Below are positions 1 through 64,000 of a stretch of 64,000 nt of DNA, piece after piece. The notes below the pieces were generated by a model. It had not been told where the DNA came from and did not search any database. It saw nothing but the letters and a program-made list of their open reading frames with translations. Each line of letters opens with the position of its first letter. Position 1 is the first letter of the stretch. The position numbers and the translations under genes were made by a program. The DNA lies in the NCBI GenBank assembly GCA_048213135.1, contig PS015213.1, positions 1 through 64,000 of the forward strand. The letters run 5' to 3'. This stretch comes from Reclinomonas americana ATCC 50394 (taxonomy: Eukaryota).

Positions 1-216
1 CACAAACAGCAATTTCTCGACGATACACAGTGGTGGCGCAGCCAGTGCCACGCGCACATGCACAAACCCAACCCACACATACAAGAGAGAGAGAAAGGGG
101 GGGAGCTATAGCAAAACGAAAGCACACTGGTGCAGAGGGAACGGAAACAAAAAGGAGATCACAGCGAGAGAGAGACAAGACAAGTGCCGGAATCCTCTCC
201 TCTTCTTTTCCTCTCC

Positions 217-1690
217 TCAGCAGCAGCCCTTCTTGACCGGGGCGGCCGCGCCGCTGCCACCCGCCGCACCACTGCCCCCGTCGACCGGTGTGTCGAGATT
301 GAGACCGGGACGCATCTCGGCGCCCTCCGACACGTCCTCCTGCTCTCCCGACACTTGAAGTGTCTCCATAATTACAGTAACCAAACTCTGAATGGCCTTG
401 CCGACGTTGAGATTCTGCTTGGCCGACGTCGGGAACCAGCCCACAAAGCCGTGCTCCTCNNNNNNNNNNNNNNNNNNNNNNNNNNNNNNNNNNNNNNNNN
501 NNNNNNNNNNNNNNNNNNNNNNNNNNNNNNNNNNNNNNNNNNNNNNNNNNNNNNNNNNNNNNNNNNNNNNNNNNNNNNNNNNNNNNNNNNNNNNNNNNNN
601 NNNNNNNNNNNNNNNNNNNNNNNNNNNNNNNNNNNNNNNNNNNNNNNNNNNNNNGCAGTAGCGATCCAGCTCCTCTTTTGACTTGCCGACCGCATCATCG
701 AGATCGCACTGCGCCGCCGCCGCAACGCCAAAATTCAACAAAATACAATCGCCATCGCCATCATCATCGACAATCCGCTCACCTTGTTGGCCAGCAACAG
801 ACACGGAATCGGAGCATTGCTGCGATCCGTCAGCCGCACCTTGTCGTCAATGTCCTTTTTCCACTTTTGCACCGCCTCGAAAGTCATCGGCCGTGTCACA
901 TCATAGACGACAATCGCCGCCACTGCATCGCGGTAAAAGACGCGCGTCATGTTGCCGAATCGTTCTTGCCCTGTTCCGCGAAACAAGTGAGTGAACAAAG
1001 TGAAAAGTAACCGCTGCGATACCACTGCGCCACGCACCCGCAATATCCCACAGCTGCAATCGCACCACCGTGCCACCTGGCATCTGCAACATCTTGATCG
1101 CAAAGTCGACACCAATCTGCCCACCCAAAACGCGCCTTGAGCACACACACAGACACGCACAGAGAGACAGAGACAGAAACGCAACAGTCGCTCGGTAGTT
1201 GGACGTGAACACATCGTGCACGTAGCGCTTGATCTACAAATAACAACAATAGCAATCAGAACACGGCACACGTCGCGTTGACCCCCTTCCCACTGACACA
1301 CACTCTCCTTCACACACACACACACACACGCACCAGGCTCGTCTTGCCGCACGCCAAGTCGCCGACGATAATGACCTTGAAGACAAACTCCCGTGAGCGA
1401 CTGCCGCCTCCACCTCCACCGCCACCTCCTGCACTTCCACCACTCGACTGATTCCCGCCTGCAGCAGTGGCACCACCGCCATTGCCACCAGCGCCACCAG
1501 CTTGTGACAAGCCCGCACCACCGTCGCGTTCCTGTGATTGGAAACACACACACACACATAAGAGATAAAAGAGGCAAATGAGAGAAGTGTGTGTGGTGCG
1601 CGCGTGTGTGTGAGAGAGAGAGTGCGTGTGTGTGTGCGAGCGAGAGAGAGAGCAGTAGATTATCCGACAACGCGCGCGCGTCGAACTCAT
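217..1690 (-). CDS. Rab GTPase, Rab32/38/Rab7L1 group (multi-exon)
   Basis: Spliced exons read FKVIIVGDLACGKTSL/IKRYVHDVFTSNYRAT/IGVDFAIK..RLQLWDIAG/QERFGNMTRVFYR..CLLLANK/CDL..FPTSAK and end in the prenylation motif GCC-stop. WDIAGQE is typical of Rab32/38. The first exon (MSSTR, GC donor) is tentative, and the N gap lies inside the gene. Confidence 0.9.
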
Positions 1691-2056
1691 GCATTGTTGT
1701 TGTGTTTGTGATGCGCGTGTTAGTGCATGGAAGGAGCGCAGTGTCTCGCATTCTCTCACTTGCACTCCTCCGTATATTCTTACACAGTGGCGACAGTGTG
1801 TGTGCGCGTGCGTGTGTGTGCGCGTGGGGGTACTCTTGGCCATGACATCTCACAACCAAAAGACGCACACGCACGATGGCACACAGGCTCACGCAGTGAA
1901 CACTCCTCCCCCCACACACCCCGCGCTCTCTCTCTCTCTTTCACAGTGGGCGCACTCACCCGTGATGCCATTCGCGAAGAGAAACACCGGCGATTGGTCC
2001 ATCCAAACTCCAATCACACACTTCTGTTCACTTTGCGTTGTGCGAGAGAGATCACC

Positions 2057-3127
2057 ATGGGTCTCTTGGGCATCACTGCAGATATGGTTCTGGAGGACAT
2101 GTTCCCCGACCTGACTCTCTGGCTGCGCTCACGACGCGCGCAGAACTGGCTGGAGGCCTTTATGTTTGCACCGCGGTGTCAGTCATATGGGCGCGCCAAC
2201 AGCGTGGGAGCTGTCGACTGGCCGGCACTGTGGACTGCGTGCTTGACGGGGGCGCTCATTGGAGTGGTGGGCGCGCTGATGCTGGTGTGGCCACGCGTGA
2301 TGCGCTTCTGCTGTCGCCTGTATCGACGCGGGGAGGAGGACAAGTGGGGTGCGGCGGTGGTGCAGCGAGTGCGTGCGTGGCTGGCCATGGCGCTGCTCTT
2401 CTTTGGGGCCATGAATGTGACGGCTGCGGTGGCGCACTGCATTTTGCGACGATTGGCCATGGAGGCGGAGTTGGGCGACGAGGCGCCGCGACGCCTCTAC
2501 TCGTACTTTCTGTCGGCCGACACTGCGCTCACTAGTGCGTCGTCGTTCTGCTTGGCGGCCGCCGCGTATACGGTGTCGCGTGCGTTGGAGTTGTCGCGTC
2601 CTGCAGGCGCCACCGCGTCTGGTTTGTCGCGTCTTGTCGGCTGGATCACCTCGCCGCCTGTGCTCGGTACGCTGTACTTGGTTGCGGCCATGACCGTGCA
2701 TCGTGTTGGCACGGCATGGCGTGTGGCGTTTGTCTCGGAGGCGCTGTACATTGGCATGACGGTGCTGGCGGCCATGGCGTTGGTGTGGTGGTGCCTGCTG
2801 TCACCGTCGACCCCGCTCAACGCACCGCAGGTGGGCGGTCTGTTGATGGCTACGGTCGGCGCCATTGCCTTTGCCGTCAGTCCCTTCGTCCATGCGGAAC
2901 TGTGCTACCGCTTTGAGGTTCTGTACGGAAACATGTTTGTTCTCGGTGCGTCGTTGTTGTCCGTCGGAAGAAAAGATGAGTAGAGCGAGCGATCTGATGG
3001 TTGTTTGGTTGCCTGCGCAGCATTCTACGGGTGCGACTTTGCGTTCTTGGGCATACTGCTGTACGCGCTCGGCTACACCGTCAACGACACCATGCGGCCT
3101 CTCGACGACGGCAAGAAAGTCGACTGA
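2057..3127 (+). CDS. Uncharacterised multi-pass membrane protein with C-terminal KKxx ER-retrieval motif (2 exons)
   Basis: Long hydrophobic exon, a GT-AG intron at about 2946-3020, and a last exon AFYGCDFAFLGILLYALGY...GKKVD-stop. Confidence 0.7.
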
Positions 3128-3141
3128 GTGAACACAGATTT

Positions 3142-5755
3142 TTACACAGGCATATGCTGTATGCTGCCACTCGTGACATCCACATCGTCGTCGTCGATCA
3201 AGGCCGCCAACCCGTGTCCGCGCTTGACCGACAGCGGATCGGTAAGTCCGGCGCGAGTGTACGCACTGCTCTTCCACGGCGCACCACCGGCTCTGCGGAG
3301 TAATGTCAGTCACTGGACGAGGAGGGGAAGGAGTGAGGAGGAGCGAATTACCGACATCCTCCCTCCCACACGTGCACAAATTTATCCTGCGCAGGAGAGG
3401 TCGTGGTGAGATGCGCGTGGGGGAACACAAGTTGCAAAGCACAGCGCACCATGCCAGCAAAGTGCTGTGTGGACAACAGCAAATGCAAATCAGCACACTG
3501 GAGCAAGTCAAACACAAGGTGTGGAACACGTACCATGTCAAAGTACCGCCGGTACAAGAACTCCTCCTTGCTCTGCGGTGGGTTGAGTGGGAACAGTTCG
3601 GCGGCACGCGCTAACTCTGCATCGTCGACAGCCGTGGCGCAGAACTGCTGTAGCTGTGTCACCCAGTGCACGCCGACACCTTCGCACTGCATCGCCTTGG
3701 TCCTCCACAACACAGTCTCTGGCACGTCACCGCGGAACAGGTCGCGCAGGAACCACTTTTCACACCGATCGACCGTGTGCAGTTTCAATGCAGGGTCCAC
3801 CGAGAACGACACTTGCAGCATGGTCGTATCGAGGAAGGGCACGCGTGCTTCAATGCCGTGCGCCATGCTGTCGCCACAGCAGTGAGACCGTCTGCAAAGG
3901 GGTGCCGGTGACTATTCGGTAAACGTACCTCATGCGATCAGCGCGCTGCAGGTTGACGTTCTTCAGGTGATGAAAGATGCGGCGACACTCGCGTTGCAGT
4001 GACTCTGGTGCGTGCACACGAGTCGATAAGTACCGCGATGAATCACTACCTGACGAGGGGAAAGCAGTCGCACCAGCGTCGGGTGCATCGCGGAAGTACT
4101 GGTAGCCGGCAAACAGTTCATCGGCGCCCTCGCCCGTCAGCACCACCTTGACATGCGCTGCGCAGCAACAATGTCACTCGACAAACGATAGAAGATTGAA
4201 AGGCAAAGACGAAACGTGCAGTCAGTTCCGCCAAAAAGTAACTGCGTCGGCACACGTGCAGTGTCAGCAACACACTGTGGAGAAAACAAAGGATGCAGTC
4301 TGCAGCGACACAACTTGGGAATGGCGCTACGAATCAGTTCCGGCTCATATGTTTCCAGGTGGAACACCGACCGCTCCACGATGCCAAACGCCTGCAATGG
4401 CCCGCCATCTCCAGTTAGAACCGACAACGGATGATGGTGGATGTGTCTTGCTGCATCACCTCTTCTGGCGTGAAAATCCGCTCGTAATGATCCGTGCGCA
4501 AGTGGCGGGCGACCTCGCGCGCTGCCAGAATGTCGGGTGAGTTGGCCATACCCACAGCAAACGACTTGATGCGCTGGTCCGGTCCGACGAGCTTGCGCAT
4601 CAACGCGCCCACGATCGACGAGTCGACACCGCCCGACAGGAACAAGCCGACCTCCACGTCGGCCATGAGTCGCTTCGCCACCGCTGTGAATGACAACACC
4701 ACGTCACTACAATCGCCCCAGCCATCGTGACAAGCAACGATCTCGTGCTTACTTACCCTTCTCCAGCGCTGTCTTCACGGCCTCGCCAGTGGACCAGGCG
4801 GGCGGCAGATAATCGTCGACGTCCCACACCGGCGAAAAGTAGCGCACCAAGCCACCTTCCCGCGTGTAGTAGTAGCCCGCCGGGAACTCCTCAATCACGT
4901 CGCCAGTGTCGTTGCAGAGCTGACAGAGCGACTTGAGCTCCGACGCAAAGGCAATGGAACCGTCGGCTCGCGTGCCCATGTACAGCGGCTTGATGCCACA
5001 CGGATCTGCATACACCTGTGAAAACATCGACAACAAACATGCAGCAGGTCGCCTAAAGTACCGACCTCTGGCGGCCAGCACTCGCTCATCGTCGCCCTCT
5101 ACTAACACGAAGGCAAACATGCCATCGAGCATGGACACACAGTTGACGCCGAATTCCTTGTAGGCGTCTGACCCACACGCAGATCAGTACCACGACTGCG
5201 TCACTGGTACAACACAGAAGTGACGCAACGAATGATGATCTCACTGTCAGACTGCGTGCTGCAGAAAGAAGAGGGCTCCGTGTGTGAGAAGTGACGCGTT
5301 TTTCGCGAGTGCGAGACAACTCGTCGAACGAAACACCAGGTCCGGGGGCGTGCTCAGCCTGTCTCGCAGCGCCACGTGATTGTAGATCTCCCCGTTATGC
5401 ACAACACAGTGTCGGCGCTCGCGATCAAACAGTGGCTGCCGACCCGAGGCCACGTCGACAATCGACAGACGCTGTCGACAGCAACAGTTATTCCGCGCAG
5501 TCAGCAATCACACACACGCAGTGTATGCCTCCCAGACCTCGTGTGCCAACACAAATCGCTCGGTGGCATAGGCGTCGCGTTCATCCGGCCCACGATGCGT
5601 CTGGAGAGCAGAGTGACGTTGTGCGAGAGCGCGCAATTCGTCGGCGCTCATGATGCCGGGTCGCAACCCGAGCAAGGCGAAGATGCCACACCTGAGCACA
5701 CAAATGTGAGACGAGTGGGGTGACACGAGGCGAGGGCGTGATGATGACGGAACAT
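3142..5755 (-). CDS. asnB: Glutamine-hydrolysing asparagine synthetase (multi-exon)
   Basis: MCGIFAL..HRGPD..LAHE/RLSIVD..HNGEIYNH, LDGMFAF, DPCGIKPLY, FASELKSL, LSGGVDSS, VLTGEGADELFAGY, RADRMSMAHGIEARVPFLD. Confidence 0.95.
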
Positions 5756-5843
5756 GTCGGTGCAAACAAAAGATGACAAAGAGGACGAAGGACAAGTGGT
5801 GCGTGCAAAACATGGACATAAGTTTACTCCGCCCCGCGCCGTT

Positions 5844-8800
5844 CTACCGCTCATCACTTATCATGGTCTCGGCCTCGTCTTCCTCCATCTCCACCACCGC
5901 CTGCTTGATTCGTTCTCTGTCTTCCTCCACTTCTTCTTCTCTTTCCTCCTCCTCCTCCTCCTCGCCACCGGACTGCTGATCGATTTCCATCGCCGCCTCG
6001 TCCTCATCTTCCTCCTCCTCAGCTTCCTCAGCCTCCTCTTCTTCCTCCTCCCCCTCCTTGTCCTCCTCCTCTTCTTCGTCTTGCAGCACTGGTTTTGCAG
6101 CAGCAACAGGACGGCGGAAAGCGAAACCATCGAGCTTGGACGCTCCATCGCCACCACCACCACCACCGCTACCGCCCGCAGCCACCGCCCTGGACCGCCC
6201 TGCGGATGATGGTGCAGCGGGCGGGCGTCGCTGTTGAGCTGCGCTCGGCCGTCTCTCTTCCTCGTCTTCGTCCTCATCTTCATCCTCCTCGTCGGCATCA
6301 CGTAGCGCTTCCAGATCGCGCGCCGTATTCTGCATCGACGAGGAGAATGGCGACGACTGCGGCGTCATCATCTGACTGCTGAGCGAAGATGGCGGAGGCG
6401 AGTCCGCCCGCTCGGCTGGCCGGAAACCGAGTGTGGCCTGTCGCTTGGCTGCTGCAGGTGCCTCTGCCGCTCGGTTGGCCCTCGACCGTGACCTCTTTTC
6501 CTTGTCTGTTGTTGCACCACACGACGTGAGAAACTCGCGCGAAAGTTCGTCAGCCCCTGCTCGAACCAGACGTACCACCCGCACCAGCATCCCACCGCAC
6601 GTCGCCTGGTACACCACCGGGAGTCACTGTACACCAACATCAGTGAGAGCCATGACAAACAAGAGGAAGTGATGTGAGCAACAGAACGCAACATGGCAAC
6701 ACCTCCTCCTCGGCGTACAGTAGCGATGACGCGGCAGCCTCGTCGTCGGGCGACACCGCCATCTGGAAGTCGAACTGGTTGTCAAAGGGCCGGAAGATGC
6801 CGAATCTCTGGTCCACGGCAAACGAGCCGACCGACACGGCGAGGCACTCGGCATACACCTGCGGCTGCGAATGTGTTTGGTCGCCGACCAGCAGCTGTGC
6901 ACGAGGTGCGTGTTGTGAGCGACAGTAAATGGCGCGAAACGGAACGGATGGGACGGTGGGAGACGAAACAACGTGGGGTTGCGGATACAGTCGCATGCTG
7001 TGATCGTACTGCCAGTACACGGGCTGGATGTGGAGCGGAAGTGGACACAAGTGCGCTTGTGAAATAATGGTCTTGTACAACTGTACAAAGAAAGGCCCAG
7101 TCAGGGACACCGCCAGCTCGTGCGGCCGTTCACCACGCAAGACGCAACGTGGTCACTCAAATCCAACGACTGGGGCATGCCGACTTCGGTGGACGGCGGA
7201 AGGGCCACATGCCGACGCAGTTTCCTCTGCAAATCATCGCGGAAGACCACCACCTCGCACGTGAACAGGCGCAATCGACACGGGTTGGAGACGAATTCGC
7301 ATTGCGGAACAGCGTCAACCAACTTGCGTGTGAATGTCTGTCTCCTCTTTCGTCAGCAACCATGCATCGTAGGCAAAGGGAAAGAAAGAGCGACGCACCC
7401 GTCCAATTGGAGGTCTCGGCAGCGCCGCTGAGGGCGCCGGATCATTGGGGCCAGGCACAAAGAGGAAGCGTGTGTTGGCCACCACATGCGGGTGCGCCAG
7501 CAGCACGTCGCGCAGTTTGCAGAAATTCGCTTCATACACCGCCCTACACCGCGTGGTGAGTGCGCCTGACAAACGCACATGAACTTCGTCACCACACACC
7601 GATCATCAAAGTGCGATCCGAATCGCCACGACAGGAAACTGCCCATGAACAGAAAGGCCAGTGGCATATCCTCGGCTGCGTCCTCGTCGTACGCCGACAG
7701 AATGAAATTGATCTTGTCCAGCACCTGCCGCGCATGAAAACAAAGGCGGAAGGATGAGCAGAAGTGCAGTTGAATGTGTAGTATGCGCGCGTGCGACTTG
7801 CCGTGGGATTGTCGAGAAACACGTCGCTCAACACCACCATGTGTGCATCCGGTTGCCGCTCCTGCTCTCGTCGCATGATACGCATGTCGCTGTCTACACA
7901 ACGCGATCCGAAAAAGTTGACAGAGGCATGCGCTGCTAGTGACTTGACACGCGTCTCGGTCGTCGGCAACGTCAGGCTGTTCACTTCAAAGACGCCATTC
8001 TCGAATTGACCCTGTGTTCCCCGCAACGAATGAGTGGGATGCCATGTGAAGGCTTGTCGACACGCAAAAGCAGCAGCACCTGCGCAATGACCACCGAGCT
8101 TTCGGTAAACAGTCCGCTGGCCAGCGATCGGTGAGCACACGAGTCAAGGCACACACACACACACATGCATTGCAGCAAACACAGACAGAGACAAAATGGC
8201 AATGCAAAAGGATATCAGCTTGTCAAAGTTGAGTCGCACTTGAGCGTTTTGGTCCTCCAAGTACCACATGCCGTCGGAGCCCATGAACAACGCACCGGCC
8301 ACATGACACTCGCCCTCGGCACCCAACAGACTCTCCACATTCATCAACTGGACGAAGACTCTCAGCACACAAACATCACGAGAGAGAGAGAGAGTATGTG
8401 CGTGGGTGGGGAGACAACAGCAACGCGACGCAACTTCGGTCGTGCGCGCCTTGCTGTTGGGCGTCACAATCGGCATTGCGGCAAACATAGGATGCCGCAA
8501 CTGCCGCTGATACACCACCATGTAGCGCTCTCGGAGACACCTCGACTTGTCGTCGGCATTGCCAAACAACGATAGAGGTCCCTCCACACTGTGGCGAGTC
8601 AGCACCGTGCACGAAAGAAAGAGAGAGAGTCGCGGCAGCCGCACGCAACGCCAAGAATGACCGCCGCGACACATTGTATTCGTACTTGGGCACGTCAAAC
8701 GCAGAGATCACTTCCACGGGAGTGGCTGCCGCACTCAACCCCTGTTGCATTCGCCACTTGTCAGCATGATGCACACGCATGCACACAAACACGAACAGAG

Positions 8801-9864
8801 ACACACCAGCGACTTGCGATACAGGGCTTCGGAGCGTAACCGCTCATTGTACGCCGCTCGCAACTCCGTGGCCGCGGCGTGCACTTGCGACGACAATGCC
8901 GACGACAGACTCATCCTGTCCTCGTCCATGGCCACCGCCGCTGCTTTGCCTCCAGCCGTGACAGCACTCTACGCAGTGGTCGCCAGTGAGCGACGACAAC
9001 ACCAACACCGACGCCACCCAACACCGACCTGTGATCCCAACGCCTGTGTCCACGGAGGCGGCGTGGCGGCACCCAAACTCAATAGCCCATCATTGTACTC
9101 TGGCAGCACCACGGCTGCGTGCATGCATTCAGAGTTAGATCCGTCGCACCACCACCACTGCGCGCTCATCCGAGAGCCACGCAACGTGACATTGGCTCGA
9201 GCATCGACGCAGCATCGTCCTCCACCATTGCCGCACTACCACCACCACTCGTGCGTGCTCCAGGTGCCGGTGCTGCTGGTCGGCGAGGACGCGGAGCTGG
9301 CGCCTGAAACCCATCCACGGTTCGAGCCCGCGGCATTCGCATCATTCGAAACCGACCGTGCGGCTGCTGCTGCAACTTGGTCACCGCAGTGTCCATTGCA
9401 CGCAACACAGTCGCCTCATCCAGTACTTGTGCAGCTGCTCACACACGCGAGAGGAATGAGCAGCAGACGATGAGTGAGAGAGTGAATGCAACGAGTACCT
9501 CGCGAGCTGGTCAGTGCACCGCACAGCTCCGCCAGCACCTTGCGCTCGTCAGCCGAGTCGACTTGCTCCAGGAACTCTCGCGCCTTTCACGGGGAAGGTG
9601 TCAGTACGCCATGGCAAACCCCCCTCCCACTTCGCCGCAACCACCGGCACGAGCACACACACTTCCCATCTCTCTCACGCAACAGTGGAGGGAGAGGGAG
9701 AGGGAGGAGAGGGACGGAGGGGCAGAGAGAGGGGGAGACACGCACACACGCACACAGAGGGAGGGCGAGAGACTCACCAGCTGAAACGACTGATCGCAGA
9801 ATGAGAAGCCGAGCCTGCTGAACTTTTTGATGGTCGCGCGGTCTGCCGCGGTGACAGTCGCCAT
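5844..9864 (-). CDS. POLE2: DNA polymerase epsilon subunit B with long acidic C-terminal extension (multi-exon)
   Basis: VISAFDVPKYEY, ERYMVVYQR, YLED..SGLFTE, VVLSDVFLD, FLFMGSF, FLFVPGPNDP, LPRPP, SNPCR, SQAHLCPLP..PVYWQYDHSMRLYPQP. Confidence 0.93.
7725..7801 (-). other. GC-AG intron in POLE2
   Basis: acg|GCAAGT...GGCAG|gtg joins FLDNPT to VLDKI in frame. Confidence 0.75.
8131..8215 (-). other. U12-type (minor spliceosome) AT-AC intron in POLE2
   Basis: 5' end ATATCCTTTT, branch-like GCCTTGAC about 10 nt before the terminal AC. Removal gives in-frame LNFDKL|RSLASGLFTES. Confidence 0.9.
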
Positions 9865-9977
9865 GGCCGCAGCACTTTACACGCTGAGAAGAGTGATTGG
9901 CCTTTGATTTGCGCGCGGGAGATTGATGACGTGGCACCACCGTTTTCAAGCTTTATTCGAGAGATCGTCAACGCAAA

Positions 9978-12900
9978 ATGGGCGGCTGCTGTAGCTCACG
10001 CACGGTGCAGCCGACCGACTCGAGCATGTTGCATCCCAACACGCTGAATGCGCTGCAACAAGGCAGCGGCGACTCACCATCCGAGGACAACCCAGGTGGG
10101 AGTAGTCTCGCTTCTCCTCCTTCTCCTCTTTCCTTGTGTTGGCGTGCGGTGACTGACAGCGCGCGCGCACGCGTGCACACACACGCACAGTGTCGGTGAG
10201 CACGCAGGAGCGACGACGACCGCGACTGGATCTGCTGAGCGTGTTCGGCATCGGACCCAACGGGCGCTTGTCGACCTCCCCGCTGAGCTGCGACAGTGAC
10301 AAGCTGAACGCCTCGTTCGGCGCACTGCACGCGTCGCTGATGGTGGAGGATAGCTGCGACGGTGCCGACGATTGCGGCGGCAAGTTGGTGACAGCCGTCA
10401 CGCCGACGCGTGTCGGAAGTCGACTGTCACCGACCACCAGCCGCGAGCATCTCCTGCCCATGTGCTGCCGCAGCTGGAACAGCCGGGAGGAGGAGGAGTG
10501 CTGGCGGAGGGAACGTGACCGTCGGCGATCGTTGCTGACGGAGGGTGGCCTCGATCCGAGTTGCGATTCAGTCACACTTCATGACACGCTACGAGGCCAC
10601 GTGCTAACCTGTGGCTGCGTCGACAGGCATTCTCGATCTGATCGAGTGGCCCATGGAGGCCCATGCGGTGTACTTGACCAGCGAGCGTGCTCTGGCACTC
10701 ATGCAACAGTCGTATGCGCGCTACTCTGCCGAGGTATGTTGTTGTGCAGCCGTGTGTCAAGCAGAGAGGAAGAATGTGCTCCGTGTTGATCGATGCTCGT
10801 ACAGCGTGGCCTGCGTCCGAGCTCATGCCTAATGGAGCTTGCTGTCACTCTGCAGCAAGGTCAGGAGTGCTCCGTCGTTCTACATGCCGTCAGTTTTCAC
10901 TAACGATCTTGGCCGCAGATATGCGCAAGGTGTTTTCGAGCATTCGCCTCTGTTGCGTTGCACTGCCGTGGAGTCTTCGTGGCGCATACACGCAACTCAC
11001 CTCTCTCGCGATGTGCAGATCCACCAGCGCCAGCCGTGGTTGAGAAGACAGTGGAGAGTTTCGTGGAGCGGTGCTCGGATCCGAACGAGCCCCTCGGTTG
11101 TTGCTTCTCACACACCCTCGTTGCGTATAACAGCGACCGTCTCCGACGCCACCGCCTTTGTGTCGCAAGACATGTACACTGAGTTGGCACAGTGTGTCAT
11201 GTTCTTCACGGCCGTGACAGGTACGTTCACGGCTGCGATATTGCATGCAGCACATATGCATGGGGCTCACTTGCTCGTCGAGTAGGAATCGTGCACAATC
11301 CGAGTAAGGAGGCGGTCATGCCGGCGGCGGAGCAAAAGTGCGTCACGTAGCCGGCGCACACTTGTGGGACTCCGCATCGTCCGACTTACATGCCAATGCA
11401 GAGTCCGCATGCTCCTGGCGCTTCTGACCCTCGCCGAATCGGAGACGCTGACCGAGGCATTGCGTCTGCTGAGCATTGTCACTGCTGACTGTTGCGCACT
11501 ATCGTCACTCTGCTGTCGTCGCCACAATACTCATCGACGCGTGCAGCTTCGATGAGGAGTCTCTTCCTGTCGGCCAATGGTCTGCAGGCGATTCTTCCGC
11601 TTCTCCAACGACTGCCGATGGACCGAGAAACGATTGCGCACGCCGCGCAGTGCATTCGTGTGACGGCCAGCGACGGTAGGCACTCGTCTCACGTTGTACG
11701 TACGTATCCATGAGCTCATTCGAGTCCTTCCCTGCGTCACAGACGATGGCAAGGTCGCTGTGGCCGAGCAAGCAGTGGCCAAGGCCCTTGCCGGCGCACT
11801 GCAGCTGCACGCAAAGGAGGGCTACGCTGTGTCGACACTGGCAGGAGCGATTGCGACAGTCACCGAGTGGGGTGCGCTGGGCATGTTGTCTCTCTTTGTT
11901 GCAGAGCTGCATCTCACTCTCGCTTGTCGGGCGCAGAGGAAAACCGTCGCCAATTCGCCGCCAGCAATGGGTTGCGCGGACTCGTGGAAACCATCCGCAT
12001 TCACATGGGCGACACGCGTGTACTGCGCGAACTCTGCATGGCTACAACCACCGCGATTGCAAACGGTGTGTGACGCATGCATGTGATGTTGATGGTTGCA
12101 ACTCACTTCTTTCGAAATGGGCAGACGAGAACGAGAGGCTGTTTGGGATCTGCGGCGGAATTCAGGTTCAATTATGTGTGCAGGAGAAACACAGCTACGC
12201 CTCGCGAATTTAACACCGTCGGCTGCAGGTCCTTGTCGACGTTTTCCGCAATCACCATGCAGACGCAAGCATGGTGGAGGAGGCGTGTTGGGTGCTCAAG
12301 AATGCCACCGCCAATTGTACGTGTAGTGGTGATCGCGCTTTCTGCTACTTTGCTGCAGATAGTGGCTCACGAGAGAGAGGCACAGCGGCGGAGAACCAGC
12401 TGCAGGTGGCACAGTTTGGTGGCATTCCGCTGCTGGTTGGTGTGCTACAGGAGCACATTGCCTGCGAGCATGTGATGGAGCAGGCCTGCTGGGTTGCGTA
12501 CATAGTGATGTGTGCCTTCTGTTCTTGCACACGCTCCTGTGCTTACTCTTTGTGCAATCTAGGCTATTCGTAATGTGACGGCAAGCGGTGAGTGTGTTCA
12601 AAGAGTTGTTCTGCGTGTCCGTTAACTGCATCTATTCACGCATGCCACAGAGGCCTGCCGCAAAGCGTTTGGACACTCCAATGGCGTCTCGTATCTGTTG
12701 CAAGTGCTCGACCGCTACGTGGGCTCCGATGCCGTCGTCGAGCAGTGTTGCTGGGCCATCACCAATGTCACGACGAGTGGTGAGCAGCTTTGTGTTTCAC
12801 TTTTCAACAGAGTAAGTTCAACCGATTCACTTGGGTTGTGTGTGTGCAGAGGAGAATCAACACGCCTTCGGCCAGTACGATGGCGTGCGACTGCTGGTGC

Positions 12901-15124
12901 GCGTTCTGTCGACCCCGATTCATCTCGCCAACTCGGCCGTGATGAAGGCGTGCTGTTGGGCACTCACCAATGCCATTGAGGATGGTTAGTACGCTCCCTG
13001 TCTTTACACACAAGTCTGTTTTGAGATGCTCAACCAGTGGCCGCAACGGCAGATGACAACGAGAGTCGCTTTGGACAGGTTTGTGAGACCACTAATTTCT
13101 CAGTTCTCACTTTGCGTCATCTCACGTATCTCTCCACTTACGGCAGCATCACGGAGTGCCTGCTCTGGTGACCGTGTTGTGCAAGCATCAGTTCGATGCC
13201 GAAGTGATGGAACAAGCCTGCTTGTGTGTGACCAATACGACTGCAAATGGTTTCGTGTGCCCTCTATTCTTCTCTTCGTCTCGTTTCAGGGGCTTACCCA
13301 ACACTCTCACAGATGCCAAGAATCGTGTGGTCTTTGGTGACCATGGTGGCGTGCATGCACTGCTGCAAGTGCTCGCTGCCCATCTGACATCGGAGAACGA
13401 CAATGTCACATCGCAAGTGTGCTGGGCGCTCGGAAACGTGTGCATGTGGAGTTGCGCGCTTTTTCCAATCTCTCAGACTTCGACAGTGACTGTGGTGCTT
13501 ATGAATGCGTGTCGCCTGTCAGATCCCATGAATCGGAAGCGAGTGAACGAGGCCGGAGGAGTGGCACTGTTGATTGATTTGCTGCAGCGACACAGCAATC
13601 ACGGTCACCCGTCGGTGCTGATTCATGGTATGTATGCTGGAGCAGACTCACTGCATGTGTGCTGTATGTACTCACTTGTTCCGCCGTCGCCTCCACAGCA
13701 TGCTGGGCCATGTGCATGGTGCTGGCCGACGGTGGGGTATTGTCGATTGCTTCGTGTCTTTGCTGTTTCTCCATGCTACTCACTTGCATTGTGTTGGCAG
13801 ACGTGACAAACGAGGAACTCGTCGGCAATCTGGGAGGAGTGCGTACCAGCCGCACACTTGTGCTCCACGGATCTTCGTGAAAGCTCACCCAACCGCAATC
13901 ACGCAGGTGGAGCTCCTCGTCCTCCTTATCCAACGGTATCGCATGTCGGATGCTCTCGACGTGGTGGAGAGTGCGTGCCGTGCGCTGGCCAACTGCACTC
14001 GTACAGGTGCGCGCGCGTGTGTGCTCGAGACTCAAGATCCTTGCAGCCGTTCTCTAAAAGAACTGTGCCCGCAGTCGATCGCAACCAGCACAGCGCTGGT
14101 CTGCTCGGTGCCGTCCCTCTCATGGTGGAGATTCTCACCCGCGACATGTCTCACGTGGGCATTGTGCATGCATGCTGCCGCGTGCTGGCCAACCTGACGC
14201 ACGGTTCGTCGGCCAACCGAGAAGGCGGTGATCATGGCGAGAGTCTCACAAGTGTGTGTCTCTCACGCAGTGGCGGAGAATCGATGGCGATTCGGCGCAT
14301 GCCACGCCATTGAGTCACTGCTCAGTGTGGCTCTGGCCTTTGCGCACGATGATCGAGTGGCAGAGATGACATGCTCCGCTCTGGCGAACCTGACGGAGAA
14401 GGGTCAGTGTTTCCTAGTTTGTGTACAAACTATTCGCTTCGGTGATACTCATTGACATGCACACAGAGCGCACCAACATTGATATCTTCTGTGAGCGAGA
14501 CGGCATCAAGACGGTCGTGCATCTGCTTGATGTGCACAAGCAGCGCAGTGCGATTGTGGTGGCTGCAGCAAGTGTTATTCGACATGTGGCCTCACAAGGT
14601 TGGTTGGGAATGGAGTTTCTTGAACGTGCATGAGCTCTAGCTTACAGAGCATGCCTGCTCAGCACCTCTGTATCGCGATGTTCTCGGCTCGTGTGGCGGT
14701 ATGCGCGTCATGGAGGAGGCTCTGCGCACCATGGTACACGATATGCAAAGAAAAGTTGTGTTGTACAAGTGATGAACTGACACGCCACTGCTATACGACC
14801 AGATCAACATTCCCGATGCCGTCGAGCACATGTGCGCCGCCATTGCGGCTGCCGCCCAGTCGAGTTGCGTACGGCCCTCACATGCCACTCATTGTAACTT
14901 CGAGATAACATGTGTGCGCAGAGAAATTGCTTGCCGAGTTCCGCGAACTCGAATCGTGCGGACAGCAACTCATCGACGGCTTCATGGGCACTGACGACCG
15001 TGGCGAGGATGTTCGTGAGTTGCATCCCAACGTCATCCAGAGCCTGGCCTCCCTCGAGCAGATTCTGGTGCACTTTGAGGACGACTGCACCGCTACCGGC
15101 AGAGAGACCCCGGCCGCTGAATAA
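9978..15124 (+). CDS. Armadillo-repeat protein with N-terminal myristoylation/palmitoylation motif (many exons)
   Basis: Starts MGGCCSS. Repeated units such as GGIPLLVGVLQEH..VMEQACW, GGVHALLQVLAAH..QVCWALGNV, GAVPLMVEIL..HACCRVLANL. Confidence 0.8.
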
Positions 15125-15220
15125 GCGTGCGCTCTACTGCATACATGTACCAACTGTTGTTTGTTGTTGTTATTAAATTGGTGCCATTTGTTGTTACTCG
15201 GAATTCATTGCGGAGGGTTG

Positions 15221-16564
15221 TCAAAGCTTGGCCTTCAGTGCGAGGTCGGGCATGGTCAGCAGCTCGCCATCATCTGCATTCGCGTGTCACACGGACGAGG
15301 CAAGCGAGTTTGTGACGGAATCCAAAAAGGAACGCAACATTGAGTGTTGGTCATGGCGTGCAGCGGCTCGCGGCACTCGAGGTGCATGTGAGCCCAGCGG
15401 ATGGCCGTCCAGCCGTCACTTCGCAGGCCCGTGTTCACAAAGCGCGCCAACAGCAGGGCGGCGGTGTACACGTACGCAATGCGGAAGGCAAAGTCACGGG
15501 CCATTGGCTCCACCGCATGCGCCTTGTTGGCCGCCAGCGACGTGCCAATGGTTTCGCCCATGCGCCGGAGAGTGTCGCACGCGGCCTTCACCAAACTCAC
15601 AATCTCCTCGCGCCATCCGTTCTGCTCGGCCGACAGTCCTGCAACACCATCTCGCAGTGAGTCAGCCACCACCCACACATGCCTTACAAAGTCTCCACTG
15701 CTCGTGGAGACGCACCACTGCGCGGACGCTCACGGCACTTGTCCTCGACCTCTTGCAACAGGCAAATGAAACTCTTCGGCTCGTGAGTCAGCACGCGGAA
15801 CACGTCGAGCGACAGAATGTTCGTGGTGCCTGAGAACAGCAAGTCAGCACGCTTCCTATCGCTCGCTTACACACACGTCCAATCCATCACAACACCTTCC
15901 CAAATCGGCGTCACTTGGGCATTCCGCAGAAGCGCCGGAATGCCCGTGTCCTCAATGTACGCTGTGTGGGATGGAATGAGATCGACACGTACACACTCTC
16001 TCTTTCTCCCCACCCTCATTCTCACTCACCCTGTCCACCAATGGCCTCAATGCCCTCACTTGTCAGCCACACGCACTGCTTGCCCGTGTACAGCTTGAGC
16101 ACCGGCGTGAGGAGGCGAAGAAGCGTGTTGCTCTTGGCCTCGTCTGCACGATAAACGGAAAGAAATGATAAGCATTCTTGCAACACCACGTGTGGCCTCC
16201 GCCGTCGCAACTGGGGGAGCACTCGGTGCGGCCCATGTGCCAGACGATATTGAAAGTGAACTCGGTGCAACCTGCATCACACACATACATGAGCAGGCGT
16301 CGAACGAGGAACTGATTCGAAAGCACTGCACAGACACACACCGCGCGTCTCCACCTCCATGTCGGCCAGCGTGCGCACGTGCAGCGGGTGGTCGACGAGG
16401 GCACGGCGGAACGAGGTGCGCGTGTAAGCGTAGCGAGTGGCATACATGGTCGCGCGACGCATGTACGACAGCGACGACACCGAGTTGTACAGGCGAGTGA
16501 CATTGATCATGTTGGCAATGGTGGCCACACCTGATCTCGTCCCACGGTGAGTGATCCGCATTCG

Positions 16565-16627
<63 letters not shown>

Positions 16628-16853
16628 CACACACACACACACCGACCGGCCGGTTCGTCGTGTCGTACACGACGACGCGCGCGCGTCGTCGTCGTGTAGA
16701 CGACGCGTCGTCGGTCGTCGGACCGACCACCGTCGTCGCCGNNNNNNNNNNNNNNNNNNNNTACGTACGTAACGTCGGGGACGACCACCTACGTCGCGTC
16801 CCACGTCGTAGGTCGAGTACGACACTTCGTAAACGTACGAACCACCGACACAA

Positions 16854-16916
<63 letters not shown>

Positions 16917-18976
16917 CACACACACACACACCGCGACCGGGCTTGCTGATCAGCAGCGCACGGCTGCCGTTGAGTGACAGCTCGGCTGTCGGCAACCCAC
17001 GTGTGCCCAGCTTGTTCTTCAGACGCTGAATCTGAATGTTGTTGAGAGAGCCATCGTCACGGCGCACGCGCACGAAGAACAACGACAGTCCGCGACTCCC
17101 CTACGGGACGGAAAGAAGTGAGGCACACCCAGAGCAAGAAAATAATCCGATGACGCAGTCACTCACGGGCATCTCCTCGCCGTTGGCGTCAACAATGCGT
17201 GCCAGCGTCATGGTCAGGTCGGCGTCCGTGGCCGACGTGAACCACTTGAAGCCGTACAGACGATACGATCCATCTTCTTGCGGCACTGCGTATGTCTGTG
17301 TGTACCCGACATCGGAGCCGCCGGGGCGCTCCGTCATCTGTGTGCGACTGTGATAAGCGCCGAGGCAGTGTGCACGACACAGTGCACATGTTTGCACGCA
17401 ACCCACTGGCCCGAGGTCCAGAACTCGGACGGAGAGCGGCTTGTAAGGTGCTTGTAGGCCTTTTGCAGTTCGGCACGAGTTGACGGCAGTAGCGACAGCG
17501 AGTCTGCACGACCACCACAAGTCAGTGGAGTCGGTTCTGCTCAGCATCACCTCGTAACGTACCCGGTGCCGAGGCCAGCAACGTCTCAATCAGTCGCGCG
17601 GCACCGTCGGTCATGGCCAGCGGACACGTGTAAATGGCAGAGCTGGCGGTGAACATGTACAGCTGCGCAGACGCCCACTGGTGAGGGGCATGTACAGTTG
17701 ACGACCAGCAATGGTGAGAAGCACCTTGGCGAACTGGTGCAGTCGACTCAGGGCCTTGTGCTTGCGCTCGTAGCCAATGGCCACCACACCCTCAGTGGCG
17801 GAGAAATCATGCAGCTTGGTCCACGCCGGCGTCGTCACAATGTGATCGATGCGCCTGCAGTCGCATCAGAAACAAACACCAGCGACGCCCACATCGAGTG
17901 ATTACGAAACTTGCCCCACGGCGTAAACTGCTTCATGTACGGCTCGTTCTCCTCTGCCTCGCGATTCCAGCTCTCCACTGCCGAATACACACACATGACG
18001 ATGTGAAATGGAGAGTAGGGGGTCACGGTGTGGCACACACACACACACACCTGGATCCACCAACTGGCGGCCGAATGACGACAGATCGGCATCGATCTCG
18101 GCAAAGTCTCGAGCGTTGCCAATCATCAACTGCTTGAGCGTGTCACGCAGGTAGGTGTCACCCTCGTACAAGTTGTGTGGCAGTGACGGCTCCCGTTGCA
18201 AGAAGAAGAGATCCGAGTCGCGTGGATCGCGCACCAACACCACTTGCACCGAATGCACCACATTAGTGATACTACTCGGTTCCCCCATCGTCATCTCGGT
18301 GGCCGGCTCCACTGACAGCTTGCTGGCCGACGTCTGCACCCTCAACGACACTGCGCAACCAGCGATCAGCAACAACAACAACGAGAGATGCAAGAAGAGC
18401 GCGCGCGCACGCACACAAACCATGATCACTGCTGCTAGCACCGGACGCCCGAGAGGCCACGGCCGACGCCGGGCCGCACCAACCAAAGTAGAAGGCACTC
18501 TCCGCCTCGCCCGTTGTCTCTTCACGCACCGAACGAATCGTCGCATCACCCTGCTGCGCGTCAAATTCCACCACACACGTCTCGCCACTGCGCACCGCGC
18601 GTGCACGGCCCACAGCCACCACTCTCGCACGCGCACCACCATCCACCACGCGCACCAAAAACTGCGCAGAGTCGTCGTCAGCAAAGCACAATGATTCACT
18701 CGCTGCCGATTCGCACACACATACACACACAGACCGGGGTGATGACGCTGGACGAGGAGGCGCCAACAAAGGCCCAGCGAGTGACACGTGCAGGTGCACG
18801 CCCGCCAGCCGCGAGATTCACCGGCAGCATGTGCACCACTGACTGAGTGGCACTTCCCGCCGATGCACTGGTGCCACTGACGAGCGCATTGCCGACCACT
18901 GACGAGAGAATGAGTGAGTGAGAGTGTGAGGTGTGCCAGTGCGTCTCCATGCGTCCCACGCACCACGCTCAGTCAT
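15221..18976 (-). CDS. AidB/ACDH-11-like acyl-CoA dehydrogenase with extra N-terminal domain and PTS1 (AKL)
   Basis: CPLAMTDGAA, WTSGQW/MTERPGGSDV, LYGFKWFTSATD, RLKNKLGTRGLPTAEL, KLYTGK, IGGQ/YIED, VTPIWEG/TTNILSLD. The last exon ends LKAKL-stop. Confidence 0.9.
16566..16930. repeat. (CA)n microsatellite inside an ACAD intron, interrupted by low-quality sequence and a gap
   Basis: Long CA runs at about 16566-16641 and 16855-16930. Confidence 0.85.
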
Positions 18977-19046
18977 TCGTTGTGTGTTGATGATGGCCGG
19001 TGGATCAACTGGATTCTGTCTCTTTACTTTACTTTACTTCACTGCG

Positions 19047-20628
19047 ATGTCGCTGGCGCTGGAGTCACGCGGTGCACTTGATCTCTCGGCTGCGGATGCC
19101 AACTGTCGCATTCGGTGCGTTGCACGCGCATATCGCGTGGAGAGATGCATGCAGTTGTCACTGACTGGTGAAAAAATGCTTGCAGCTGTGTCGCCTTCTC
19201 ACCACAATCATCGTCTCCTGTGCACGTGTTGGCCTCGTGCACCTCGGGCGGTGGTGTGTTTGTGCACTCTCTTAGTGGAGACGCGTTGCAGGAGAGTGAT
19301 GGTGAGTCCTCTCCTCGTCAGTCTCTCACACACACACGCACACGCTCACACTGGAAGGCAAGTTGAGTCGGCGCAGCTGCTGTGTGTGCACCCGCCAGAC
19401 GGCAGCAACTACATGTTTGCGGTGGTGTGGGTCGACGAGTGCACGTTGCTGGCCAGCTCGATGAGTGGATCGAGTTGCGCTGCTGCACTTGCTTCAGCTG
19501 CGATCGTCGATGCATTGACCACCATTTCTTTTGTGTCGTCGTCAGTCTATGTGTGGAAGGTGGATGTGCAGCGTGGTCAGCACGAGTTACTGCAGCAAGT
19601 CGATGACGCGACCGAGGCCTCGAATCGTATCTGTGGACTGGATGTGTCGCGACGGCGGGCGGAGGTGGCGTCGGGATCGCACGACGGCTCGTTGCGGACA
19701 TTTGCGCTGGTCGACACTCCCTGTCGTCTCCAGCAGACTCGTGTGGTGGCGAATGCACATGAAGGGCGACCCGTGTATCGGGTGCGCTACTCGCCTGATG
19801 GGCACTGGTTGTGTTCCACGTCGGAGCAAAGCTCGGTGCATGTGTGGGACTCGGAGACACTTGTGTGTGTGCGAGCGATACACCTCTTCACGCTGTTCTC
19901 GTGGGGCTGCGATTTCTCGCCCGATACGCAGTGGTTGGCCGTGGGTGGCGACCACTCGGTGTGCTTGCTGGACAATTCATGTGAGGCACTGGGTGCGGCT
20001 CCGTTTGACACGCAAGCTGTCTCACGGCTGCGACTGCACGAGGAGCCCGAGGATGTGGCCTTTGTGTGCGCAGAAGTCGACGCAGATGTGCTTCATGGAG
20101 AGGCGCAGCGCGACCTCGATGCCACCGTAACGAGTCTGTTCCTGGCTGTCGGCACGCAGGACTGTCGCGTGCAGGTGTGGCAGGAGGTGCGAGCCAAAGC
20201 TGTGGGAGACACCCATCGCTGGAAGAATGTGCAATTCGCTGCTCCCACGCGCTACGACGTCGGAGTGCTGAGTGTGGCCTGGAGTGGCGATGGGGGAGCG
20301 TGGTTGGCGGTGGCTGCCGGTTCCAGTATCCACATGCTAGCCAACCGCACCGGTGAGTGCATGCTCTGAAGGACACGAGATTGTCAAAGTGATCTACCCA
20401 CCACGCCTGTTTTTGCAGTGGCACTGCGCAAGGAGGTTCAGTTGTTGTCTGCTGCGCTGGAGGTACTGGCGACTGCCTCCACCGCCCCCGCACTGGCCGC
20501 GCTGGCCGTCCATGTGGCCCTCGAGCAGACCAGCTTGCTGCGACGACAACGCCGTCTGCAAGCACTTCACGAACAGCGTCGACAAGTGCAAGCCGACGAC
20601 GGCGACGGTGGTGACAGCTCAGATGCCG

Positions 20629-20660
<32 letters not shown>

Positions 20661-20687
20661 GGCGATGCCGGGAATAGATGGCTTTGA
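19047..20687 (+). CDS. WD40-repeat protein with acidic tail
   Basis: VASGSHDGSLRTF, AHEGRPVYRVRYSPDGHWLCSTSEQSSVHVWD, CDFSPDTQWLAVGG, VLSVAWSGDG. 5' exons are uncertain. Confidence 0.8.
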
Positions 20688-20710
20688 CGTCCACTGCTGT
20701 CTCTATCACC

Positions 20711-23700
20711 ATGTCGTCCTCTCCAGCGCCGAACGTCTCGTCGTCCTTAAGATCTTCCAATTCACGGCCGTCAGAGACGCCGCAACTCTCCTCCTGCCTC
20801 TTCCTGTCACCCACGTGCGCGTGAGACAGAGTACGAGAGATGAAGCTGCTCGACGAGCCCGCCATCTTTCTGTGCGACTTGGCCGTGGTGGTCGGTCCAC
20901 CACCAGCCGGAGTTGTGGAGAGCAAACTGAAAAAGGCGCAGGGCGCTCCACCCACTCTCTTTGTTGCGTGTGCCACCCTCCACTCTCACACACACAGACG
21001 CACCAAGTACTCGCTCATGAGCGCCACAAGTGTCATGGCACTGATCAAATTCTCCCGCACATTGATGCACCACCGCAGGCCTCGCGTTGCGAGTTGGTGG
21101 ACGTGTACCCCGTCGACAAGCGCGCCGAGCCCTTTGTCAATGAGTTGCACTTGGTGAGTTGGGCGTGTGTGTGCGTCAGAGAGAGCAGCACACTCACTCA
21201 CTCACGCTCACTGATGATTCGTTTGTAACTCCGTCATCGTGCAGTTCACTCATTCGCAGTACTCGCCGATTGTGCTGTACGGCTGTCCACCGGGTGCCGG
21301 CAACGATGAGGACGACGACGATGAGGGTGCTGGTGCCGGTGATGCGCCGGAAGACACTCCGCTGTCGCGCGCACGCGGGCGACGCGGTCGGCGAGAGCGA
21401 GAGGACGGTGAGGCCGAGGAGGATGACAGGCTGAGTGCGTTGGATTCGATCGGGCCACTGCAGGATGGATCCGAGGGCGTGGGGTCGGGAGGCAGCGGCG
21501 AGCCGGGGCCGGGTACAGCTGGCGGCGCGGCGTCGTCGAGTGTGGGTGAATCGCAGGCGACCAGTATGCCCAGTTCGCGTTTCGTACTTTTTCTCATACT
21601 CGCTGTGATGACGATGGTGCTGCGTGCTCACACTCGTACAGTGCCGGCGTGGGATGACACAATCGAGGGTTTCGATCCACATCCGCTGCTCTTTCGGCTG
21701 CCGACGGTCAAGCAGGCGCCGCCACCCAACTTCTTCCACTTTGTGTTGACCGACGACAAGAAGCGCGAGTTGTTTGCGTATGCACTCGAGTACTTTGCGT
21801 TGCGGTCGGTCGCACTACCGCCCATGGAGGACGACGACAGTTGAGCATGGCTGCATGTGCTCATATTCTCTGTATTTGGCATGCCGCTGAGTGCATTTGT
21901 GTGATTCCCTCGCAGTGGAGGAACCCGTTCCAGAGCTGCTGCAACAGCCGCGAAGTAGTGCCGTGGCCACCGCAGCCATGATGACCACGGCTGGTGCACT
22001 GGTCAGTGCCACGCGCGAGGGCACAGAGCGAGTGGTGGCTGCCGCATTCCGACACAACTCTGGCCACTCGGGCTACGGCAGCGACGACGAGCCGAACAGC
22101 TCGGTCGACATTGCCAGCGACGACTCCATCAATGGCGACGAGACGCCCGGTTACTTGCTGATTCCGCCCACGGACCTGTTTGCACCGCAGTCTGCGCACG
22201 GGACCTCGGGGTCCGGTGTGATCTTTCATGAAGGTGCTCTGGGTGTCAAATTTGCCCATGTGTCAGCGTGAGCTGACGGGTGGTGTGCTCTTGTGGATCG
22301 CACAGCCGCCCTCGTGGAGGAAGACGATGCTGCGTCGGGCAGCAGTGGTGGCGGCGACGCTGCCGGTGCCAGCAAGTCCAGCGTGAAGAAGCGACCGTTT
22401 GCGCCACGCGCCGTCCGAGCGCCCACAGTTGTGCGCGCTTTTGTGCCGGTATGTCTGGTGTTTGTGTCCAAGCTGCCGATGTACCGCGTGTTCCGCGAGA
22501 TCTCGCTCCACGTGTGGGCCGACTACATCGAGCCCACCATGCGAGAGTTGGTGCGTGACGCTCTCGCTCTGCAATCTGGCTGGCGACTGCGGCTGACCGC
22601 AAGTCTGTTTCGTGTCTCGCGCAGATGCTCCAGGCAACGTGCGCATCCCCCATGTCGCCCCTGTTCACCAGCTTCCCCCTGCTGACGCCGTCGACCACCG
22701 ATGCGACTGTGCGCGATCTCGGCTCGTTTGACGATGGCGACCTGTCCGAGTCGTTCGACGGCCCGGGCAGGAGCAATGGCGAGCCGTCGGCAAGGATTGA
22801 GGCGGATTCTCTTCCTGAGCCGCACTCCATCGACACGCTGCCACAGTTCATCGGCTACTTGTGCGATCAGGTCGTGCTGTCAAAGGTGCTGCCCGATGTC
22901 GACGTTGAGGTCATCATCGGGGCGGCCGATCGTCGCGTGCGCATTCCGTGCGATGAGCAGTTGGACTTGATGAAGCCGCCGGTGAGAGGGCGCATCGTTG
23001 TAAGTTCACCAGCGTTCAGTGTTTCACTCGTTGCATGACGCCGCACAGGTCCCGCTGGCGCCACTTTTCTACTCGCTCGATGTCTCCAACATTCTGATCA
23101 TCATCAACGCCCTCCTTCTCGAACGGCACGTGGCAGTGGTCAGCAAGAATCGGTTCGTGTTGGTTTCGCATGCGTACTGCCATTGCGTGAGTGTCCACCA
23201 TCCGACACATTTCTCTGCGTGCGCCCAGTGCCCTGCTGACCATGGTCATGGATGCGCTTCGGTGTCTGATCTACCCGTTCCGCTGGGTCAATCCGTACAT
23301 GCCGCTGCTGCCACCGAGTATGCGCGAGTACATGCAATCGCCCGTGCCTGTGTTTATGGGCATCTGCAATGAGTTCGAGGAGGAGTACAAGTTCCTGCAG
23401 GAGCTGATCGAAGTGGAGAGTGCCGAGGTTTGTGTACTTTTGTATGTTTGCCGCAGGTTGTGGAGTACTGATTTGCTGGCTGGCTCGCTCCTTCTCAGTT
23501 GCGCCTGGTGATTGTGGATCTCGACGGCAACTCGGTGATCGACAATGGCCAGTTGCCACCTCTCCCTGAGCCGCATTGTGAGTGTCTGTGCAAGGTAGTG
23601 GAGAGATGCAATCAATTCTCATGCGTTGCTGGTGCAGGTCGGTCGCTGCGCATGGATCTCAAGCAGATCCTCACGCCGTCGCTGGAGGAGTTTGATCGGC

Positions 23701-26700
23701 TGCACGATTCCAACATTCTGTTCTGTTTCGACGGAGCCTCGTCGTTTGTTCGTCTCTGTCGCACTTGCGTTAATGGTATGTACGCTTGTGTCGACCTCAC
23801 GCTGCTGCGATGGTGACACAGATGTCGCCAATGGCACCGGTGCTCGATCGCGAGATCCAGCTTGTGTTTTGCAACTTTTTCGCCAACGTGATGCACAGCT
23901 ATCAACGAACGCTGGACAAGGAGTCTCACCGCTTCTTCTCTGACATGTTCTTGGACTTTCAGCTAGAGCACAACAAGGTTTCGTGGCGCCACCCTCTGCC
24001 CCATGTCTCTCACTTGCTCACGTCTACCATGCAGCGATTCTACGTGGAATTCGTGTCGACAATGATGTTTGACGACTGGGTCGTGCGGCAGTGCAGCGAG
24101 GCTCTGTTCATGCACTTTTTCAACGACTACTGCCGCAATGTGACGCTGCATCGGAGTGAGGCGTCCACCTACTTGCGCCGGACACAGTACCTGGCGTTGC
24201 GTTGATCCACATTGCACTTGCAGCCGCTGGCACTCACTGTGAATGGGCCCTCACTGTCGCAGCATCACCGCCAACGATGAGCAGCCGGAAAGCTATCCGC
24301 GCGTCGCCATTGTGTGCGAACCGTGTTTCCAGCGACCCGCACTCGCAGACTTGCGTGGTGGGTGCCTTCTGCGTGTGCGTGACGTCTGCTTTCGTTGTTG
24401 TGGCCACTCAAAATTCATTGTCCGCGCAGTGGAGAGGAGCACCAGCGACTTGGAGGTGGATTCGGATGCGCGTCGGCGCACTGAAGTCGAGTCATACCAG
24501 ACCATGTCGCATCCGTTCCACTCGAGCCGTGTGCCTCGACCCGAGTACCAGTTGCTCCTCGGTCGCTTGTCAGACGTGATCTCTGGCTCGGCCCCCGCGG
24601 TGTGTGCAGTGTTGTGTACAGCAGCTCCCCACAACCACCTGTCACCCTGAAGAACGTCATTCTTTTTTGGTTGCAGCGCGTGCTCTGCAGCGTGCTCGTG
24701 ATGCGCTGCTCTGTGTACCGACGTATGCAGCAGCACATGAAGGCGCTGCAGGACTTGAACATCTTCCTGGACTTGAATCGAACCGAGAGGCGAGTGCGCT
24801 GTGTGGCGTTTCGGCGCGTGCTATTGTCCCTTGGTGGCTAGCCCGCTCACTCTTGTGTGGCGCAGAATCATCTCAGAACAAGTGGTACTTGCGTTGGTCG
24901 AGCACTGCTTGGTCTTGCTACCACCGGACCAGCTGCAATTCACGCATACCATGGACCCCGAAATCAAGCTCATTGCCGACCGCATGCTGCGAAGTTACGC
25001 ACGTGCCGTTGAGTGGCGCACTGCGCGAAAAGTCTGCTGATGTACTCGCTGTTTCTCGTTAGGCCCGCCGGAGTTGCTGGTGGAAACCATGGGCAGTTGG
25101 CTGGCCGTCGATTACGATGTGCCTGCCGCGACCACTGGCGGTCACTGCAACCCGCGCGCCATGTTGAATGCCCTCTCCATATTCCCCAGTACGCAGACGC
25201 TACCGGAGCAAGAGTTTATGGTCCTGTGCACCGACCATGCGCTCGTGTCGACCACGGCATCTGCTCGTCGGTATGTTTTTCTGCTTCGTGTGAAGATTAA
25301 GGATGGATGGTTGCTCACTCACGCATGTCATCCCAAGGTTGTACAACGCGTTGCTGGACCATCGCACGCATCTCGTGACAGTGTCGGGAGTGCGTGCTTT
25401 CCTGCAAAACCTGGACAAGATCCGCAAGAACTGCAACTCGTATATGCCGCGCTTCCACATGCGTGAGTGCCTGTGTGGATGGACAATTTTGTTTCACACA
25501 TCCGCCGTGTGTGTTGACGCTTGTGCATTCCACGACAGAGCGCAACGAGTTTGTGGTGTACGTCTCATCACTCGTCTCGAATTCGAGCGGCAGCATGGGT
25601 CGGCTGGTCTTCACGAATCAGCGCGTGCTCTTTGGCTTCTCCGAGTTTAGCGAGATCGCCAGATTCGACATCCTGCTGCAGGCCTACAAGTTCAACCTCA
25701 TCTACCTCATTCCACCTGGTGCGCGACAAATTGATACTTCGTCTCTGTATATGCTTAGAATCTCGTCCTTTGTTGCTCACGTCAACATGGGTAAGGTCTC
25801 CCGTGCATTCGTGTGTTCGGCGTGGAGGGCGAGTTCACGAGCGCGGCGGGTGGCGTGTCGTTTGTGGTGTGGACGGACCGCGACATGGTGCTGGAATTCT
25901 TCAAGTGCGCTTTGATTGCTACTCCCGTCCCCTCCTCCAGTACGCGTCCGTCCTTACAATCGTGCGTCTCCAGTGAGTTGATTCAGGCGCATCGCATCGT
26001 CCGCGAGTTTTCCAGAAGAGAGGTTTGCGTCGTTCTTGCAACTCTTGTTTTGCGAAAGGTCGTTTCAACTCTGTGCGCTTGCCCGTGTACAGCCGGAAGA
26101 TGTGGCGGCATCATGTGTTCTGGTGGACGACGCCGCCAACTCGGTACTGCTGTCACAGGCACTTCGTGGACTGCGGTTTGTCGACCCCAGGGTGCGTAGA
26201 CTCTCGCCGCCTAGCGCAGCGTACACGTCCTCACTCGCTCACTGATGCACAGGCATCGCTGTTGCAACACAACGAGGATTTGGCGTTGGTCAACACCGAG
26301 TACCAGGTGCTGTCTGTGGCTGCATTGGTCGCGGTCGTTGCCATCTCGTGTCTCTCTCTCACACAAACACAACACGTTTTGCAGAACATGTCGGAGAATC
26401 GGGCACTGAACTTTGGTCCGCTTCCAACATCGACATCGTCGACCATGGTGTTTGATCCGAATCGAGTGGTGGACGAGGCACTGACCAGTATGGTCGACGT
26501 ACTCAATCGCTGTGCGTACATTGTGCGCGCCAGTGTATCTGTCATGTGAGTCTCACCCCCCGTATGCAGTCAATGTCAACAGCACCTATGTTGGCGAGGC
26601 ACTCGAGACCAAGCTGCGCTCCATTGCCCGCTCTCACGACTTTTCGGTTGCCGAACAAATGAGTGCACGGTTGCGCCTGGTGAGTGGCGCCCCTGTCTTG

Positions 26701-27911
26701 TAGCCGATGCGATATGTGGATGTGTGACTGTCGTGCGCAGGTGGATCCACGCTCGATTATACAGAACGAACCGCGCTACATCGCCTTCTTTGTCAACTTG
26801 TACAATCTGCTTGTTGCGTTTCACTCTATCAGCCACCAGCCCCGTGCTTCGCTGATAACGGGTTCTTCCTCACTCTCGCGTGCAGATGTTGCACGGTATA
26901 TTACTGCACGGGTATCCCAAGCGAGGATCGGCACGCAAAACATTCTTTGCCAACACCAAGTACAAGGTCGGCGAGTTTGTTCTGTCACTAGACGACATTC
27001 AGCATGGCATTTTGCGAGGTGGGTTGTCGGTTCAATCTCCTGCGGCCTTTTGTTGCTGTGCTCTCATTCTCGTGTGACAGGTGACCGCAACCGTCCTCAT
27101 GGAATGGGCAAGACGTACTTTTCCAAGCGCGACAAGGCTCGCGAGCTGCGCCTGCGGAATCCCAGTCCACTGCTCGTCTGTTGTCTGTCCACCTGCTCGG
27201 TGTCGAGTCCTGCCGTGTCCATCCTCAGGTAGATCAGCGAGCCAAGCCAATCCCACCCCGTTTGACAGTGCTCAACTAACTCTCCTTCCATCATCACGCA
27301 GATGGGACACCTACGACGTGTCGTTCCGCCGCGTGTGCTCCGAATTCATCGCCAAGGATGCGATTCTGGATCAGGAACGCCGCCTCGTTTCGTGTGAGAT
27401 GAAAGAATTGCGTGTCATATGCGAGTCTCGCCACTCATGCCTGTTTTGCAGGTCACCTTGCCGGCAGTGTTTTCGACCTATCGCGGTGACTTTGGCGGCA
27501 GCGACATTGAACTGCTGCGCAAGCTGTTGCCGTACATGACGCTGGCGCAGTCGATTGCGCTGCAGAATGCTCTGGACAGACATCTGATCGAGCAGAACAA
27601 GTTCAAGGTGCAGTATGCGAGCTACGACTGGGACCCGTGCGTGCGGTACGATCGAACTGCGTTTGATTTCAACCTCAGTTGCGTTTTTGCCACCCCATCG
27701 CCAGCTGCATTTCAGTGTTCCTCATGAGATACGTACGCTCCGCGCGCGCGCAGTGCAAACTGCAAGTGGGGCAAGCGGCTCCGGAAGCTCCCCTGGAAGC
27801 GGCGAGGGTGACGCTGATGAGGCAAGCGGCAGCCACCCCGACGTCCACGCCATTGTGAAGAGCTTTGGCGCGGTGCGCGACGGCACCAGACCACCGAGCA
27901 ATCGCAAGTGA
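20711..27911 (+). CDS. DENN-domain protein (putative Rab GEF) with GRAM-like and C-terminal DUF547-like domains
   Basis: ALLLERHVAVVSK..LIYPFRWVNPYMPLLP..SPVPVFMG (cDENN); FYVEFVSTMMFDDW (dDENN); GRLVFTNQRVLF (GRAM-like); IAFFVNLYN..SLDDIQHGILRG..LPAVFSTYRGDFG..YDW (DUF547-like). The start could be Met at 20840. Confidence 0.82.
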
Positions 27912-27970
27912 GATGAGGATGAGAGGATGATGATGATGATGATGATAGTATAGTATGTTTCGATTGTGTT

Positions 27971-30139
27971 TCATTCTTCTTGCTGGCCCGCCGATGGGGG
28001 ACGAACGTCGCCTTGAGCCACGAGGAAGTCGTACAGCTTGTTGGTCTTGTTGACACCTGCGAACCGGTATCAGCTACATGTGACAAGGATATTGCAAACG
28101 AGAGAAGAGGAGGTACCGATGCGGATCATGTCGCGTGCGGTGCGCTTCAGCAGGTAACCGTCCTTGTGATACTGAGTGACGAGTGCCTCGTGGAAGCGCA
28201 AAAAGTTCTCGGGAGTGATGCGGTTCTCGCGACAAAAGCGCTTCTGGACCTCAGTCAGCTCCTCGTATTGCGCAAACGTGTGCATCTGTGCATTGTAACA
28301 TCGCGTGGGTGCGACGGTGAGAGGCGACAGCAAGTAAGCAAGTAAAGCGGAACCTGTTTAAAATTCAGATGCTGCGCATGGGAGTGGTAGACGGCGTGCA
28401 CCTGGGCCACATCACTGTCACACACACACATAGCTTTGTCAGCAACGACCCTACAGCACAAAGAGACGTCGCAAGAGAGACCTGGCAGGAAACTCGTCGG
28501 TGCTGAACCGCACAATCTTCCGTGGCGGCAGTTGCGGAACGGCGGTACCGAGGAAAGAACCGGTGGCCTCGAGGAGCGCGAGAGTTGCTGTGGGAATCTG
28601 GTGAGAACACACACACACGCTCACGCGCGTGAGCGAGTGACCGCAACATTTCCTCTGCACGCGCATGGCGCCACTGTCGACAAACACGTCCATATTTCGC
28701 CGCCGATATCTGCACTCCACAATCAGTCACTGCCATCGGCAGGCGTACGCGCGATGACGCCACGTACCGCGCTTGCCGTTCCTCGATCGGCTCGATGCGG
28801 CTAACATCGTCGCGATTGACCTTGGCCACCACCGGCTCGAACTGACTCTGTTCGAGCTCGTCGCGTACAAGCGAGTACTCGTCGCTTGGTTCGTGAACCA
28901 GAACAATGCCGCGGCTGATCTCGTCGTTCGCATCCGCAGGATAGCCATTCTGAATGTACTCCTACGAAGAGAACCGCACAAGGAAGGATAGCGATGAGGA
29001 GGAAGCCGGCAGCGACATGACATTGCCGATCGACGAAACTCTCCTCGCCTGCAGCACCTGCTCGCGGATGGAGTGTGCAATCGGCACCAACCACTCGGTT
29101 CCGAGAGCCATCTCGGCGCACAGGCACGTGGCAAACTCTTCAGGGCTGGCATGCGGATTGTTAATGTCCCACTCAAAGTTGTCTTGCAACACCGTCAGGC
29201 CGATGCGCAGGTTCAGCTGAGCGAAACAAGTGAGCAGCTCATGAGAGAGACGGCACAGCGACGACAGAGATGCGCACCGAAATGTTGACACGAAAGGAGC
29301 GACCGACAGGCGCCGGGTGCGACAAGACACGAGCGGCGTACTCGATCTGACCACGACACGTCTCCGCCACCTGATGCATGTACTCGGAGGTCAATCGATA
29401 CTCGGTGGCCAGTCGCAGCACAAAGTTGTTGAGGCCCTCCTCGTACAGATGACGCGTCTCCTCCTCGTCCTCCTCTGCGTCACCTACAGTCGCGCGCGCA
29501 TCGTCGTTCAGCACATACGCACGAAGATACACACTCGCGCTGTGCATGCAAAAACCTCCCAGATCCCACAGAAACACATCCTGCAGTCGCCCCAACTCGC
29601 CGCAGTCAACGTCGAGTCGAATGGGGACCAGCCGATCAAACGAGCGGTAGGCGAACAACGGCCCTGCGGCAGCCGCAGCCGCCGCAGCCGACTCCTCAGC
29701 AGCAGCAGCAGCGGCCGCGCGCGATGGCCTGCCGCGCATGCCTTGCGACGATGATGCTGATGATGCCGATGCAGCATGCTCACCGGCGTGCTCACCGGCA
29801 TCCATGGGCGTGGCACTGCGCGAGACCTGCCACACACGCGTGTGCATCAGAGACAGTGGAGGCTTGAGTGCGTGTGTTTGCGTGTGTGAGAGTGACCTCG
29901 CGACTATCGCCATTGATGTTCTCCTCGTCATCTTCGTCGTCCATGTCACCGTCGTCCTCATCAAACTCCTCGCCGTCGTCGTCGCGAGGTGAGACGGCGC
30001 CAGAGGAGAGGCGACTGCTGTTCAGACTCTCGCCATCGCGCTCACTGCGCACTGCGGAGACTGAGCGGGAAAGAGAGTGAGCAGGAGCAGGAGATTGTGC
30101 AGAGGACTGTGCACACAAACCATCGTCATCCACGTCCAT
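27971..30139 (-). CDS. SNF5/SFH1-family chromatin remodeller subunit with C-terminal ADA2-type SWIRM domain
   Basis: LVPIRLDVD..LQDVFLWD; LQDNFEWDINN..SPEEFATCLCAEMALG..IAHSIREQ; C-terminal LTEVQKRFC..ITPENFL..ARDMIRIG/VNKTNKLYDFL. Confidence 0.82.
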
Positions 30140-30297
30140 TGTGACACGCAGCGACAACGAGTTGTCTTGCGGATTGATGGTCGGATTGATTGTGTGTGGC
30201 GGGAATGCAAGCAACGGGACAGGGGACTCGTAGTTGCTTTGTTTAATGAATTCATGGTGTGCCCGAGGCGTACGCCACATGAGCAAACGTGGCTGGC

Positions 30298-33020
30298 TCA
30301 GGGCTTCACCAGGTGGTTCTTCTCCGGCTCCAGGAAGTGCTCAATCATGGCCTGTTCGACGGCCTCGGATCGCACACGAGCCGTGGCGGCGTCGGGGCCC
30401 GAGCACTCCACATAGTACTTCAGCTTGGGCTCGGTGCCCGAGTTGCGCAGCGTCACCGTGCCGCCGCCCTCCACCGTGTATGTGATCATCTGCAGTGCAT
30501 GAACGAAGGCAGGTGAGACAGATGCTTATGGGAACGTGAAGAAACGAGGAACGTGCCTGGCTGTCGGTGACCAGCGGCAGGCGCGACTTGTGATCCTCGA
30601 ATGCATCGTCGAAACCGAGCGTAACGTCACGAATGTTCTTCGCACTGCGTGCGTGGTCAGACGAGAGGCAGCGCCGACAACAAATTTCACGACTGGCTCA
30701 CCGGTAGGGTCCGAATTCACGCAAGTATCCGCCATCCGGACCGCCGGTGCGCAGGCGCTTGAACACGGCATCCGAGTCCTCGGTGTGGTAGCAGAAAAAG
30801 TACTTGTTGATCATGTGGAAGTAGCCGTATCTGCAGCAGAAGGGTCAGTGCAATGCGTCGACGGAGAGCGCCACGTCGATGCATCACGCAACTTGCGGTA
30901 CATGTTGTCCAAATGTTGCCTGACCGAGATGCCCTGTCGCTTCAGATCCAGCACCAGCTCCGTCATGATGGCGGCCGTGCGCAGGCCGTCCTTGTCCAGG
31001 TTCAGGTCGCCGACCAGGAACCCTAACACAACGAAGTGTCAGCAGCATGCTGCCACCCAACGACGACGCTACAGTGACACGAGCTCTCACCGAGTTCCAC
31101 CTCGTAGGCAAACAGGAAGTGATAGCCACGACGCACGTACTCGTCGGCCTTGTTGCCCATCCACTTGAATCCAGTCAGCGTGTCGGCAAACTCGAATCCC
31201 TCCGCGTCGGCCATGGCTTTCAAAAACTTGGACGACACCGTGCTCGCCACCATCACCGCCGAGCCTGCTCGCAGACAACGGGTATCTCCGTCAGCTTAAG
31301 CTAAGAGACGAGGAAAGCGCAACGTGCAAACCTGGCTCCTTGTCGGCGTTGCGCTCGCGCCACATGCGCCATGCATACTCGGCAAACAGGTTGGCGATTT
31401 CGTTGCCATTCAACACGTACCACGTGCCACTGCTCACACACACACGCGCGCGCCAAGCATCGTGAGTACATGAGGTAGTCAACAGCGCAGCAGAAAGTCC
31501 TCGCAACTTCTCCTGCACCGCCACGGCCAGTCGATCGGCGTCGGGGTCGTTGGCCACCACATAATCGGCACCCACCTCAGTGGCCGTCTTGATTGCCAGA
31601 TCCTGTCGCACCTCACCTCAGTGTCAACGTTTCTCGTCATTGCTACTATACACACACACACTGCACAACGCACCATGGCACCCTTCTCCTCGGGATTAGG
31701 GAAGCGCACAGTGGGGAATTCGGGATCGGGATTGATCTGTTCGACCGTGGGAATGTACGGTGGCAGGCCAAATGCCTCGAACGCTCGCGCCACAAACGGC
31801 GCACCAACACCGTGCATGGCCGTGTACACCACCTTCATGTCGGATTGCTGGTTCTGCGAGCTGTGCACAGTGTCTCGCAGTGAGCGGATACGGCAGAGAG
31901 AAATATGCAATCAAATAAAGCCGACACACACCGCTTGTGGCAGTACTCGTCATGCACGGCCTTGAAATACGCGTCGCACACCTCGTCAAACGGATCGTGA
32001 CACAGCGCCGAATCACGCACATGCTCCGCCTGCTCGTACACACCCGCCCATGGCTCCTGATTTTCCTCAATGCGCTTCGCGATGCCGGCGTCGTGAGGCG
32101 GAATGATCTGCAGGCATGCAACAGTGAGGCGTGCAGGCCACACAGCGCGAGAGACTGCGTGTCGAGTCCACACCTGGCACCCATTCTCCCAGTACACCTT
32201 GTAGCCGTTGTCGGCTTTCGGGTTGTGGCTCGCCGTGACCATGACACCGGCCACCGTCTGTAGCTTGCGCACTCCGTACGCCTGCACAGAGCCATCAGCA
32301 ACACGAAGCGAAAGAGCAGAAAGAGAGAGAGAGAGAAGAGACACAAACGCACCACCATCGGCGTCGCCACAATCTTGGAGAAGAGATGCACACGCGCGCC
32401 ACGTTGCACAAACACCGACGCTGTCAAGCGAGCATACTCGAGCGAATGGTGCCGCGCATCGTGACCAATCACAATGCCGCGGTTGCGCACAGTCTCCTCG
32501 CCAAACACATCACACAGATGCACAAACAGACCCTACCACGCAGCAATGATGAACAGCACAGCTCGCACAAGAGAAAAGAGAGAGAGAAAAAAGATGCGCA
32601 CCTGCGTCGCCTGCATGATAATGAGACCATTCATGCGATTGAAGCCGGCCTCCATGCGTCCACGCAAGCCTGCACCCAACGCAACGCATCAGTCGCTGAC
32701 GAGAGAGAGTGCGCGCAAGCAAGAGAGAGCGAGACAGACCTGCAGTTCCAAATGCAATGCGCTTGCCCAATCGCGCACGCAGCTCCTCTGTCGCCGACTC
32801 ACGCGTGCTGGCCTCGCTCACCGCCGCCTCTGCATCTTCACCAAGCGCAATGCCTGCACGCACCGCCAGCTGACGAATCTGCTCACGCGTGTCCGGGTCG
32901 CGATCTGCACAAGAGCATGAGCATGAGCGCGCGTGCGTATGTGTGTGTGCATGTCTGATGCACGCAACCAAGCGCAAGCCACGAGTGGACCAGTTGTGCA
33001 AGCTCAGGCGACGAACTCAT
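30298..33020 (-). CDS. PGM2: Phosphoglucomutase-2 / phosphopentomutase (multi-exon)
   Basis: [74 protein letters not shown]. Confidence 0.95.
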
Positions 33021-33066
33021 GACGAAAGTGATCGACGGATGAGCGATCGACTGTTCGTTCTTTGCG

Positions 33067-34264
33067 ATGCTAGTGTCGGCGAGCGTGAACGCAGTCGGTC
33101 GTCGTGCATTCCCGCGTGCACTGGTCATTGCTGGGCCGTCGGGTGTCGGCAAGGGAACCGTGGTGCGCGCTCTGCTCAATCTCTTCCCGTCGCGGTTCGG
33201 CTTTAGTGTGTCGCACACGTCGCGTCTGCCGCGGCCTGGTGAGGTGTGCTTCGAGCGGCAAGGGAGGAGCAATCGCGCCCAGTCTCTTAAGGGGGGTTTC
33301 CGTTTGAGCGCACAGGTGGATGGACAGCATTATCACTTTGTGACGCCGAGCAATGCCGATGCGTGGTTTGATGGGGCGTGGTCGCGTGGAGAGCTCCTCG
33401 AGCGGGCCAAGGTGCACGGCAACTGGTATGCCACGTCGCGTGCGGCGGTCGATGCGGTCGCCGACACGGGCAGGATTTGTGTGCTCGACATTGATGTGCA
33501 GGGTGCGAAGCAGGTTTGTACGTCGCCGAGCAAAGCTGTCAGTGTGTGTGTGTGTGTGCGCGCGCCAGGGTGTGATGGATGTGGTGCAGGTGCGCGCTTC
33601 TGGTCTGCCGGCGTTGTTTGTGTGGATCTCCCCGCCCACTGGCAAGCACTTGGAGCAACGACTGCGTGGCAGGGGCACGGAGACAGAGGCGCAGATCAAA
33701 CTGCGCCTGCAGAACGGAGAGCGCGAGAGCAAGGAAGCGCAGACAGCGGGATTGTTTGATGTGCAAGTGGTGAACGACACGGTGGAGGACGCCGTGCGCC
33801 GTGTGGCGTACGCGGCCATGCCAGTGGTGCTGCCGGCGGCGATGCGTGAGCAGTCGTTGTGGGTGCCGTCGGCGGTCCGTGGCACACTGCGACTCGACGG
33901 TGGACAGCTGACGGCCGTGATGTGGAAAGTGACGTCGCTCCATCGCCTAGGCCCCAGGCACATAATGTTGACCATCGTGTTCTTGTTCCACGTTGACGAA
34001 CCACTACTGCCGCTGGCGCAGCAACAAGTGCACTCCGACGCACTGATGGACTTGCTCACCAAGGCGCACCACGTGCAGAGTGCGGACCCAACGTTGCGCC
34101 TGTGGAGTGCGCTCACTGCCGAGGAGAAACGTCTGGCCCTGGCCATCCACGCCGGCTGCAGTTTCATGGATATTAGTGATTTCCACTCACCGACTCCAGT
34201 GTTCGTGGACGGCGCGGAACCGAAGACCCTCGTCAAGACTACAAGCATCGTTGCCAGGGACTAG
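33067..34264 (+). CDS. gmk: Guanylate kinase with unknown C-terminal extension
   Basis: GPSGVGKGT, FSVSHTSRLPRPGE/VDGQHYHFV, VHGNWY, LDIDVQGAKQ, LEQRLRGRGTET. Confidence 0.9.
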
Positions 34265-34416
34265 CGAGTGGATCTGTAAAATGTCGTGGTGTAGTCTGTG
34301 TGTGGTGCACTCGCTTTCACTGGCACTGATTGCGGTAAGATGTGAACAAACACGGCATTGGAGACGCAGTCACAACGAGGAGGAGGAGGAGGAAGAGGAG
34401 GCGCGGCAAGAGAGCA

Positions 34417-35910
34417 TTACATCTTGCTGTAACCGGTACCGCCAGAGCCCATCGCGCCGTACCCAGGAGGGGCCGACGGAACCGCCGTGCCGTATCCACC
34501 CTGCCCAGAGGGATCGTGGTAGGGGTAGCCGGGCGGAGGAGCCGGGTAGCCTTGCTGGTAGCCAGGTGGCGGCGGGGCGGCGGGATAGGCCGCTGCCGGT
34601 GGGGCCTGCTGGTAGCCCATCGTCATCTGCGGCGCCATGTTCATCTGCGGCGAGATGGTCGGCGACACTGTCACGTTGATGTTGTTCACACTCGGGCCGG
34701 CGTTGGTAGAGGCACTCTGTCCGCCCAAGATGTTGCCCACGGTATTCCTCGGCTTCCTCGCGCCCATGTCGGTGGCGTTGTACTTGAGCTCGCGAGCCAG
34801 CTGGCACACGCTGCATCGTCTGGCGTAAGAGAGAACGTGCGAACTACAAAGCGTGACCGCAGCGACTTACCGGCACTGGTAGCAGAAGACGCCTGCAAAA
34901 GAAAAATGATATCGATTTCGGTCATGTTCTGATAATAATACTCAAAGTGCTGCAGTGCGCGTGCAGCCTTACCGATGAGGCAGTCAGTGCAGCTGTCACC
35001 ACCCTCGTAGCCGAGGTTGCTGCGGATGATTTGCGGATGATCGCAGGCAGTGAGATAGCAGCCCTGCAGTTCGAACAGCACAACATTGATATACTTCAGT
35101 CCGACGACATGAAATGAATGACGAAAGCAGGAGTGACGCAACGGGCTGTATCCGGATCCGACACGATCACGTACGCCAAGCCGATGTGAGGGATATAGTT
35201 CATACGAAGCACAGGTGTTTGCTGACAAGGACAACAATAGGCGACGCAACAATGGCACAGAAGCAGTGGTCTGCGAGTTTTACAGTGAGCAGCAGTGCGT
35301 GTGAAGAAGAGGCGAGATGACGCAGATACGCGTGCATGCACACCTGCACAGCACATTCCGCCCACCGTCCCTTCGCCCCAGGTCACGGCATCGCCGCGAG
35401 CCAGCTGCTGCACCGCTGAGAACACCAACAACACGTCATTTTTCCGACGACGGAACACAAGGAAAGATCTAGAGAAACAAACTGCAGACTCACCGTAGTG
35501 GTTGCGACCAATCTGGCAGCACCGAGTCAAGCTGTGTGCGTGTGTGTACGGGCGAAGAGTTAGTGATGCGAAGGAGAGGCTTTGGCCTAGGCTGGGGACA
35601 TGTGCGTGGTGGGGTGACATGTACATGGCTCCCCCCTCTCCCTGCCCCGCTACAAACAGGGATCGCAGTGGCGTGCACGGAGGAGCAGTCAGAGGAGAAG
35701 AAAGAGTACAAGAAGCGGAGAGTGTACAGTAGGAGGAGGGAGCAAAAGCCTACGCCGACGAGAGAGTATACAAATCCTGGACTCAAAACTGCTTCGCGAT
35801 CGATGATATTACGCACGGCAAGTGCGTGCAGCGCGACAGACAACTCACCAGCACCACGTGCAGCAGCAGATGCCCATGTCATCGAAACAACCGAACAAGC
35901 TCTCCTTCAT
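34417..35910 (-). CDS. PLAC8/cornifelin-family Cys-rich protein with Pro/Gly/Tyr-rich tail
   Basis: MKESLFGCFDDMGICCCTWC..IGRN..IRSNLGYEGGDSCTDCLI/GVFCYQC/RVCQLARELK. One internal exon is not resolved. Confidence 0.8.
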
Positions 35911-36206
35911 GATGTCGACAATGCAAGTGGGGGACGCAATTATTGACGCCGCCGCGCGTGACTCGCGCAAATCGAAATTAAGAAACGCATGCAAAGCGCG
36001 GGATTTACGGTGCATGACTCTTGCTGTGGATGTGATCGCCCTGGCGCAGTGCTGGATGGCACACACAAGGGGAGTGCTGCTATGCGGGGAAGGTACGCAT
36101 TATCATTTTACATTCTCTATGATTGCGATCTCGCGATCGATCTATGATGGTGGTGGTGGTTCTTTTTCTCTTGTTGTCTGTGTGGCACAGTACGCGTCTG
36201 CTCTGC

Positions 36207-36601
36207 TCAGTGCGCCTCGTGTGGTGCGGCGGCCGAGGAGCCAGACGTGGAGGCTGTATGCAAGCAGGGTGTGTGAGTGATATCGCTGGGCGATCGCGAT
36301 CAGAACAATCACAACCAACCTGCACCGTCGTCGAAGAAGGGCGAGCGCTTCTTCATAAAGGGTGGCGACTCGTCGGGCGTCCCCGGCGAACTGACAGGCG
36401 ACGCACGCGAGAGGCCGTCGATCCACGCAAAGGCCGGAGGTGGTGCCTGTGAGAGCGGCGAGGCCCTCTGTGTGGATGTGTGTGTGTGTGAGAGACCGAG
36501 AGTGTTGAGCAAGGCAGAGGGAGCACACGCACCAGTGCCAGCATCTCCTGGCGGCTGTACGTGTGACGCGAGCGGGGAGTGGTGGGAGCGCTGGTCGACA
36601 T
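36207..36601 (-). CDS. Small eIF4E-binding-protein-like (4E-BP-like) protein
   Basis: Spliced product MSTSAPTTPRSRHTYSRQEMLAL|RASPLSQAPP.. with several SP/TP sites; resembles the YxxxxL-phi + R.SP...PP core. The last exon is tentative. Confidence 0.6.
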
Positions 36602-36999
36602 GAGTGTGTGATGTGTGTGTGTGTGTGCGTGCGTGTGTGTGTTGTGTTTGACTCGATCTCTCTCCCACTCCTTCTCCTCTCCTCTCTCTCTCTCTCTCCT
36701 CAAGCGAAACGCAGCAGCAACCGACTTCGGGTGCAACCAGCCTCTTTGTTGCGTTTCGAGCTTGTCCATCAATGAGTGTCCAAAATCGCGCGGACAAATT
36801 AATTCGTTCGCCACCACACGACATGGTGGTCTTCACACGTTCTTCCGACGTGCGCGCCGCGGTCTGTCTGCGACGCAACATGCATGCGCGCCACCACACA
36901 CACATTTCGAATGTTACAGAAGAAAAAACGGCAATCGATTCGAACACGACAAGCATATGCCGTGCGCGCCTCGTTTTCACACAAAAACGACGAATTCAA

Positions 37000-39900
37000 T
37001 TATTCTTCGCCTCGCCACCTCAGTCTAGCCAACAGCGGCACGTGGTCGCTGGGGAAGCGCGAGTTGGGCAGTGTGTTGCCCTCGGCCGACATGCAGCTGA
37101 CCGACGGCACATCCAGAACCGCCACCGGCATCAGTCCATCGGTGCTGATGAAAATGTAATCGAGGCACTCCTGCATGCACATATCATCATCAGCATCATC
37201 AGCCAATCACCACTGTACCTTCCACCCCACCCACCCAACCGATACAAATCAACCACCTTCACCCTCCCCCTTCCCTCCCCCCACAAAAGAATACCAACCG
37301 AAAACTTTTGCGTCCAGTTCGTCGCGCGTGGCTCCTGCTCCAACACCAAGCGGTACGTGCTGTCCAGCGGCATGTTGTGCGCGAACGGCGGACGAGCCTC
37401 TCCATCGCCATCGCCATCTTCGTCCGTGTCCATGGCGTGCACATTGAAGAGGTTGACGCGGTTGAGGCGGATCTCGCTGAGCATCTGCAGGTCCTCGTGC
37501 GTCGGGGCGAGCTGCGCGCGGCGACCACACAAAAATGAATCAAAATAAATGGACGATCCGTGCGCAGCAAGCCACCAACGGCACACACGCAACATGCCCC
37601 TCCTGAATCAACTCGTACGCGCCATCACACGGCATAATGTTCAGGTCGCCGGCGAAAATCACCGGCAGTGGGGTGCTGTCCTCGGGTGCTTCGACTGCGT
37701 TGATCAGACGGCCGCCGCGGCACCATTCGCGACGCCAGCGCTCCATCTCACGCAGGCACACGTATGCCTGCACAGTCGGCACGTGCTTTCGTCTCCAGTC
37801 GGGCGACAAGTGCGCCGTACACACCAGCACGTGGTGTTCGGTGGCGCGGTGTCGCAGCAGCGTGAATAGCGCAACGTGATCGTACGAGTGCATGTTGGAC
37901 TGTAAAACACACAAACAGAGAAGCGTGTGAGCGCAGGAAAAAAGACAATAAAGATCCAGCTCATTCTCCTCCAGTACCTTGTAGTCGTCGATCGAGGAGA
38001 ACAACTTGCTCAGGTGCAGAGCAATAATGATCTCCTCTTGCGCCACCAACTCGAACGCATCGACTTTGAAGAAGATCTGCCGGCCGGTAGTCACAACGGC
38101 TGACAAACAAAAGCGCACACACAAGGCGGGAGGAACACAAACCGCATTGCCAATGGTCACATCCGAGTTTTGCTTGCCACGTCGATTCGTCTTGCGAATG
38201 TGGTGGCCCGAGTAGCCGGCCTGTTCCAGGAACTCGAGGAAGAATGCTGCGTGATTTCCAGTCGCCTCCTGCCGTAGTCGTCAGCACAAGCACACACACA
38301 CGCGTGCGTGCGGGGGGACTCACCGGGTCGTCTCTCCAGTTGCGCGTGCTCTGCATTTCCTGCAGACACAAAATGTCGGGCGAGTGGTACAAAATCTCGC
38401 TCTTGATCAGTCGTCTCCGGTAGGCCCACGCTGCAGCGATGCGCGTGCAGGGTGAGCAAAGAATGAAAACCCCGACAACGCCACAAAGACGCACTCATGT
38501 ACTCGGCCTTGACGCCGGGGAACCAATCGGGACGAGCCAGGTAGTCAGCCAGCACCTGCACAATGCCACGAAGACCGTTGGCGAGATGCAGCGAGAAAAT
38601 GGTGTGCATGCACACGTAACATTGTATGTCATCAGCGTAAAAGTCAGCGGCTGTGGTGGCGGTGTGGCTGGCATGAGAGCTGCGGCAGCGTGAGCTCACA
38701 TGCCCACTCTACCACGAATTGTACAGAAACAATGCACGCAACTTCGCAGTTCATCAAAATCGGCAGCACACGCCACCATGCGCCTCAACTCGGGCAAACG
38801 AGCCTTCCTTCGCACCATGCGCTCCTCGTGGCTCAACTCCAGCACCGATGATCCTCGCAGCGCATACACCGTCACCTGCTCAGGCGACTGCTCGCACTCG
38901 GCCTCGCGACAGATGCTGCGCATACGCGTTAGCTCCCCACAGCAGTACCTCATTTGCACCGAGTCGTACACACGCAACGTCTCGATGGTGGGCAGCCTCG
39001 CCAGAGAAGCCACGCTGACGAATCCGCGCGGATGTCTCTGCATGATGCTGCGTAGTGTGGCGTCGTACAGCACATTGGTGTCGCTGAACCAGAACTCGAT
39101 CTGGCGTCGGACCTGTCGGTGCACGGCCAAGTCGGTTTGTCGCTGCATGTATTGCGACAAGTCCGCCAGCCTGTACGCTACGTTCACACGTGTTTCTTTT
39201 TTGTTGGTGCTCAAGACGCACTCCATCACTCGCAGACACGGGGAGCAAACCTCGACGACGACCGATCCAGCCGCCCTCGCCCGCTGAGAAGAGCACAGGG
39301 GAGCGCCGTGTGGCGAGAGCGAGATCGTCGCGAGTGGCCTGCATCTTGGTGAGGCGGCGGAACTCCAGCAGGTCGCCAGCGCGCACAACACCCGCGTGCG
39401 AGTCGGCCAGCTGCGCCGGAAACTTGCACGTCTCGATCAGCTGACGCAAATGGGCGTCGCCGGCGAGGTTGTCGTCGGAGAACCAAAACTCGAGTTGCCG
39501 CTGTACGGCCTCCAGACGCGGGAGTGGGCGCATGCGACTGCCGACCACATCCATGTGCACGTACGGCGACGAGGCCAGCGCGTGCGACAGATCCGGATGC
39601 GCGACCGCCTGCACGGCACTGCCTCCAGCCGCCGCCGTGACATCGGCACCCGTGCGCCCGTCGTCGCCCACCATGGGAAACTCGTCGTCACTCTTTGCCG
39701 CCAAGTGCGCCGTGGCTCGCAGCGCCTCCTGCACCGCCGGCACCGCCGCCACATCCGCCAGCGCCACAAAGCCCTCACCGTCGCACTTGGCCAGCATTGC
39801 CGCCATCACTTCATCGCCGCCGCCACCATCGCCAGCAGCACTACTCCCGCCACGGGCACTCACCAACGCACGCAGCATGGCCTCCTCAATCACGTGACGC

Positions 39901-40209
39901 ACGCGCTCCACCGGGTCGCGCACTCGCACCATGCGTCGACATCGACTCAGCTGCAGCAGTCGCCGCCGCCAACCGTGCTCCTCAATCGCCGTCGCCAACT
40001 GCTCTTCGTCGCCCATGCTCAACTCCGGTGCACTGATCAGCAGGAACTGCAGAGAGACGTAGCCGGCGGGATGTGCCTTCACCAGAAATACATGAATTGC
40101 AGAATGGGACAGTTGGCACTTGACTCTGAGGAGTGGAGAAGAGGGACAGACGGGGAGAGCAAGGGCAGGGTAGGGGAACAGTGCACGTGCAGCATCCGTG
40201 AGTTGTCAT
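37000..40209 (-). CDS. CCR4/nocturnin-type EEP nuclease preceded by tandem La motifs
   Basis: EEP: TLMTYN/VLAD, W.YRRRLI..PDILCLQE, GNA/IFFK, VCTAHL, AGDLN, TNWT..LDYIF, PSDHVPL. La: QRQLEFWFSDDNL..D.HL, RRQIEFWFSDTNV..GFVSV. Confidence 0.87.
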
Positions 40210-40621
40210 GATGGAGAGAGTTGGCGCGCGGGAAACCCCGAAATGCACCAGTTTGCAAACAGGAGGAGGGAGAGAGCGAGGAGGAGAGAGAGAGAGAGAG
40301 AGAGACACACACACATACATAGTGACGATGCCGAGAGAGAGAGACAAGGAAGAGGGAGGCCGACGGAAGATGAGTCACTTTGTGTGTGTTGATCTCACAC
40401 GCACATTGGCCGCGATAAACACCTCCGGATGCAGATCAGGTCGACTCAGCACCTGCTCAAGCAGCTGCACGGTCTCCATTACACACACAACGAAAGCACA
40501 CGATTACTCGGACAGATAGTGGCGGGTACAATGAGGCCGCGAGCGAAACGGACAGTTTGTCGCGAAACATTGTGTTGTCGTGCGAGAGAAGAATCGCAGC
40601 CGACGGAGACAGAGAAGCAAC

Positions 40622-42718
40622 ATGTACAGCGGGCAACGCAACGAACGGGGTGTGCCACACGGAGTGGGAACGTGCACGTGGCCAGACGGGAGGTTCAGTC
40701 GCGATTTTTGCTCACGTGCTCTGTCTCCGCGTCCCCTCACGACTCTTCTCTCTTTGTGTGTGTCTCTCTCTCTGTGTGTGTCTGCGTGTCACACCAGGCA
40801 GTACAGCGGCGACTTTTGCAACAACGTTGCGTCACCAATCACGCTTTTGCGAAACGTCCCATTCACTCACTCTCTCACTCATACTCATCTTCCTCTCTAT
40901 TCTCCCGCAGAAATGCCACGGTCGAGGGTGAGTGCCGCCCCACTTTTTCTTTGTCTTGTGTGCGCGATATACGCAGCAGCGGTATACACTGTAAGCGAGA
41001 GGCCATTGAGGAAGAGACGCTGTTTCTCTGCCTGTGTTATGTGGCACTCGTTCTCTCAGTCAACCGAATGCGCGACTGACGATTAGATTGATGACCTGTC
41101 ATCATCGTCTTCCGAGGGAGAGAGGTCCCTGTTTACTCACTCTCTGTCTGTATTCACAGGCGATTTGCAAGCAGCGATGGAGTGTACGAAGGCTCCTTTG
41201 TCGAGGATCGCATGGAGGGACAAGGGGTGTGTGTTCGATCATGACACTTGATTCCTTTCTTCCTCTCTGCCTTCCTCTCTTCACCCTCCTCCTGTGATCT
41301 GTCGGCCTTTCGCCGCCTTGTCGTCTTGTCGTCATCGGCGTTGCCTTTTTATGCGCACACTCATTTGGCGTGAATTGATGGGCGTTTTTCGCGCATGTGC
41401 ACCCCGTTTCAACCACCCTGTGAATGCCGCCACCTGTCACTTGATTGATTATTGCCAACCGACCACCACCTGCTCCTCCCACTCCCACTCCTCCACTCCT
41501 TCTCCTCCTTCTTCATCCCCTGTATTCCTCCTGTATCGGTCGGTTTATTGATCCTTATTTCTCGCTCTCTCTCTCTCTCCACGCAGACCAAGTGGTGGCA
41601 CGACGGAAGAAGGTCTGTCCGCCACTGCGTCATCCGTCGCTGCAGCTGGCGACGCAGTGTCTCACTGTGCGATGCGTGCGGCAGATATGTCGGCGAGTGG
41701 AAGAACAATCGGTGCCACGGGCAAGGTGTGCTCACGCTGGCCGACGGGGTGTCGGAGTACGACGGCGAGTTCGTGGAGGACACCATGGAGGGCGAGGGCA
41801 CAATGACGGTGCGTGGCAGGCATGAACAAGATGTATCTCTGTGTAGCATGTGCTCACCGACGAGTTGTGCAGTGGGCCGACGGTCGTGTGTATGTTGGCG
41901 AGTGGAAGGCCTCCAAAGCGCACGGATACGGTGTGTGTGTGTGAGCAGGCGCACGATTCCCTACCGTGCATCACCCTGCCGATATTGACCGACATGCAGG
42001 AAAAATGGAGTACCCGAATGGAGCGTGTTTTGAGGGCGAGTGGAACAGCGGGAAGCGCGTGTTTGGCTTGCTGCACTACCCGAACCAGACGCACTACCGC
42101 GGCGGCTTTGTCAACGACAAGGAGGAGGGCGACGCCGAAGTGAGGACGCCGGATCCGCGGGAGCCGAAGCGCACGCTGCGCTTCCGCTGCAAGTACGTGG
42201 CTGGCAGGGAGATTCTGCGGTTGCCACTGGCGCCCGGCGAGTCGGCGTTTGCGCCGACACCCGAGGGCGAGGTGGAGAGCGATGCGCGGAAGCGACTGCG
42301 GAAAACAGAAGAGGAGCGCATGCTGCGACTCGAGCTGGAGGCATTGCGTCACAAGGTCGACGAGTTGGCGGTGGAGCGCGACGAGGAAGCCAAGAAGGCC
42401 AAGGAGAAGGAGAAGGACAGCATGTTGCGTAGGCCGTGGCAAGTCGTGTCCTCAATATTATGAGTGTGTTTGACGCTGGAATTTTGCATGTGCGCGCACA
42501 GCTGTGTGGTGTGCCTGGCGGAGAGTCGGTGCATATGCTTTGTGCCGTGCGGACATGTCGTGTGCGTCACCGTGCCTTGTCGTGCGTTAATTCACCGCTT
42601 TCACTCACCGATTCTGTGGCGCCACAGGTGCTGCGAGGGCTGTGCACGACAGGTCACACCGTGCCCTATTTGCCGCACACCCATTCGCCAGCGTGTCAAG
42701 GTCTTCATCTCTGTATAA
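40622..42718 (+). CDS. MORN-repeat protein with coiled coil and C-terminal C3HC4 RING finger
   Basis: YVGEWKNNRCHGQG, YDGEFVEDTMEGEG, YVGEW, FEGEW; CVVC..FVPCGHV/CCEGC..CPICRTPI. Confidence 0.88.
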
Positions 42719-43184
42719 TTCCCCCTCTCCTTCTCCTTTGTTATATGNNNNNNNNNNNNNNNNNNNNNNNNNNNNNNNNNNNNNNNNNNNNNNNNNNNNN
42801 NNNNNNNNNNNNNNNNNNNNNNNNNNNNNNNNNNNNNNNNNNNNNNNNNNNNNNNNNNNNNNNNNNNNNNNNNNNNNNNNNNNNNNNNNNNNNNNNNNNN
42901 NNNNNNNNNNNNNNNNNNNNNNNNNNNNNNNNNNNNNNNNNNNNNNNNNNNNNNNNNNNNNNNNNNNNNNNNNNNNNNNNNNNNNNNNNNNNNNNNNNNN
43001 NNNNNNNNNNNNNNNNNNNNNNNNNNNNNNNNNNNNNNNNNNNNNNNNNNNNNNNNNNNNNNNNNNNNNNNNNNNNNNNNNNNNNNNNNNNNNNNNNNNN
43101 NNNNNNNNNNNNNNNNNNNNNNNNNNNNNNNNNNNNNNNNNNNNNNNNNNNNNNNNNNNNNNNNNNNNNNNNNNNNNNNNNNNN

Positions 43185-43414
43185 CGACCAACGAGCGTGA
43201 AATGTTGGAGGCTGCCGTGGCCAGATTGCAACAAAAGGCGGAGGCCATGAACCGGTGGTCGCCCAAGGATGCGCGCTACTGCACGTGTGCACAGCTGTCG
43301 ATTCGTCGCGTGTGGCAGAGCATGCGACAGCACGCCTCGCAGTTCAACTGGTACCGCCGGCTGTATGTGCTGTGCTCCTCGTTTGTCTTTGTTAATGTGT
43401 TGCGGAAAGCGTAG
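43185..43414 (+). CDS. PIGL: C-terminal fragment of PIG-L (on an apparently inverted contig)
   Basis: SMRQHASQFNWYRRLYVLCSSFVFVNVL-stop matches the PIG-L C-terminal AM..H.SQ..WFR.LY motif. Confidence 0.75.
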
Positions 43415-44566
43415 TAAAGAGTACACTTTCTGACTTTTTTCTTATCTCCACTGTACCCGACACACACACACACACGGTCGCTCTCGCGTCACGCGTGCAA
43501 CAAGACGGGCAAAACAAAGGAGAACATATGTACAGGATGGGTGAACAACACAACAATGGCGAAAGATCTAGAGCACGGCTGTACAAGAAAGACAAATTGA
43601 TTCTTCTAAGAGGGGGAGAAAACAGCGACAACAANNNNNNNNNNNNNNNNNNNNNNNNNNNNNNNNNNNNNNNNNNNNNNNNNNNNNNNNNNNNNNNNNN
43701 NNNNNNNNNNNNNNNNNNNNNNNNNNNNNNNNNNNNNNNNNNNNNNNNNNNNNNNNNNNNNNNNNNNNNNNNNNNNNNNNNNNNNNNNNNNNNNNNNNNN
43801 NNNNNNNNNNNNNNNNNNNNNNNNNNNNNNNNNNNNNNNNNNNNNNNNNNNNNNNNNNNNNNNNNNNNNNNNNNNNNNNNNNNNNNNNNNNNNNNNNNNN
43901 NNNNNNNNNNNNNNNNNNNNNNNNNNNNNNNNNNNNNNNNNNNNNNNNNNNNNNNNNNNNNNNNNNNNNNNNNNNNNNNNNNNNNNNNNNNNNNNNNNNN
44001 NNNNNNNNNNNNNNNNNNNNNNNNNNNNNNNNNNNNNNNNNNNNNNNNNNNNNNNNNNNNNNNNNNNNNNNNNNNNNNNNNNNNNNNNNNNNNNNNNNNN
44101 NNNNNNNNNNNNNNNNNNNNNNNNNNNNNNNNNNNNNNNNNNNNNNNNNNNNNNNNNNNNNNNNNNNNNNNNNNNNNNNNNNNNNNNNNNNNNNNNNNNN
44201 NNNNNNNNNNNNNNNNNNNNNNNNNNNNNNNNNNNNNNNNNNNNNNNNNNNNNNNNNNNNNNNNNNNNNNNNNNNNNNNNNNNNNNNNNNNNNNNNNNNN
44301 NNNNNNNNNNNNNNNNNNNNNNNNNNNNNNNNNNNNNNNNNNNNNNNNNNNNNNNNNNNNNNNNNNNNNNNNNNNNNNNNNNNNNNNNNNNNNNNNNNNN
44401 NNNNNNNNNNNNNNNNNNNNNNNNNNNNNNNNNNNNNNNNNNNNNNNNNNNNNNNNNNNNNNNNNNNNNNNNNNNNNNNNNNNNNNNNNNNNNNNNNNNN
44501 NNNNNNNNNNNNNNNNNNNNNNNNNNNNNNNNNNNNNNNNNNNNNNNNNNNNNNNNNNNNNNNNNN

Positions 44567-45618
44567 CTGCCTCGGTCCCCGATCCGGGAAGCGACACCAT
44601 CTCGTGCACCAGCTCCTCGTGCACACCGTCGCCACCACCACCACCAGCATTAGCAGCGGGTACGACCGCCTGACCTTTGCGATGATCCCTGCCGCTGTCG
44701 TCGCCGCCGTCACCGTCGGCGTCAACGTCATCGTCGCTCTTTTTGCGCGAGGCCGCCGCACGACGCCACGATCCACCGCGCACATACGTTCCACTGCCAA
44801 ACATGACAGCGGCCACACCGGAGCGCAGCAACTCGAAGAAGCCCGTGTACTTGCGCCACCATGAACCACTGTCGAGGAGCCACACTTGCGCCGGTCGCAG
44901 CTGACCGCGTCGAAACGCCGCCACCACTCCACGCGACACTGCAATGTGATTCGGGTGGCCGCTGACGCCACGCTCGTCAAACGTCACCACCCACTGGAAC
45001 GCCGACCCACGCGCATGCTCTGCCACCACATCCGCCTGCTCTCCTCCATTGCACAATGAGTGAAGAAGCAACAATGAAGTCTACTGCGCTCTCCCTCCCA
45101 CTGACCACGGTGTTCACGGGCCATATGGCACGCATCGAGTCTTGCAGCTCCTCGTGGCGCACAATGGTCACATCGTCGCGTTTGACACCGAGCACATGGC
45201 ATGCGCGATACAACTCCTCCTCGCGACGCTGTCCGAGGCCCTCGGCGTTGCCATTGGACAGGCACAAGACACTGAGTCGAGCGCCCACAGACTCCCGCAG
45301 AGTGGCGAGAGTGGGCGCAAAGAACATGGACTCGTCGTCCGGATGCGCAATCACCAGCAGTGCATGTGGTGACGACACTACGATGCACGCACATAGAGAG
45401 AGAGAGAGAGAATGAATGCACATGCACGCACATGCAAGTGACTGTGAGTGAGTTAGTTGCTCACCGTTTGCGCAGGCAGCTGAGAGAATGCGAGCTGCTC
45501 GTGAGCTCAGCACGCGACGCAGAAGGAACCCCAGTGCGGCGCACATGGCGAGCAGGCTGGCGAGGAGCACCGTCAGCACGAATGCCTTCAACAGTGCCTC
45601 TTCGTCCACGAGAAACAT
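44567..45618 (-). CDS. PIGL: GlcNAc-PI de-N-acetylase PIG-L, N-terminal part (runs into gap)
   Basis: N-terminal TM segment, LLVIAHPDDESMFFAP, LCLSNGNAEGLG..R..EL, LQDS, TFDERGVSGHPNH. Confidence 0.92.
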
Positions 45619-45713
45619 AATGAGCAACAAAAGTGCGTTTTTACTCGCGACGGACTGGACGTCGACAGGTGTTCCGCTGTCTGTCTGTCTGCGCGTGCGT
45701 GTGGAAAGCAGGC

Positions 45714-46917
45714 TCAGGCCACGGTGCACACGGAGAGCGTCGGGCACGAGGCCGACGCGGAGCAGTACGACGGAAGCGCAAAGATGCTGCCATTGATCGG
45801 GTCGGTCTTGTACCTGTGTTTGCAGAGGCCAGTGTCAGCTAGCAGCAGGGAGAGAAGGCGGAGGAACAAGAGACCGCCGTGTATGCGCAACGTCTGCGGG
45901 TTGAACTCAAAAAGGTCATTCGGCGCCATGTCGAGCCTGCATACAATGGTGCGACGTTCTTCAGCTGCAATTGCAGAGTATACCCTCGACCCTTTTGACC
46001 ACACGCAACTCCACCGGCACGTTCGAGTCCACGGTGGCATAGTAAAAGTTGTCTTGCAGACCCTGCACAGTCGACAATCAGCGCCTGCAAGGCCCCCCTG
46101 TTCCCTCACCATGTCTTGCGCAGACCTTCTGGTTCCACTTGTTGGTCATGTAGCCGCCAATCTGCTGCGTTCCGAGGTACTGTGCACCATGGAGCCAGTC
46201 GCGGCGAATGGTACCGCAGCCCTTGGCATCGTTGCAGCACGCGCAGCACGACTTGAGCTCGGGGAACACGAGATATCGCATGCCGGCGACCACCAGGTGC
46301 GTGCAATTCGTGTTGGTGAGCCTGCGTCGTCGCACAAGTGAGAGACGCACGGAGGAGTGAGTGTGAGAGAGAGAGAAAAAGGCAGAGCAGGCGCAACGGG
46401 TGAATGCTTCCGCAATCTGTGTTGTTGCTGCATCAGCTCACGTGAACCTCCAACAAACGCAAAGAAAGAGGAGAGGAGACGCAACAGCGGTCGTGGCGGC
46501 CATTGGCGCGGTCAATGCGCGTGTAGTTGTGCACCTAATGCCCACCAAAAAAAGAACTTGAGAAGACAGACAGCGAGACTCCGGGGGGGAGGCACACAAT
46601 GCACTCACCGCATCATACCACCACGTTCCTGTCGTCGTGTGACTGCCACCAATGATCTTGGTGGTCTCGCTAAAGTCTGCGGTGGGTGGAGGAGCCAAGT
46701 GAGAAACACGCACGCACGCACGCACACGCACACGGAGACACACTCGCTCACCAATCTGGAAAAACGCAGGCCACACAGGCGCGTCGGGGTCGCCCAAGGC
46801 CAGCGCATGCTCGAGCTCACCCGCAGCCGCCTGCTCCACCAGCAAAGTGCTGGTGAACACCAGTGCAAACACGCAGGCGAGCGCGAGGAAGAGAAGCGAG
46901 GTGCTCTGGCGCGACAT
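45714..46917 (-). CDS. Secreted Cys-rich protein of unknown function
   Basis: Signal peptide MSRQSTSLLFLALACV..; PVWPAFFQI/DFSE..TGTWWYDA; RYLVFPELKSCCACC..GCG..DWL; IFALPSYC. Possibly ependymin/LolA-like (inference). Confidence 0.7.
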
Positions 46918-47009
46918 TTTTGTTGTCAAGTAAAGAATGATAAGATGTTCCGCGCGGGTCAACGGAGGACACAAGACTCGTCACTTGACGCACAGGCAGT
47001 CAGAGGTCG

Positions 47010-49118
47010 ATGTCGCATGTGCTGCGTGTGACTCTTGACCAGCGACGAGCGGCGTATCATGCCAAGCGGTGAGCTGTGTGTGTCGAGATGGAAACCTTAC
47101 ACAAATCCTCTTCTCACACTCACGCTCGTGCAGGCGACTGTGGCAGGAGTTTGGTACGCAAAAGGAGGCGTTTGAGTATGCCGACGAGCATGCAGCGCAG
47201 TGCTTGTATTTCACGTATGAGGATGGCGATGAGGATGGCGTGAGGTATGAGGATCGCAGTGTTGCATGCATGCATGCATGCATGCAGGCAGGGCTTCTCA
47301 TCACCACATGCAGGCGTTTCCTGGTCACCACGGTGGTGGATCTGTGGTTTCGATACAAGAGCATTCCAGTGGTGCGACGACTTGTCTCTGATCTCATGCA
47401 CGGCAGTCTCCTTCTCATCGCATGTTGGCGCGCACAGTCACGGCGCCATTTCTACGAGATCATTCGCGAGGGGATGCCGTGCTGCTTGTACATTGATGCC
47501 GAGTACATGCGAGACTCTGCGCCGTTGCGTCAAGTGCTGTTGTGCTGCTGTGATCGGCGACGGCTGCTGATGGAGAAGCAGTGTCGAGTGGCTGGACGCG
47601 GGTCATCCGCGACGCGTGTGCGAGGTGCTGGTGGAGGCCGCCATCCGAGCGTTTGCCGATCTGTTTGCTGTGGAGTGTTCTCGGTGCGCGCACACGTCTC
47701 TTCACGTCGCTTCCGCGTTCGCTGTCGTCACTCGGGCGCTTCGCAGCTCGCATGTCATTGTGTTGGACTCGTCGACACCGGAAAAGTTCTCTCGCCATCT
47801 GATCTTTCGCGTGCCTGGCGTGGCGTTTGCGTCCAACGTGCATGGTGCGCGCGCTTCGGCCCTGTGCTGCTCTCCTCAGTGTTGACTGAACCCTCGCGCG
47901 CGCAGTCGGTCGCTTTGTGACGGCGCTGCTTCGACGAGTGCCGGAGACGCAGCGGCCGCTGTTGCAGCACGACATGCAGTGGATTGTCGATGCGGCAGTG
48001 TACACGCGCAACCGCAACTTTCGGGTGTGGGGATCGAGCAAGTATGGGCATGCGGCGACAGTTACGCGGCGCACTACCGTGGTGGCAATCGCAGACGGCT
48101 TTGCTGATCTTTGCCAAAAAAAAAACACGCAGTTGTGTCGCGACGACGACTGCGCATACGACATGTCGGCCATTCGCGACGAGGAGCCGTACTTGGCGAT
48201 GGAGCAGGATGCCGAGTACTTTGCCGCCTCACTGGTCACCTATTTTCCGCGTGCGCATCGTCGCTCGTGGCGCCTCCTCGAGCTGCCCGAGTCAACGTTG
48301 CGCGAAGACGCAGAGAAGTTCACGAGTGCACTGCCGCGTGGTCTCCTCTCGCGCTTCGTGTGGGGCTCAGCATTTGCCGCCGAGTCCACTGGAGCACAGT
48401 CGGGTGTGGAGTCTGTGTCGCCCTTTCCGCAACTCGACGAGTACGTGATGCAGACCATGGTGGTGCCGGTGGCCGGAGGTCGCTCGGTGAGAGGCGGAGG
48501 AAGGTTGTTGTTGCACGCTCTTCAACAGGAGCTCTCACCCTTCGCCTCCTTCTCTCTCTCTAGGTCTCGTTTCGGTCGTGGCAGCTGTCGCCGAGCACAC
48601 GAACGCTGACGCTGGCAGTCGCCGGCTCGCGTTACTGCCGCAATGTTGGTCGCGAGCACAGGAGCAACGGCGTGTATCTCGTGTGTGACTTGGGGTTGCG
48701 TGGCATTTTTTCGTTATGCTCTATTCGATGTGCGCTCAACAAGCATTGTGGCTTCAGTCGCGGACACGTTGTGCAGCGCTGCTGGGACCCCGACTGTCAC
48801 GGATTCAGTTCAGGTGCTGCTTGTGTTTTCGACATGAGAAAGAGTGTGCTTGTTTTGCTGATTACGGCGTGACAGCACCGGTGTTGATCCCGCCGGGCCT
48901 GCTGCCGCCAGAGTACGTTGTCCGTCAGCCCGACACGATTTCGCTGGAATTTGGTTTGCGCACACGCACAGGCTCGTTGTGCTCACCTCAGTGGTTCTCA
49001 CTTCCGATCACACGCAGGTGCGCTGACGGACGACGATCTGCAAGCCATCGACGCAGTGTTTGCAACACAGCTCGAGCGCCGTCACAGGCAGCTGCAGGTC
49101 AGCCGCCCACTTGAGTAA
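47010..49118 (+). CDS. PRIMPOL: PrimPol (AEP primase-polymerase with C-terminal Zn finger)
   Basis: HFYEIIREGMPCCLYIDAEY, LDSSTPEKFSRHLIF, VDAAVYTRNRNFR..SSK, RYCRNVGREHRSN..QRCWDPDC. Confidence 0.93.
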
Positions 49119-49217
49119 TGTGCATTCATCTTCACTCACTTTCCGAAGCTGACACAGGCTGACAGCAGCTACGCCATGCAAGATGACGAGGAGGAGCAAG
49201 AAGGAGATTGATCTTGC

Positions 49218-50189
49218 CTATCCGCTGCCTGCGTGCTGCTCCACCACCGCAAGTCCGTCGGCAAAGGTGGACACTACAGTGCCGCACTCGTGCCGGATGA
49301 AGCGCCGAAAGGCCGCCAGTGACTCCTGCCAAGATGATGGGTCAGCGTGTGGCTGACGAAAAATGAGACAGTGGCCCGACGGATTTACCGCTTCGACTCG
49401 CTTCTCGATGTCTGCGTTGCCGCTGATGGCCAGAGCGGATGCATCGGGCATCAGCAACGCATCGAGAGCCGCATCCAGAGCGCGCCAGTTGCCAATGGCG
49501 ATGACCGGGAGTGGTCGTCGTGGCGCGTCAGAATCATCGCTCGTGCTGTTGAGGAAGGTTTCGACACTGCGCAATCGCCGTGTGAAGACTACCGGTGTGC
49601 TGTGTATTGCTGGGCAGGAGAACGTACCGCTCTTGCACAGCAGCTGGCGTTACTGCCGAGGGACCGTCGCCTCCTCGTGTGTGGTTCACTACGAAAATTG
49701 GTGGGCGAAGTGAATAACTTCGAACACCGCGAACGCATTTGTACCTATGAGAAGCACAGGGCGTGCGAAAACTCGAACACTCTGTTGAATGGTGTGCAGT
49801 GGCAGCACACTGTCGAGCCGCTGTGCACGCCATCTCAGTGAGCACATCACCATGTCAACCACTTCGCCATGTCAGCAATACCTCTTCCACATTGCTGTCG
49901 TCAACGCTTTCGTCCTCCACCATCACCACTCGACGCACCTGCGCCAGGTCCACCAAGCACAAACCGAGCCCATGCGTCGGCAGAATCAAGTGTGCGTCGC
50001 GAATAGTCTCCGACACTGCACGAATTGAAGTTGCGGGTTGTTCCGACCAGTCGACCAATCTCCATCATGCAACTCACCTCGCACCACGCGGAAACGCTTC
50101 TCCAGCGCGGACTTGACCTCCCAGAAGAGTGGCGAGGAAGAGGCGAGGATCGCCGGCTCTGATCGCAAAGTCGATTCCTGGTGTTGCAT
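49218..50189 (-). CDS. Hypothetical protein (multi-exon)
   Basis: Coding-like frames between neighbouring genes; no family recognised and exon structure is only approximate. Confidence 0.4.
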
Positions 50190-50248
50190 GATTTTCTCTG
50201 TTCTCTCACGAGCACAAACTACAAACTTTTCAGAGGACAACTCGTTCA

Positions 50249-52010
50249 CTACGTTGACGCCGGTGCAATGTCGACTCTCATGTTGACATATGAGATCGAG
50301 TCCTTGTTCGTGTAGGGATTCGTTCCGGCGTACCCGGCTGTCCGGCCGGGCACCTTGGTCAGCGTGACCCTGAATTGCACGGGGTCCGTCTCGAACGTGA
50401 AGGCGCTTGTAAATCTGTGCGTGAGTGCGTGTTGTACATGTGAGGTACTCGATGAGGTGTGCGATATGCGAGAAGCGGACGGAACGAGTCGTCGCGGGCG
50501 TCGACCAGACTCGTGGACACGGCGACGAATTCGTGTTGCGCGTCGTCGGGACCGTCGGGCGAGTTGAAAATGTTGGCCGACCTGCAGCACCACCACAGGA
50601 GAATGGATTCAGTTGGAAGGCGGGAAAGACATGCATGTACGACGCAAGACTCACGTCAGCGCGCGAATGTGGCGTTCGCGTCCCAACAGTGGCGACTGCG
50701 ACGATCGAGGGAGGTGTGAGCAGAAAAAGTCAACGAAGCAAAGACTTGCTATCACACACGCACCTTCCACGGCGCAAACTCGACTACGCCCGTCTTCAGA
50801 TGGATTCGGTCATCTTGCGTGAGGTACGTCATGGAGGCATTGTCGAGGGCGAAGCCGCGCGGGTTGGAGCGCTCGGTGGCGGCCGTGATGTTGATGAAGA
50901 TGCCGCCACCAGCACCGACCACAACACCCACTGGATCCGGCGAATTCACTCCAACAATCACCAGCGCCGTGTCCTCGTCCATGCCCACTGCAAACTGCGA
51001 GCCACGCGGCAAATATCGTGTGTCCCATGCCAGGCGCAGGAGGCGACCTGTGGCGCAGCAGTCTGTGTGAATCACTCCTCTCCAGCCACATCGCCACGAC
51101 ACGCGCTTCACCTTGACGGCCTCGCGGTGCCACGTGCGTGTCGAGCAGGCCCCACGGGAACGACGGAATGCCACCCTCCGGCACATACACCACCGTGTAG
51201 GGATGCGTTTGCTTCCCGTACACTTCCGCCCCATCCAGCAGCGCATCCCACGAGTAGCCGCCCTCCACCATCACCTTGGCCGTCTGCACAGCGGTGCCGG
51301 CGGAGCTGCCAGAGATCACGGCGCCAGCCTGCTGGAACCGGTCCATGATGGCCTGCAGCACCGGCGACACCACACGCTGTCCACTGTCGTCTGTGTTGTA
51401 AAACGACGACACAATGCGGATCTGATCGCCGCCGGAGAAGAAGAAGCCGGTGCATTGCTGCGCAATGTGCACCACATCGGGGTTGGAGTTGTTGGCGCGG
51501 TGCTGCATGTCGACGGGAATCCAGTGCACCGCCGCCGGGTGATACGACAGGAAAATCTCCTGCATGGCCTCCCATGCAGAAGGCTGGTGGTGTGGTGCAG
51601 TGAGTCACACGAGCAAGAGAGGGGAGAGGAAGGGGTGGACGTACTGGATCAATGTCGGCGGCGGTGATCACACCAATGACTGCAGCGCCCTTGCCGCCGG
51701 CCAAGTCGACAATCTGTTGGATGATCAAGGGCTGGTCGTCCTGTTATGTGCGCAGTGCATGCATGTGCATGTGTGCATGTGAGAGAGAGAGAGGGACAGG
51801 CAAGGAGAGTACTTGTGTGCATGCACGTACCCAGTCGCCCGAGGGACCGCCGATCAACACGAGTGAGCCTGCGCGCGGAGCCGATGATGCTTGCGCCTGC
51901 TGGTGCCACCCGTACGCACAGAAGATCACCACGCTGGCCGTGAGCACGCATGAGAGCATGAGCACCAGTCGCACGTGTGGCGACGTGGTGACGGCGCCGC
52001 CCGAGTACAT
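50249..52010 (-). CDS. Secreted or membrane-anchored cyanophycinase-like serine peptidase (S51)
   Basis: N-terminal hydrophobic segment; LVLIGG, FFSGGDQ, GSSAG (Ser), DTHVAPRGRQ/GRL (His), GMDEDTAL (Glu). Confidence 0.88.
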
Positions 52011-52088
52011 CGCGAGAAGATTATGATTATCGATATCTCGGAAATTTGCTTCACTCAGTCTTTCTCTCTCCGTGCACGTGAGAGGAGC

Positions 52089-53630
52089 ATGTCGAGTGGC
52101 TCCTCGTCAAGCGATGCCGCAGAGGGTGGTCACTCTCGCTCTGTCGATGGACCAGAGGATGTCTTCCCACTGCTCCTGGAGGCGCTCAAGACACGCGACA
52201 TGGAAGGCGTGCTTCGACTCATGCCTCGTGTGCAGACGCATCACCGACTTGCTGTCGACTGTCTCGTGGTGCGTGCGTGTTACTATGGCAGCTGCAGCGC
52301 GTCCATGCACCTTGTGTCACCCCTGTTACTCCTCAGGAAGCATCTCGGCGGCACGTCTACAGTGCAATGCGCATTCTGATCCGTTTCGTTCCTTACGGTG
52401 TGGTCGCCGTCGTTCGTCTCGCTCTTTAGAGTGCATCAGCAGCGTCTCAGTGTTTCATAGATGCGAGGCTATTCATCGAATGCCTTGCTGCACTGCGAGA
52501 GATGGCAAGAGGCTGCGCTCAAAGAACTGACTTCAGTGCCGATCAGTTGCCCGGAGACTTGCGACCTCGTGCTGAACTTCGACGTGTGCTCAGAGCCCGA
52601 CATCGTGCCGCGTCAGCTCCAGCTCCCGGCCGCGGTGTGCCGTCATCCAACTCATCCAACCGCAGTTCGAAATCGTCGTCCACTTCAACCTCCACACATC
52701 GCAGCCATGGTTCCGGCTCTGCAGGCTCCGGCTCGGGGCGCGCGCCTGCCGAAGACGAGGTCTGTTCCTCACGTGTGGTGTACATGTGTTTGTTGAGTGC
52801 TGACGATGTTGCATGCGTGCAGGATTCGGAGGAAGACATGCTGGCAACAATCCGCGAGCTGACGCGGAGTGAGTTCACTACTCACATGGGCCAGCACATT
52901 CCGGAACGGGCAGTGCTGGTCTCCATGATCAAGAGGGACGACGACGACTACTGGTGTCGGGTCAATGCCGGCGGTGGACCAAGCGTCAGGATCGCACGCC
53001 AACCGAGTACACAGGAGCAGGCGTTTTGCCACCTTCACATGGTTTTGTGATCATGTGTGCTCCTTCCACGCAGTGCATGAAGAGTCTTATGTGGCCTACC
53101 AGGTTCCCTACACCGTATACGATGCTGTCACGGGTTTACCAAAAGGCTTCATCGACGAAACGGGTGCCTACCACCACAAGGGCTACGGGAGCCAACGCGT
53201 CACGGCGACGATGGTGGAGAGATTCCTGGAGTCTTGTCTCGAGAACGGCCGACAGCAGAGCTCCCAGGCAGCACTGTTTCTCCGTCTCTGGCGTCAAGCA
53301 CCGCGGAAGTTCCTGTCTGCAGGTTTTCACAGTCACCGCGACGATCCGCTCCACATCACTGTCTGCCTCCTGGATTGGGGCCAGTGGCACATCTATCCGG
53401 TTCCTGCCTCTGGTGCGGCTGTCAAGGGCAACAGGAAGTTTTTCCCTCTGATGCCGGGATCGAAGAGCCTTTACATGCTCAATCGAATCACCGGCGGCCG
53501 TGTGGTCCGCTGTCGTGGTGGGAGCCTCTTCAAGGCCTTATTCAAAATCGACGAGGAATCCGTGTCGGCATTAGAGGGTGGAATGGACATCGAAGCCTAC
53601 TGTGTCGCACGCTTCAAGCTTGAGCTGTAG
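52089..53630 (+). CDS. Hypothetical protein (multi-exon)
   Basis: Long open terminal exon (about 53073-53630) and coding-like upstream exons; no family recognised. Confidence 0.55.
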
Positions 53631-53680
53631 TTAATATTGAAAATGCCTGCCAACTGTCGTCGAAGGAAACATGCAATCAT

Positions 53681-55297
53681 TCATTCTTCACCACCACCAC
53701 TTCCACCCTCGCCTCCACCACCACCCACAACTGGCAGGCTCGACGCCGAGAGCTTGCGCCAGAGATGCTCGCTGCTGCGCACGGTCTCGTACTTTGGCGG
53801 GTGCTCATCATCGACACACGATGGGAGGCAGGAGACGACGGTGTCTGGCGACGGCCCCGTGAAGAACACAATGGAGATGCGGTCGTTGCCGCGGTCGGGC
53901 GACGATGGCGGCAGCGCCACGCGATGCATGTTGGAGACGAAGCGATCGTTGGTCCACAGCTGCGAAGATTGGTGACGATTGCTTCAGCTGCCACGCACAC
54001 AACACACACAGGAGTCTCTTCACGGAGCGAACCTGAATGAGATCGCCGCAGTTGACGGTGAAGCCGCCCTTGATTGGCGGGCAGTCGATGAACTCGCCGT
54101 CGGGCATCAACACCTGCAGTCCGCCCGGTGCGTCATCTTGCCGCAGAATGGTGTATCCTGCATTGATCACAGCGAGTTCACGAGGCTTGTGTTATCGAGG
54201 AAACTGGACGGCATGCGCAAGCAGTGTGTGTACCTTCGTAATCCGTGTGCTCGCCGTACCGAAGCTGCATCGTCGTGGACAATCAGGTGAGTGTAACGCG
54301 GAGGCAGCCATCAATTGCTCAATCGCCAAACCTGTCTTGGCAGCGCCTGTGAGGGCTCCACGTGCGGGTAGTGAGCCAGTCGCAGAGAGCAGCTTGGTTG
54401 TGTGAAGAAGGGCTCGAAAAAGTCGCGGGGCATATCGAGAGCCAACGCAGTCAGCTCCATCATGGTGTGCAACAGCCGCGTCATCTCCGCCCAGTACTCG
54501 TACACTGCGTGCAGTGCGATTGTGAGGCAGACACACGCACAGAGAGAGTGAGTGGGAGAGGGAGAGCACGCTGGCGCACTTGTCTCCTTGTACCCAGCAG
54601 GTGTTTCCGGAATAACATCGGTGGGTTTGTGATGCACCTCGATGCTCTCCACCAAGTCGGCCGGTCGCACTGGCGTTGCCGTGGCCAGTGGCTGTGGATC
54701 AACACAATCAACAAAGCGTGCTCCCAAGTCGAGGCAACAAAGGAGAAACTTTTCCATCGGCGGCACTCTGCGTGGCGCTGACTTGTTCGACTCCCTGCGG
54801 CACGTATCCTACGCAAGGCGCGATATTAGCGTTCTACCAACCGTGTAGGTCGCAAACGCCCTTCTCATGCACACCTCCATATCCGTAGCTGCGAAAACGC
54901 GCAGAGTCAGTGAGGTGGACGATCAACTCCGAACACGGTCACCACTCACCCTTTCCCGAGGTTGGACCGCTGCTTTTCCTCGAGTGGAAGTGAGAAGAAC
55001 TCTTGCGCCACGCCGTATACACGTTCTTGCAACTCGTCGGATACTCCATGCCCCACCACATTCGCAAAGCCAACTGTTGTGCGAGTGAGAAGAGAGATCG
55101 AGATGCGATGACGATGCGATGTGATTGGACAACTCACCAGTGGAGAATGCCGCCTTCCACGCAGCAATCACCTCCTGCGTCACAGAATGAGGGCACGAGA
55201 GGCACACACACACGAGTGAAAGGAAGGCCACCTCTTTCCCAGGCGCGTCATTGACAAATGCTGAGATGTCGACGAGAGGAATGCGCTGTGGAGGCAT
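53681..55297 (-). CDS. 2OG-Fe(II) dioxygenase, IPNS/DIOX family, copy A
   Basis: IPLVDIS, GFANVVGHGV, LRLAHYP, GEHTDY (HxD), GGLQV, NCGDLIQ/LWTND, HRV, RISIVFF. Confidence 0.92.
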
Positions 55298-55429
55298 GGA
55301 ACTCTTGAGCTTGGGAAGTCACAAAAGACCAACACAGTCCCCCACTCAACGCACCCACACACGGCTCATTGGAGACTAGTAATCGGAAAAAACACAACGA
55401 GGACAACTGTTGGTCGACGTTCTTTTGTT

Positions 55430-56857
55430 TCACTCGGCGGCGTTCGAGGCGGTGAGCTTGCGCCACAGATGATCTCCACTGCGAATGGTCTCGTACTTGG
55501 CCGGGTGTTCGGCGTCGACGCACGATGGCAGACACGAGACCACCGTGTCGGGCGAGGGGCCGGTGAAGAAGACAATCGAGATGCGATCGGTGTCGCGTCC
55601 ACCGGGTTGCACCGGCGGCAGCGCCACCCGGTGCGTGTTGGAGACGAAGCGGTCGTTGGTCCACAGTTGAATCAGGTCGCCGGCGTTCACGGTGAAACTG
55701 CCACGCAGTGGCGGGCAGTCGATGAATTCTCCGTCGGGCATGCGCACTTGCAGGCCGCCCGGCGCGTCGTCTTGGCGCAGAATCGTGAACCCTTGCACGC
55801 ACATCCCCTCGGTGAGCACACGTGAAAACACAAATGCACTGCACGTGTACACACACCTTCGTAGTCTGTGTGCTCCCCGTACCGCAGTTGGCCAGGCAGC
55901 GCATCGGCCGGATCGATATGCGGGTAGTGTGCCAGACGCAACACGCAGCTCGGGTTCTCGGCAAAGAACGGCGCGAAAAAGTCGCGAGGCATGTCCAGTG
56001 TGCACGCCGTGAGCTCCATGAGCGAGTTCAGGAGGCGCGTCATGGCGGCCCAGTACTCTTCCACTGCGCACAGAGATCAGTGCGCGCACAGCAGAGTGGA
56101 TTTATGACTCAACAAAGCACGAACTGGTTTCTGCGTATCCCGCCGGTCTCTCGGGGATCACATCGGCGGGGCGATGATGGTACAGAATGTTCTCCACGAG
56201 ATCCGCCGGTCTCGGTGGCGTCGCAGTGGCCAGTCGCTGCCAACAATCAATTACTCAGTCATCATGTCATCGGTCACGAAACGGTGGCATTCATCGCACC
56301 GATCCATCTGGAGCCGTCTGCGTGGCACTCACACGCTCCACGCCCTGCGGAATGTACCCTCCGAAGCCATAGCTATTGCGCCACAGAGTCAGCAGAATGA
56401 AGGAGACGCAAGAGAAAGAGAGACTCACCCCTTGCCCAAGTTGTACCGCTGCTTCTCCTCCAGCGGCAGATCGAAAAAGTCGCGTGCAGCTCTGTACACG
56501 CGCTCCTGCAGCTCATCGCCCACCCCGTGTCCCACAATCGTGGCGAACCCGACTAGGGAGAGTCATGGATGAATGAGTGTGCATGCAAAACAAAGATGCG
56601 AGAATCGCATGATGGACGACGCACCAGTGGAGAATGCCGCATGCCAGGCAGCGATCACTCTCTACAAACTCGTCGTCAGCAGTCAGCACAGTACGTGCTC
56701 TTCACTCACTCACTCACTTGTTTTTCCTCAGCGCTTGCTGCATCATCGATGAATGCCGAAATGTCAATCACTGGAATGCTCTGTGTGGCACAGTCAACAA
56801 CTCAACACTTACAAACGCACACAGAGAAGCACGCACCCACTTCGCCTCGCTGCTCAT
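55430..56857 (-). CDS. 2OG-Fe(II) dioxygenase, IPNS/DIOX family, copy B (tandem paralog)
   Basis: Same motifs as copy A: IPVIDIS, LRLAHYP, YGEHTDY, NAGDLIQLWTND, HRV, RISIVFF. Confidence 0.92.
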
Positions 56858-56949
56858 CTCAATCCTGTCACGTTCATTGTCCTGTTTCCATCTTTCTGTC
56901 GAGACAACTCGACGTTTCTTTCGTTCACACTCCCGCATCGAGAGAGAAC

Positions 56950-58502
56950 ATGTCGGCATCAGCAGCTGCAGCCGCCACCTCGTCCTCCTCATGGACACCA
57001 GAGACCACGCTGCGCGAGGCTGGCGGTGAGACACTGCCTGATTACCTTCTCACCTCCTCACTGACCAATCGCGACTGCTGCAGAGCGCCCGCTGATCGAG
57101 CGCCTGCAACAGATCATTGGCGAATCTGCAGGCTGCGGAGGCATGTGGGGCTCGCCACTCGTGCCGGGACCCGACGATGTGGTGGGAATGCCGCTGGCGA
57201 TGCGTTCGACGACGACTGTCTCCGTCGGAGAATCAAGTGCGCCACTTGTCGGCTCGCCACCACCGCTGCCACCGGCTCCGCTCTTTGTCAACACCGACAT
57301 GCTGGTGTGGTCCACCGATGTGCCACCACTGCCTCGCGGCATGAGCTCTCGCCAGGCGGCGCGCAAGGCGATTGTCAGCGCCTGCAGTGATCTGATTGTC
57401 AAGGGCGTGCAGCCGCAGGCCTTGGTCACCTCGTTGGCGCTGCCGTCCACGATGATGGTGGCGGACTTTGACGAGGTCTGTCGGGGACTCGTCGACGGCT
57501 GCATCGAACTGGAGGTGTGCTACCTCGGTGGTGACATTAACGAGTGCGCCTCCGACAAGATCATCTCGGTGACCGCGTGGGGTCAGGCCGAGACGTACAT
57601 TCCGCGCCGCGGTGCACGCGTCGGCGATGTGATCTTCACCAGTGGCATGTACGGGCGGTGAGTGCGTGGCGGGCGGCGGCGAGATCCTCCTTTCTCACTC
57701 GTGCATGCAGCGAGAGCATCGGCTTGACCTTCATGCTGGACCGCGAACCGGACTTGGCAGTGGACGAGTTGCGCCTGCGATCGCCATTGCAGTAGAGAGG
57801 GAGGCAGATTGGGGAAGAGTGCTAACTCGAGGGGTGCATGTGTTCACAGGTCACTGGAGGAGTGCTGCGATGCCATTCGGAATCCGACGGTGGAGCGAGA
57901 CATTGGGCCAGCCATGGCGCGTCTCGGCGTCGCCTCGGCATCGTGTGACACCTCCGATGGCCTGTTGCGTACGCTGAACGACATGTGTGCGGCGGCAGCG
58001 TCGCATGGCGAGGCACCACTGTCGGCGGAGCTGCGTGCCTCGGCGATTCCAGTTGCGTGATCATGCCGATTCTGTTGCTTGAGCTCCTTTGTCTCTCTCT
58101 CTCACTCACCGACACCAACGTGGCAGATCCATCCGGCCGCTCGCAAAGTACGACACGATGATCCGCGTCGCCTGCTCATCGATGCGCTGCTTGGTGGCGA
58201 AGAGGTATCAACCAATCGAGTTGTCACGTCTCGTTCCGATTTTTGTTGTCGGGCCTCTTACCGCACCCTCCCAGTTCAATCAAGTGTTTGCCGTGCCGGC
58301 CGACCAAGTGCCACTAGTGCGCTCAACATTTGGCGATCGCCTCACGGAGATTGGCGTGTTCGTGGACGGCGAGAAGCACGACGGGCTGCTGATTGCCGAC
58401 GATGGCGAAGCAGTGTCACTCAAGCAATTCGGACTCGGCTTTGCGCACTTCACCGGCGCCGACGTGATCGACGAGGGCACTAAAGCATATACTCAAACTT
58501 GA
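56950..58502 (+). CDS. thiL: Thiamine-monophosphate kinase (ThiL, PurM-like family), 6 exons
   Basis: G/ERPLIE, DD, NTDMLVWSTDVP, SDLIVKGVQP, LGGD, RRGARVGDVIFTSG, DTSDGL, GGEE/F, IG, GFAHF. Five GT-AG introns restore one frame. Confidence 0.85.
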
Positions 58503-58749
58503 AGAGACCCAGCGCCTNNNNNNNNNNNNNNNNNNNNNNNNNNNNNNNNNNNNNNNNNNNNNNNNNNNNNNNNNNNNNNNNNNNNNNNNNNNNNNNNNNN
58601 NNNNNNNNNNNNNNNNNNNNNNNNNNNNNNNNNNNNNNNNNNNNNNNNNNNNNNNNNNNNNNNNNNNNNNNNNNNNNNNNNNNNNNNNNNNNNNNNNNNN
58701 NNNNNNNNNNNNNNNNNNNNNNNNNNNNNNNNNNNNNNNNNNNNNNNNA

Positions 58750-61700
58750 CCCTGTACGAGTCCGCCGCCGATGCCCACCAGGACTACACTCAGCGACACA
58801 ATCGACCGCCCAGCAGCATGCTGCTGTGCCTCGTGGCGCTCGGTCGACAGCAGCTGGCAGAGGCCGAAGAGTTGCGTCCCCTCTCTCTCCCTCCCCCCTC
58901 CCTCCTTCTGCCTCACATGCACACAGTGACCCGTTCGGTGACTCGCATGCTCTGCGCATTTCACTGCCTCCCTTGCGCCAATCTGCACGCCGAGGCTCCA
59001 CGTCTGCGCGTGGCAGTGGTGCTGGTGGTGGCAGCGGTGCGGCTGACGAACACGAAGGTCGCACAAAGTCTGCAACAGCCGGCTTCAAGTACGTGTTGTC
59101 GGATCCAGCGCNNNNNNNNNNNNNNNNNNNNNNNNNNNNNNNNNNNNNNNNNNNNNNNNNNNNNNNNNNNNNNNNNNNNNNNNNNNNNNNNNNNNNNNNN
59201 NNNNNNNNNNNNNNNNNNNNNNNNNNNNNNNNNNNNNNNNNNNNNNNNNNNNNNNNNNNNNNNNNNNNNNNNNNNNNNNNNNNNNNNNNNNNNNNNNNNN
59301 NNNNNNNNNNNNNNNNNNNNNNNNNNNNNNNNNNNNNNNNNNNNNNNNNNNNNNNNNNNNNNNNNNNNNNNNNNNNNNNNNNNNNNNNNNNNNNNNNNNN
59401 NNNNNNNNNNNNNNNNNNNNNNNNNNNNNNNNNNNNNNNNNNNNNNNNNNNNNNNNNNNNNNNNNNNNNNNNNNNNNNNNNNNNNNNNNNNNNNNNNNNN
59501 NNNNNNNNNNNNNNNNNNNNNNNNNNNNNNNNNNNNNNNNNNNNNNNNNNNNNNNNNNNNNNNNNNNNNNNNNNNNNNNNNAGGTCGCGAAACGGAGAAG
59601 CCAGAATGGAATACATTCTGCGTGGGGGCGAGGGTGGGAGAGCTGTTCTTTGAGCAGTTGTGGCGCACACGATAACACACCTCAATGGTTCGCACATCGG
59701 CGACGAAATATAGGCGGCAGGATCGAGTGTCCTCGCCGAGACTTGCCACTTTGGCGAAGAAACGATCACGAATGTCGCCCGAGGAGAATGAACACTGCAG
59801 CACTGGTAAGAAAAATACTTCGGGGGAAAGGCTTCCGACCACACTGCTGCAACACCTTTTGCACGTCGAGCACACTGACAGCCGGTGCATCGGACGGAGC
59901 CGCGGGATCAAAGCTGGCGCTCACGGCCACGGCGGCCATGGATGCGGTAAACTCGCGCACCGCGTCCTCCTGCTCCTTGCGCGCTCCACTGCAGGCGTGC
60001 CGAAAGAAGAGACACAGCACGTAGGCTCATTAGTTTTATTCCCTTGAGCCACTCTCAGGCGAGGCCGAGAAAGACTCACCTTGAGGAGGAAGACGAGGAG
60101 GAGGAGGCAGTGGTTGGATCGTCGGTTCTCTTCCTGTCGCGCGCAAGCGCGGATGAACGCGATGAGCTGCCGGACTTGGCGTCGGGCACCGCCGCGCCTG
60201 TTTGTACCACGGGCGCGGCCTTGCGAGCTGGGCTGCCGACCACCGGCGGTCGCGCCACGCGCTTGCTGGCATCGGCCGGTGAGCTAGCCTGCTTGCGATC
60301 GCCGGGCGAATCCACCTTGGCCGCCGACGCCTTCAGTGGACTGCCGTCGGCGCTGCTCACCGACGAGCGCCGACGCAGGGCGGACTCGGGTGGAGGCGTA
60401 CTGTTGCTGTGCGAGAGCGACTTGGGCGACACCGGTGCCGACAGTGACGACGCTGGAGGTGCGCCTTCGCTTCCCAGTGGTGTCAGCAGGGGAACCACCA
60501 GTGGCGTCGGCACGCCCATGACGAGCGACGAAGTCCACGCGGCGGGTTTGACTGCAGCGGCGGCCTCCACGCGACCGGCTGTGTAACACAACAATACCCG
60601 TGAGTGAAGGCGTGACGGGCAGAGGTGGAGAACAGTCGACGCAACTGCGGCGAATCTCGTCGAGCTGCGTGCGGAGCAGCACATTGTCTCGCATCAGATG
60701 CTCGACTTGCATGTCGCTGTCGACCACCTGTATGCATGCATGCAGTGAGTATCCTCGCCTTTTTGCCTTGCCAACACCCTCACTCACCCGCTTGCGCAGA
60801 TACATGATTTCGGCGCGCATGCGCTCCATCATGAACAACTGTTGTGCGTACGCATCCACTTGCTTGTCGCGCCTGTCAACCCGTCGGTGAGTGCCAACAA
60901 CACCCATTGGCAAATCTTCGACAGCCGTCATGGCACACGCACCATGCCTTCATGTCGCTCCACTCATCGTTGAGCGCCATGTAATCAAACGCCTGTGCCC
61001 CGGGTGGCAGACGAGACTGCGAGTCGGGATACGCAGTGTTCCCCATCTTGCACATGAGCAAGCTGCCGTCCCACTCGTTGCTCACACCCGCGAAGCTGCG
61101 TCGCGCAGCGAGTGAGACAGACAGACAGACACACAAAGCGAATGGCAATGGAGTGGGGAGGTGCGCACGCACCGATGATTGAGAATGGGATCATCGTTGA
61201 AGCCGTTGCGGCGCCAAAAGTTGAGAGAGGTGACATCGGCGTACGTCATGGCCACATCGAAGCTGCCGACGACTTTCGGATCGGTGGCAATCTACCGCAA
61301 CTCGCTCCGCGTCAGTCATCGCACCGACGCACACACACATACACACCGATCTGCAGACACACACGCTCACCGAGAGCAAATGGCTTCCGAGGCGAGCATA
61401 CTGGTACTTGAGCCGCACACCGACAAGCGTGATTTGCAACACGCGTAACCTCGTGGTGAAGTGCGTCGGCCACTCCCACGACACCGCGCCCACAATGCGA
61501 TGCGTCGCAGTCTGCACACCGCAAGCCCACAATGAGCCAGCGTCAAAGGCACACACACTCATCAAGATCAACGAACCACAGCCTCCTGCGCCGTGAACTT
61601 GAGCGTTCCCTTGTCTTCCTTGTCAATCACATCTGTGCCGCACGCATAAGCATCACCGCCGCACCGCGAGCGAGAAACAAACACCGCACCATCTTCCTCC

Positions 61701-62432
61701 TCCTCCTCTTCCTCATCCTCCTCATCTTCCTCCTCGTCGTCGTCGTCGTCATCGTCGTCTTCTTCTTCCTCATCCTCGTCTTCCTCTTCCTCATCATCAT
61801 CGCTGTCCTCATCACTGTCTTCTTCCTCTTCCTCCTCGTCGTCGTCATCATCATCATCGTCCTCCTTCCGACTCCTCTTCTTCTTCTTCAACCGCATGGC
61901 GCCCGTCGGCGACCGCTGCTGTCGATGCGCCCCTCGCCGATGCAGCGACGAAGCCGTTGCCGCGGCGGCCGCCACCAACCGCTTACTCTGCTGCCTCTCC
62001 AACGCCCCTCGCTCCGCCTTGACATCGGCCACCGAGCGCAGATACGCAATCGTCTGCATTTGCCCCCCGTCCAACATCTCCAGCACCGCCGACAGCTCCA
62101 AGTTGGGAAGCACATGATGATACAACTAACGCACGCACGCACACATGAGCGCACACAGGCATGTCTTCTCCTGCGTGCGCACGCACACTCTCACGCACCG
62201 CAGCAATGGCCTCGCGAAGCTCACTCTCAAAGGTGGGGTCGCTGCTTGCCTGTTTGTTGGGCGCCGGGTACTGGTATGCTGCCACTATGGTGCCACGCAC
62301 GGACGAGGTGCTGCCTGACTGCTGCTGCTGTTGCTGCTGCTCACTCGCAGGCAGCGTGTGTCGCAGTGACGCGAGTTCCATGACGCAGTGAGAATGGTGG
62401 GAGGAATCAAAGGGATCCACGGTCTGCTTCAA
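58750..62432 (-). CDS. GCN5-related (GNAT) acetyltransferase-like protein with acidic insert and coiled coil; ends uncertain because of gaps
   Basis: LQITLVGVRLKYQYARLGSHLL (motif A-like) and TYADVTSLNFWRRNGF (like GCN5 YAD..F.K.GF); D/E tract at about 61690-61860. Confidence 0.6.
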
Positions 62433-62868
62433 TGAACGACAAACCGCGGGCCTTACCTGTCTGCTCTTTCCTCAGTCGCGCACTCGCTACTGTCTCTTCC
62501 CTTGCCTCAGTGTGTTGTTCTTGTCCTGGAGTTGCTCCGAAACCCCCTTCCTCTGGTGAGCACACACTCATACATGCACAGTCTCAGACAGCAGCGCGTT
62601 GTCGCTGCACACACTCACTCTCTGCCTCTGTCTCTGTGATCGCTGTGTGTGTGTCTGTGTCTGATTACGCGCGCAGAGAGACGCATGGCATCAACAGGTT
62701 CGTTGGCAATTGGTTTCATTTAAAGTGCTCACACTCTTCTCACTCACACGCTCCTTCTCTGTGCTCTCCAGCAGAGGACGATCAGCTGCTGTGCGCGCGA
62801 GAGACCGAACTGGTTTCGTCAACACACACACACGCTCTCTCTCTCCCTCTCTCCCTCACAATACACTG

Positions 62869-64000
62869 ATGTCTATTTTCTCGTCATCATCACAGGAGCG
62901 GCAAGTGGATGCATTAGCCGACCTGTTTGTCACCAACACCGACTTCCCCGCCACGCAAGTCGCTCTCCAGCAGTTTGCCCGACCAGTGCGTCCACTCGGC
63001 GATCCACTCTTGTCTCTCACTCACATCGGTTGGTGCAGACGGAGGGCAGCAGCGGTGGCGATGCGGGCGATGCCGAGGCCGAGTTTGCGCAGTTGTATCA
63101 CGAGGGCGATGCGGTGACTGTGGGTCGCGATCATCGACTTGCCCGTGTTCTCTTTGTCGGTCACACGCAGTTTGCGGCGGGCATGTGGCTCGGGGTGGCC
63201 ACGGCGGAGCGTGATGTGTTGACCAGCAAGCGCACCCCGCACCAGCACGACGGTGAGGTGGACGGTGTGCGGTACTTTGCGTGTCCACCAGGGCACGGAG
63301 CCTTTGTGAAACCGTCGTCGGTGGCGCTTCTGTGGGCCGATGTTGCGTGTATGTGCGCCCGATCGTTTGGGGCAATGAGTCGCTGAACGACTGTGCGTGC
63401 GTGCACACAGAACTCCAAGCGCGACTTTTGGGGCCTGTACCACGCGCACGCGCGCCTTTCGCTGGCGCTGCTGCAGCGCACGGTGGCGGCATTGGGTATG
63501 TCGGACGCCGATGGATCTCATGTGCGCGAAGGCTGGCGGCGCGAGATGAGATTTCGTGTGCGTGAGTTGACATCGTTGTTGGAGTTTGCCGCCGACCTCA
63601 TCAGCATCGGCGAGCTGGAGGCACTCACGCACCTGCTGGAGCCGTTTGTGCCCGCTGCCATGAGTGCCAAGTGTGCCGAGGCCCTGGAGAAGCGCGAGGA
63701 GCTGAACGAGGCTGTGATTGACATTGCGGCGACACATGCACAATTGTCGTCGCCAACTCGCTTCGTCAACAAGGTACGCGTGCACCGACGCCATGCATGC
63801 CAGTTGTGGATGTCCTTCCATTCACACACGTGCGTGTTGCGTCGTCTGCAGTTCGACTCCGAGTTTGACACGATGCGCCTGCTGTACGCCGAGCGCGGAA
63901 TTGTGCGACACGAGCAGTACCTCGCGCCGCCGCTGAGCAGCAGCCGATCGTCACTCTCTCCCCCGACCTCCAAGGATGGATCGCCGATCGCGTCAACTCC
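62869..64000 (+). CDS. CAP-Gly domain protein (truncated by window end)
   Basis: VLFVGHTQFAAGMWLGV..HDGEVDGVRYFACPPGHGAFVKP. Confidence 0.85.

Follow-up and report, generated by a model that had tools for sequence, protein, structure and literature searches.

The 64-kb stretch of DNA analyzed here (the window) is intron-rich and, beside ordinary intron starts of the GTGNGT type, contains a discrete second donor class, GTT(G/T)CGT, which is present at homology-fixed boundaries and in which the conserved G-T is moved to +6/+7. The reading that we favor, with a probability of roughly 0.45, is that this donor (GUU(G/U)CGU in the RNA) is an ordinary site, AG/GUGCGU, whose first intron G has become U and which is read in a shifted U1 register. 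Intron boundaries and the cut site were deduced from the reading frame, from GT-AG intron ends and from homologous proteins.

GTTGCGT occurs 44 times in the window, while 100 dinucleotide-preserving shuffles gave 15.9 +/- 3.9 copies and none reached 44; predicted genes have 41 of these copies on their sense strand. The sole source of intron candidates was a home-made gene finder trained on the window, which yielded one donor-agnostic set of models, given only GT as the intron start, and a second, donor-trained set. GTTGCGT is the commonest donor heptamer of the donor-agnostic models (25 of 248 predicted donors, 10%), whereas a model with independent donor positions predicts 0.68, an excess in line with the class proposed in an initial annotation of this DNA. 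Its share elsewhere is 7/2719 for GTs in sense exons, 9/1754 for GTs inside introns and 3/3629 for antisense GTs. The second donor class begins 19–23% of predicted introns, and GTTTGCG donors are rare (2/248). A few introns also carry GTTGCGT directly upstream of the 3′ splice site. The initial annotation had named 19 sites as GTTGCG intron starts. All 19 have this sequence on the strand given (17 as GTTGCGT, 10560 as GTTGCGA and 57768 as GTTGCGC); 14 are intron starts in the donor-agnostic and 16 in the donor-trained models, and 40826 alone is without any model support.

Junctions in four conserved genes, encoding asparagine synthetase and PGM2-like, ACAD11/AidB-like and DNA polymerase epsilon subunit B-like proteins, were tested by scoring about 300 alternative boundaries each with homologue HMMs. 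This fixed 34 of the 47 scored junctions, while 13 failed, and 14 of the fixed junctions start with GTT: nine GTTGCG(T/A), four GTTTCGT, a variant that had also been proposed, and one GTTGTGT (Table 1). Resolution is to the single base, with the +1/+1 alternative excluded, at only some junctions, such as 17402. There the junction FWTSGQW/MTERPGGSDVG aligns without a gap to nine displayed homologues, the top score among 313 variants is held only by the GT-AG pair and a sequence-equivalent GG-CA pair, and the +1/+1 variant (139.9) turns a conserved M into V. Gapless junctions are likewise found at 32968 (WLAL/DRDPDTR), where the sole GT-AG pair among 317 variants has the top score, at 30892 (MYR/KYGYFH), at 5229 (SDSEIII/HAYKEFG; best of 315 variants), at 17910 (FTPWG/KRIDHIV) and at 4215. 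The donor at 31507 is common to both leading GT-AG variants (72.8 and 69.6), whose acceptors lie 3 nt apart, and support at 5334 is weaker because the protein region is variable there. Twice the homologue HMMs moved the finder's call to a GTT donor. At 4314 the score of 47.1 exceeds that of every other variant, including the finder's 4311 (38.9), and the boundary gives back IPN/YFLA as in homologues; 8434, one of the 19 sites, is absent from both gene models, which chose 8424, and is preferred by 72.0 to 62.9 bits. Outside the four genes, position 20 of the Pfam DUF547 profile ends the exon upstream of the 26813 intron and position 21 begins the downstream exon, and the 12493 junction restores EQACW/AIRNVTAS, a motif that a further repeat of this protein carries unbroken (EQCCWAITNVTT).

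Table 1. Genes and GTT-type donors in the window. A slash marks the exon/intron boundary; the last three columns give homologue HMM scores.
Feature	Positions	Strand	Gene and remarks	Score	Best variant	Next GT-AG pair
PGM2-like gene	30298..33020	-	13 predicted introns; 11/13 junctions pass the homology test, 3 of them GTTGCG
GTTGCGT, TTG/GTTGCGTG	32962..32968	-	PGM2-like, intron 1, 64 nt
GTTGCGT, CAA/GTTGCGTG	30886..30892	-	PGM2-like, 62-nt intron	75.3	75.3	60.7
GTTGCGA, GAA/GTTGCGAG	31501..31507	-	PGM2-like
ACAD11/AidB-like gene	15221..18976	-	8/11 scored junctions pass, 3 of those GTT
GTTGCGT, TGG/GTTGCGTG	17396..17402	-	ACAD11/AidB-like, 65-nt intron	143.4	143.4	132.6
GTTTCGT, CAA/GTTTCGTA	17904..17910	-	ACAD11-like	88.6	88.7	68.8
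GTTGCGA, CCA/GTTGCGAC	16205..16211	-	ACAD11-like	57.8	58.0	47.4
GTTGCGT	15332..15338	-	Predicted only; both models; C-terminal protein region highly variable
GTTGCGT, TTC/GTTGCGTC	5223..5229	-	Asparagine synthetase, 62-nt intron	54.8	54.8	45.1
GTTGTGT, CAA/GTTGTGTC	4308..4314	-	Asparagine synthetase	47.1	47.1	
GTTTCGT, CAC/GTTTCGTC	4209..4215	-	Asparagine synthetase	61.3	62.8	46.3
GTTTCGT, GGT/GTTTCGTT	5328..5334	-	Asparagine synthetase	47.4	48.8	38.6
GTTGCGT, GGC/GTTGCGTG	8643..8649	-	DNA polymerase epsilon subunit B-like	63.4	65.7	50.6
GTTGCGT, GAA/GTTGCGTC	8428..8434	-	DNA polymerase epsilon subunit B-like	72.0	72.3	
GTTGCGT, CAC/GTTGCGTC	7142..7148	-	DNA polymerase epsilon subunit B-like	95.6	96.5	90.2
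GTTTCGT, GTT/GTTTCGTC	6963..6969	-	DNA polymerase epsilon subunit B-like	101.0	101.1	96.5
GTTGCGT, CTT/GTTGCGTT	26813..26819	+	DENN/DUF547 gene, 73-nt intron
GTTGCGT, TGG/GTTGCGTA	12493..12499	+	Armadillo-repeat gene; both models
GTTGCGT, ACT/GTTGCGTT	1179..1185	-	Rab-like GTPase gene, left out of the donor-trained set; predicted only; donor-agnostic model, 69-nt intron
GTTGCGT	10952..10958	+	Predicted only; both models, 67-nt intron
GTTGCGT	63342..63348	+	Predicted only; after CAP-Gly exon; both models, 69-nt intron
GTTGCGT	58052..58058	+	Predicted only; both models, 75-nt intron

Introns of the two classes have median lengths of 68 and 69 nt, carry CTNAY close to the 3′ end in 58/81 and 90/125 cases and have the same CAG acceptor, branch motif and branch spacing, and no sequence shared among the shifted introns was found beyond the donor motif. 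Given this agreement and the lack of any other common sequence, the shifted introns are genuine GT-AG introns of the ordinary (U2-type) spliceosome. Minor (U12-type) introns, recognizable by an RTATCCTT donor and a TCCTTAAC branch site, also form a second donor class beside the major one within the same genes. However, both window classes are without these signatures and share their CTNAY branch motif, spacing and acceptor, on which grounds minor-spliceosome introns were rejected. Introner repeats were rejected because the shifted introns have no common sequence outside the motif.

The classes differ at the exon end. G occupies −1 at 6/46 GTTNCG donors as opposed to 58/88 GTRNG donors in the donor-agnostic set (p=2.6e-9), and at 2/14 shifted as opposed to 19/20 ordinary donors in the homology-fixed set (p=2e-6), which bears out the lack of −1G described in the initial annotation. 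On the intron side, the shifted class is constrained at +4 G, +5 C, +6 G and +7 U, with C at +5 in 46 of 51 donors and A in 2; no extended conservation was found in it from +8 on. Donors that are weak on the intron side all have AG before the cut, a form of exon/intron compensation. At homology-fixed boundaries the −1 composition of the shifted class (A6 C4 G2 T2) is akin to the −2 composition of ordinary donors (A10 C6 T3 G1), and its exon positions match the ordinary profile better after a one-base slide (log-likelihood +28); in the larger set of predicted donors, position −1 at GTTGCGT sites (A in 8/25) is unlike position −2 at GTGCGT sites (A in 1/17). GTTTGTG had been put forward as a possible two-base shift, but GTTTG donors behave as normal-register sites, since −1G is present at 11/11 (and −2A at 7/11).

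These features can be accommodated by a shifted U1 register. Once the first intron G had become U, the only usable GU would lie one base upstream (A/G-U-UGCGU). A U1-type snRNA would then keep the position over UGCGU that it has on ordinary donors, C9 of U1 would pair with intron G+1 instead of exon G−1, and the catalytic core would cut at the GU after this shifted binding. Pairing of C9 with G+1 would account for the dispensable exon G−1. The standard U1 5′ end is ACUUACCUG, with ACUUAC as its recognition part. Its predicted mean duplex energy is −1.4 kcal/mol with shifted donors, −2.9 with decoy GT sites and −6.3 with ordinary donors; discrimination from decoys has an AUC of 0.30 for the shifted class and 0.85 for ordinary donors, and only 4 of 46 co-folds contain the G+1:C9 pair. 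Because C dominates at +5 although A would pair with standard U1, the shifted-register mechanism needs an additional assumption about U1; the near-invariant C suggests a G opposite it in the reading RNA, i.e., a U1 5′ end other than ACUUAC. We infer both the register and the identity of this RNA, and no snRNA genes were found within the 64-kb window.

Shifted and bulged U1 registers are proven for rare human sites, and the source estimates validated non-canonical registers at 1.5% of human sites (Tan et al. 2016, PMC4856993; Roca & Krainer 2009 and Roca et al. 2012, as cited there). In the human shifted register all U1 pairs move by one, and the example oligonucleotide has AAGUAU at +4 to +9 (PMC4856993). 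As in the human cases that this source presents, the conserved donor G-U of the window class lies one base deeper in the intron and the cut is still at GU. The human sites are rare and have long complementarity to standard U1, whereas the window class makes up 14/34 homology-fixed introns in addition to its share of predicted ones, has predicted pairing below that of decoys, and has one sharp sequence with +5 C.

Somewhat unlikely, in our estimate, is a dedicated reader with ACGCAAC in its 5′ end, either an additional U1 or the only U1, lengthened by one base. Perfect ACGCAAC:GUUGCGU pairing would make the two donor classes two cognate codes of the major spliceosome. Consistent with this, the shifted class acts as the strongest intron-side site, having no need of the exon AG, unlike all weak donors, and it is constrained from +4 to +7 with A nearly missing at +5. 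An altered or second U1 is still a candidate because standard U1 pairs worse with shifted sites than with decoys, and a hypothetical U1 end, ACGCAACCUG, gives an AUC of 0.84 with shifted donors and of 0.76 with ordinary ones. However, this end is the complement of the motif, so that the fit is partly circular; ordinary donors are well explained by standard U1 and do not need one altered U1; extended conservation is lacking from +8 on; and no precedent for a base insertion in the U1 5′ end was found in the literature consulted. Changed U1 ends as such have precedents in Entamoeba, Mastigamoeba and the two U1 variants that are stated to exist in Physarum (bioRxiv 10.1101/2022.06.08.495308).

It is quite unlikely that the motif works without U1 pairing, whether through a protein reader, through later recognition by U6/U5, or as a mutational or compositional habit of this lineage's short intron-defined introns. 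The very short introns favor intron definition, predicted standard-U1 pairing is very weak, and the copies near 3′ splice sites would fit. However, donors carry the motif 20 to 125 times as often as other same-strand GT sites do, and its position-specific constraint and anticorrelation with −1G match the usual exon/intron compensation of U1 pairing. By our own reasoning, the ACAGAGA pairing positions in the part of the preprint used here do not fit +5 C (bioRxiv 10.1101/2022.06.08.495308).

A bulged register appears very unlikely. In it, standard U1 would pair as G+1:C8 and U+2:A7 with U+3 flipped out, and GCGU would pair like +3 to +6 of GUGCGU. Removing the T does give GTGCGT, a common ordinary donor in the window (17–22 copies), and bulges at +3 (or +2) are reported as validated at human sites (PMC4856993). 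Yet C9 would be left free, so that −1G is expected at no less than the ordinary level, and it is seen at 13–14% of shifted as against 66–95% of ordinary donors. GTTGAGT and GTTGTGT should also match GTGAGT and GTGTGT in frequency, instead of which +5 is almost always C, and the predicted duplex energy is poor, with G+1:C8 in just 5/46 co-folds. We therefore favor the shifted register over a bulged +3 U. The initial annotation had allowed for either: its wording of a one-base shift suits the data better than a plain extra T, and the shift fits the exon side while standard-U1 pairing falls below decoys.

Misplaced boundaries or an assembly error adding the T are most implausible: although every candidate came from the home-made finder and 13/47 scored junctions failed the homology test, the donor-agnostic model had no donor information except GT, 14 GTT donors were fixed against about 300 alternatives each, both homology corrections were to a GTT donor, and an assembly error predicts neither the strand bias (41 vs 3) nor the tie to missing −1G.

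Among other lineages, the donor GUUUGUU and U1 AACAAAC of Entamoeba, and GUGCGC and ACGUAC of Mastigamoeba, have co-evolved; Thecamonas and Mamiellales prefer +4 C with standard U1 retained; and for Physarum polycephalum standard and modified (ACAUAC) U1 candidates are stated in passing (bioRxiv 10.1101/2022.06.08.495308). Physarum is thus a precedent for two coexisting U1 5′ ends, with no offset donor class described in that passing statement. LUC7-defined 5′ splice site classes, in the partial account drawn on here, also trade exon-side −1G against intron-side match, but keep one register and the standard consensus. Entamoeba and Mastigamoeba resemble the window in their lineage-specific donors (+3 U or +4 C), which are matched by a changed U1. 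As the preprint describes them, they have one replacing consensus in the normal register with +5 G kept, whereas the window genes hold both classes together, the second offset by one base. These cases indicate that the U1 5′ end is able to evolve, and the GTTGCGT-type introns point to an unusual mode of intron-start recognition.

The window is eukaryotic nuclear DNA, 64 kb at about 58% G+C, and is packed with genes that are split by very many short introns. Reading of the translations suggests a Rab-like GTPase, a DNA polymerase epsilon subunit B-like protein, an armadillo-repeat protein, SNF5-like, guanylate kinase, La-domain, MORN+RING and PIG-L-like proteins, a pair of 2OG-oxygenase-like proteins, and a CAP-Gly protein. 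The PGM2-like, asparagine synthetase (AsnS), and ACAD11/AidB-like genes were checked against the protein names and Pfam labels attached to their search hits, and a WD40 gene adjoins a DENN/DUF547 gene, with WD40 and DUF547 checked by search. The best exon identities to proteins in the collections were 75–80%, with no homologue above this level, and the organism's own proteins therefore seem to be absent from these collections. Querying metagenome contigs with a 136-aa asparagine synthetase exon gave 80 retained loci, none of them a close relative (identity at most 46%). Six masked N runs (2285 bases in total) interrupt several genes and resulted in at least one false exon in the models (see the table); the apparent low G+C at 40–44 kb is due to these runs.

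The analysis is based on the window sequence and on protein homologues. Introns were predicted with a Viterbi exon/intron finder, self-trained on the window, that demanded only GT of a donor; it learned models of coding sequence, intron content, acceptors, and length, and nothing of donor positions +3 onward. The resulting donor-blind set divides into 46 GTTNCG donors (the shifted class), 88 ordinary GTRNG donors, 21 GTTNG donors, and 92 others, many of them probably miscalled. Donors with G at +3 (n=109) have G at +5 in 76 cases and T at +6 in 53, whereas donors with T at +3 (n=83) favor G at +4 (47), C at +5 (53), G at +6 (51), and T at +7 (47). Position +5 of GTT..G donors is C in 46/51 and A in 2, while the equivalent position of ordinary donors, +4, is mixed and mostly pyrimidine (C 35, T 27, A 22, G 4); inserting a T into an arbitrary ordinary donor would therefore not reproduce the class. 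The picture was nearly the same once a first-order donor model was included (223 introns, 28 of them GTTGCGT; +3 is G in 102, T in 82, A in 24, and C in 15).

GTTGCGT is also far more frequent, and far more often placed at donors, than background predicts. The window holds 44 copies on both strands, compared with 15.9 ± 3.9 (maximum 26) in 100 dinucleotide-preserving shuffles, none of which reach 44, and 14.1 expected from a second-order Markov model. Twenty-five of the copies are predicted donors, nine lie inside sense introns, seven in sense exons, and only three are antisense; expressed as a share of all GTs, the motif accounts for 10% at donors, 0.51% in intron interiors, 0.26% in sense exons, and 0.08% in antisense. 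It is the commonest single donor heptamer of the donor-blind set (25/248), for which an independent-position donor model predicts 0.68. The initial annotation had named that model and the intron background as the two expectations against which the motif should be judged, and it exceeds both.

Of the nine intron-interior copies, four lie 12–16 nt upstream of a 3′ splice site, including one in a PGM2 intron whose boundaries are homology-fixed. In general, TGCGT peaks 10–14 nt from the acceptor (11/57 interior copies in short introns), and these acceptor-near copies could be due to chance or form part of a G/T-rich 3′ region. In intron 10952-11018 (+), which has a GTTGCGT donor, the exact complement ACGCAAC lies 38 nt downstream, immediately ahead of a CTCAC branch-like motif, and on sequence grounds the donor could fold back on it. 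Sense introns contain only two such complements, so that donor fold-back is no general feature.

The boundaries of many of these introns are fixed by protein homology. Homologues were retrieved with single exons of the PGM2-like, asparagine synthetase, ACAD11/AidB-like dehydrogenase, and DNA polymerase epsilon subunit B-like genes, and the predicted proteins align to them without gaps at the junctions of GTT donors. For each junction, all frame-keeping donor/acceptor pairs within ±15 nt (about 300 variants, whatever their dinucleotides) were generated, and the variant peptides were scored with an HMM made from the homologues only. A junction passed when its GT-AG pair was top among GT-AG pairs, lay no more than 2.5 bits below the best variant overall, and had at least 15 bits. 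By this measure 34 of the 47 junctions scored pass (3 further junctions had no usable variants); at 31507 the better-scoring variant retains the same donor. Fourteen of the 34 passing donors begin with GTT, comprising nine GTTGCG[T/A], four GTTTCGT, and one GTTGTGT, and at these 14 the GT-AG pair scores top or ties for top among the roughly 300 variants. Two of the 34 are corrections to the finder, both toward a GTT donor: 4311 moves to 4314 (GTTGTGT), and 8424 moves to 8434 (GTTGCGT), exactly where the initial annotation had placed that donor. The 13 failing junctions fall for the most part where the protein is variable or not covered, and they include the GTT donors 31331, 9185, 9022, 7323, and 6692 as well as ordinary ones.

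Individual junctions add detail. At 17402 the resolution is a single base, as shifting both boundaries of the junction W/MTERPGG by +1 turns an invariant M into V. Across the intron at 26813 (+), positions 20 and 21 of the Pfam DUF547 profile are continuous, and the junction at 12493 restores an armadillo-repeat motif that is found uninterrupted elsewhere in the same protein. In asparagine synthetase, a 152-nt intron is predicted at 3442-3291 (-), and the homologues all carry a conserved ...VWEGGCR... stretch; a small exon encoding this stretch is probably hidden in that intron, and the final intron predicted for the gene (3177) is probably a false call.

The exon side separates the two classes. 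A G immediately before the cut (-1G) had been described as scarce at shifted donors, and this holds in both intron sets: 6/46 shifted versus 58/88 ordinary donors in the donor-blind set (p=2.6e-9) and 2/14 versus 19/20 in the homology-fixed set (p=2e-6). The accompanying suggestion that some GTTTGTG donors represent a two-base shift is not supported, as the GTTTG donors (T at +3, G at +5) have -1G in 11/11 and -2A in 7/11; they are weak sites in the normal register that lean on the exon side.

Aligned on GCGT, A/GTTGCGT differs from AG/GTGCGT in carrying T where the latter has its first intron G. In a U1 register moved by one, G+1 would stand in for the exon G-1. Positions +4 G, +5 C, +6 G, and +7 T of the shifted class mirror +3 to +6 of GTGCGT, and the GT-AG cut is homology-fixed. 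In the homology-fixed set, the shifted-class -1 position (A6 C4 G2 T2) resembles the ordinary -2 position (A10 C6 T3 G1), and the ordinary exon profile fits the shifted class better when slid by one, a gain that comes mostly from the missing -1G. A one-base shifted register is therefore favored, and we take it as the best reading of GTT[G/T]CGT donors, with a probability of roughly 45%. The standard-type U1 5′ end is ACUUACCUG. In minimum-energy duplexes with a standard U1 end, AUACUUACCUG, which may not be that of this organism, G+1 is unpaired in 28/46 shifted donors, pairs with C9 of U1 in 4, and with C8 in 5. The same end separates ordinary donors well from decoy GT sites (AUC 0.85), and it is predicted to pair less stably with the shifted class than with decoys (mean -1.4 vs -2.9 kcal/mol, AUC 0.30). 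This weak predicted pairing is a real gap in the fit of the shifted register, and the strict +5 C is the opposite of standard U1's preference.

The main rival to the shifted register is an altered or second U1 that reads the shifted class, which we consider doubtful. A hypothetical U1 5′ end complementary to the motif gives an AUC of 0.84 for the shifted class and 0.76 for ordinary donors, although this good fit is partly circular. A search of the 64-kb window with Rfam models returned nothing at gathering score and no snRNA gene at E<=1, where the only matches were two weak and irrelevant ones, to mir-598 and an EBV sisRNA model. As described in one preprint (bioRxiv 10.1101/2022.06.08.495308), changed U1 recognition sequences match atypical donors in Entamoeba and Mastigamoeba, Physarum is stated to have two U1 variants, and in Thecamonas and Mamiellales a standard U1 goes together with a preference for C at +4. 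It seems similarly unlikely that the organism has a two-code major spliceosome, in which a U1 with an inserted 5′ base (ACGCAAC-like) would act beside a standard-type U1 or as the only U1.

A bulge at +2/+3, here of the +3 U, would keep the canonical -1G/+1G/+2U pairing and with it the exon-side consensus. Since the bulge would leave C9 free, a preference for -1G would be expected, and few shifted donors (6/46 and 2/14) have this base. Both shifted and bulged registers are described as proven at rare human sites (PMC4856993).

Beyond the donor, the shifted and ordinary introns are alike. Median length is 68 nt in the +3T class and 69 nt in the ordinary class; a CTNAY branch-like motif occurs within the last 60 nt of 58/81 versus 90/125 introns, with its A at a median of 19 nt from the 3′ splice site in both; and a CAG acceptor is common to both, with C at -3 in 73/81 versus 103/125. 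With frame-restoring GT...AG termini and a shared branch-like motif and acceptor, shifted introns are of U2-type GT-AG character. The acceptor is (C)GCAG-like, with G at -4 in 70/125 and C at -5 in 61/125. In all predicted introns, the stretch from the branch-like CTNAY to the acceptor is G/T-rich, with no pyrimidine tract.

U12-type introns are marked by an RTATCCTT donor and a TCCTTAAC branch site, and a minor-spliceosome origin was rejected on the GTT[G/T]CGT donor and a 3′ region no different from that of ordinary introns. Introner elements were rejected because only 5 of 843 matches in an all-versus-all blastn of predicted introns joined shifted-class introns (most of the 843 being (GT)n runs in other introns) and positions +8 to +12 are flat. 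Diplonemids were also ruled out, the donor there being (G)/GTATG (PMC12621601).

Among ordinary donors, GTAAGT, the universal optimum, hardly occurs (1/247 predicted donors). Together with the mostly pyrimidine +4, this hints that the U1 base opposite +4 may not be the standard one, as reported for Mastigamoeba. Between 15 and 17 predicted GTGTGTG donors lead into (GT)n tracts; some of these calls may be false, and three such donors pass the homology test.

Coordinates of sequence features in the window, with examples of the donor and intron types discussed
Feature	Position	Strand	Remark
N run	460-654
N run	16742-16761
N run	42748-43184
N run	43635-44566
N run	58518-58748
N run	59112-59581
False exon	16641-16788		result of an N run
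Acceptor-near GTTGCGT	11120-11126	+
Acceptor-near GTTGCGT	32679-32685	-
Acceptor-near GTTGCGT	36873-36879	-
Acceptor-near GTTGCGT	63836-63842	+
GTAAGT donor	4756	-
GTGTGTG donor	18050	-	passes homology test
GTGTGTG donor	16929	-
GTGTGTG donor	16640	-
GTGTGTG donor	16341	-	passes homology test
GTGTGTG donor	19863	+
GTGTGTG donor	31931		passes homology test
Intron with G/T-rich 3′ stretch	10560-10626	+

Few RNA-RNA contacts in eukaryotes are as conserved as the one by which the U1 5′ end recognizes donors, and to our knowledge off-register donors are known only as rare human exceptions. No description of a GTTGCGT-type donor class was found among the matches listed from the open-access literature. 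Off-register donors themselves are already known; what appears new here is their occurrence as a sharply defined, abundant class, with an off-register motif at the start of a large share of introns whose genes also use ordinary donors. Gene predictors that have learned GTRNGT donors will get a large fraction of this genome's exons wrong; the donor-agnostic finder needed homology correction at two GTT sites (8434 and 4314). If the two-code reading were true, a fifth to two fifths of introns would be defined by a seven-base GUUGCGU that standard U1 cannot read, a natural case of genome-wide orthogonal donor recognition within one spliceosome. The organism offers a natural system for asking what sets the cut site if U1 register and GU disagree, and whether a U1 5′ end can acquire an extra base or give rise by duplication to two specificities.

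Follow-up and report, generated by a model that had tools for sequence, protein, structure and literature searches.

Bacteria and archaea end the synthesis of the thiamine cofactor by converting thiamine monophosphate (ThMP) to thiamine diphosphate (ThDP) with the enzyme ThiL. Eukaryotes normally bypass ThiL, and ThMP is turned into thiamine and then into ThDP by thiamine pyrophosphokinase (TPK). To our knowledge, no eukaryote uses ThiL, which is treated as a prokaryote-only enzyme. How, then, did a ThiL-like gene come to lie on a scaffold of the protist Reclinomonas americana, and from where? A first-pass annotation of the window (the whole stretch of 64,000 nucleotides that was analyzed) had reported the motifs of this enzyme in a gene with several introns, and had suggested horizontal acquisition or rare retention. 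The follow-up described here confirmed the observation and supported the interpretation, each testable part of which held. We propose that the gene is a resident nuclear ThiL of the archaeal type, probably obtained by horizontal transfer from an archaeon, with a Loki-type Asgard archaeon as the donor on the best tree.

The ThiL-like gene occupies positions 56950-58502 of the forward strand and consists of six exons and five introns (Table 1). Its coding sequence is complete, from an ATG at 56950 to a TGA at 58500-58502, and the start codon is the first ATG past the gap of about 100 bp that separates it from the divergent upstream gene. All five introns are between 53 and 82 nt long, run from GT to CAG and contain a CTNAC-like branch motif. 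Splicing them out yields a single open frame of 405 aa (413 aa with the alternative donor of intron 3), and the removal of intron 1 restores both the frame and the G-E-R motif. The spliced product aligns end to end with archaeal ThiL proteins of 330-350 aa; the alignment begins at the N-terminal GE motif, reaches the C-terminal G-F/W-x-H-F and is unbroken at every exon junction.

Table 1. Features of the ThiL-like gene and its surroundings, in window positions
Feature	Position	Strand	Description
2OG-Fe(II) oxygenase-like gene, intron-bearing, divergent	~55430..56850 (limits approximate)	-	PF03171, 61.3 bits; ORF pieces, GTGAGT donor
Exon 1	56950..57025	+	Start codon; short Ala/Ser-rich N-terminus; ends at base 1 of the E codon of the conserved G-E motif
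Intron 1	57026..57083	+	58 nt, GTGAGA...CAG; CTGAC branch-like motif
Exon 2	57084..57657	+	PurM-type N-domain; PDDVV, NTDMLVWSTDVPP, SDLIVKG, GGDINE; Pro-rich loop insertion of ~25 aa
NTDMLVWSTDVPP motif	57290-57328	+	In exon 2
SDLIVKG motif	57386-57406	+	In exon 2
GGDINE motif	57527-57544	+	In exon 2
Intron 2	57658..57710	+	53 nt, GTGAGT...CAG
Exon 3	57711..57767	+	Model A; in model B the end is 57791 (+8 aa; GTAGAG donor at 57792)
Intron 3	57768..57849	+	82 nt, GTTGCG...CAG; CTAAC branch motif; alternative 57792-57849 (58 nt)
Exon 4	57850..58051	+	Start of C-domain; D-T-S-D-G-L motif at 57947-57964
Intron 4	58052..58126	+	75 nt, GTTGCG...CAG
Exon 5	58127..58204	+	Ends in the conserved G-G-E-E motif, 58193-58204
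Intron 5	58205..58274	+	70 nt, GTATCA...CAG
Exon 6	58275..58502	+	C-terminal part; G-F-A-H-F at 58437-58451; ~17-aa tail; TGA 58500-58502
Assembly gap (run of N)	58518..58748		Begins 15 bases past the ThiL stop codon

The five spliceosomal introns of the first-pass annotation therefore stand, but of the two GTTGCG donors that it assigned only one is secure. Homology fixes the donor at 58052 (intron 4), since the I-P-I motif, which is conserved, spans the junction and reading on past the donor leads to a TGA after three codons. For the donor at 57768 (intron 3) there is an in-frame alternative, GTAGAG at 57792, and a profile of the nearest clade gives 293.3 bits for the GTTGCG model and 286.5 bits for the GTAGAG model, so that the former seems only slightly preferable. 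Enrichment of the GTTGCG hexamer in the window is only modest, with 92 copies against an expectation of 69.7 +/- 8.9 (3 of 100 shuffles reach 92), and a third GTTGCG within the ThiL gene, at 57964, is exonic. A hidden intron in the Pro-rich insertion was also considered and was rejected; no GT..AG pair in that segment has a length plausible for an intron, and the loop varies among relatives.

Does the gene belong to the protist at all? The annotation had argued from the introns that it is not contamination, and the surroundings bear this out. The gene is not a contaminant because it has introns, because the 5' end of an intron-bearing 2OG-Fe(II) oxygenase-like neighbor lies about 100 bp from its start, because the scaffold carries further eukaryotic genes and because its GC3 is host-like (0.716, within the range of 0.60-0.81 of seven host exon pieces). 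Along with the 2OG-oxygenase, the window encodes WD40, La, Ras, Arm, PGM, guanylate kinase, PIG-L and CAP-Gly proteins. A WD40 ORF of 479 aa, used as a query, matched other proteins at the level of the repeats only. The ThiL gene is a physically integrated, resident nuclear gene of an intron-dense protist. The one feature that would suit a contaminant from a prokaryote, a chimera made during assembly or a dead pseudogene is the closeness of the assembly gap to the stop codon, which leaves the 3' UTR and the downstream neighbor out of sight. However, an artefact of this kind would have to explain five frame-restoring introns with host-type signals, a frame that is open once spliced, the retention of 37 of 37 conserved columns, contiguity with the intron-bearing gene just upstream and a host-like GC3, and we regard it as so improbable as to be scarcely credible. 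A search of positions 56000-58518 against Rfam found no TPP riboswitch, and its sole match was a sub-threshold snoRNA (E 0.27).

We next consider what the gene encodes. Judged by its sequence, it is an intact member of the ThiL family, with the PurM/AIR-synthase fold, and is not SelD, PurM or HypE. Exon 2, the largest, matches the N-terminal AIR-synthase-related domain of Pfam, PF00586, with 57.3 bits (cut-off 24). Among the NCBIfam models, it scores 83.2 bits with the thiL model TIGR01379 but 21.5 bits with PurL, 19.9 with HypE, 19.5 with PurM and at most 14.1 with SelD; a grouping with SelD, PurM or HypE, which the annotation had named as the outcome that would count against it, was thus not seen. 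Exon 4 matches thiL models only (25.6 and 20.3 bits). The curated cut-off of TIGR01379, 184.15 bits, is meant for a whole protein, and the exon pieces scored apart gave 83.2 and 20.3 bits; all six close relatives that were tested exceed this cut-off (189.9-238.7 bits), and an HMM made from 28 Asgard ThiL sequences gives the spliced window protein 293.3 bits. The C-terminal AIR-synthase-related domain, PF02769, was undetected on exons 3, 4 and 5-6 scored as separate pieces; the C-terminal half of the protein aligns with relatives that carry PF02769, and keeps DxSDG, GEE and G..H. The PDB matches to exon 2 were ThiL in six of seven cases and HypE in the other. The motif set is complete, as had been claimed: across 87 relatives, 37 columns show conservation of at least 90%, and the window protein is identical in 37 of 37, acidic motifs included. 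It thus retains the conserved motif positions to which the literature assigns metal and substrate binding. A look-up in the ESM Atlas was uninformative because only generic AIRS clusters with bacterial labels matched (scores 0.90-0.91).

These features suggest that the protein would act as a ThMP kinase, with the predicted reaction ATP + thiamine monophosphate -> ADP + thiamine diphosphate. It is also conceivable that a ThiL-derived enzyme has taken on a changed job, with another substrate or a regulatory role, instead of making ThDP. The long branch of the window protein (see below), its loop insertion of about 25 aa and its C-terminal tail of 17 aa might be read in this way, and beside TPK, which eukaryotes normally possess, ThiL would be redundant. 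However, the highly conserved ThiL columns are all kept, the thiL model scores far above the paralogue models, and the loop of the insertion is also variable among archaeal relatives, one of which (P0040) has a longer insertion there. We therefore consider a changed job very improbable.

If the protein is a ThiL, then which prokaryotes does it resemble? The annotation had found the motifs more archaeal than bacterial, and the comparison agrees. Exon 2 is about 50% identical to archaeal ThiL, whereas the best bacterial ThiL in the PDB reaches 36 bits, and the window protein is 24.5% identical to the bacterial-like P0018. By sequence comparison, the window ThiL is of the archaeal and not the bacterial type, and we hold its archaeal origin to be firm. 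An exhaustive phmmer search of 1.84 billion proteins returned 1685 matches, the best with 104.9 bits and 51% identity, and no match at E<=1e-30. The named close matches were from Sigyn-, Loki-, Prometh- or Heimdall-archaea or from Bathyarchaeia, and the close relatives that had a label or a place in the trees were all archaeal; MAG labels are not fully reliable, as some Bathyarchaeia-type genes occur in MAGs labelled bacteria or Thorarchaeota. There were no eukaryotic relatives among the best 150 of the 1685 matches, in libraries that carry no taxonomy and do not include the window's own protein, and a ThiL spread broadly among eukaryotes, the other outcome that the annotation had said would speak against it, was not seen among them. 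A protein search for longer forms (348-2000 aa) found nothing.

The choice among archaeal donors is less simple. The first word-based search with exon 2 returned Bathyarchaeia-type ThiL at 49-51% identity, the best single-genome match was a Bathyarchaeota MAG (G002; 98.2 bits, 52% identity), and the full-length identity to Bathyarchaeia ThiL (36.2%) is higher than that to several members of the Asgard clade (30-35%). These values would favor transfer from a non-Asgard archaeon, such as one of the Bathyarchaeia, in which case the Asgard placement described below would be an artefact of a long branch and two unlabelled neighbors. These neighbors are P0019 and P0022, metagenome proteins without a taxon label. 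In contrast to the exon 2 values, the spliced protein scores 191 bits with P0019 and 186 bits with P0022 and at most 150 bits with all others, which places these two about 40-50 bits above any Bathyarchaeia sequence. Full-length identity is 40.7% to P0022, 39.1% to P0019 and 33.3% to L172, which comes from an Asgard genome (G396), so that the margin over the 36.2% to a Bathyarchaeia ThiL is small. Matches to exon 2 are present in 274 of 301 sampled Asgard genomes. When P0019 was compared with 151 genomes of the Asgard class to which G242 belongs, the best match, in G396, was only 44% identical, and the lineage of P0019 is therefore unsampled among those genomes. A metagenome scan with an alignment of the nearest clade gave 80 loci, the best of which matched the protist protein with 136 bits, and the contigs of P0019 and P0022 were not recovered among them.

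The annotation had proposed a phylogeny with Asgard sequences included, and this inclusion proved apt because in the maximum likelihood (ML) tree the gene falls within a Loki-type Asgard clade, at a distance from Heimdall and Bathyarchaeia sequences. In this tree (IQ-TREE, site-heterogeneous model LG+C20+F+G4 PMSF, 88 rows x 341 columns), the window protein groups with P0022, P0019 and L172 with support of 99/87, and this group of four is nested within clades supported by 100/91, 100/94, 100/97 and 99/94. The enclosing Loki-type clade has 20 Asgard-labelled and eight unlabelled rows. FastTree gave the same placement with 199 rows (98*). The C-terminal half alone recovers the same group of four (95 SH-aLRT), whereas with the N-terminal half alone no supported set includes the window protein, and the Asgard-nesting signal thus comes mainly from the C-terminal half. 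The window protein sits at the end of a long branch (1.62; median 0.63).

We also applied AU tests with three constraint groups, which were chosen after inspection of the tree. Keeping 28 Asgard rows as a clade that excludes the window protein cost 37.7 log-likelihood units (p 0.135), grouping the protein with a 16-row Bathyarchaeia/Thermoproteota clade cost 31.6 (p 0.131), and grouping it with seven Heimdall rows cost 39.4 (p 0.050, borderline). The tests reject none of these alternative placements, and the Heimdall grouping escapes rejection only narrowly. A non-Asgard donor is thus allowed by its AU value, and the N-terminal half offers no resolution that would oppose it. However, the free ML tree is better by the 31.6 units just given, a mixture model meant to counter long-branch attraction gives the Asgard nesting support values between 99/87 and 100/97, the C-terminal half backs this nesting independently, and the full-length scores of P0019 and P0022 stand above all Bathyarchaeia scores. 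Taking these points together, we think a non-Asgard donor rather unlikely; an Asgard donor is favored, not proven.

Given that Asgard archaea are the nearest labelled relatives, it must be asked whether the gene was transferred at all. ThiL could be a vertical relic of the Asgard-related host of eukaryogenesis, present in LECA and lost in almost all sampled eukaryotes. A long branch and full domestication, with five introns and host-like GC3, would suit a great age, and the AU tests allow the window protein outside the 28-row Loki-type clade and leave the Heimdall grouping borderline. However, in the ML tree the gene lies inside one Asgard class, under four successive supported nodes and away from the Heimdall clade, and it is to the Heimdall group that eukaryotes are reportedly attached in most recent work. 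Vertical descent would also demand many independent losses, and no other eukaryotic sequence stood among the best 150 of the 1685 matches from the 1.84 billion proteins. In the accessible part of PMC5635689, a haptophyte survey lists TPK in the representatives of all six orders and no THIL. A relic of this kind is thus clearly unlikely in our view. Read as a statement on metabolism, namely that ThiL is a surviving piece of the thiamine pathway of an Asgard-derived host, at work in the first eukaryotes and lost almost everywhere else instead of being a late import, it appears decidedly improbable. Of the two origins that the annotation had offered, transfer is therefore favored over rare retention, and the choice is not fully settled, the Heimdall grouping being at p 0.050.

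Under the preferred reading, horizontal transfer, the gene would have entered the protist lineage from an archaeon, which according to the best tree would be of the Loki type among the Asgard archaea. Domestication would have followed, with the gain of five host-type introns, a host-like GC3, the loop insertion and a long branch. Like the enzymatic activity, the expression of the gene, the choice of donor and transfer in place of vertical inheritance are inferred. A nuclear ThiL, if functional, would show that the one-step route of prokaryotes to thiamine diphosphate is open to a eukaryote, which might, for example, start directly from the ThMP set free by prey that it has ingested. If the donor was an Asgard archaeon, this would be a rare move of a metabolic gene into a modern protist from the closest archaeal relatives of eukaryotes, it would imply ecological contact between the two, and it would warn against taking every Asgard-like gene of a eukaryote for an ancestral one. 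If the gene were instead a vertical relic, the protist would give a view of how LECA handled its cofactors. In the portions of the literature available to us, a eukaryotic ThiL gene that is nuclear and carries introns is not described.

How does the window ThiL compare with known systems? TPK (TPK1/THI80) and ThiL both yield thiamine diphosphate as the last cofactor step. The fold of TPK is unrelated to that of ThiL, and TPK transfers pyrophosphate from ATP to free thiamine, not phosphate to ThMP. The bacterial ThiL structures (PDB 5cc8/5dd7, 1vqv, 3c9r-3c9u and 2yxz) share the family with the window protein and, presumably, the reaction. The accessible part of PMC6416309 describes the mechanism of the Aquifex and Acinetobacter enzymes, places an active site with several Mg2+ ions, held by conserved acidic residues, at the dimer interface, and calls ThiL an attractive target for antimicrobials since it is missing in humans. 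The bacterial structures score only 27-36 bits with window exon 2, and bacterial ThiL has an 'eg-hF'-like motif where the window protein and archaeal ThiL have S/T-T-D-x-P. The ThiL of the Paulinella chromatophore genome (YP_002049069.1) appears in PMC5635689 as the query for THIL (supplementary Table S1a). Compared by its record only, it is likewise a ThiL gene inside a eukaryotic cell, but by record type it is organelle-encoded. We take it to be cyanobacterial and intron-free, and not nuclear, intron-bearing and archaeal-type.

Among archaea, Bathyarchaeia ThiL (P0001-P0015; loci L001-L026) aligns end to end with the window protein, with about 50% identity in exon 2, and passes TIGR01379 (P0003 238.7 bits, G002 235.1 bits). 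It forms a clade separate from the window protein in both trees (a joint grouping is 31.6 log-likelihood units worse and not rejected) and, unlike the window protein, lacks the PP-plus residues after TDVP. The Asgard ThiL comparators are P0019, P0022, L172 (G396), P0040 (MHA1820112.1, Promethearchaeota), P0100 (HMF34576.1, Lokiarchaeia) and P0025 (MDO8085739.1, Sigynarchaeum springense), and Asgard ThiL are TIGR01379 equivalogs. They have in common with the window protein the two-domain PurM-type layout, the length class and the motifs G-E, DD, TDMLVxxTDxPP, SDLxVKG, GGDxNE, DSSDG-type, GGEE and G-x-x-H-F, and yet the closest of the Asgard type are only 39-41% identical to it over about 325 columns. 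The window protein has in addition the Pro-rich insertion in its loop (about 25 aa), two residues after TDVPP, and the C-terminal tail, and its gene is nuclear-encoded in a eukaryote and carries five spliceosomal introns.

We enumerated all stop-to-stop frames in positions 56500-59000 of the window and located and spliced the exon boundaries of the ThiL (thiamine-phosphate kinase) gene by script. Removal of five introns left a single frame of 1215 nt, encoding 405 aa. Since both the exon boundaries and the spliced frame were recovered, the gene coordinates (56950-58502) and the count of five introns in the first-pass annotation proved to be exact. A CTNAC-like motif was found close to the 3' end of all five introns.

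Exons and introns of the ThiL gene (positions in the window)
Feature	Position	Strand	Length	Donor	3' end
Exon 1	56950-57025	+
Exon 2	57084-57657	+
Exon 3	57711-57767	+
Exon 4	57850-58051	+
Exon 5	58127-58204	+
Exon 6	58275-58502	+
Intron 1			58 nt	GTGAGA	CAG
Intron 2			53 nt	GTGAGT	CAG
Intron 3	57768-57849		82 nt	GTTGCG	CAG
Intron 4	donor at 58052		75 nt	GTTGCG	CAG
Intron 5			70 nt	GTATCA	CAG

The use of GTTGCG at two donors had also been claimed. The donor of intron 4 is fixed by homology: a conserved I-P-I motif spans the junction, and readthrough meets a stop after three codons. That of intron 3 is preferred just slightly over an alternative in-frame donor, GTAGAG at 57792, which yields 413 aa (293.3 versus 286.5 bits against the clade profile). 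The hexamer occurs 92 times in the window versus 69.7 +/- 8.9 expected, a mild excess, and therefore by itself proves little. The two intron 3 donors lie 24 nt apart, so that the isoforms would differ by 8 aa (LRLRSPLQ) in the interdomain linker; alternative splicing is one possible explanation, a merely cryptic site another. A third GTTGCG in exon 4 (57964-57969), inside the G-L-L-R codons of the conserved DTSDGLLRT motif, is evidently unused as a donor, and thus the hexamer is not sufficient by itself for donor recognition in this genome.

Exon 2 matched Pfam PF00586 (57.3 bits) and the NCBIfam thiL model TIGR01379 (83.2 bits), versus 21.5 for PurL, 19.9 for HypE, 19.5 for PurM and 14.1 or less for SelD, which argues against assigning the protein to the SelD, PurM or HypE families. 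Exon 4 matched thiL models exclusively in NCBIfam, and six of the seven distinct PDB sequences matched were thiamine-monophosphate kinases, the other being a HypE. PF02769 gave no match on the separate C-terminal exon pieces, which reflects the limit of the tool on short pieces and is not a negative for the whole protein. The spliced protein and archaeal ThiL (314-346 aa) aligned without a break at any exon junction, the alignment beginning at the N-terminal G-E motif and running to the C-terminal G-F/W-x-H-F. In an alignment of 88 sequences and 341 columns, it kept the consensus residue at all 37 columns that are at least 90% conserved in the other 87 rows, in agreement with the complete ThiL motif set noticed at first reading.

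Upstream of ThiL, in divergent orientation, lies an intron-bearing 2OG-Fe(II) oxygenase-like gene (55430-56850, minus strand; PF03171, 61.3 bits; GTGAGT donor). Its start and the ThiL start codon are only about 100 bp apart, and one very short bidirectional promoter region probably serves both genes. Other domains in the window include WD40, La, Ras, Armadillo, phosphoglucomutase, guanylate kinase, PIG-L and CAP-Gly. GC content is 0.63 in the ThiL coding sequence, and its GC3 of 0.716 lies within the 0.60-0.81 of seven host exon pieces. Given this intron-bearing neighbour, the eukaryotic domains and the host-like GC3, contamination or a chimeric assembly is very unlikely, as the first-pass annotation had held for contamination. 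No TPP riboswitch was detectable in 56000-58518. In the composition profile, GC is 0.34-0.43 in 42001-46000 and 58001-60000 versus 0.51-0.61 elsewhere; runs of N (assembly gaps) account for this at 58518-58748, a run beginning 15 bases past the ThiL stop codon, and past 59100, and the same is suggested for 42001-46000 by frames of equal length on all six strands.

Exon 2 had 18 matches in a word-based search, 15 of them at 49-51% identity, named as thiamine-phosphate kinase of an archaeon or unnamed; their relatives in species-representative genomes comprised 26 loci, almost all in Bathyarchaeia MAGs. An exhaustive phmmer search of 1.84 billion representatives returned 1685 matches at E<=1e-3 and 130 at E<=1e-10, the top one at 104.9 bits and 51% identity. 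None reached E<=1e-30, and a close homologue and the window's own protein are absent from that set. Among the names recovered for 20 of the representatives are Sigynarchaeota, Sigynarchaeum springense, Lokiarchaeota, Lokiarchaeia, Promethearchaeota and Heimdallarchaeaceae, the others being unnamed or carrying a function name only. Of 301 genomes sampled from the Asgard phylum, 274 had a match to exon 2, with identities of 36-48% among the 150 matches listed. The thiL model matched all 61 Thermoproteota sampled and exceeded the cut-off in 43. When the full spliced protein was used, P0019 and P0022, both unlabelled metagenome proteins, scored 191 and 186 bits, and all others 150 or less. All six close relatives tested passed the TIGR01379 cut-off. 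Identity to the window protein was 40.7% for P0022, 39.1% for P0019, 36.2% for a Bathyarchaeia ThiL, 33.3% for the Asgard locus L172, 26.9% for a Heimdall protein and 24.5% for the bacterial-like protein P0018.

Several relatives are about double the normal length (P0039, 699 aa; P0071, 664 aa; P0075, 692 aa; P0090, 616 aa; L175, a 712-aa open frame); one of them is labelled Lokiarchaeota and another comes from an Asgard genome. ThiL domains fill roughly their first 320-335 residues, and in the four proteins scanned the remaining 300-370 residues matched nothing in Pfam at E<=1e-3, which suggests an uncharacterised fusion partner at the C-terminus. We also observed Bathyarchaeia-type ThiL, nested in the Bathyarchaeia clade, in MAGs labelled Patescibacteria, Krumholzibacteriaceae, Desulfaltia and Thorarchaeota (L003, L004, L010 and L020), so that some MAG labels are doubtful. 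L010 and L020 are near-identical to the Bathyarchaeia copies L012 and L026, respectively. The four are probably mis-binned contigs rather than transfers.

The first-pass annotation had proposed a phylogeny including Asgard sequences. An overview FastTree of 199 rows (the window protein, 85 locus proteins and 113 representatives of 285-420 aa, omitting the six duplicate loci L027-L031 and L083 and representatives outside this range) placed the window protein in a 33-row clade (98) with 18 Asgard-sample loci and 14 representatives, P0019 being the sister of the window protein. After inspection of this tree, 88 rows covering every clade were hand-picked, with five closer Asgard loci and two metagenome loci added, and analyzed in IQ-TREE under LG+C20+F+G4 (PMSF) with 1000 ultrafast bootstraps and SH-aLRT. 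The window protein grouped with P0022, P0019 and L172 (99/87), the last from genome G396, of the same Asgard class as genome G242. Successive enclosing clades held 10 (100/91), 12 (100/94), 27 (100/97) and 29 rows (99/94), the largest with 20 Asgard-labelled and 8 unlabelled rows. A Heimdall-labelled clade (100/100) and a Bathyarchaeia clade both stood apart. The C-terminal half recovered the same four-row group in a quick LG+G4 analysis (95 SH-aLRT), and the N-terminal half left the placement unresolved. The end branch of the window protein is long (1.62 versus a median of 0.63), which weakens the Asgard reading, as do the N-terminal half, the identities and doubtful MAG labels given above, and the AU tests. 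These did not reject a clade of the 28 Asgard rows that excludes the window protein (dlnL 37.7, p 0.135) or the window protein with the 16-row Bathyarchaeia/Thermoproteota clade (dlnL 31.6, p 0.131); rejection of the window protein with seven Heimdall rows was just borderline (dlnL 39.4, p 0.050).

An archaeal rather than bacterial ancestry is secure, in agreement with the archaeal look noticed earlier. A Loki-type Asgard donor is the best-supported reading, though not a statistically exclusive one; given a transfer, we consider an Asgard donor somewhat better than an even bet, and the affinity is intriguing but not yet proven. The first-pass annotation had offered horizontal acquisition or rare retention. 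If ThiL had been retained vertically in this lineage, very many losses would be required. The gene falls within a single crown Asgard class rather than next to the Heimdall group, and no other eukaryotic relative was seen among the best 150 of the 1685 phmmer matches. For these reasons a late horizontal transfer is favoured, and retention improbable. Transfer from an archaeon of a gene that yields a functional ThiL is, in our judgement, probable.

Studied eukaryotes use thiamine pyrophosphokinase (TPK). ThiL is described as the last step in bacteria and proposed as such in Haloferax in reviews and primary papers (PMC3020362, PMC4215014), and humans as lacking ThiL in another paper (PMC6416309). 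A survey of haptophyte transcriptomes and genomes, which took the chromatophore-encoded ThiL of Paulinella as its THIL query (supplementary Table S1a), detected no THIL and recovered TPK from representatives of all six orders (PMC5635689). The literature searched, in the parts available, held no report of a nuclear eukaryotic ThiL, and reports beyond it are possible. From its family, its fully conserved motifs and structural studies of bacterial ThiL (PMC6416309), the enzyme is predicted to convert ATP and thiamine monophosphate to thiamine diphosphate and ADP, with an active site at the dimer interface and several Mg2+ ions. We conclude that the gene is genuine and well preserved, an archaeal-type ThiL that has become domesticated in the nucleus of a protist, and that its product adds a new eukaryotic member to a known family of enzymes. 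The protein differs from its relatives in a Pro-rich insertion of about 25 aa, placed in a loop that is variable in archaea too, in two additional residues following TDVPP, and in a short C-terminal tail.
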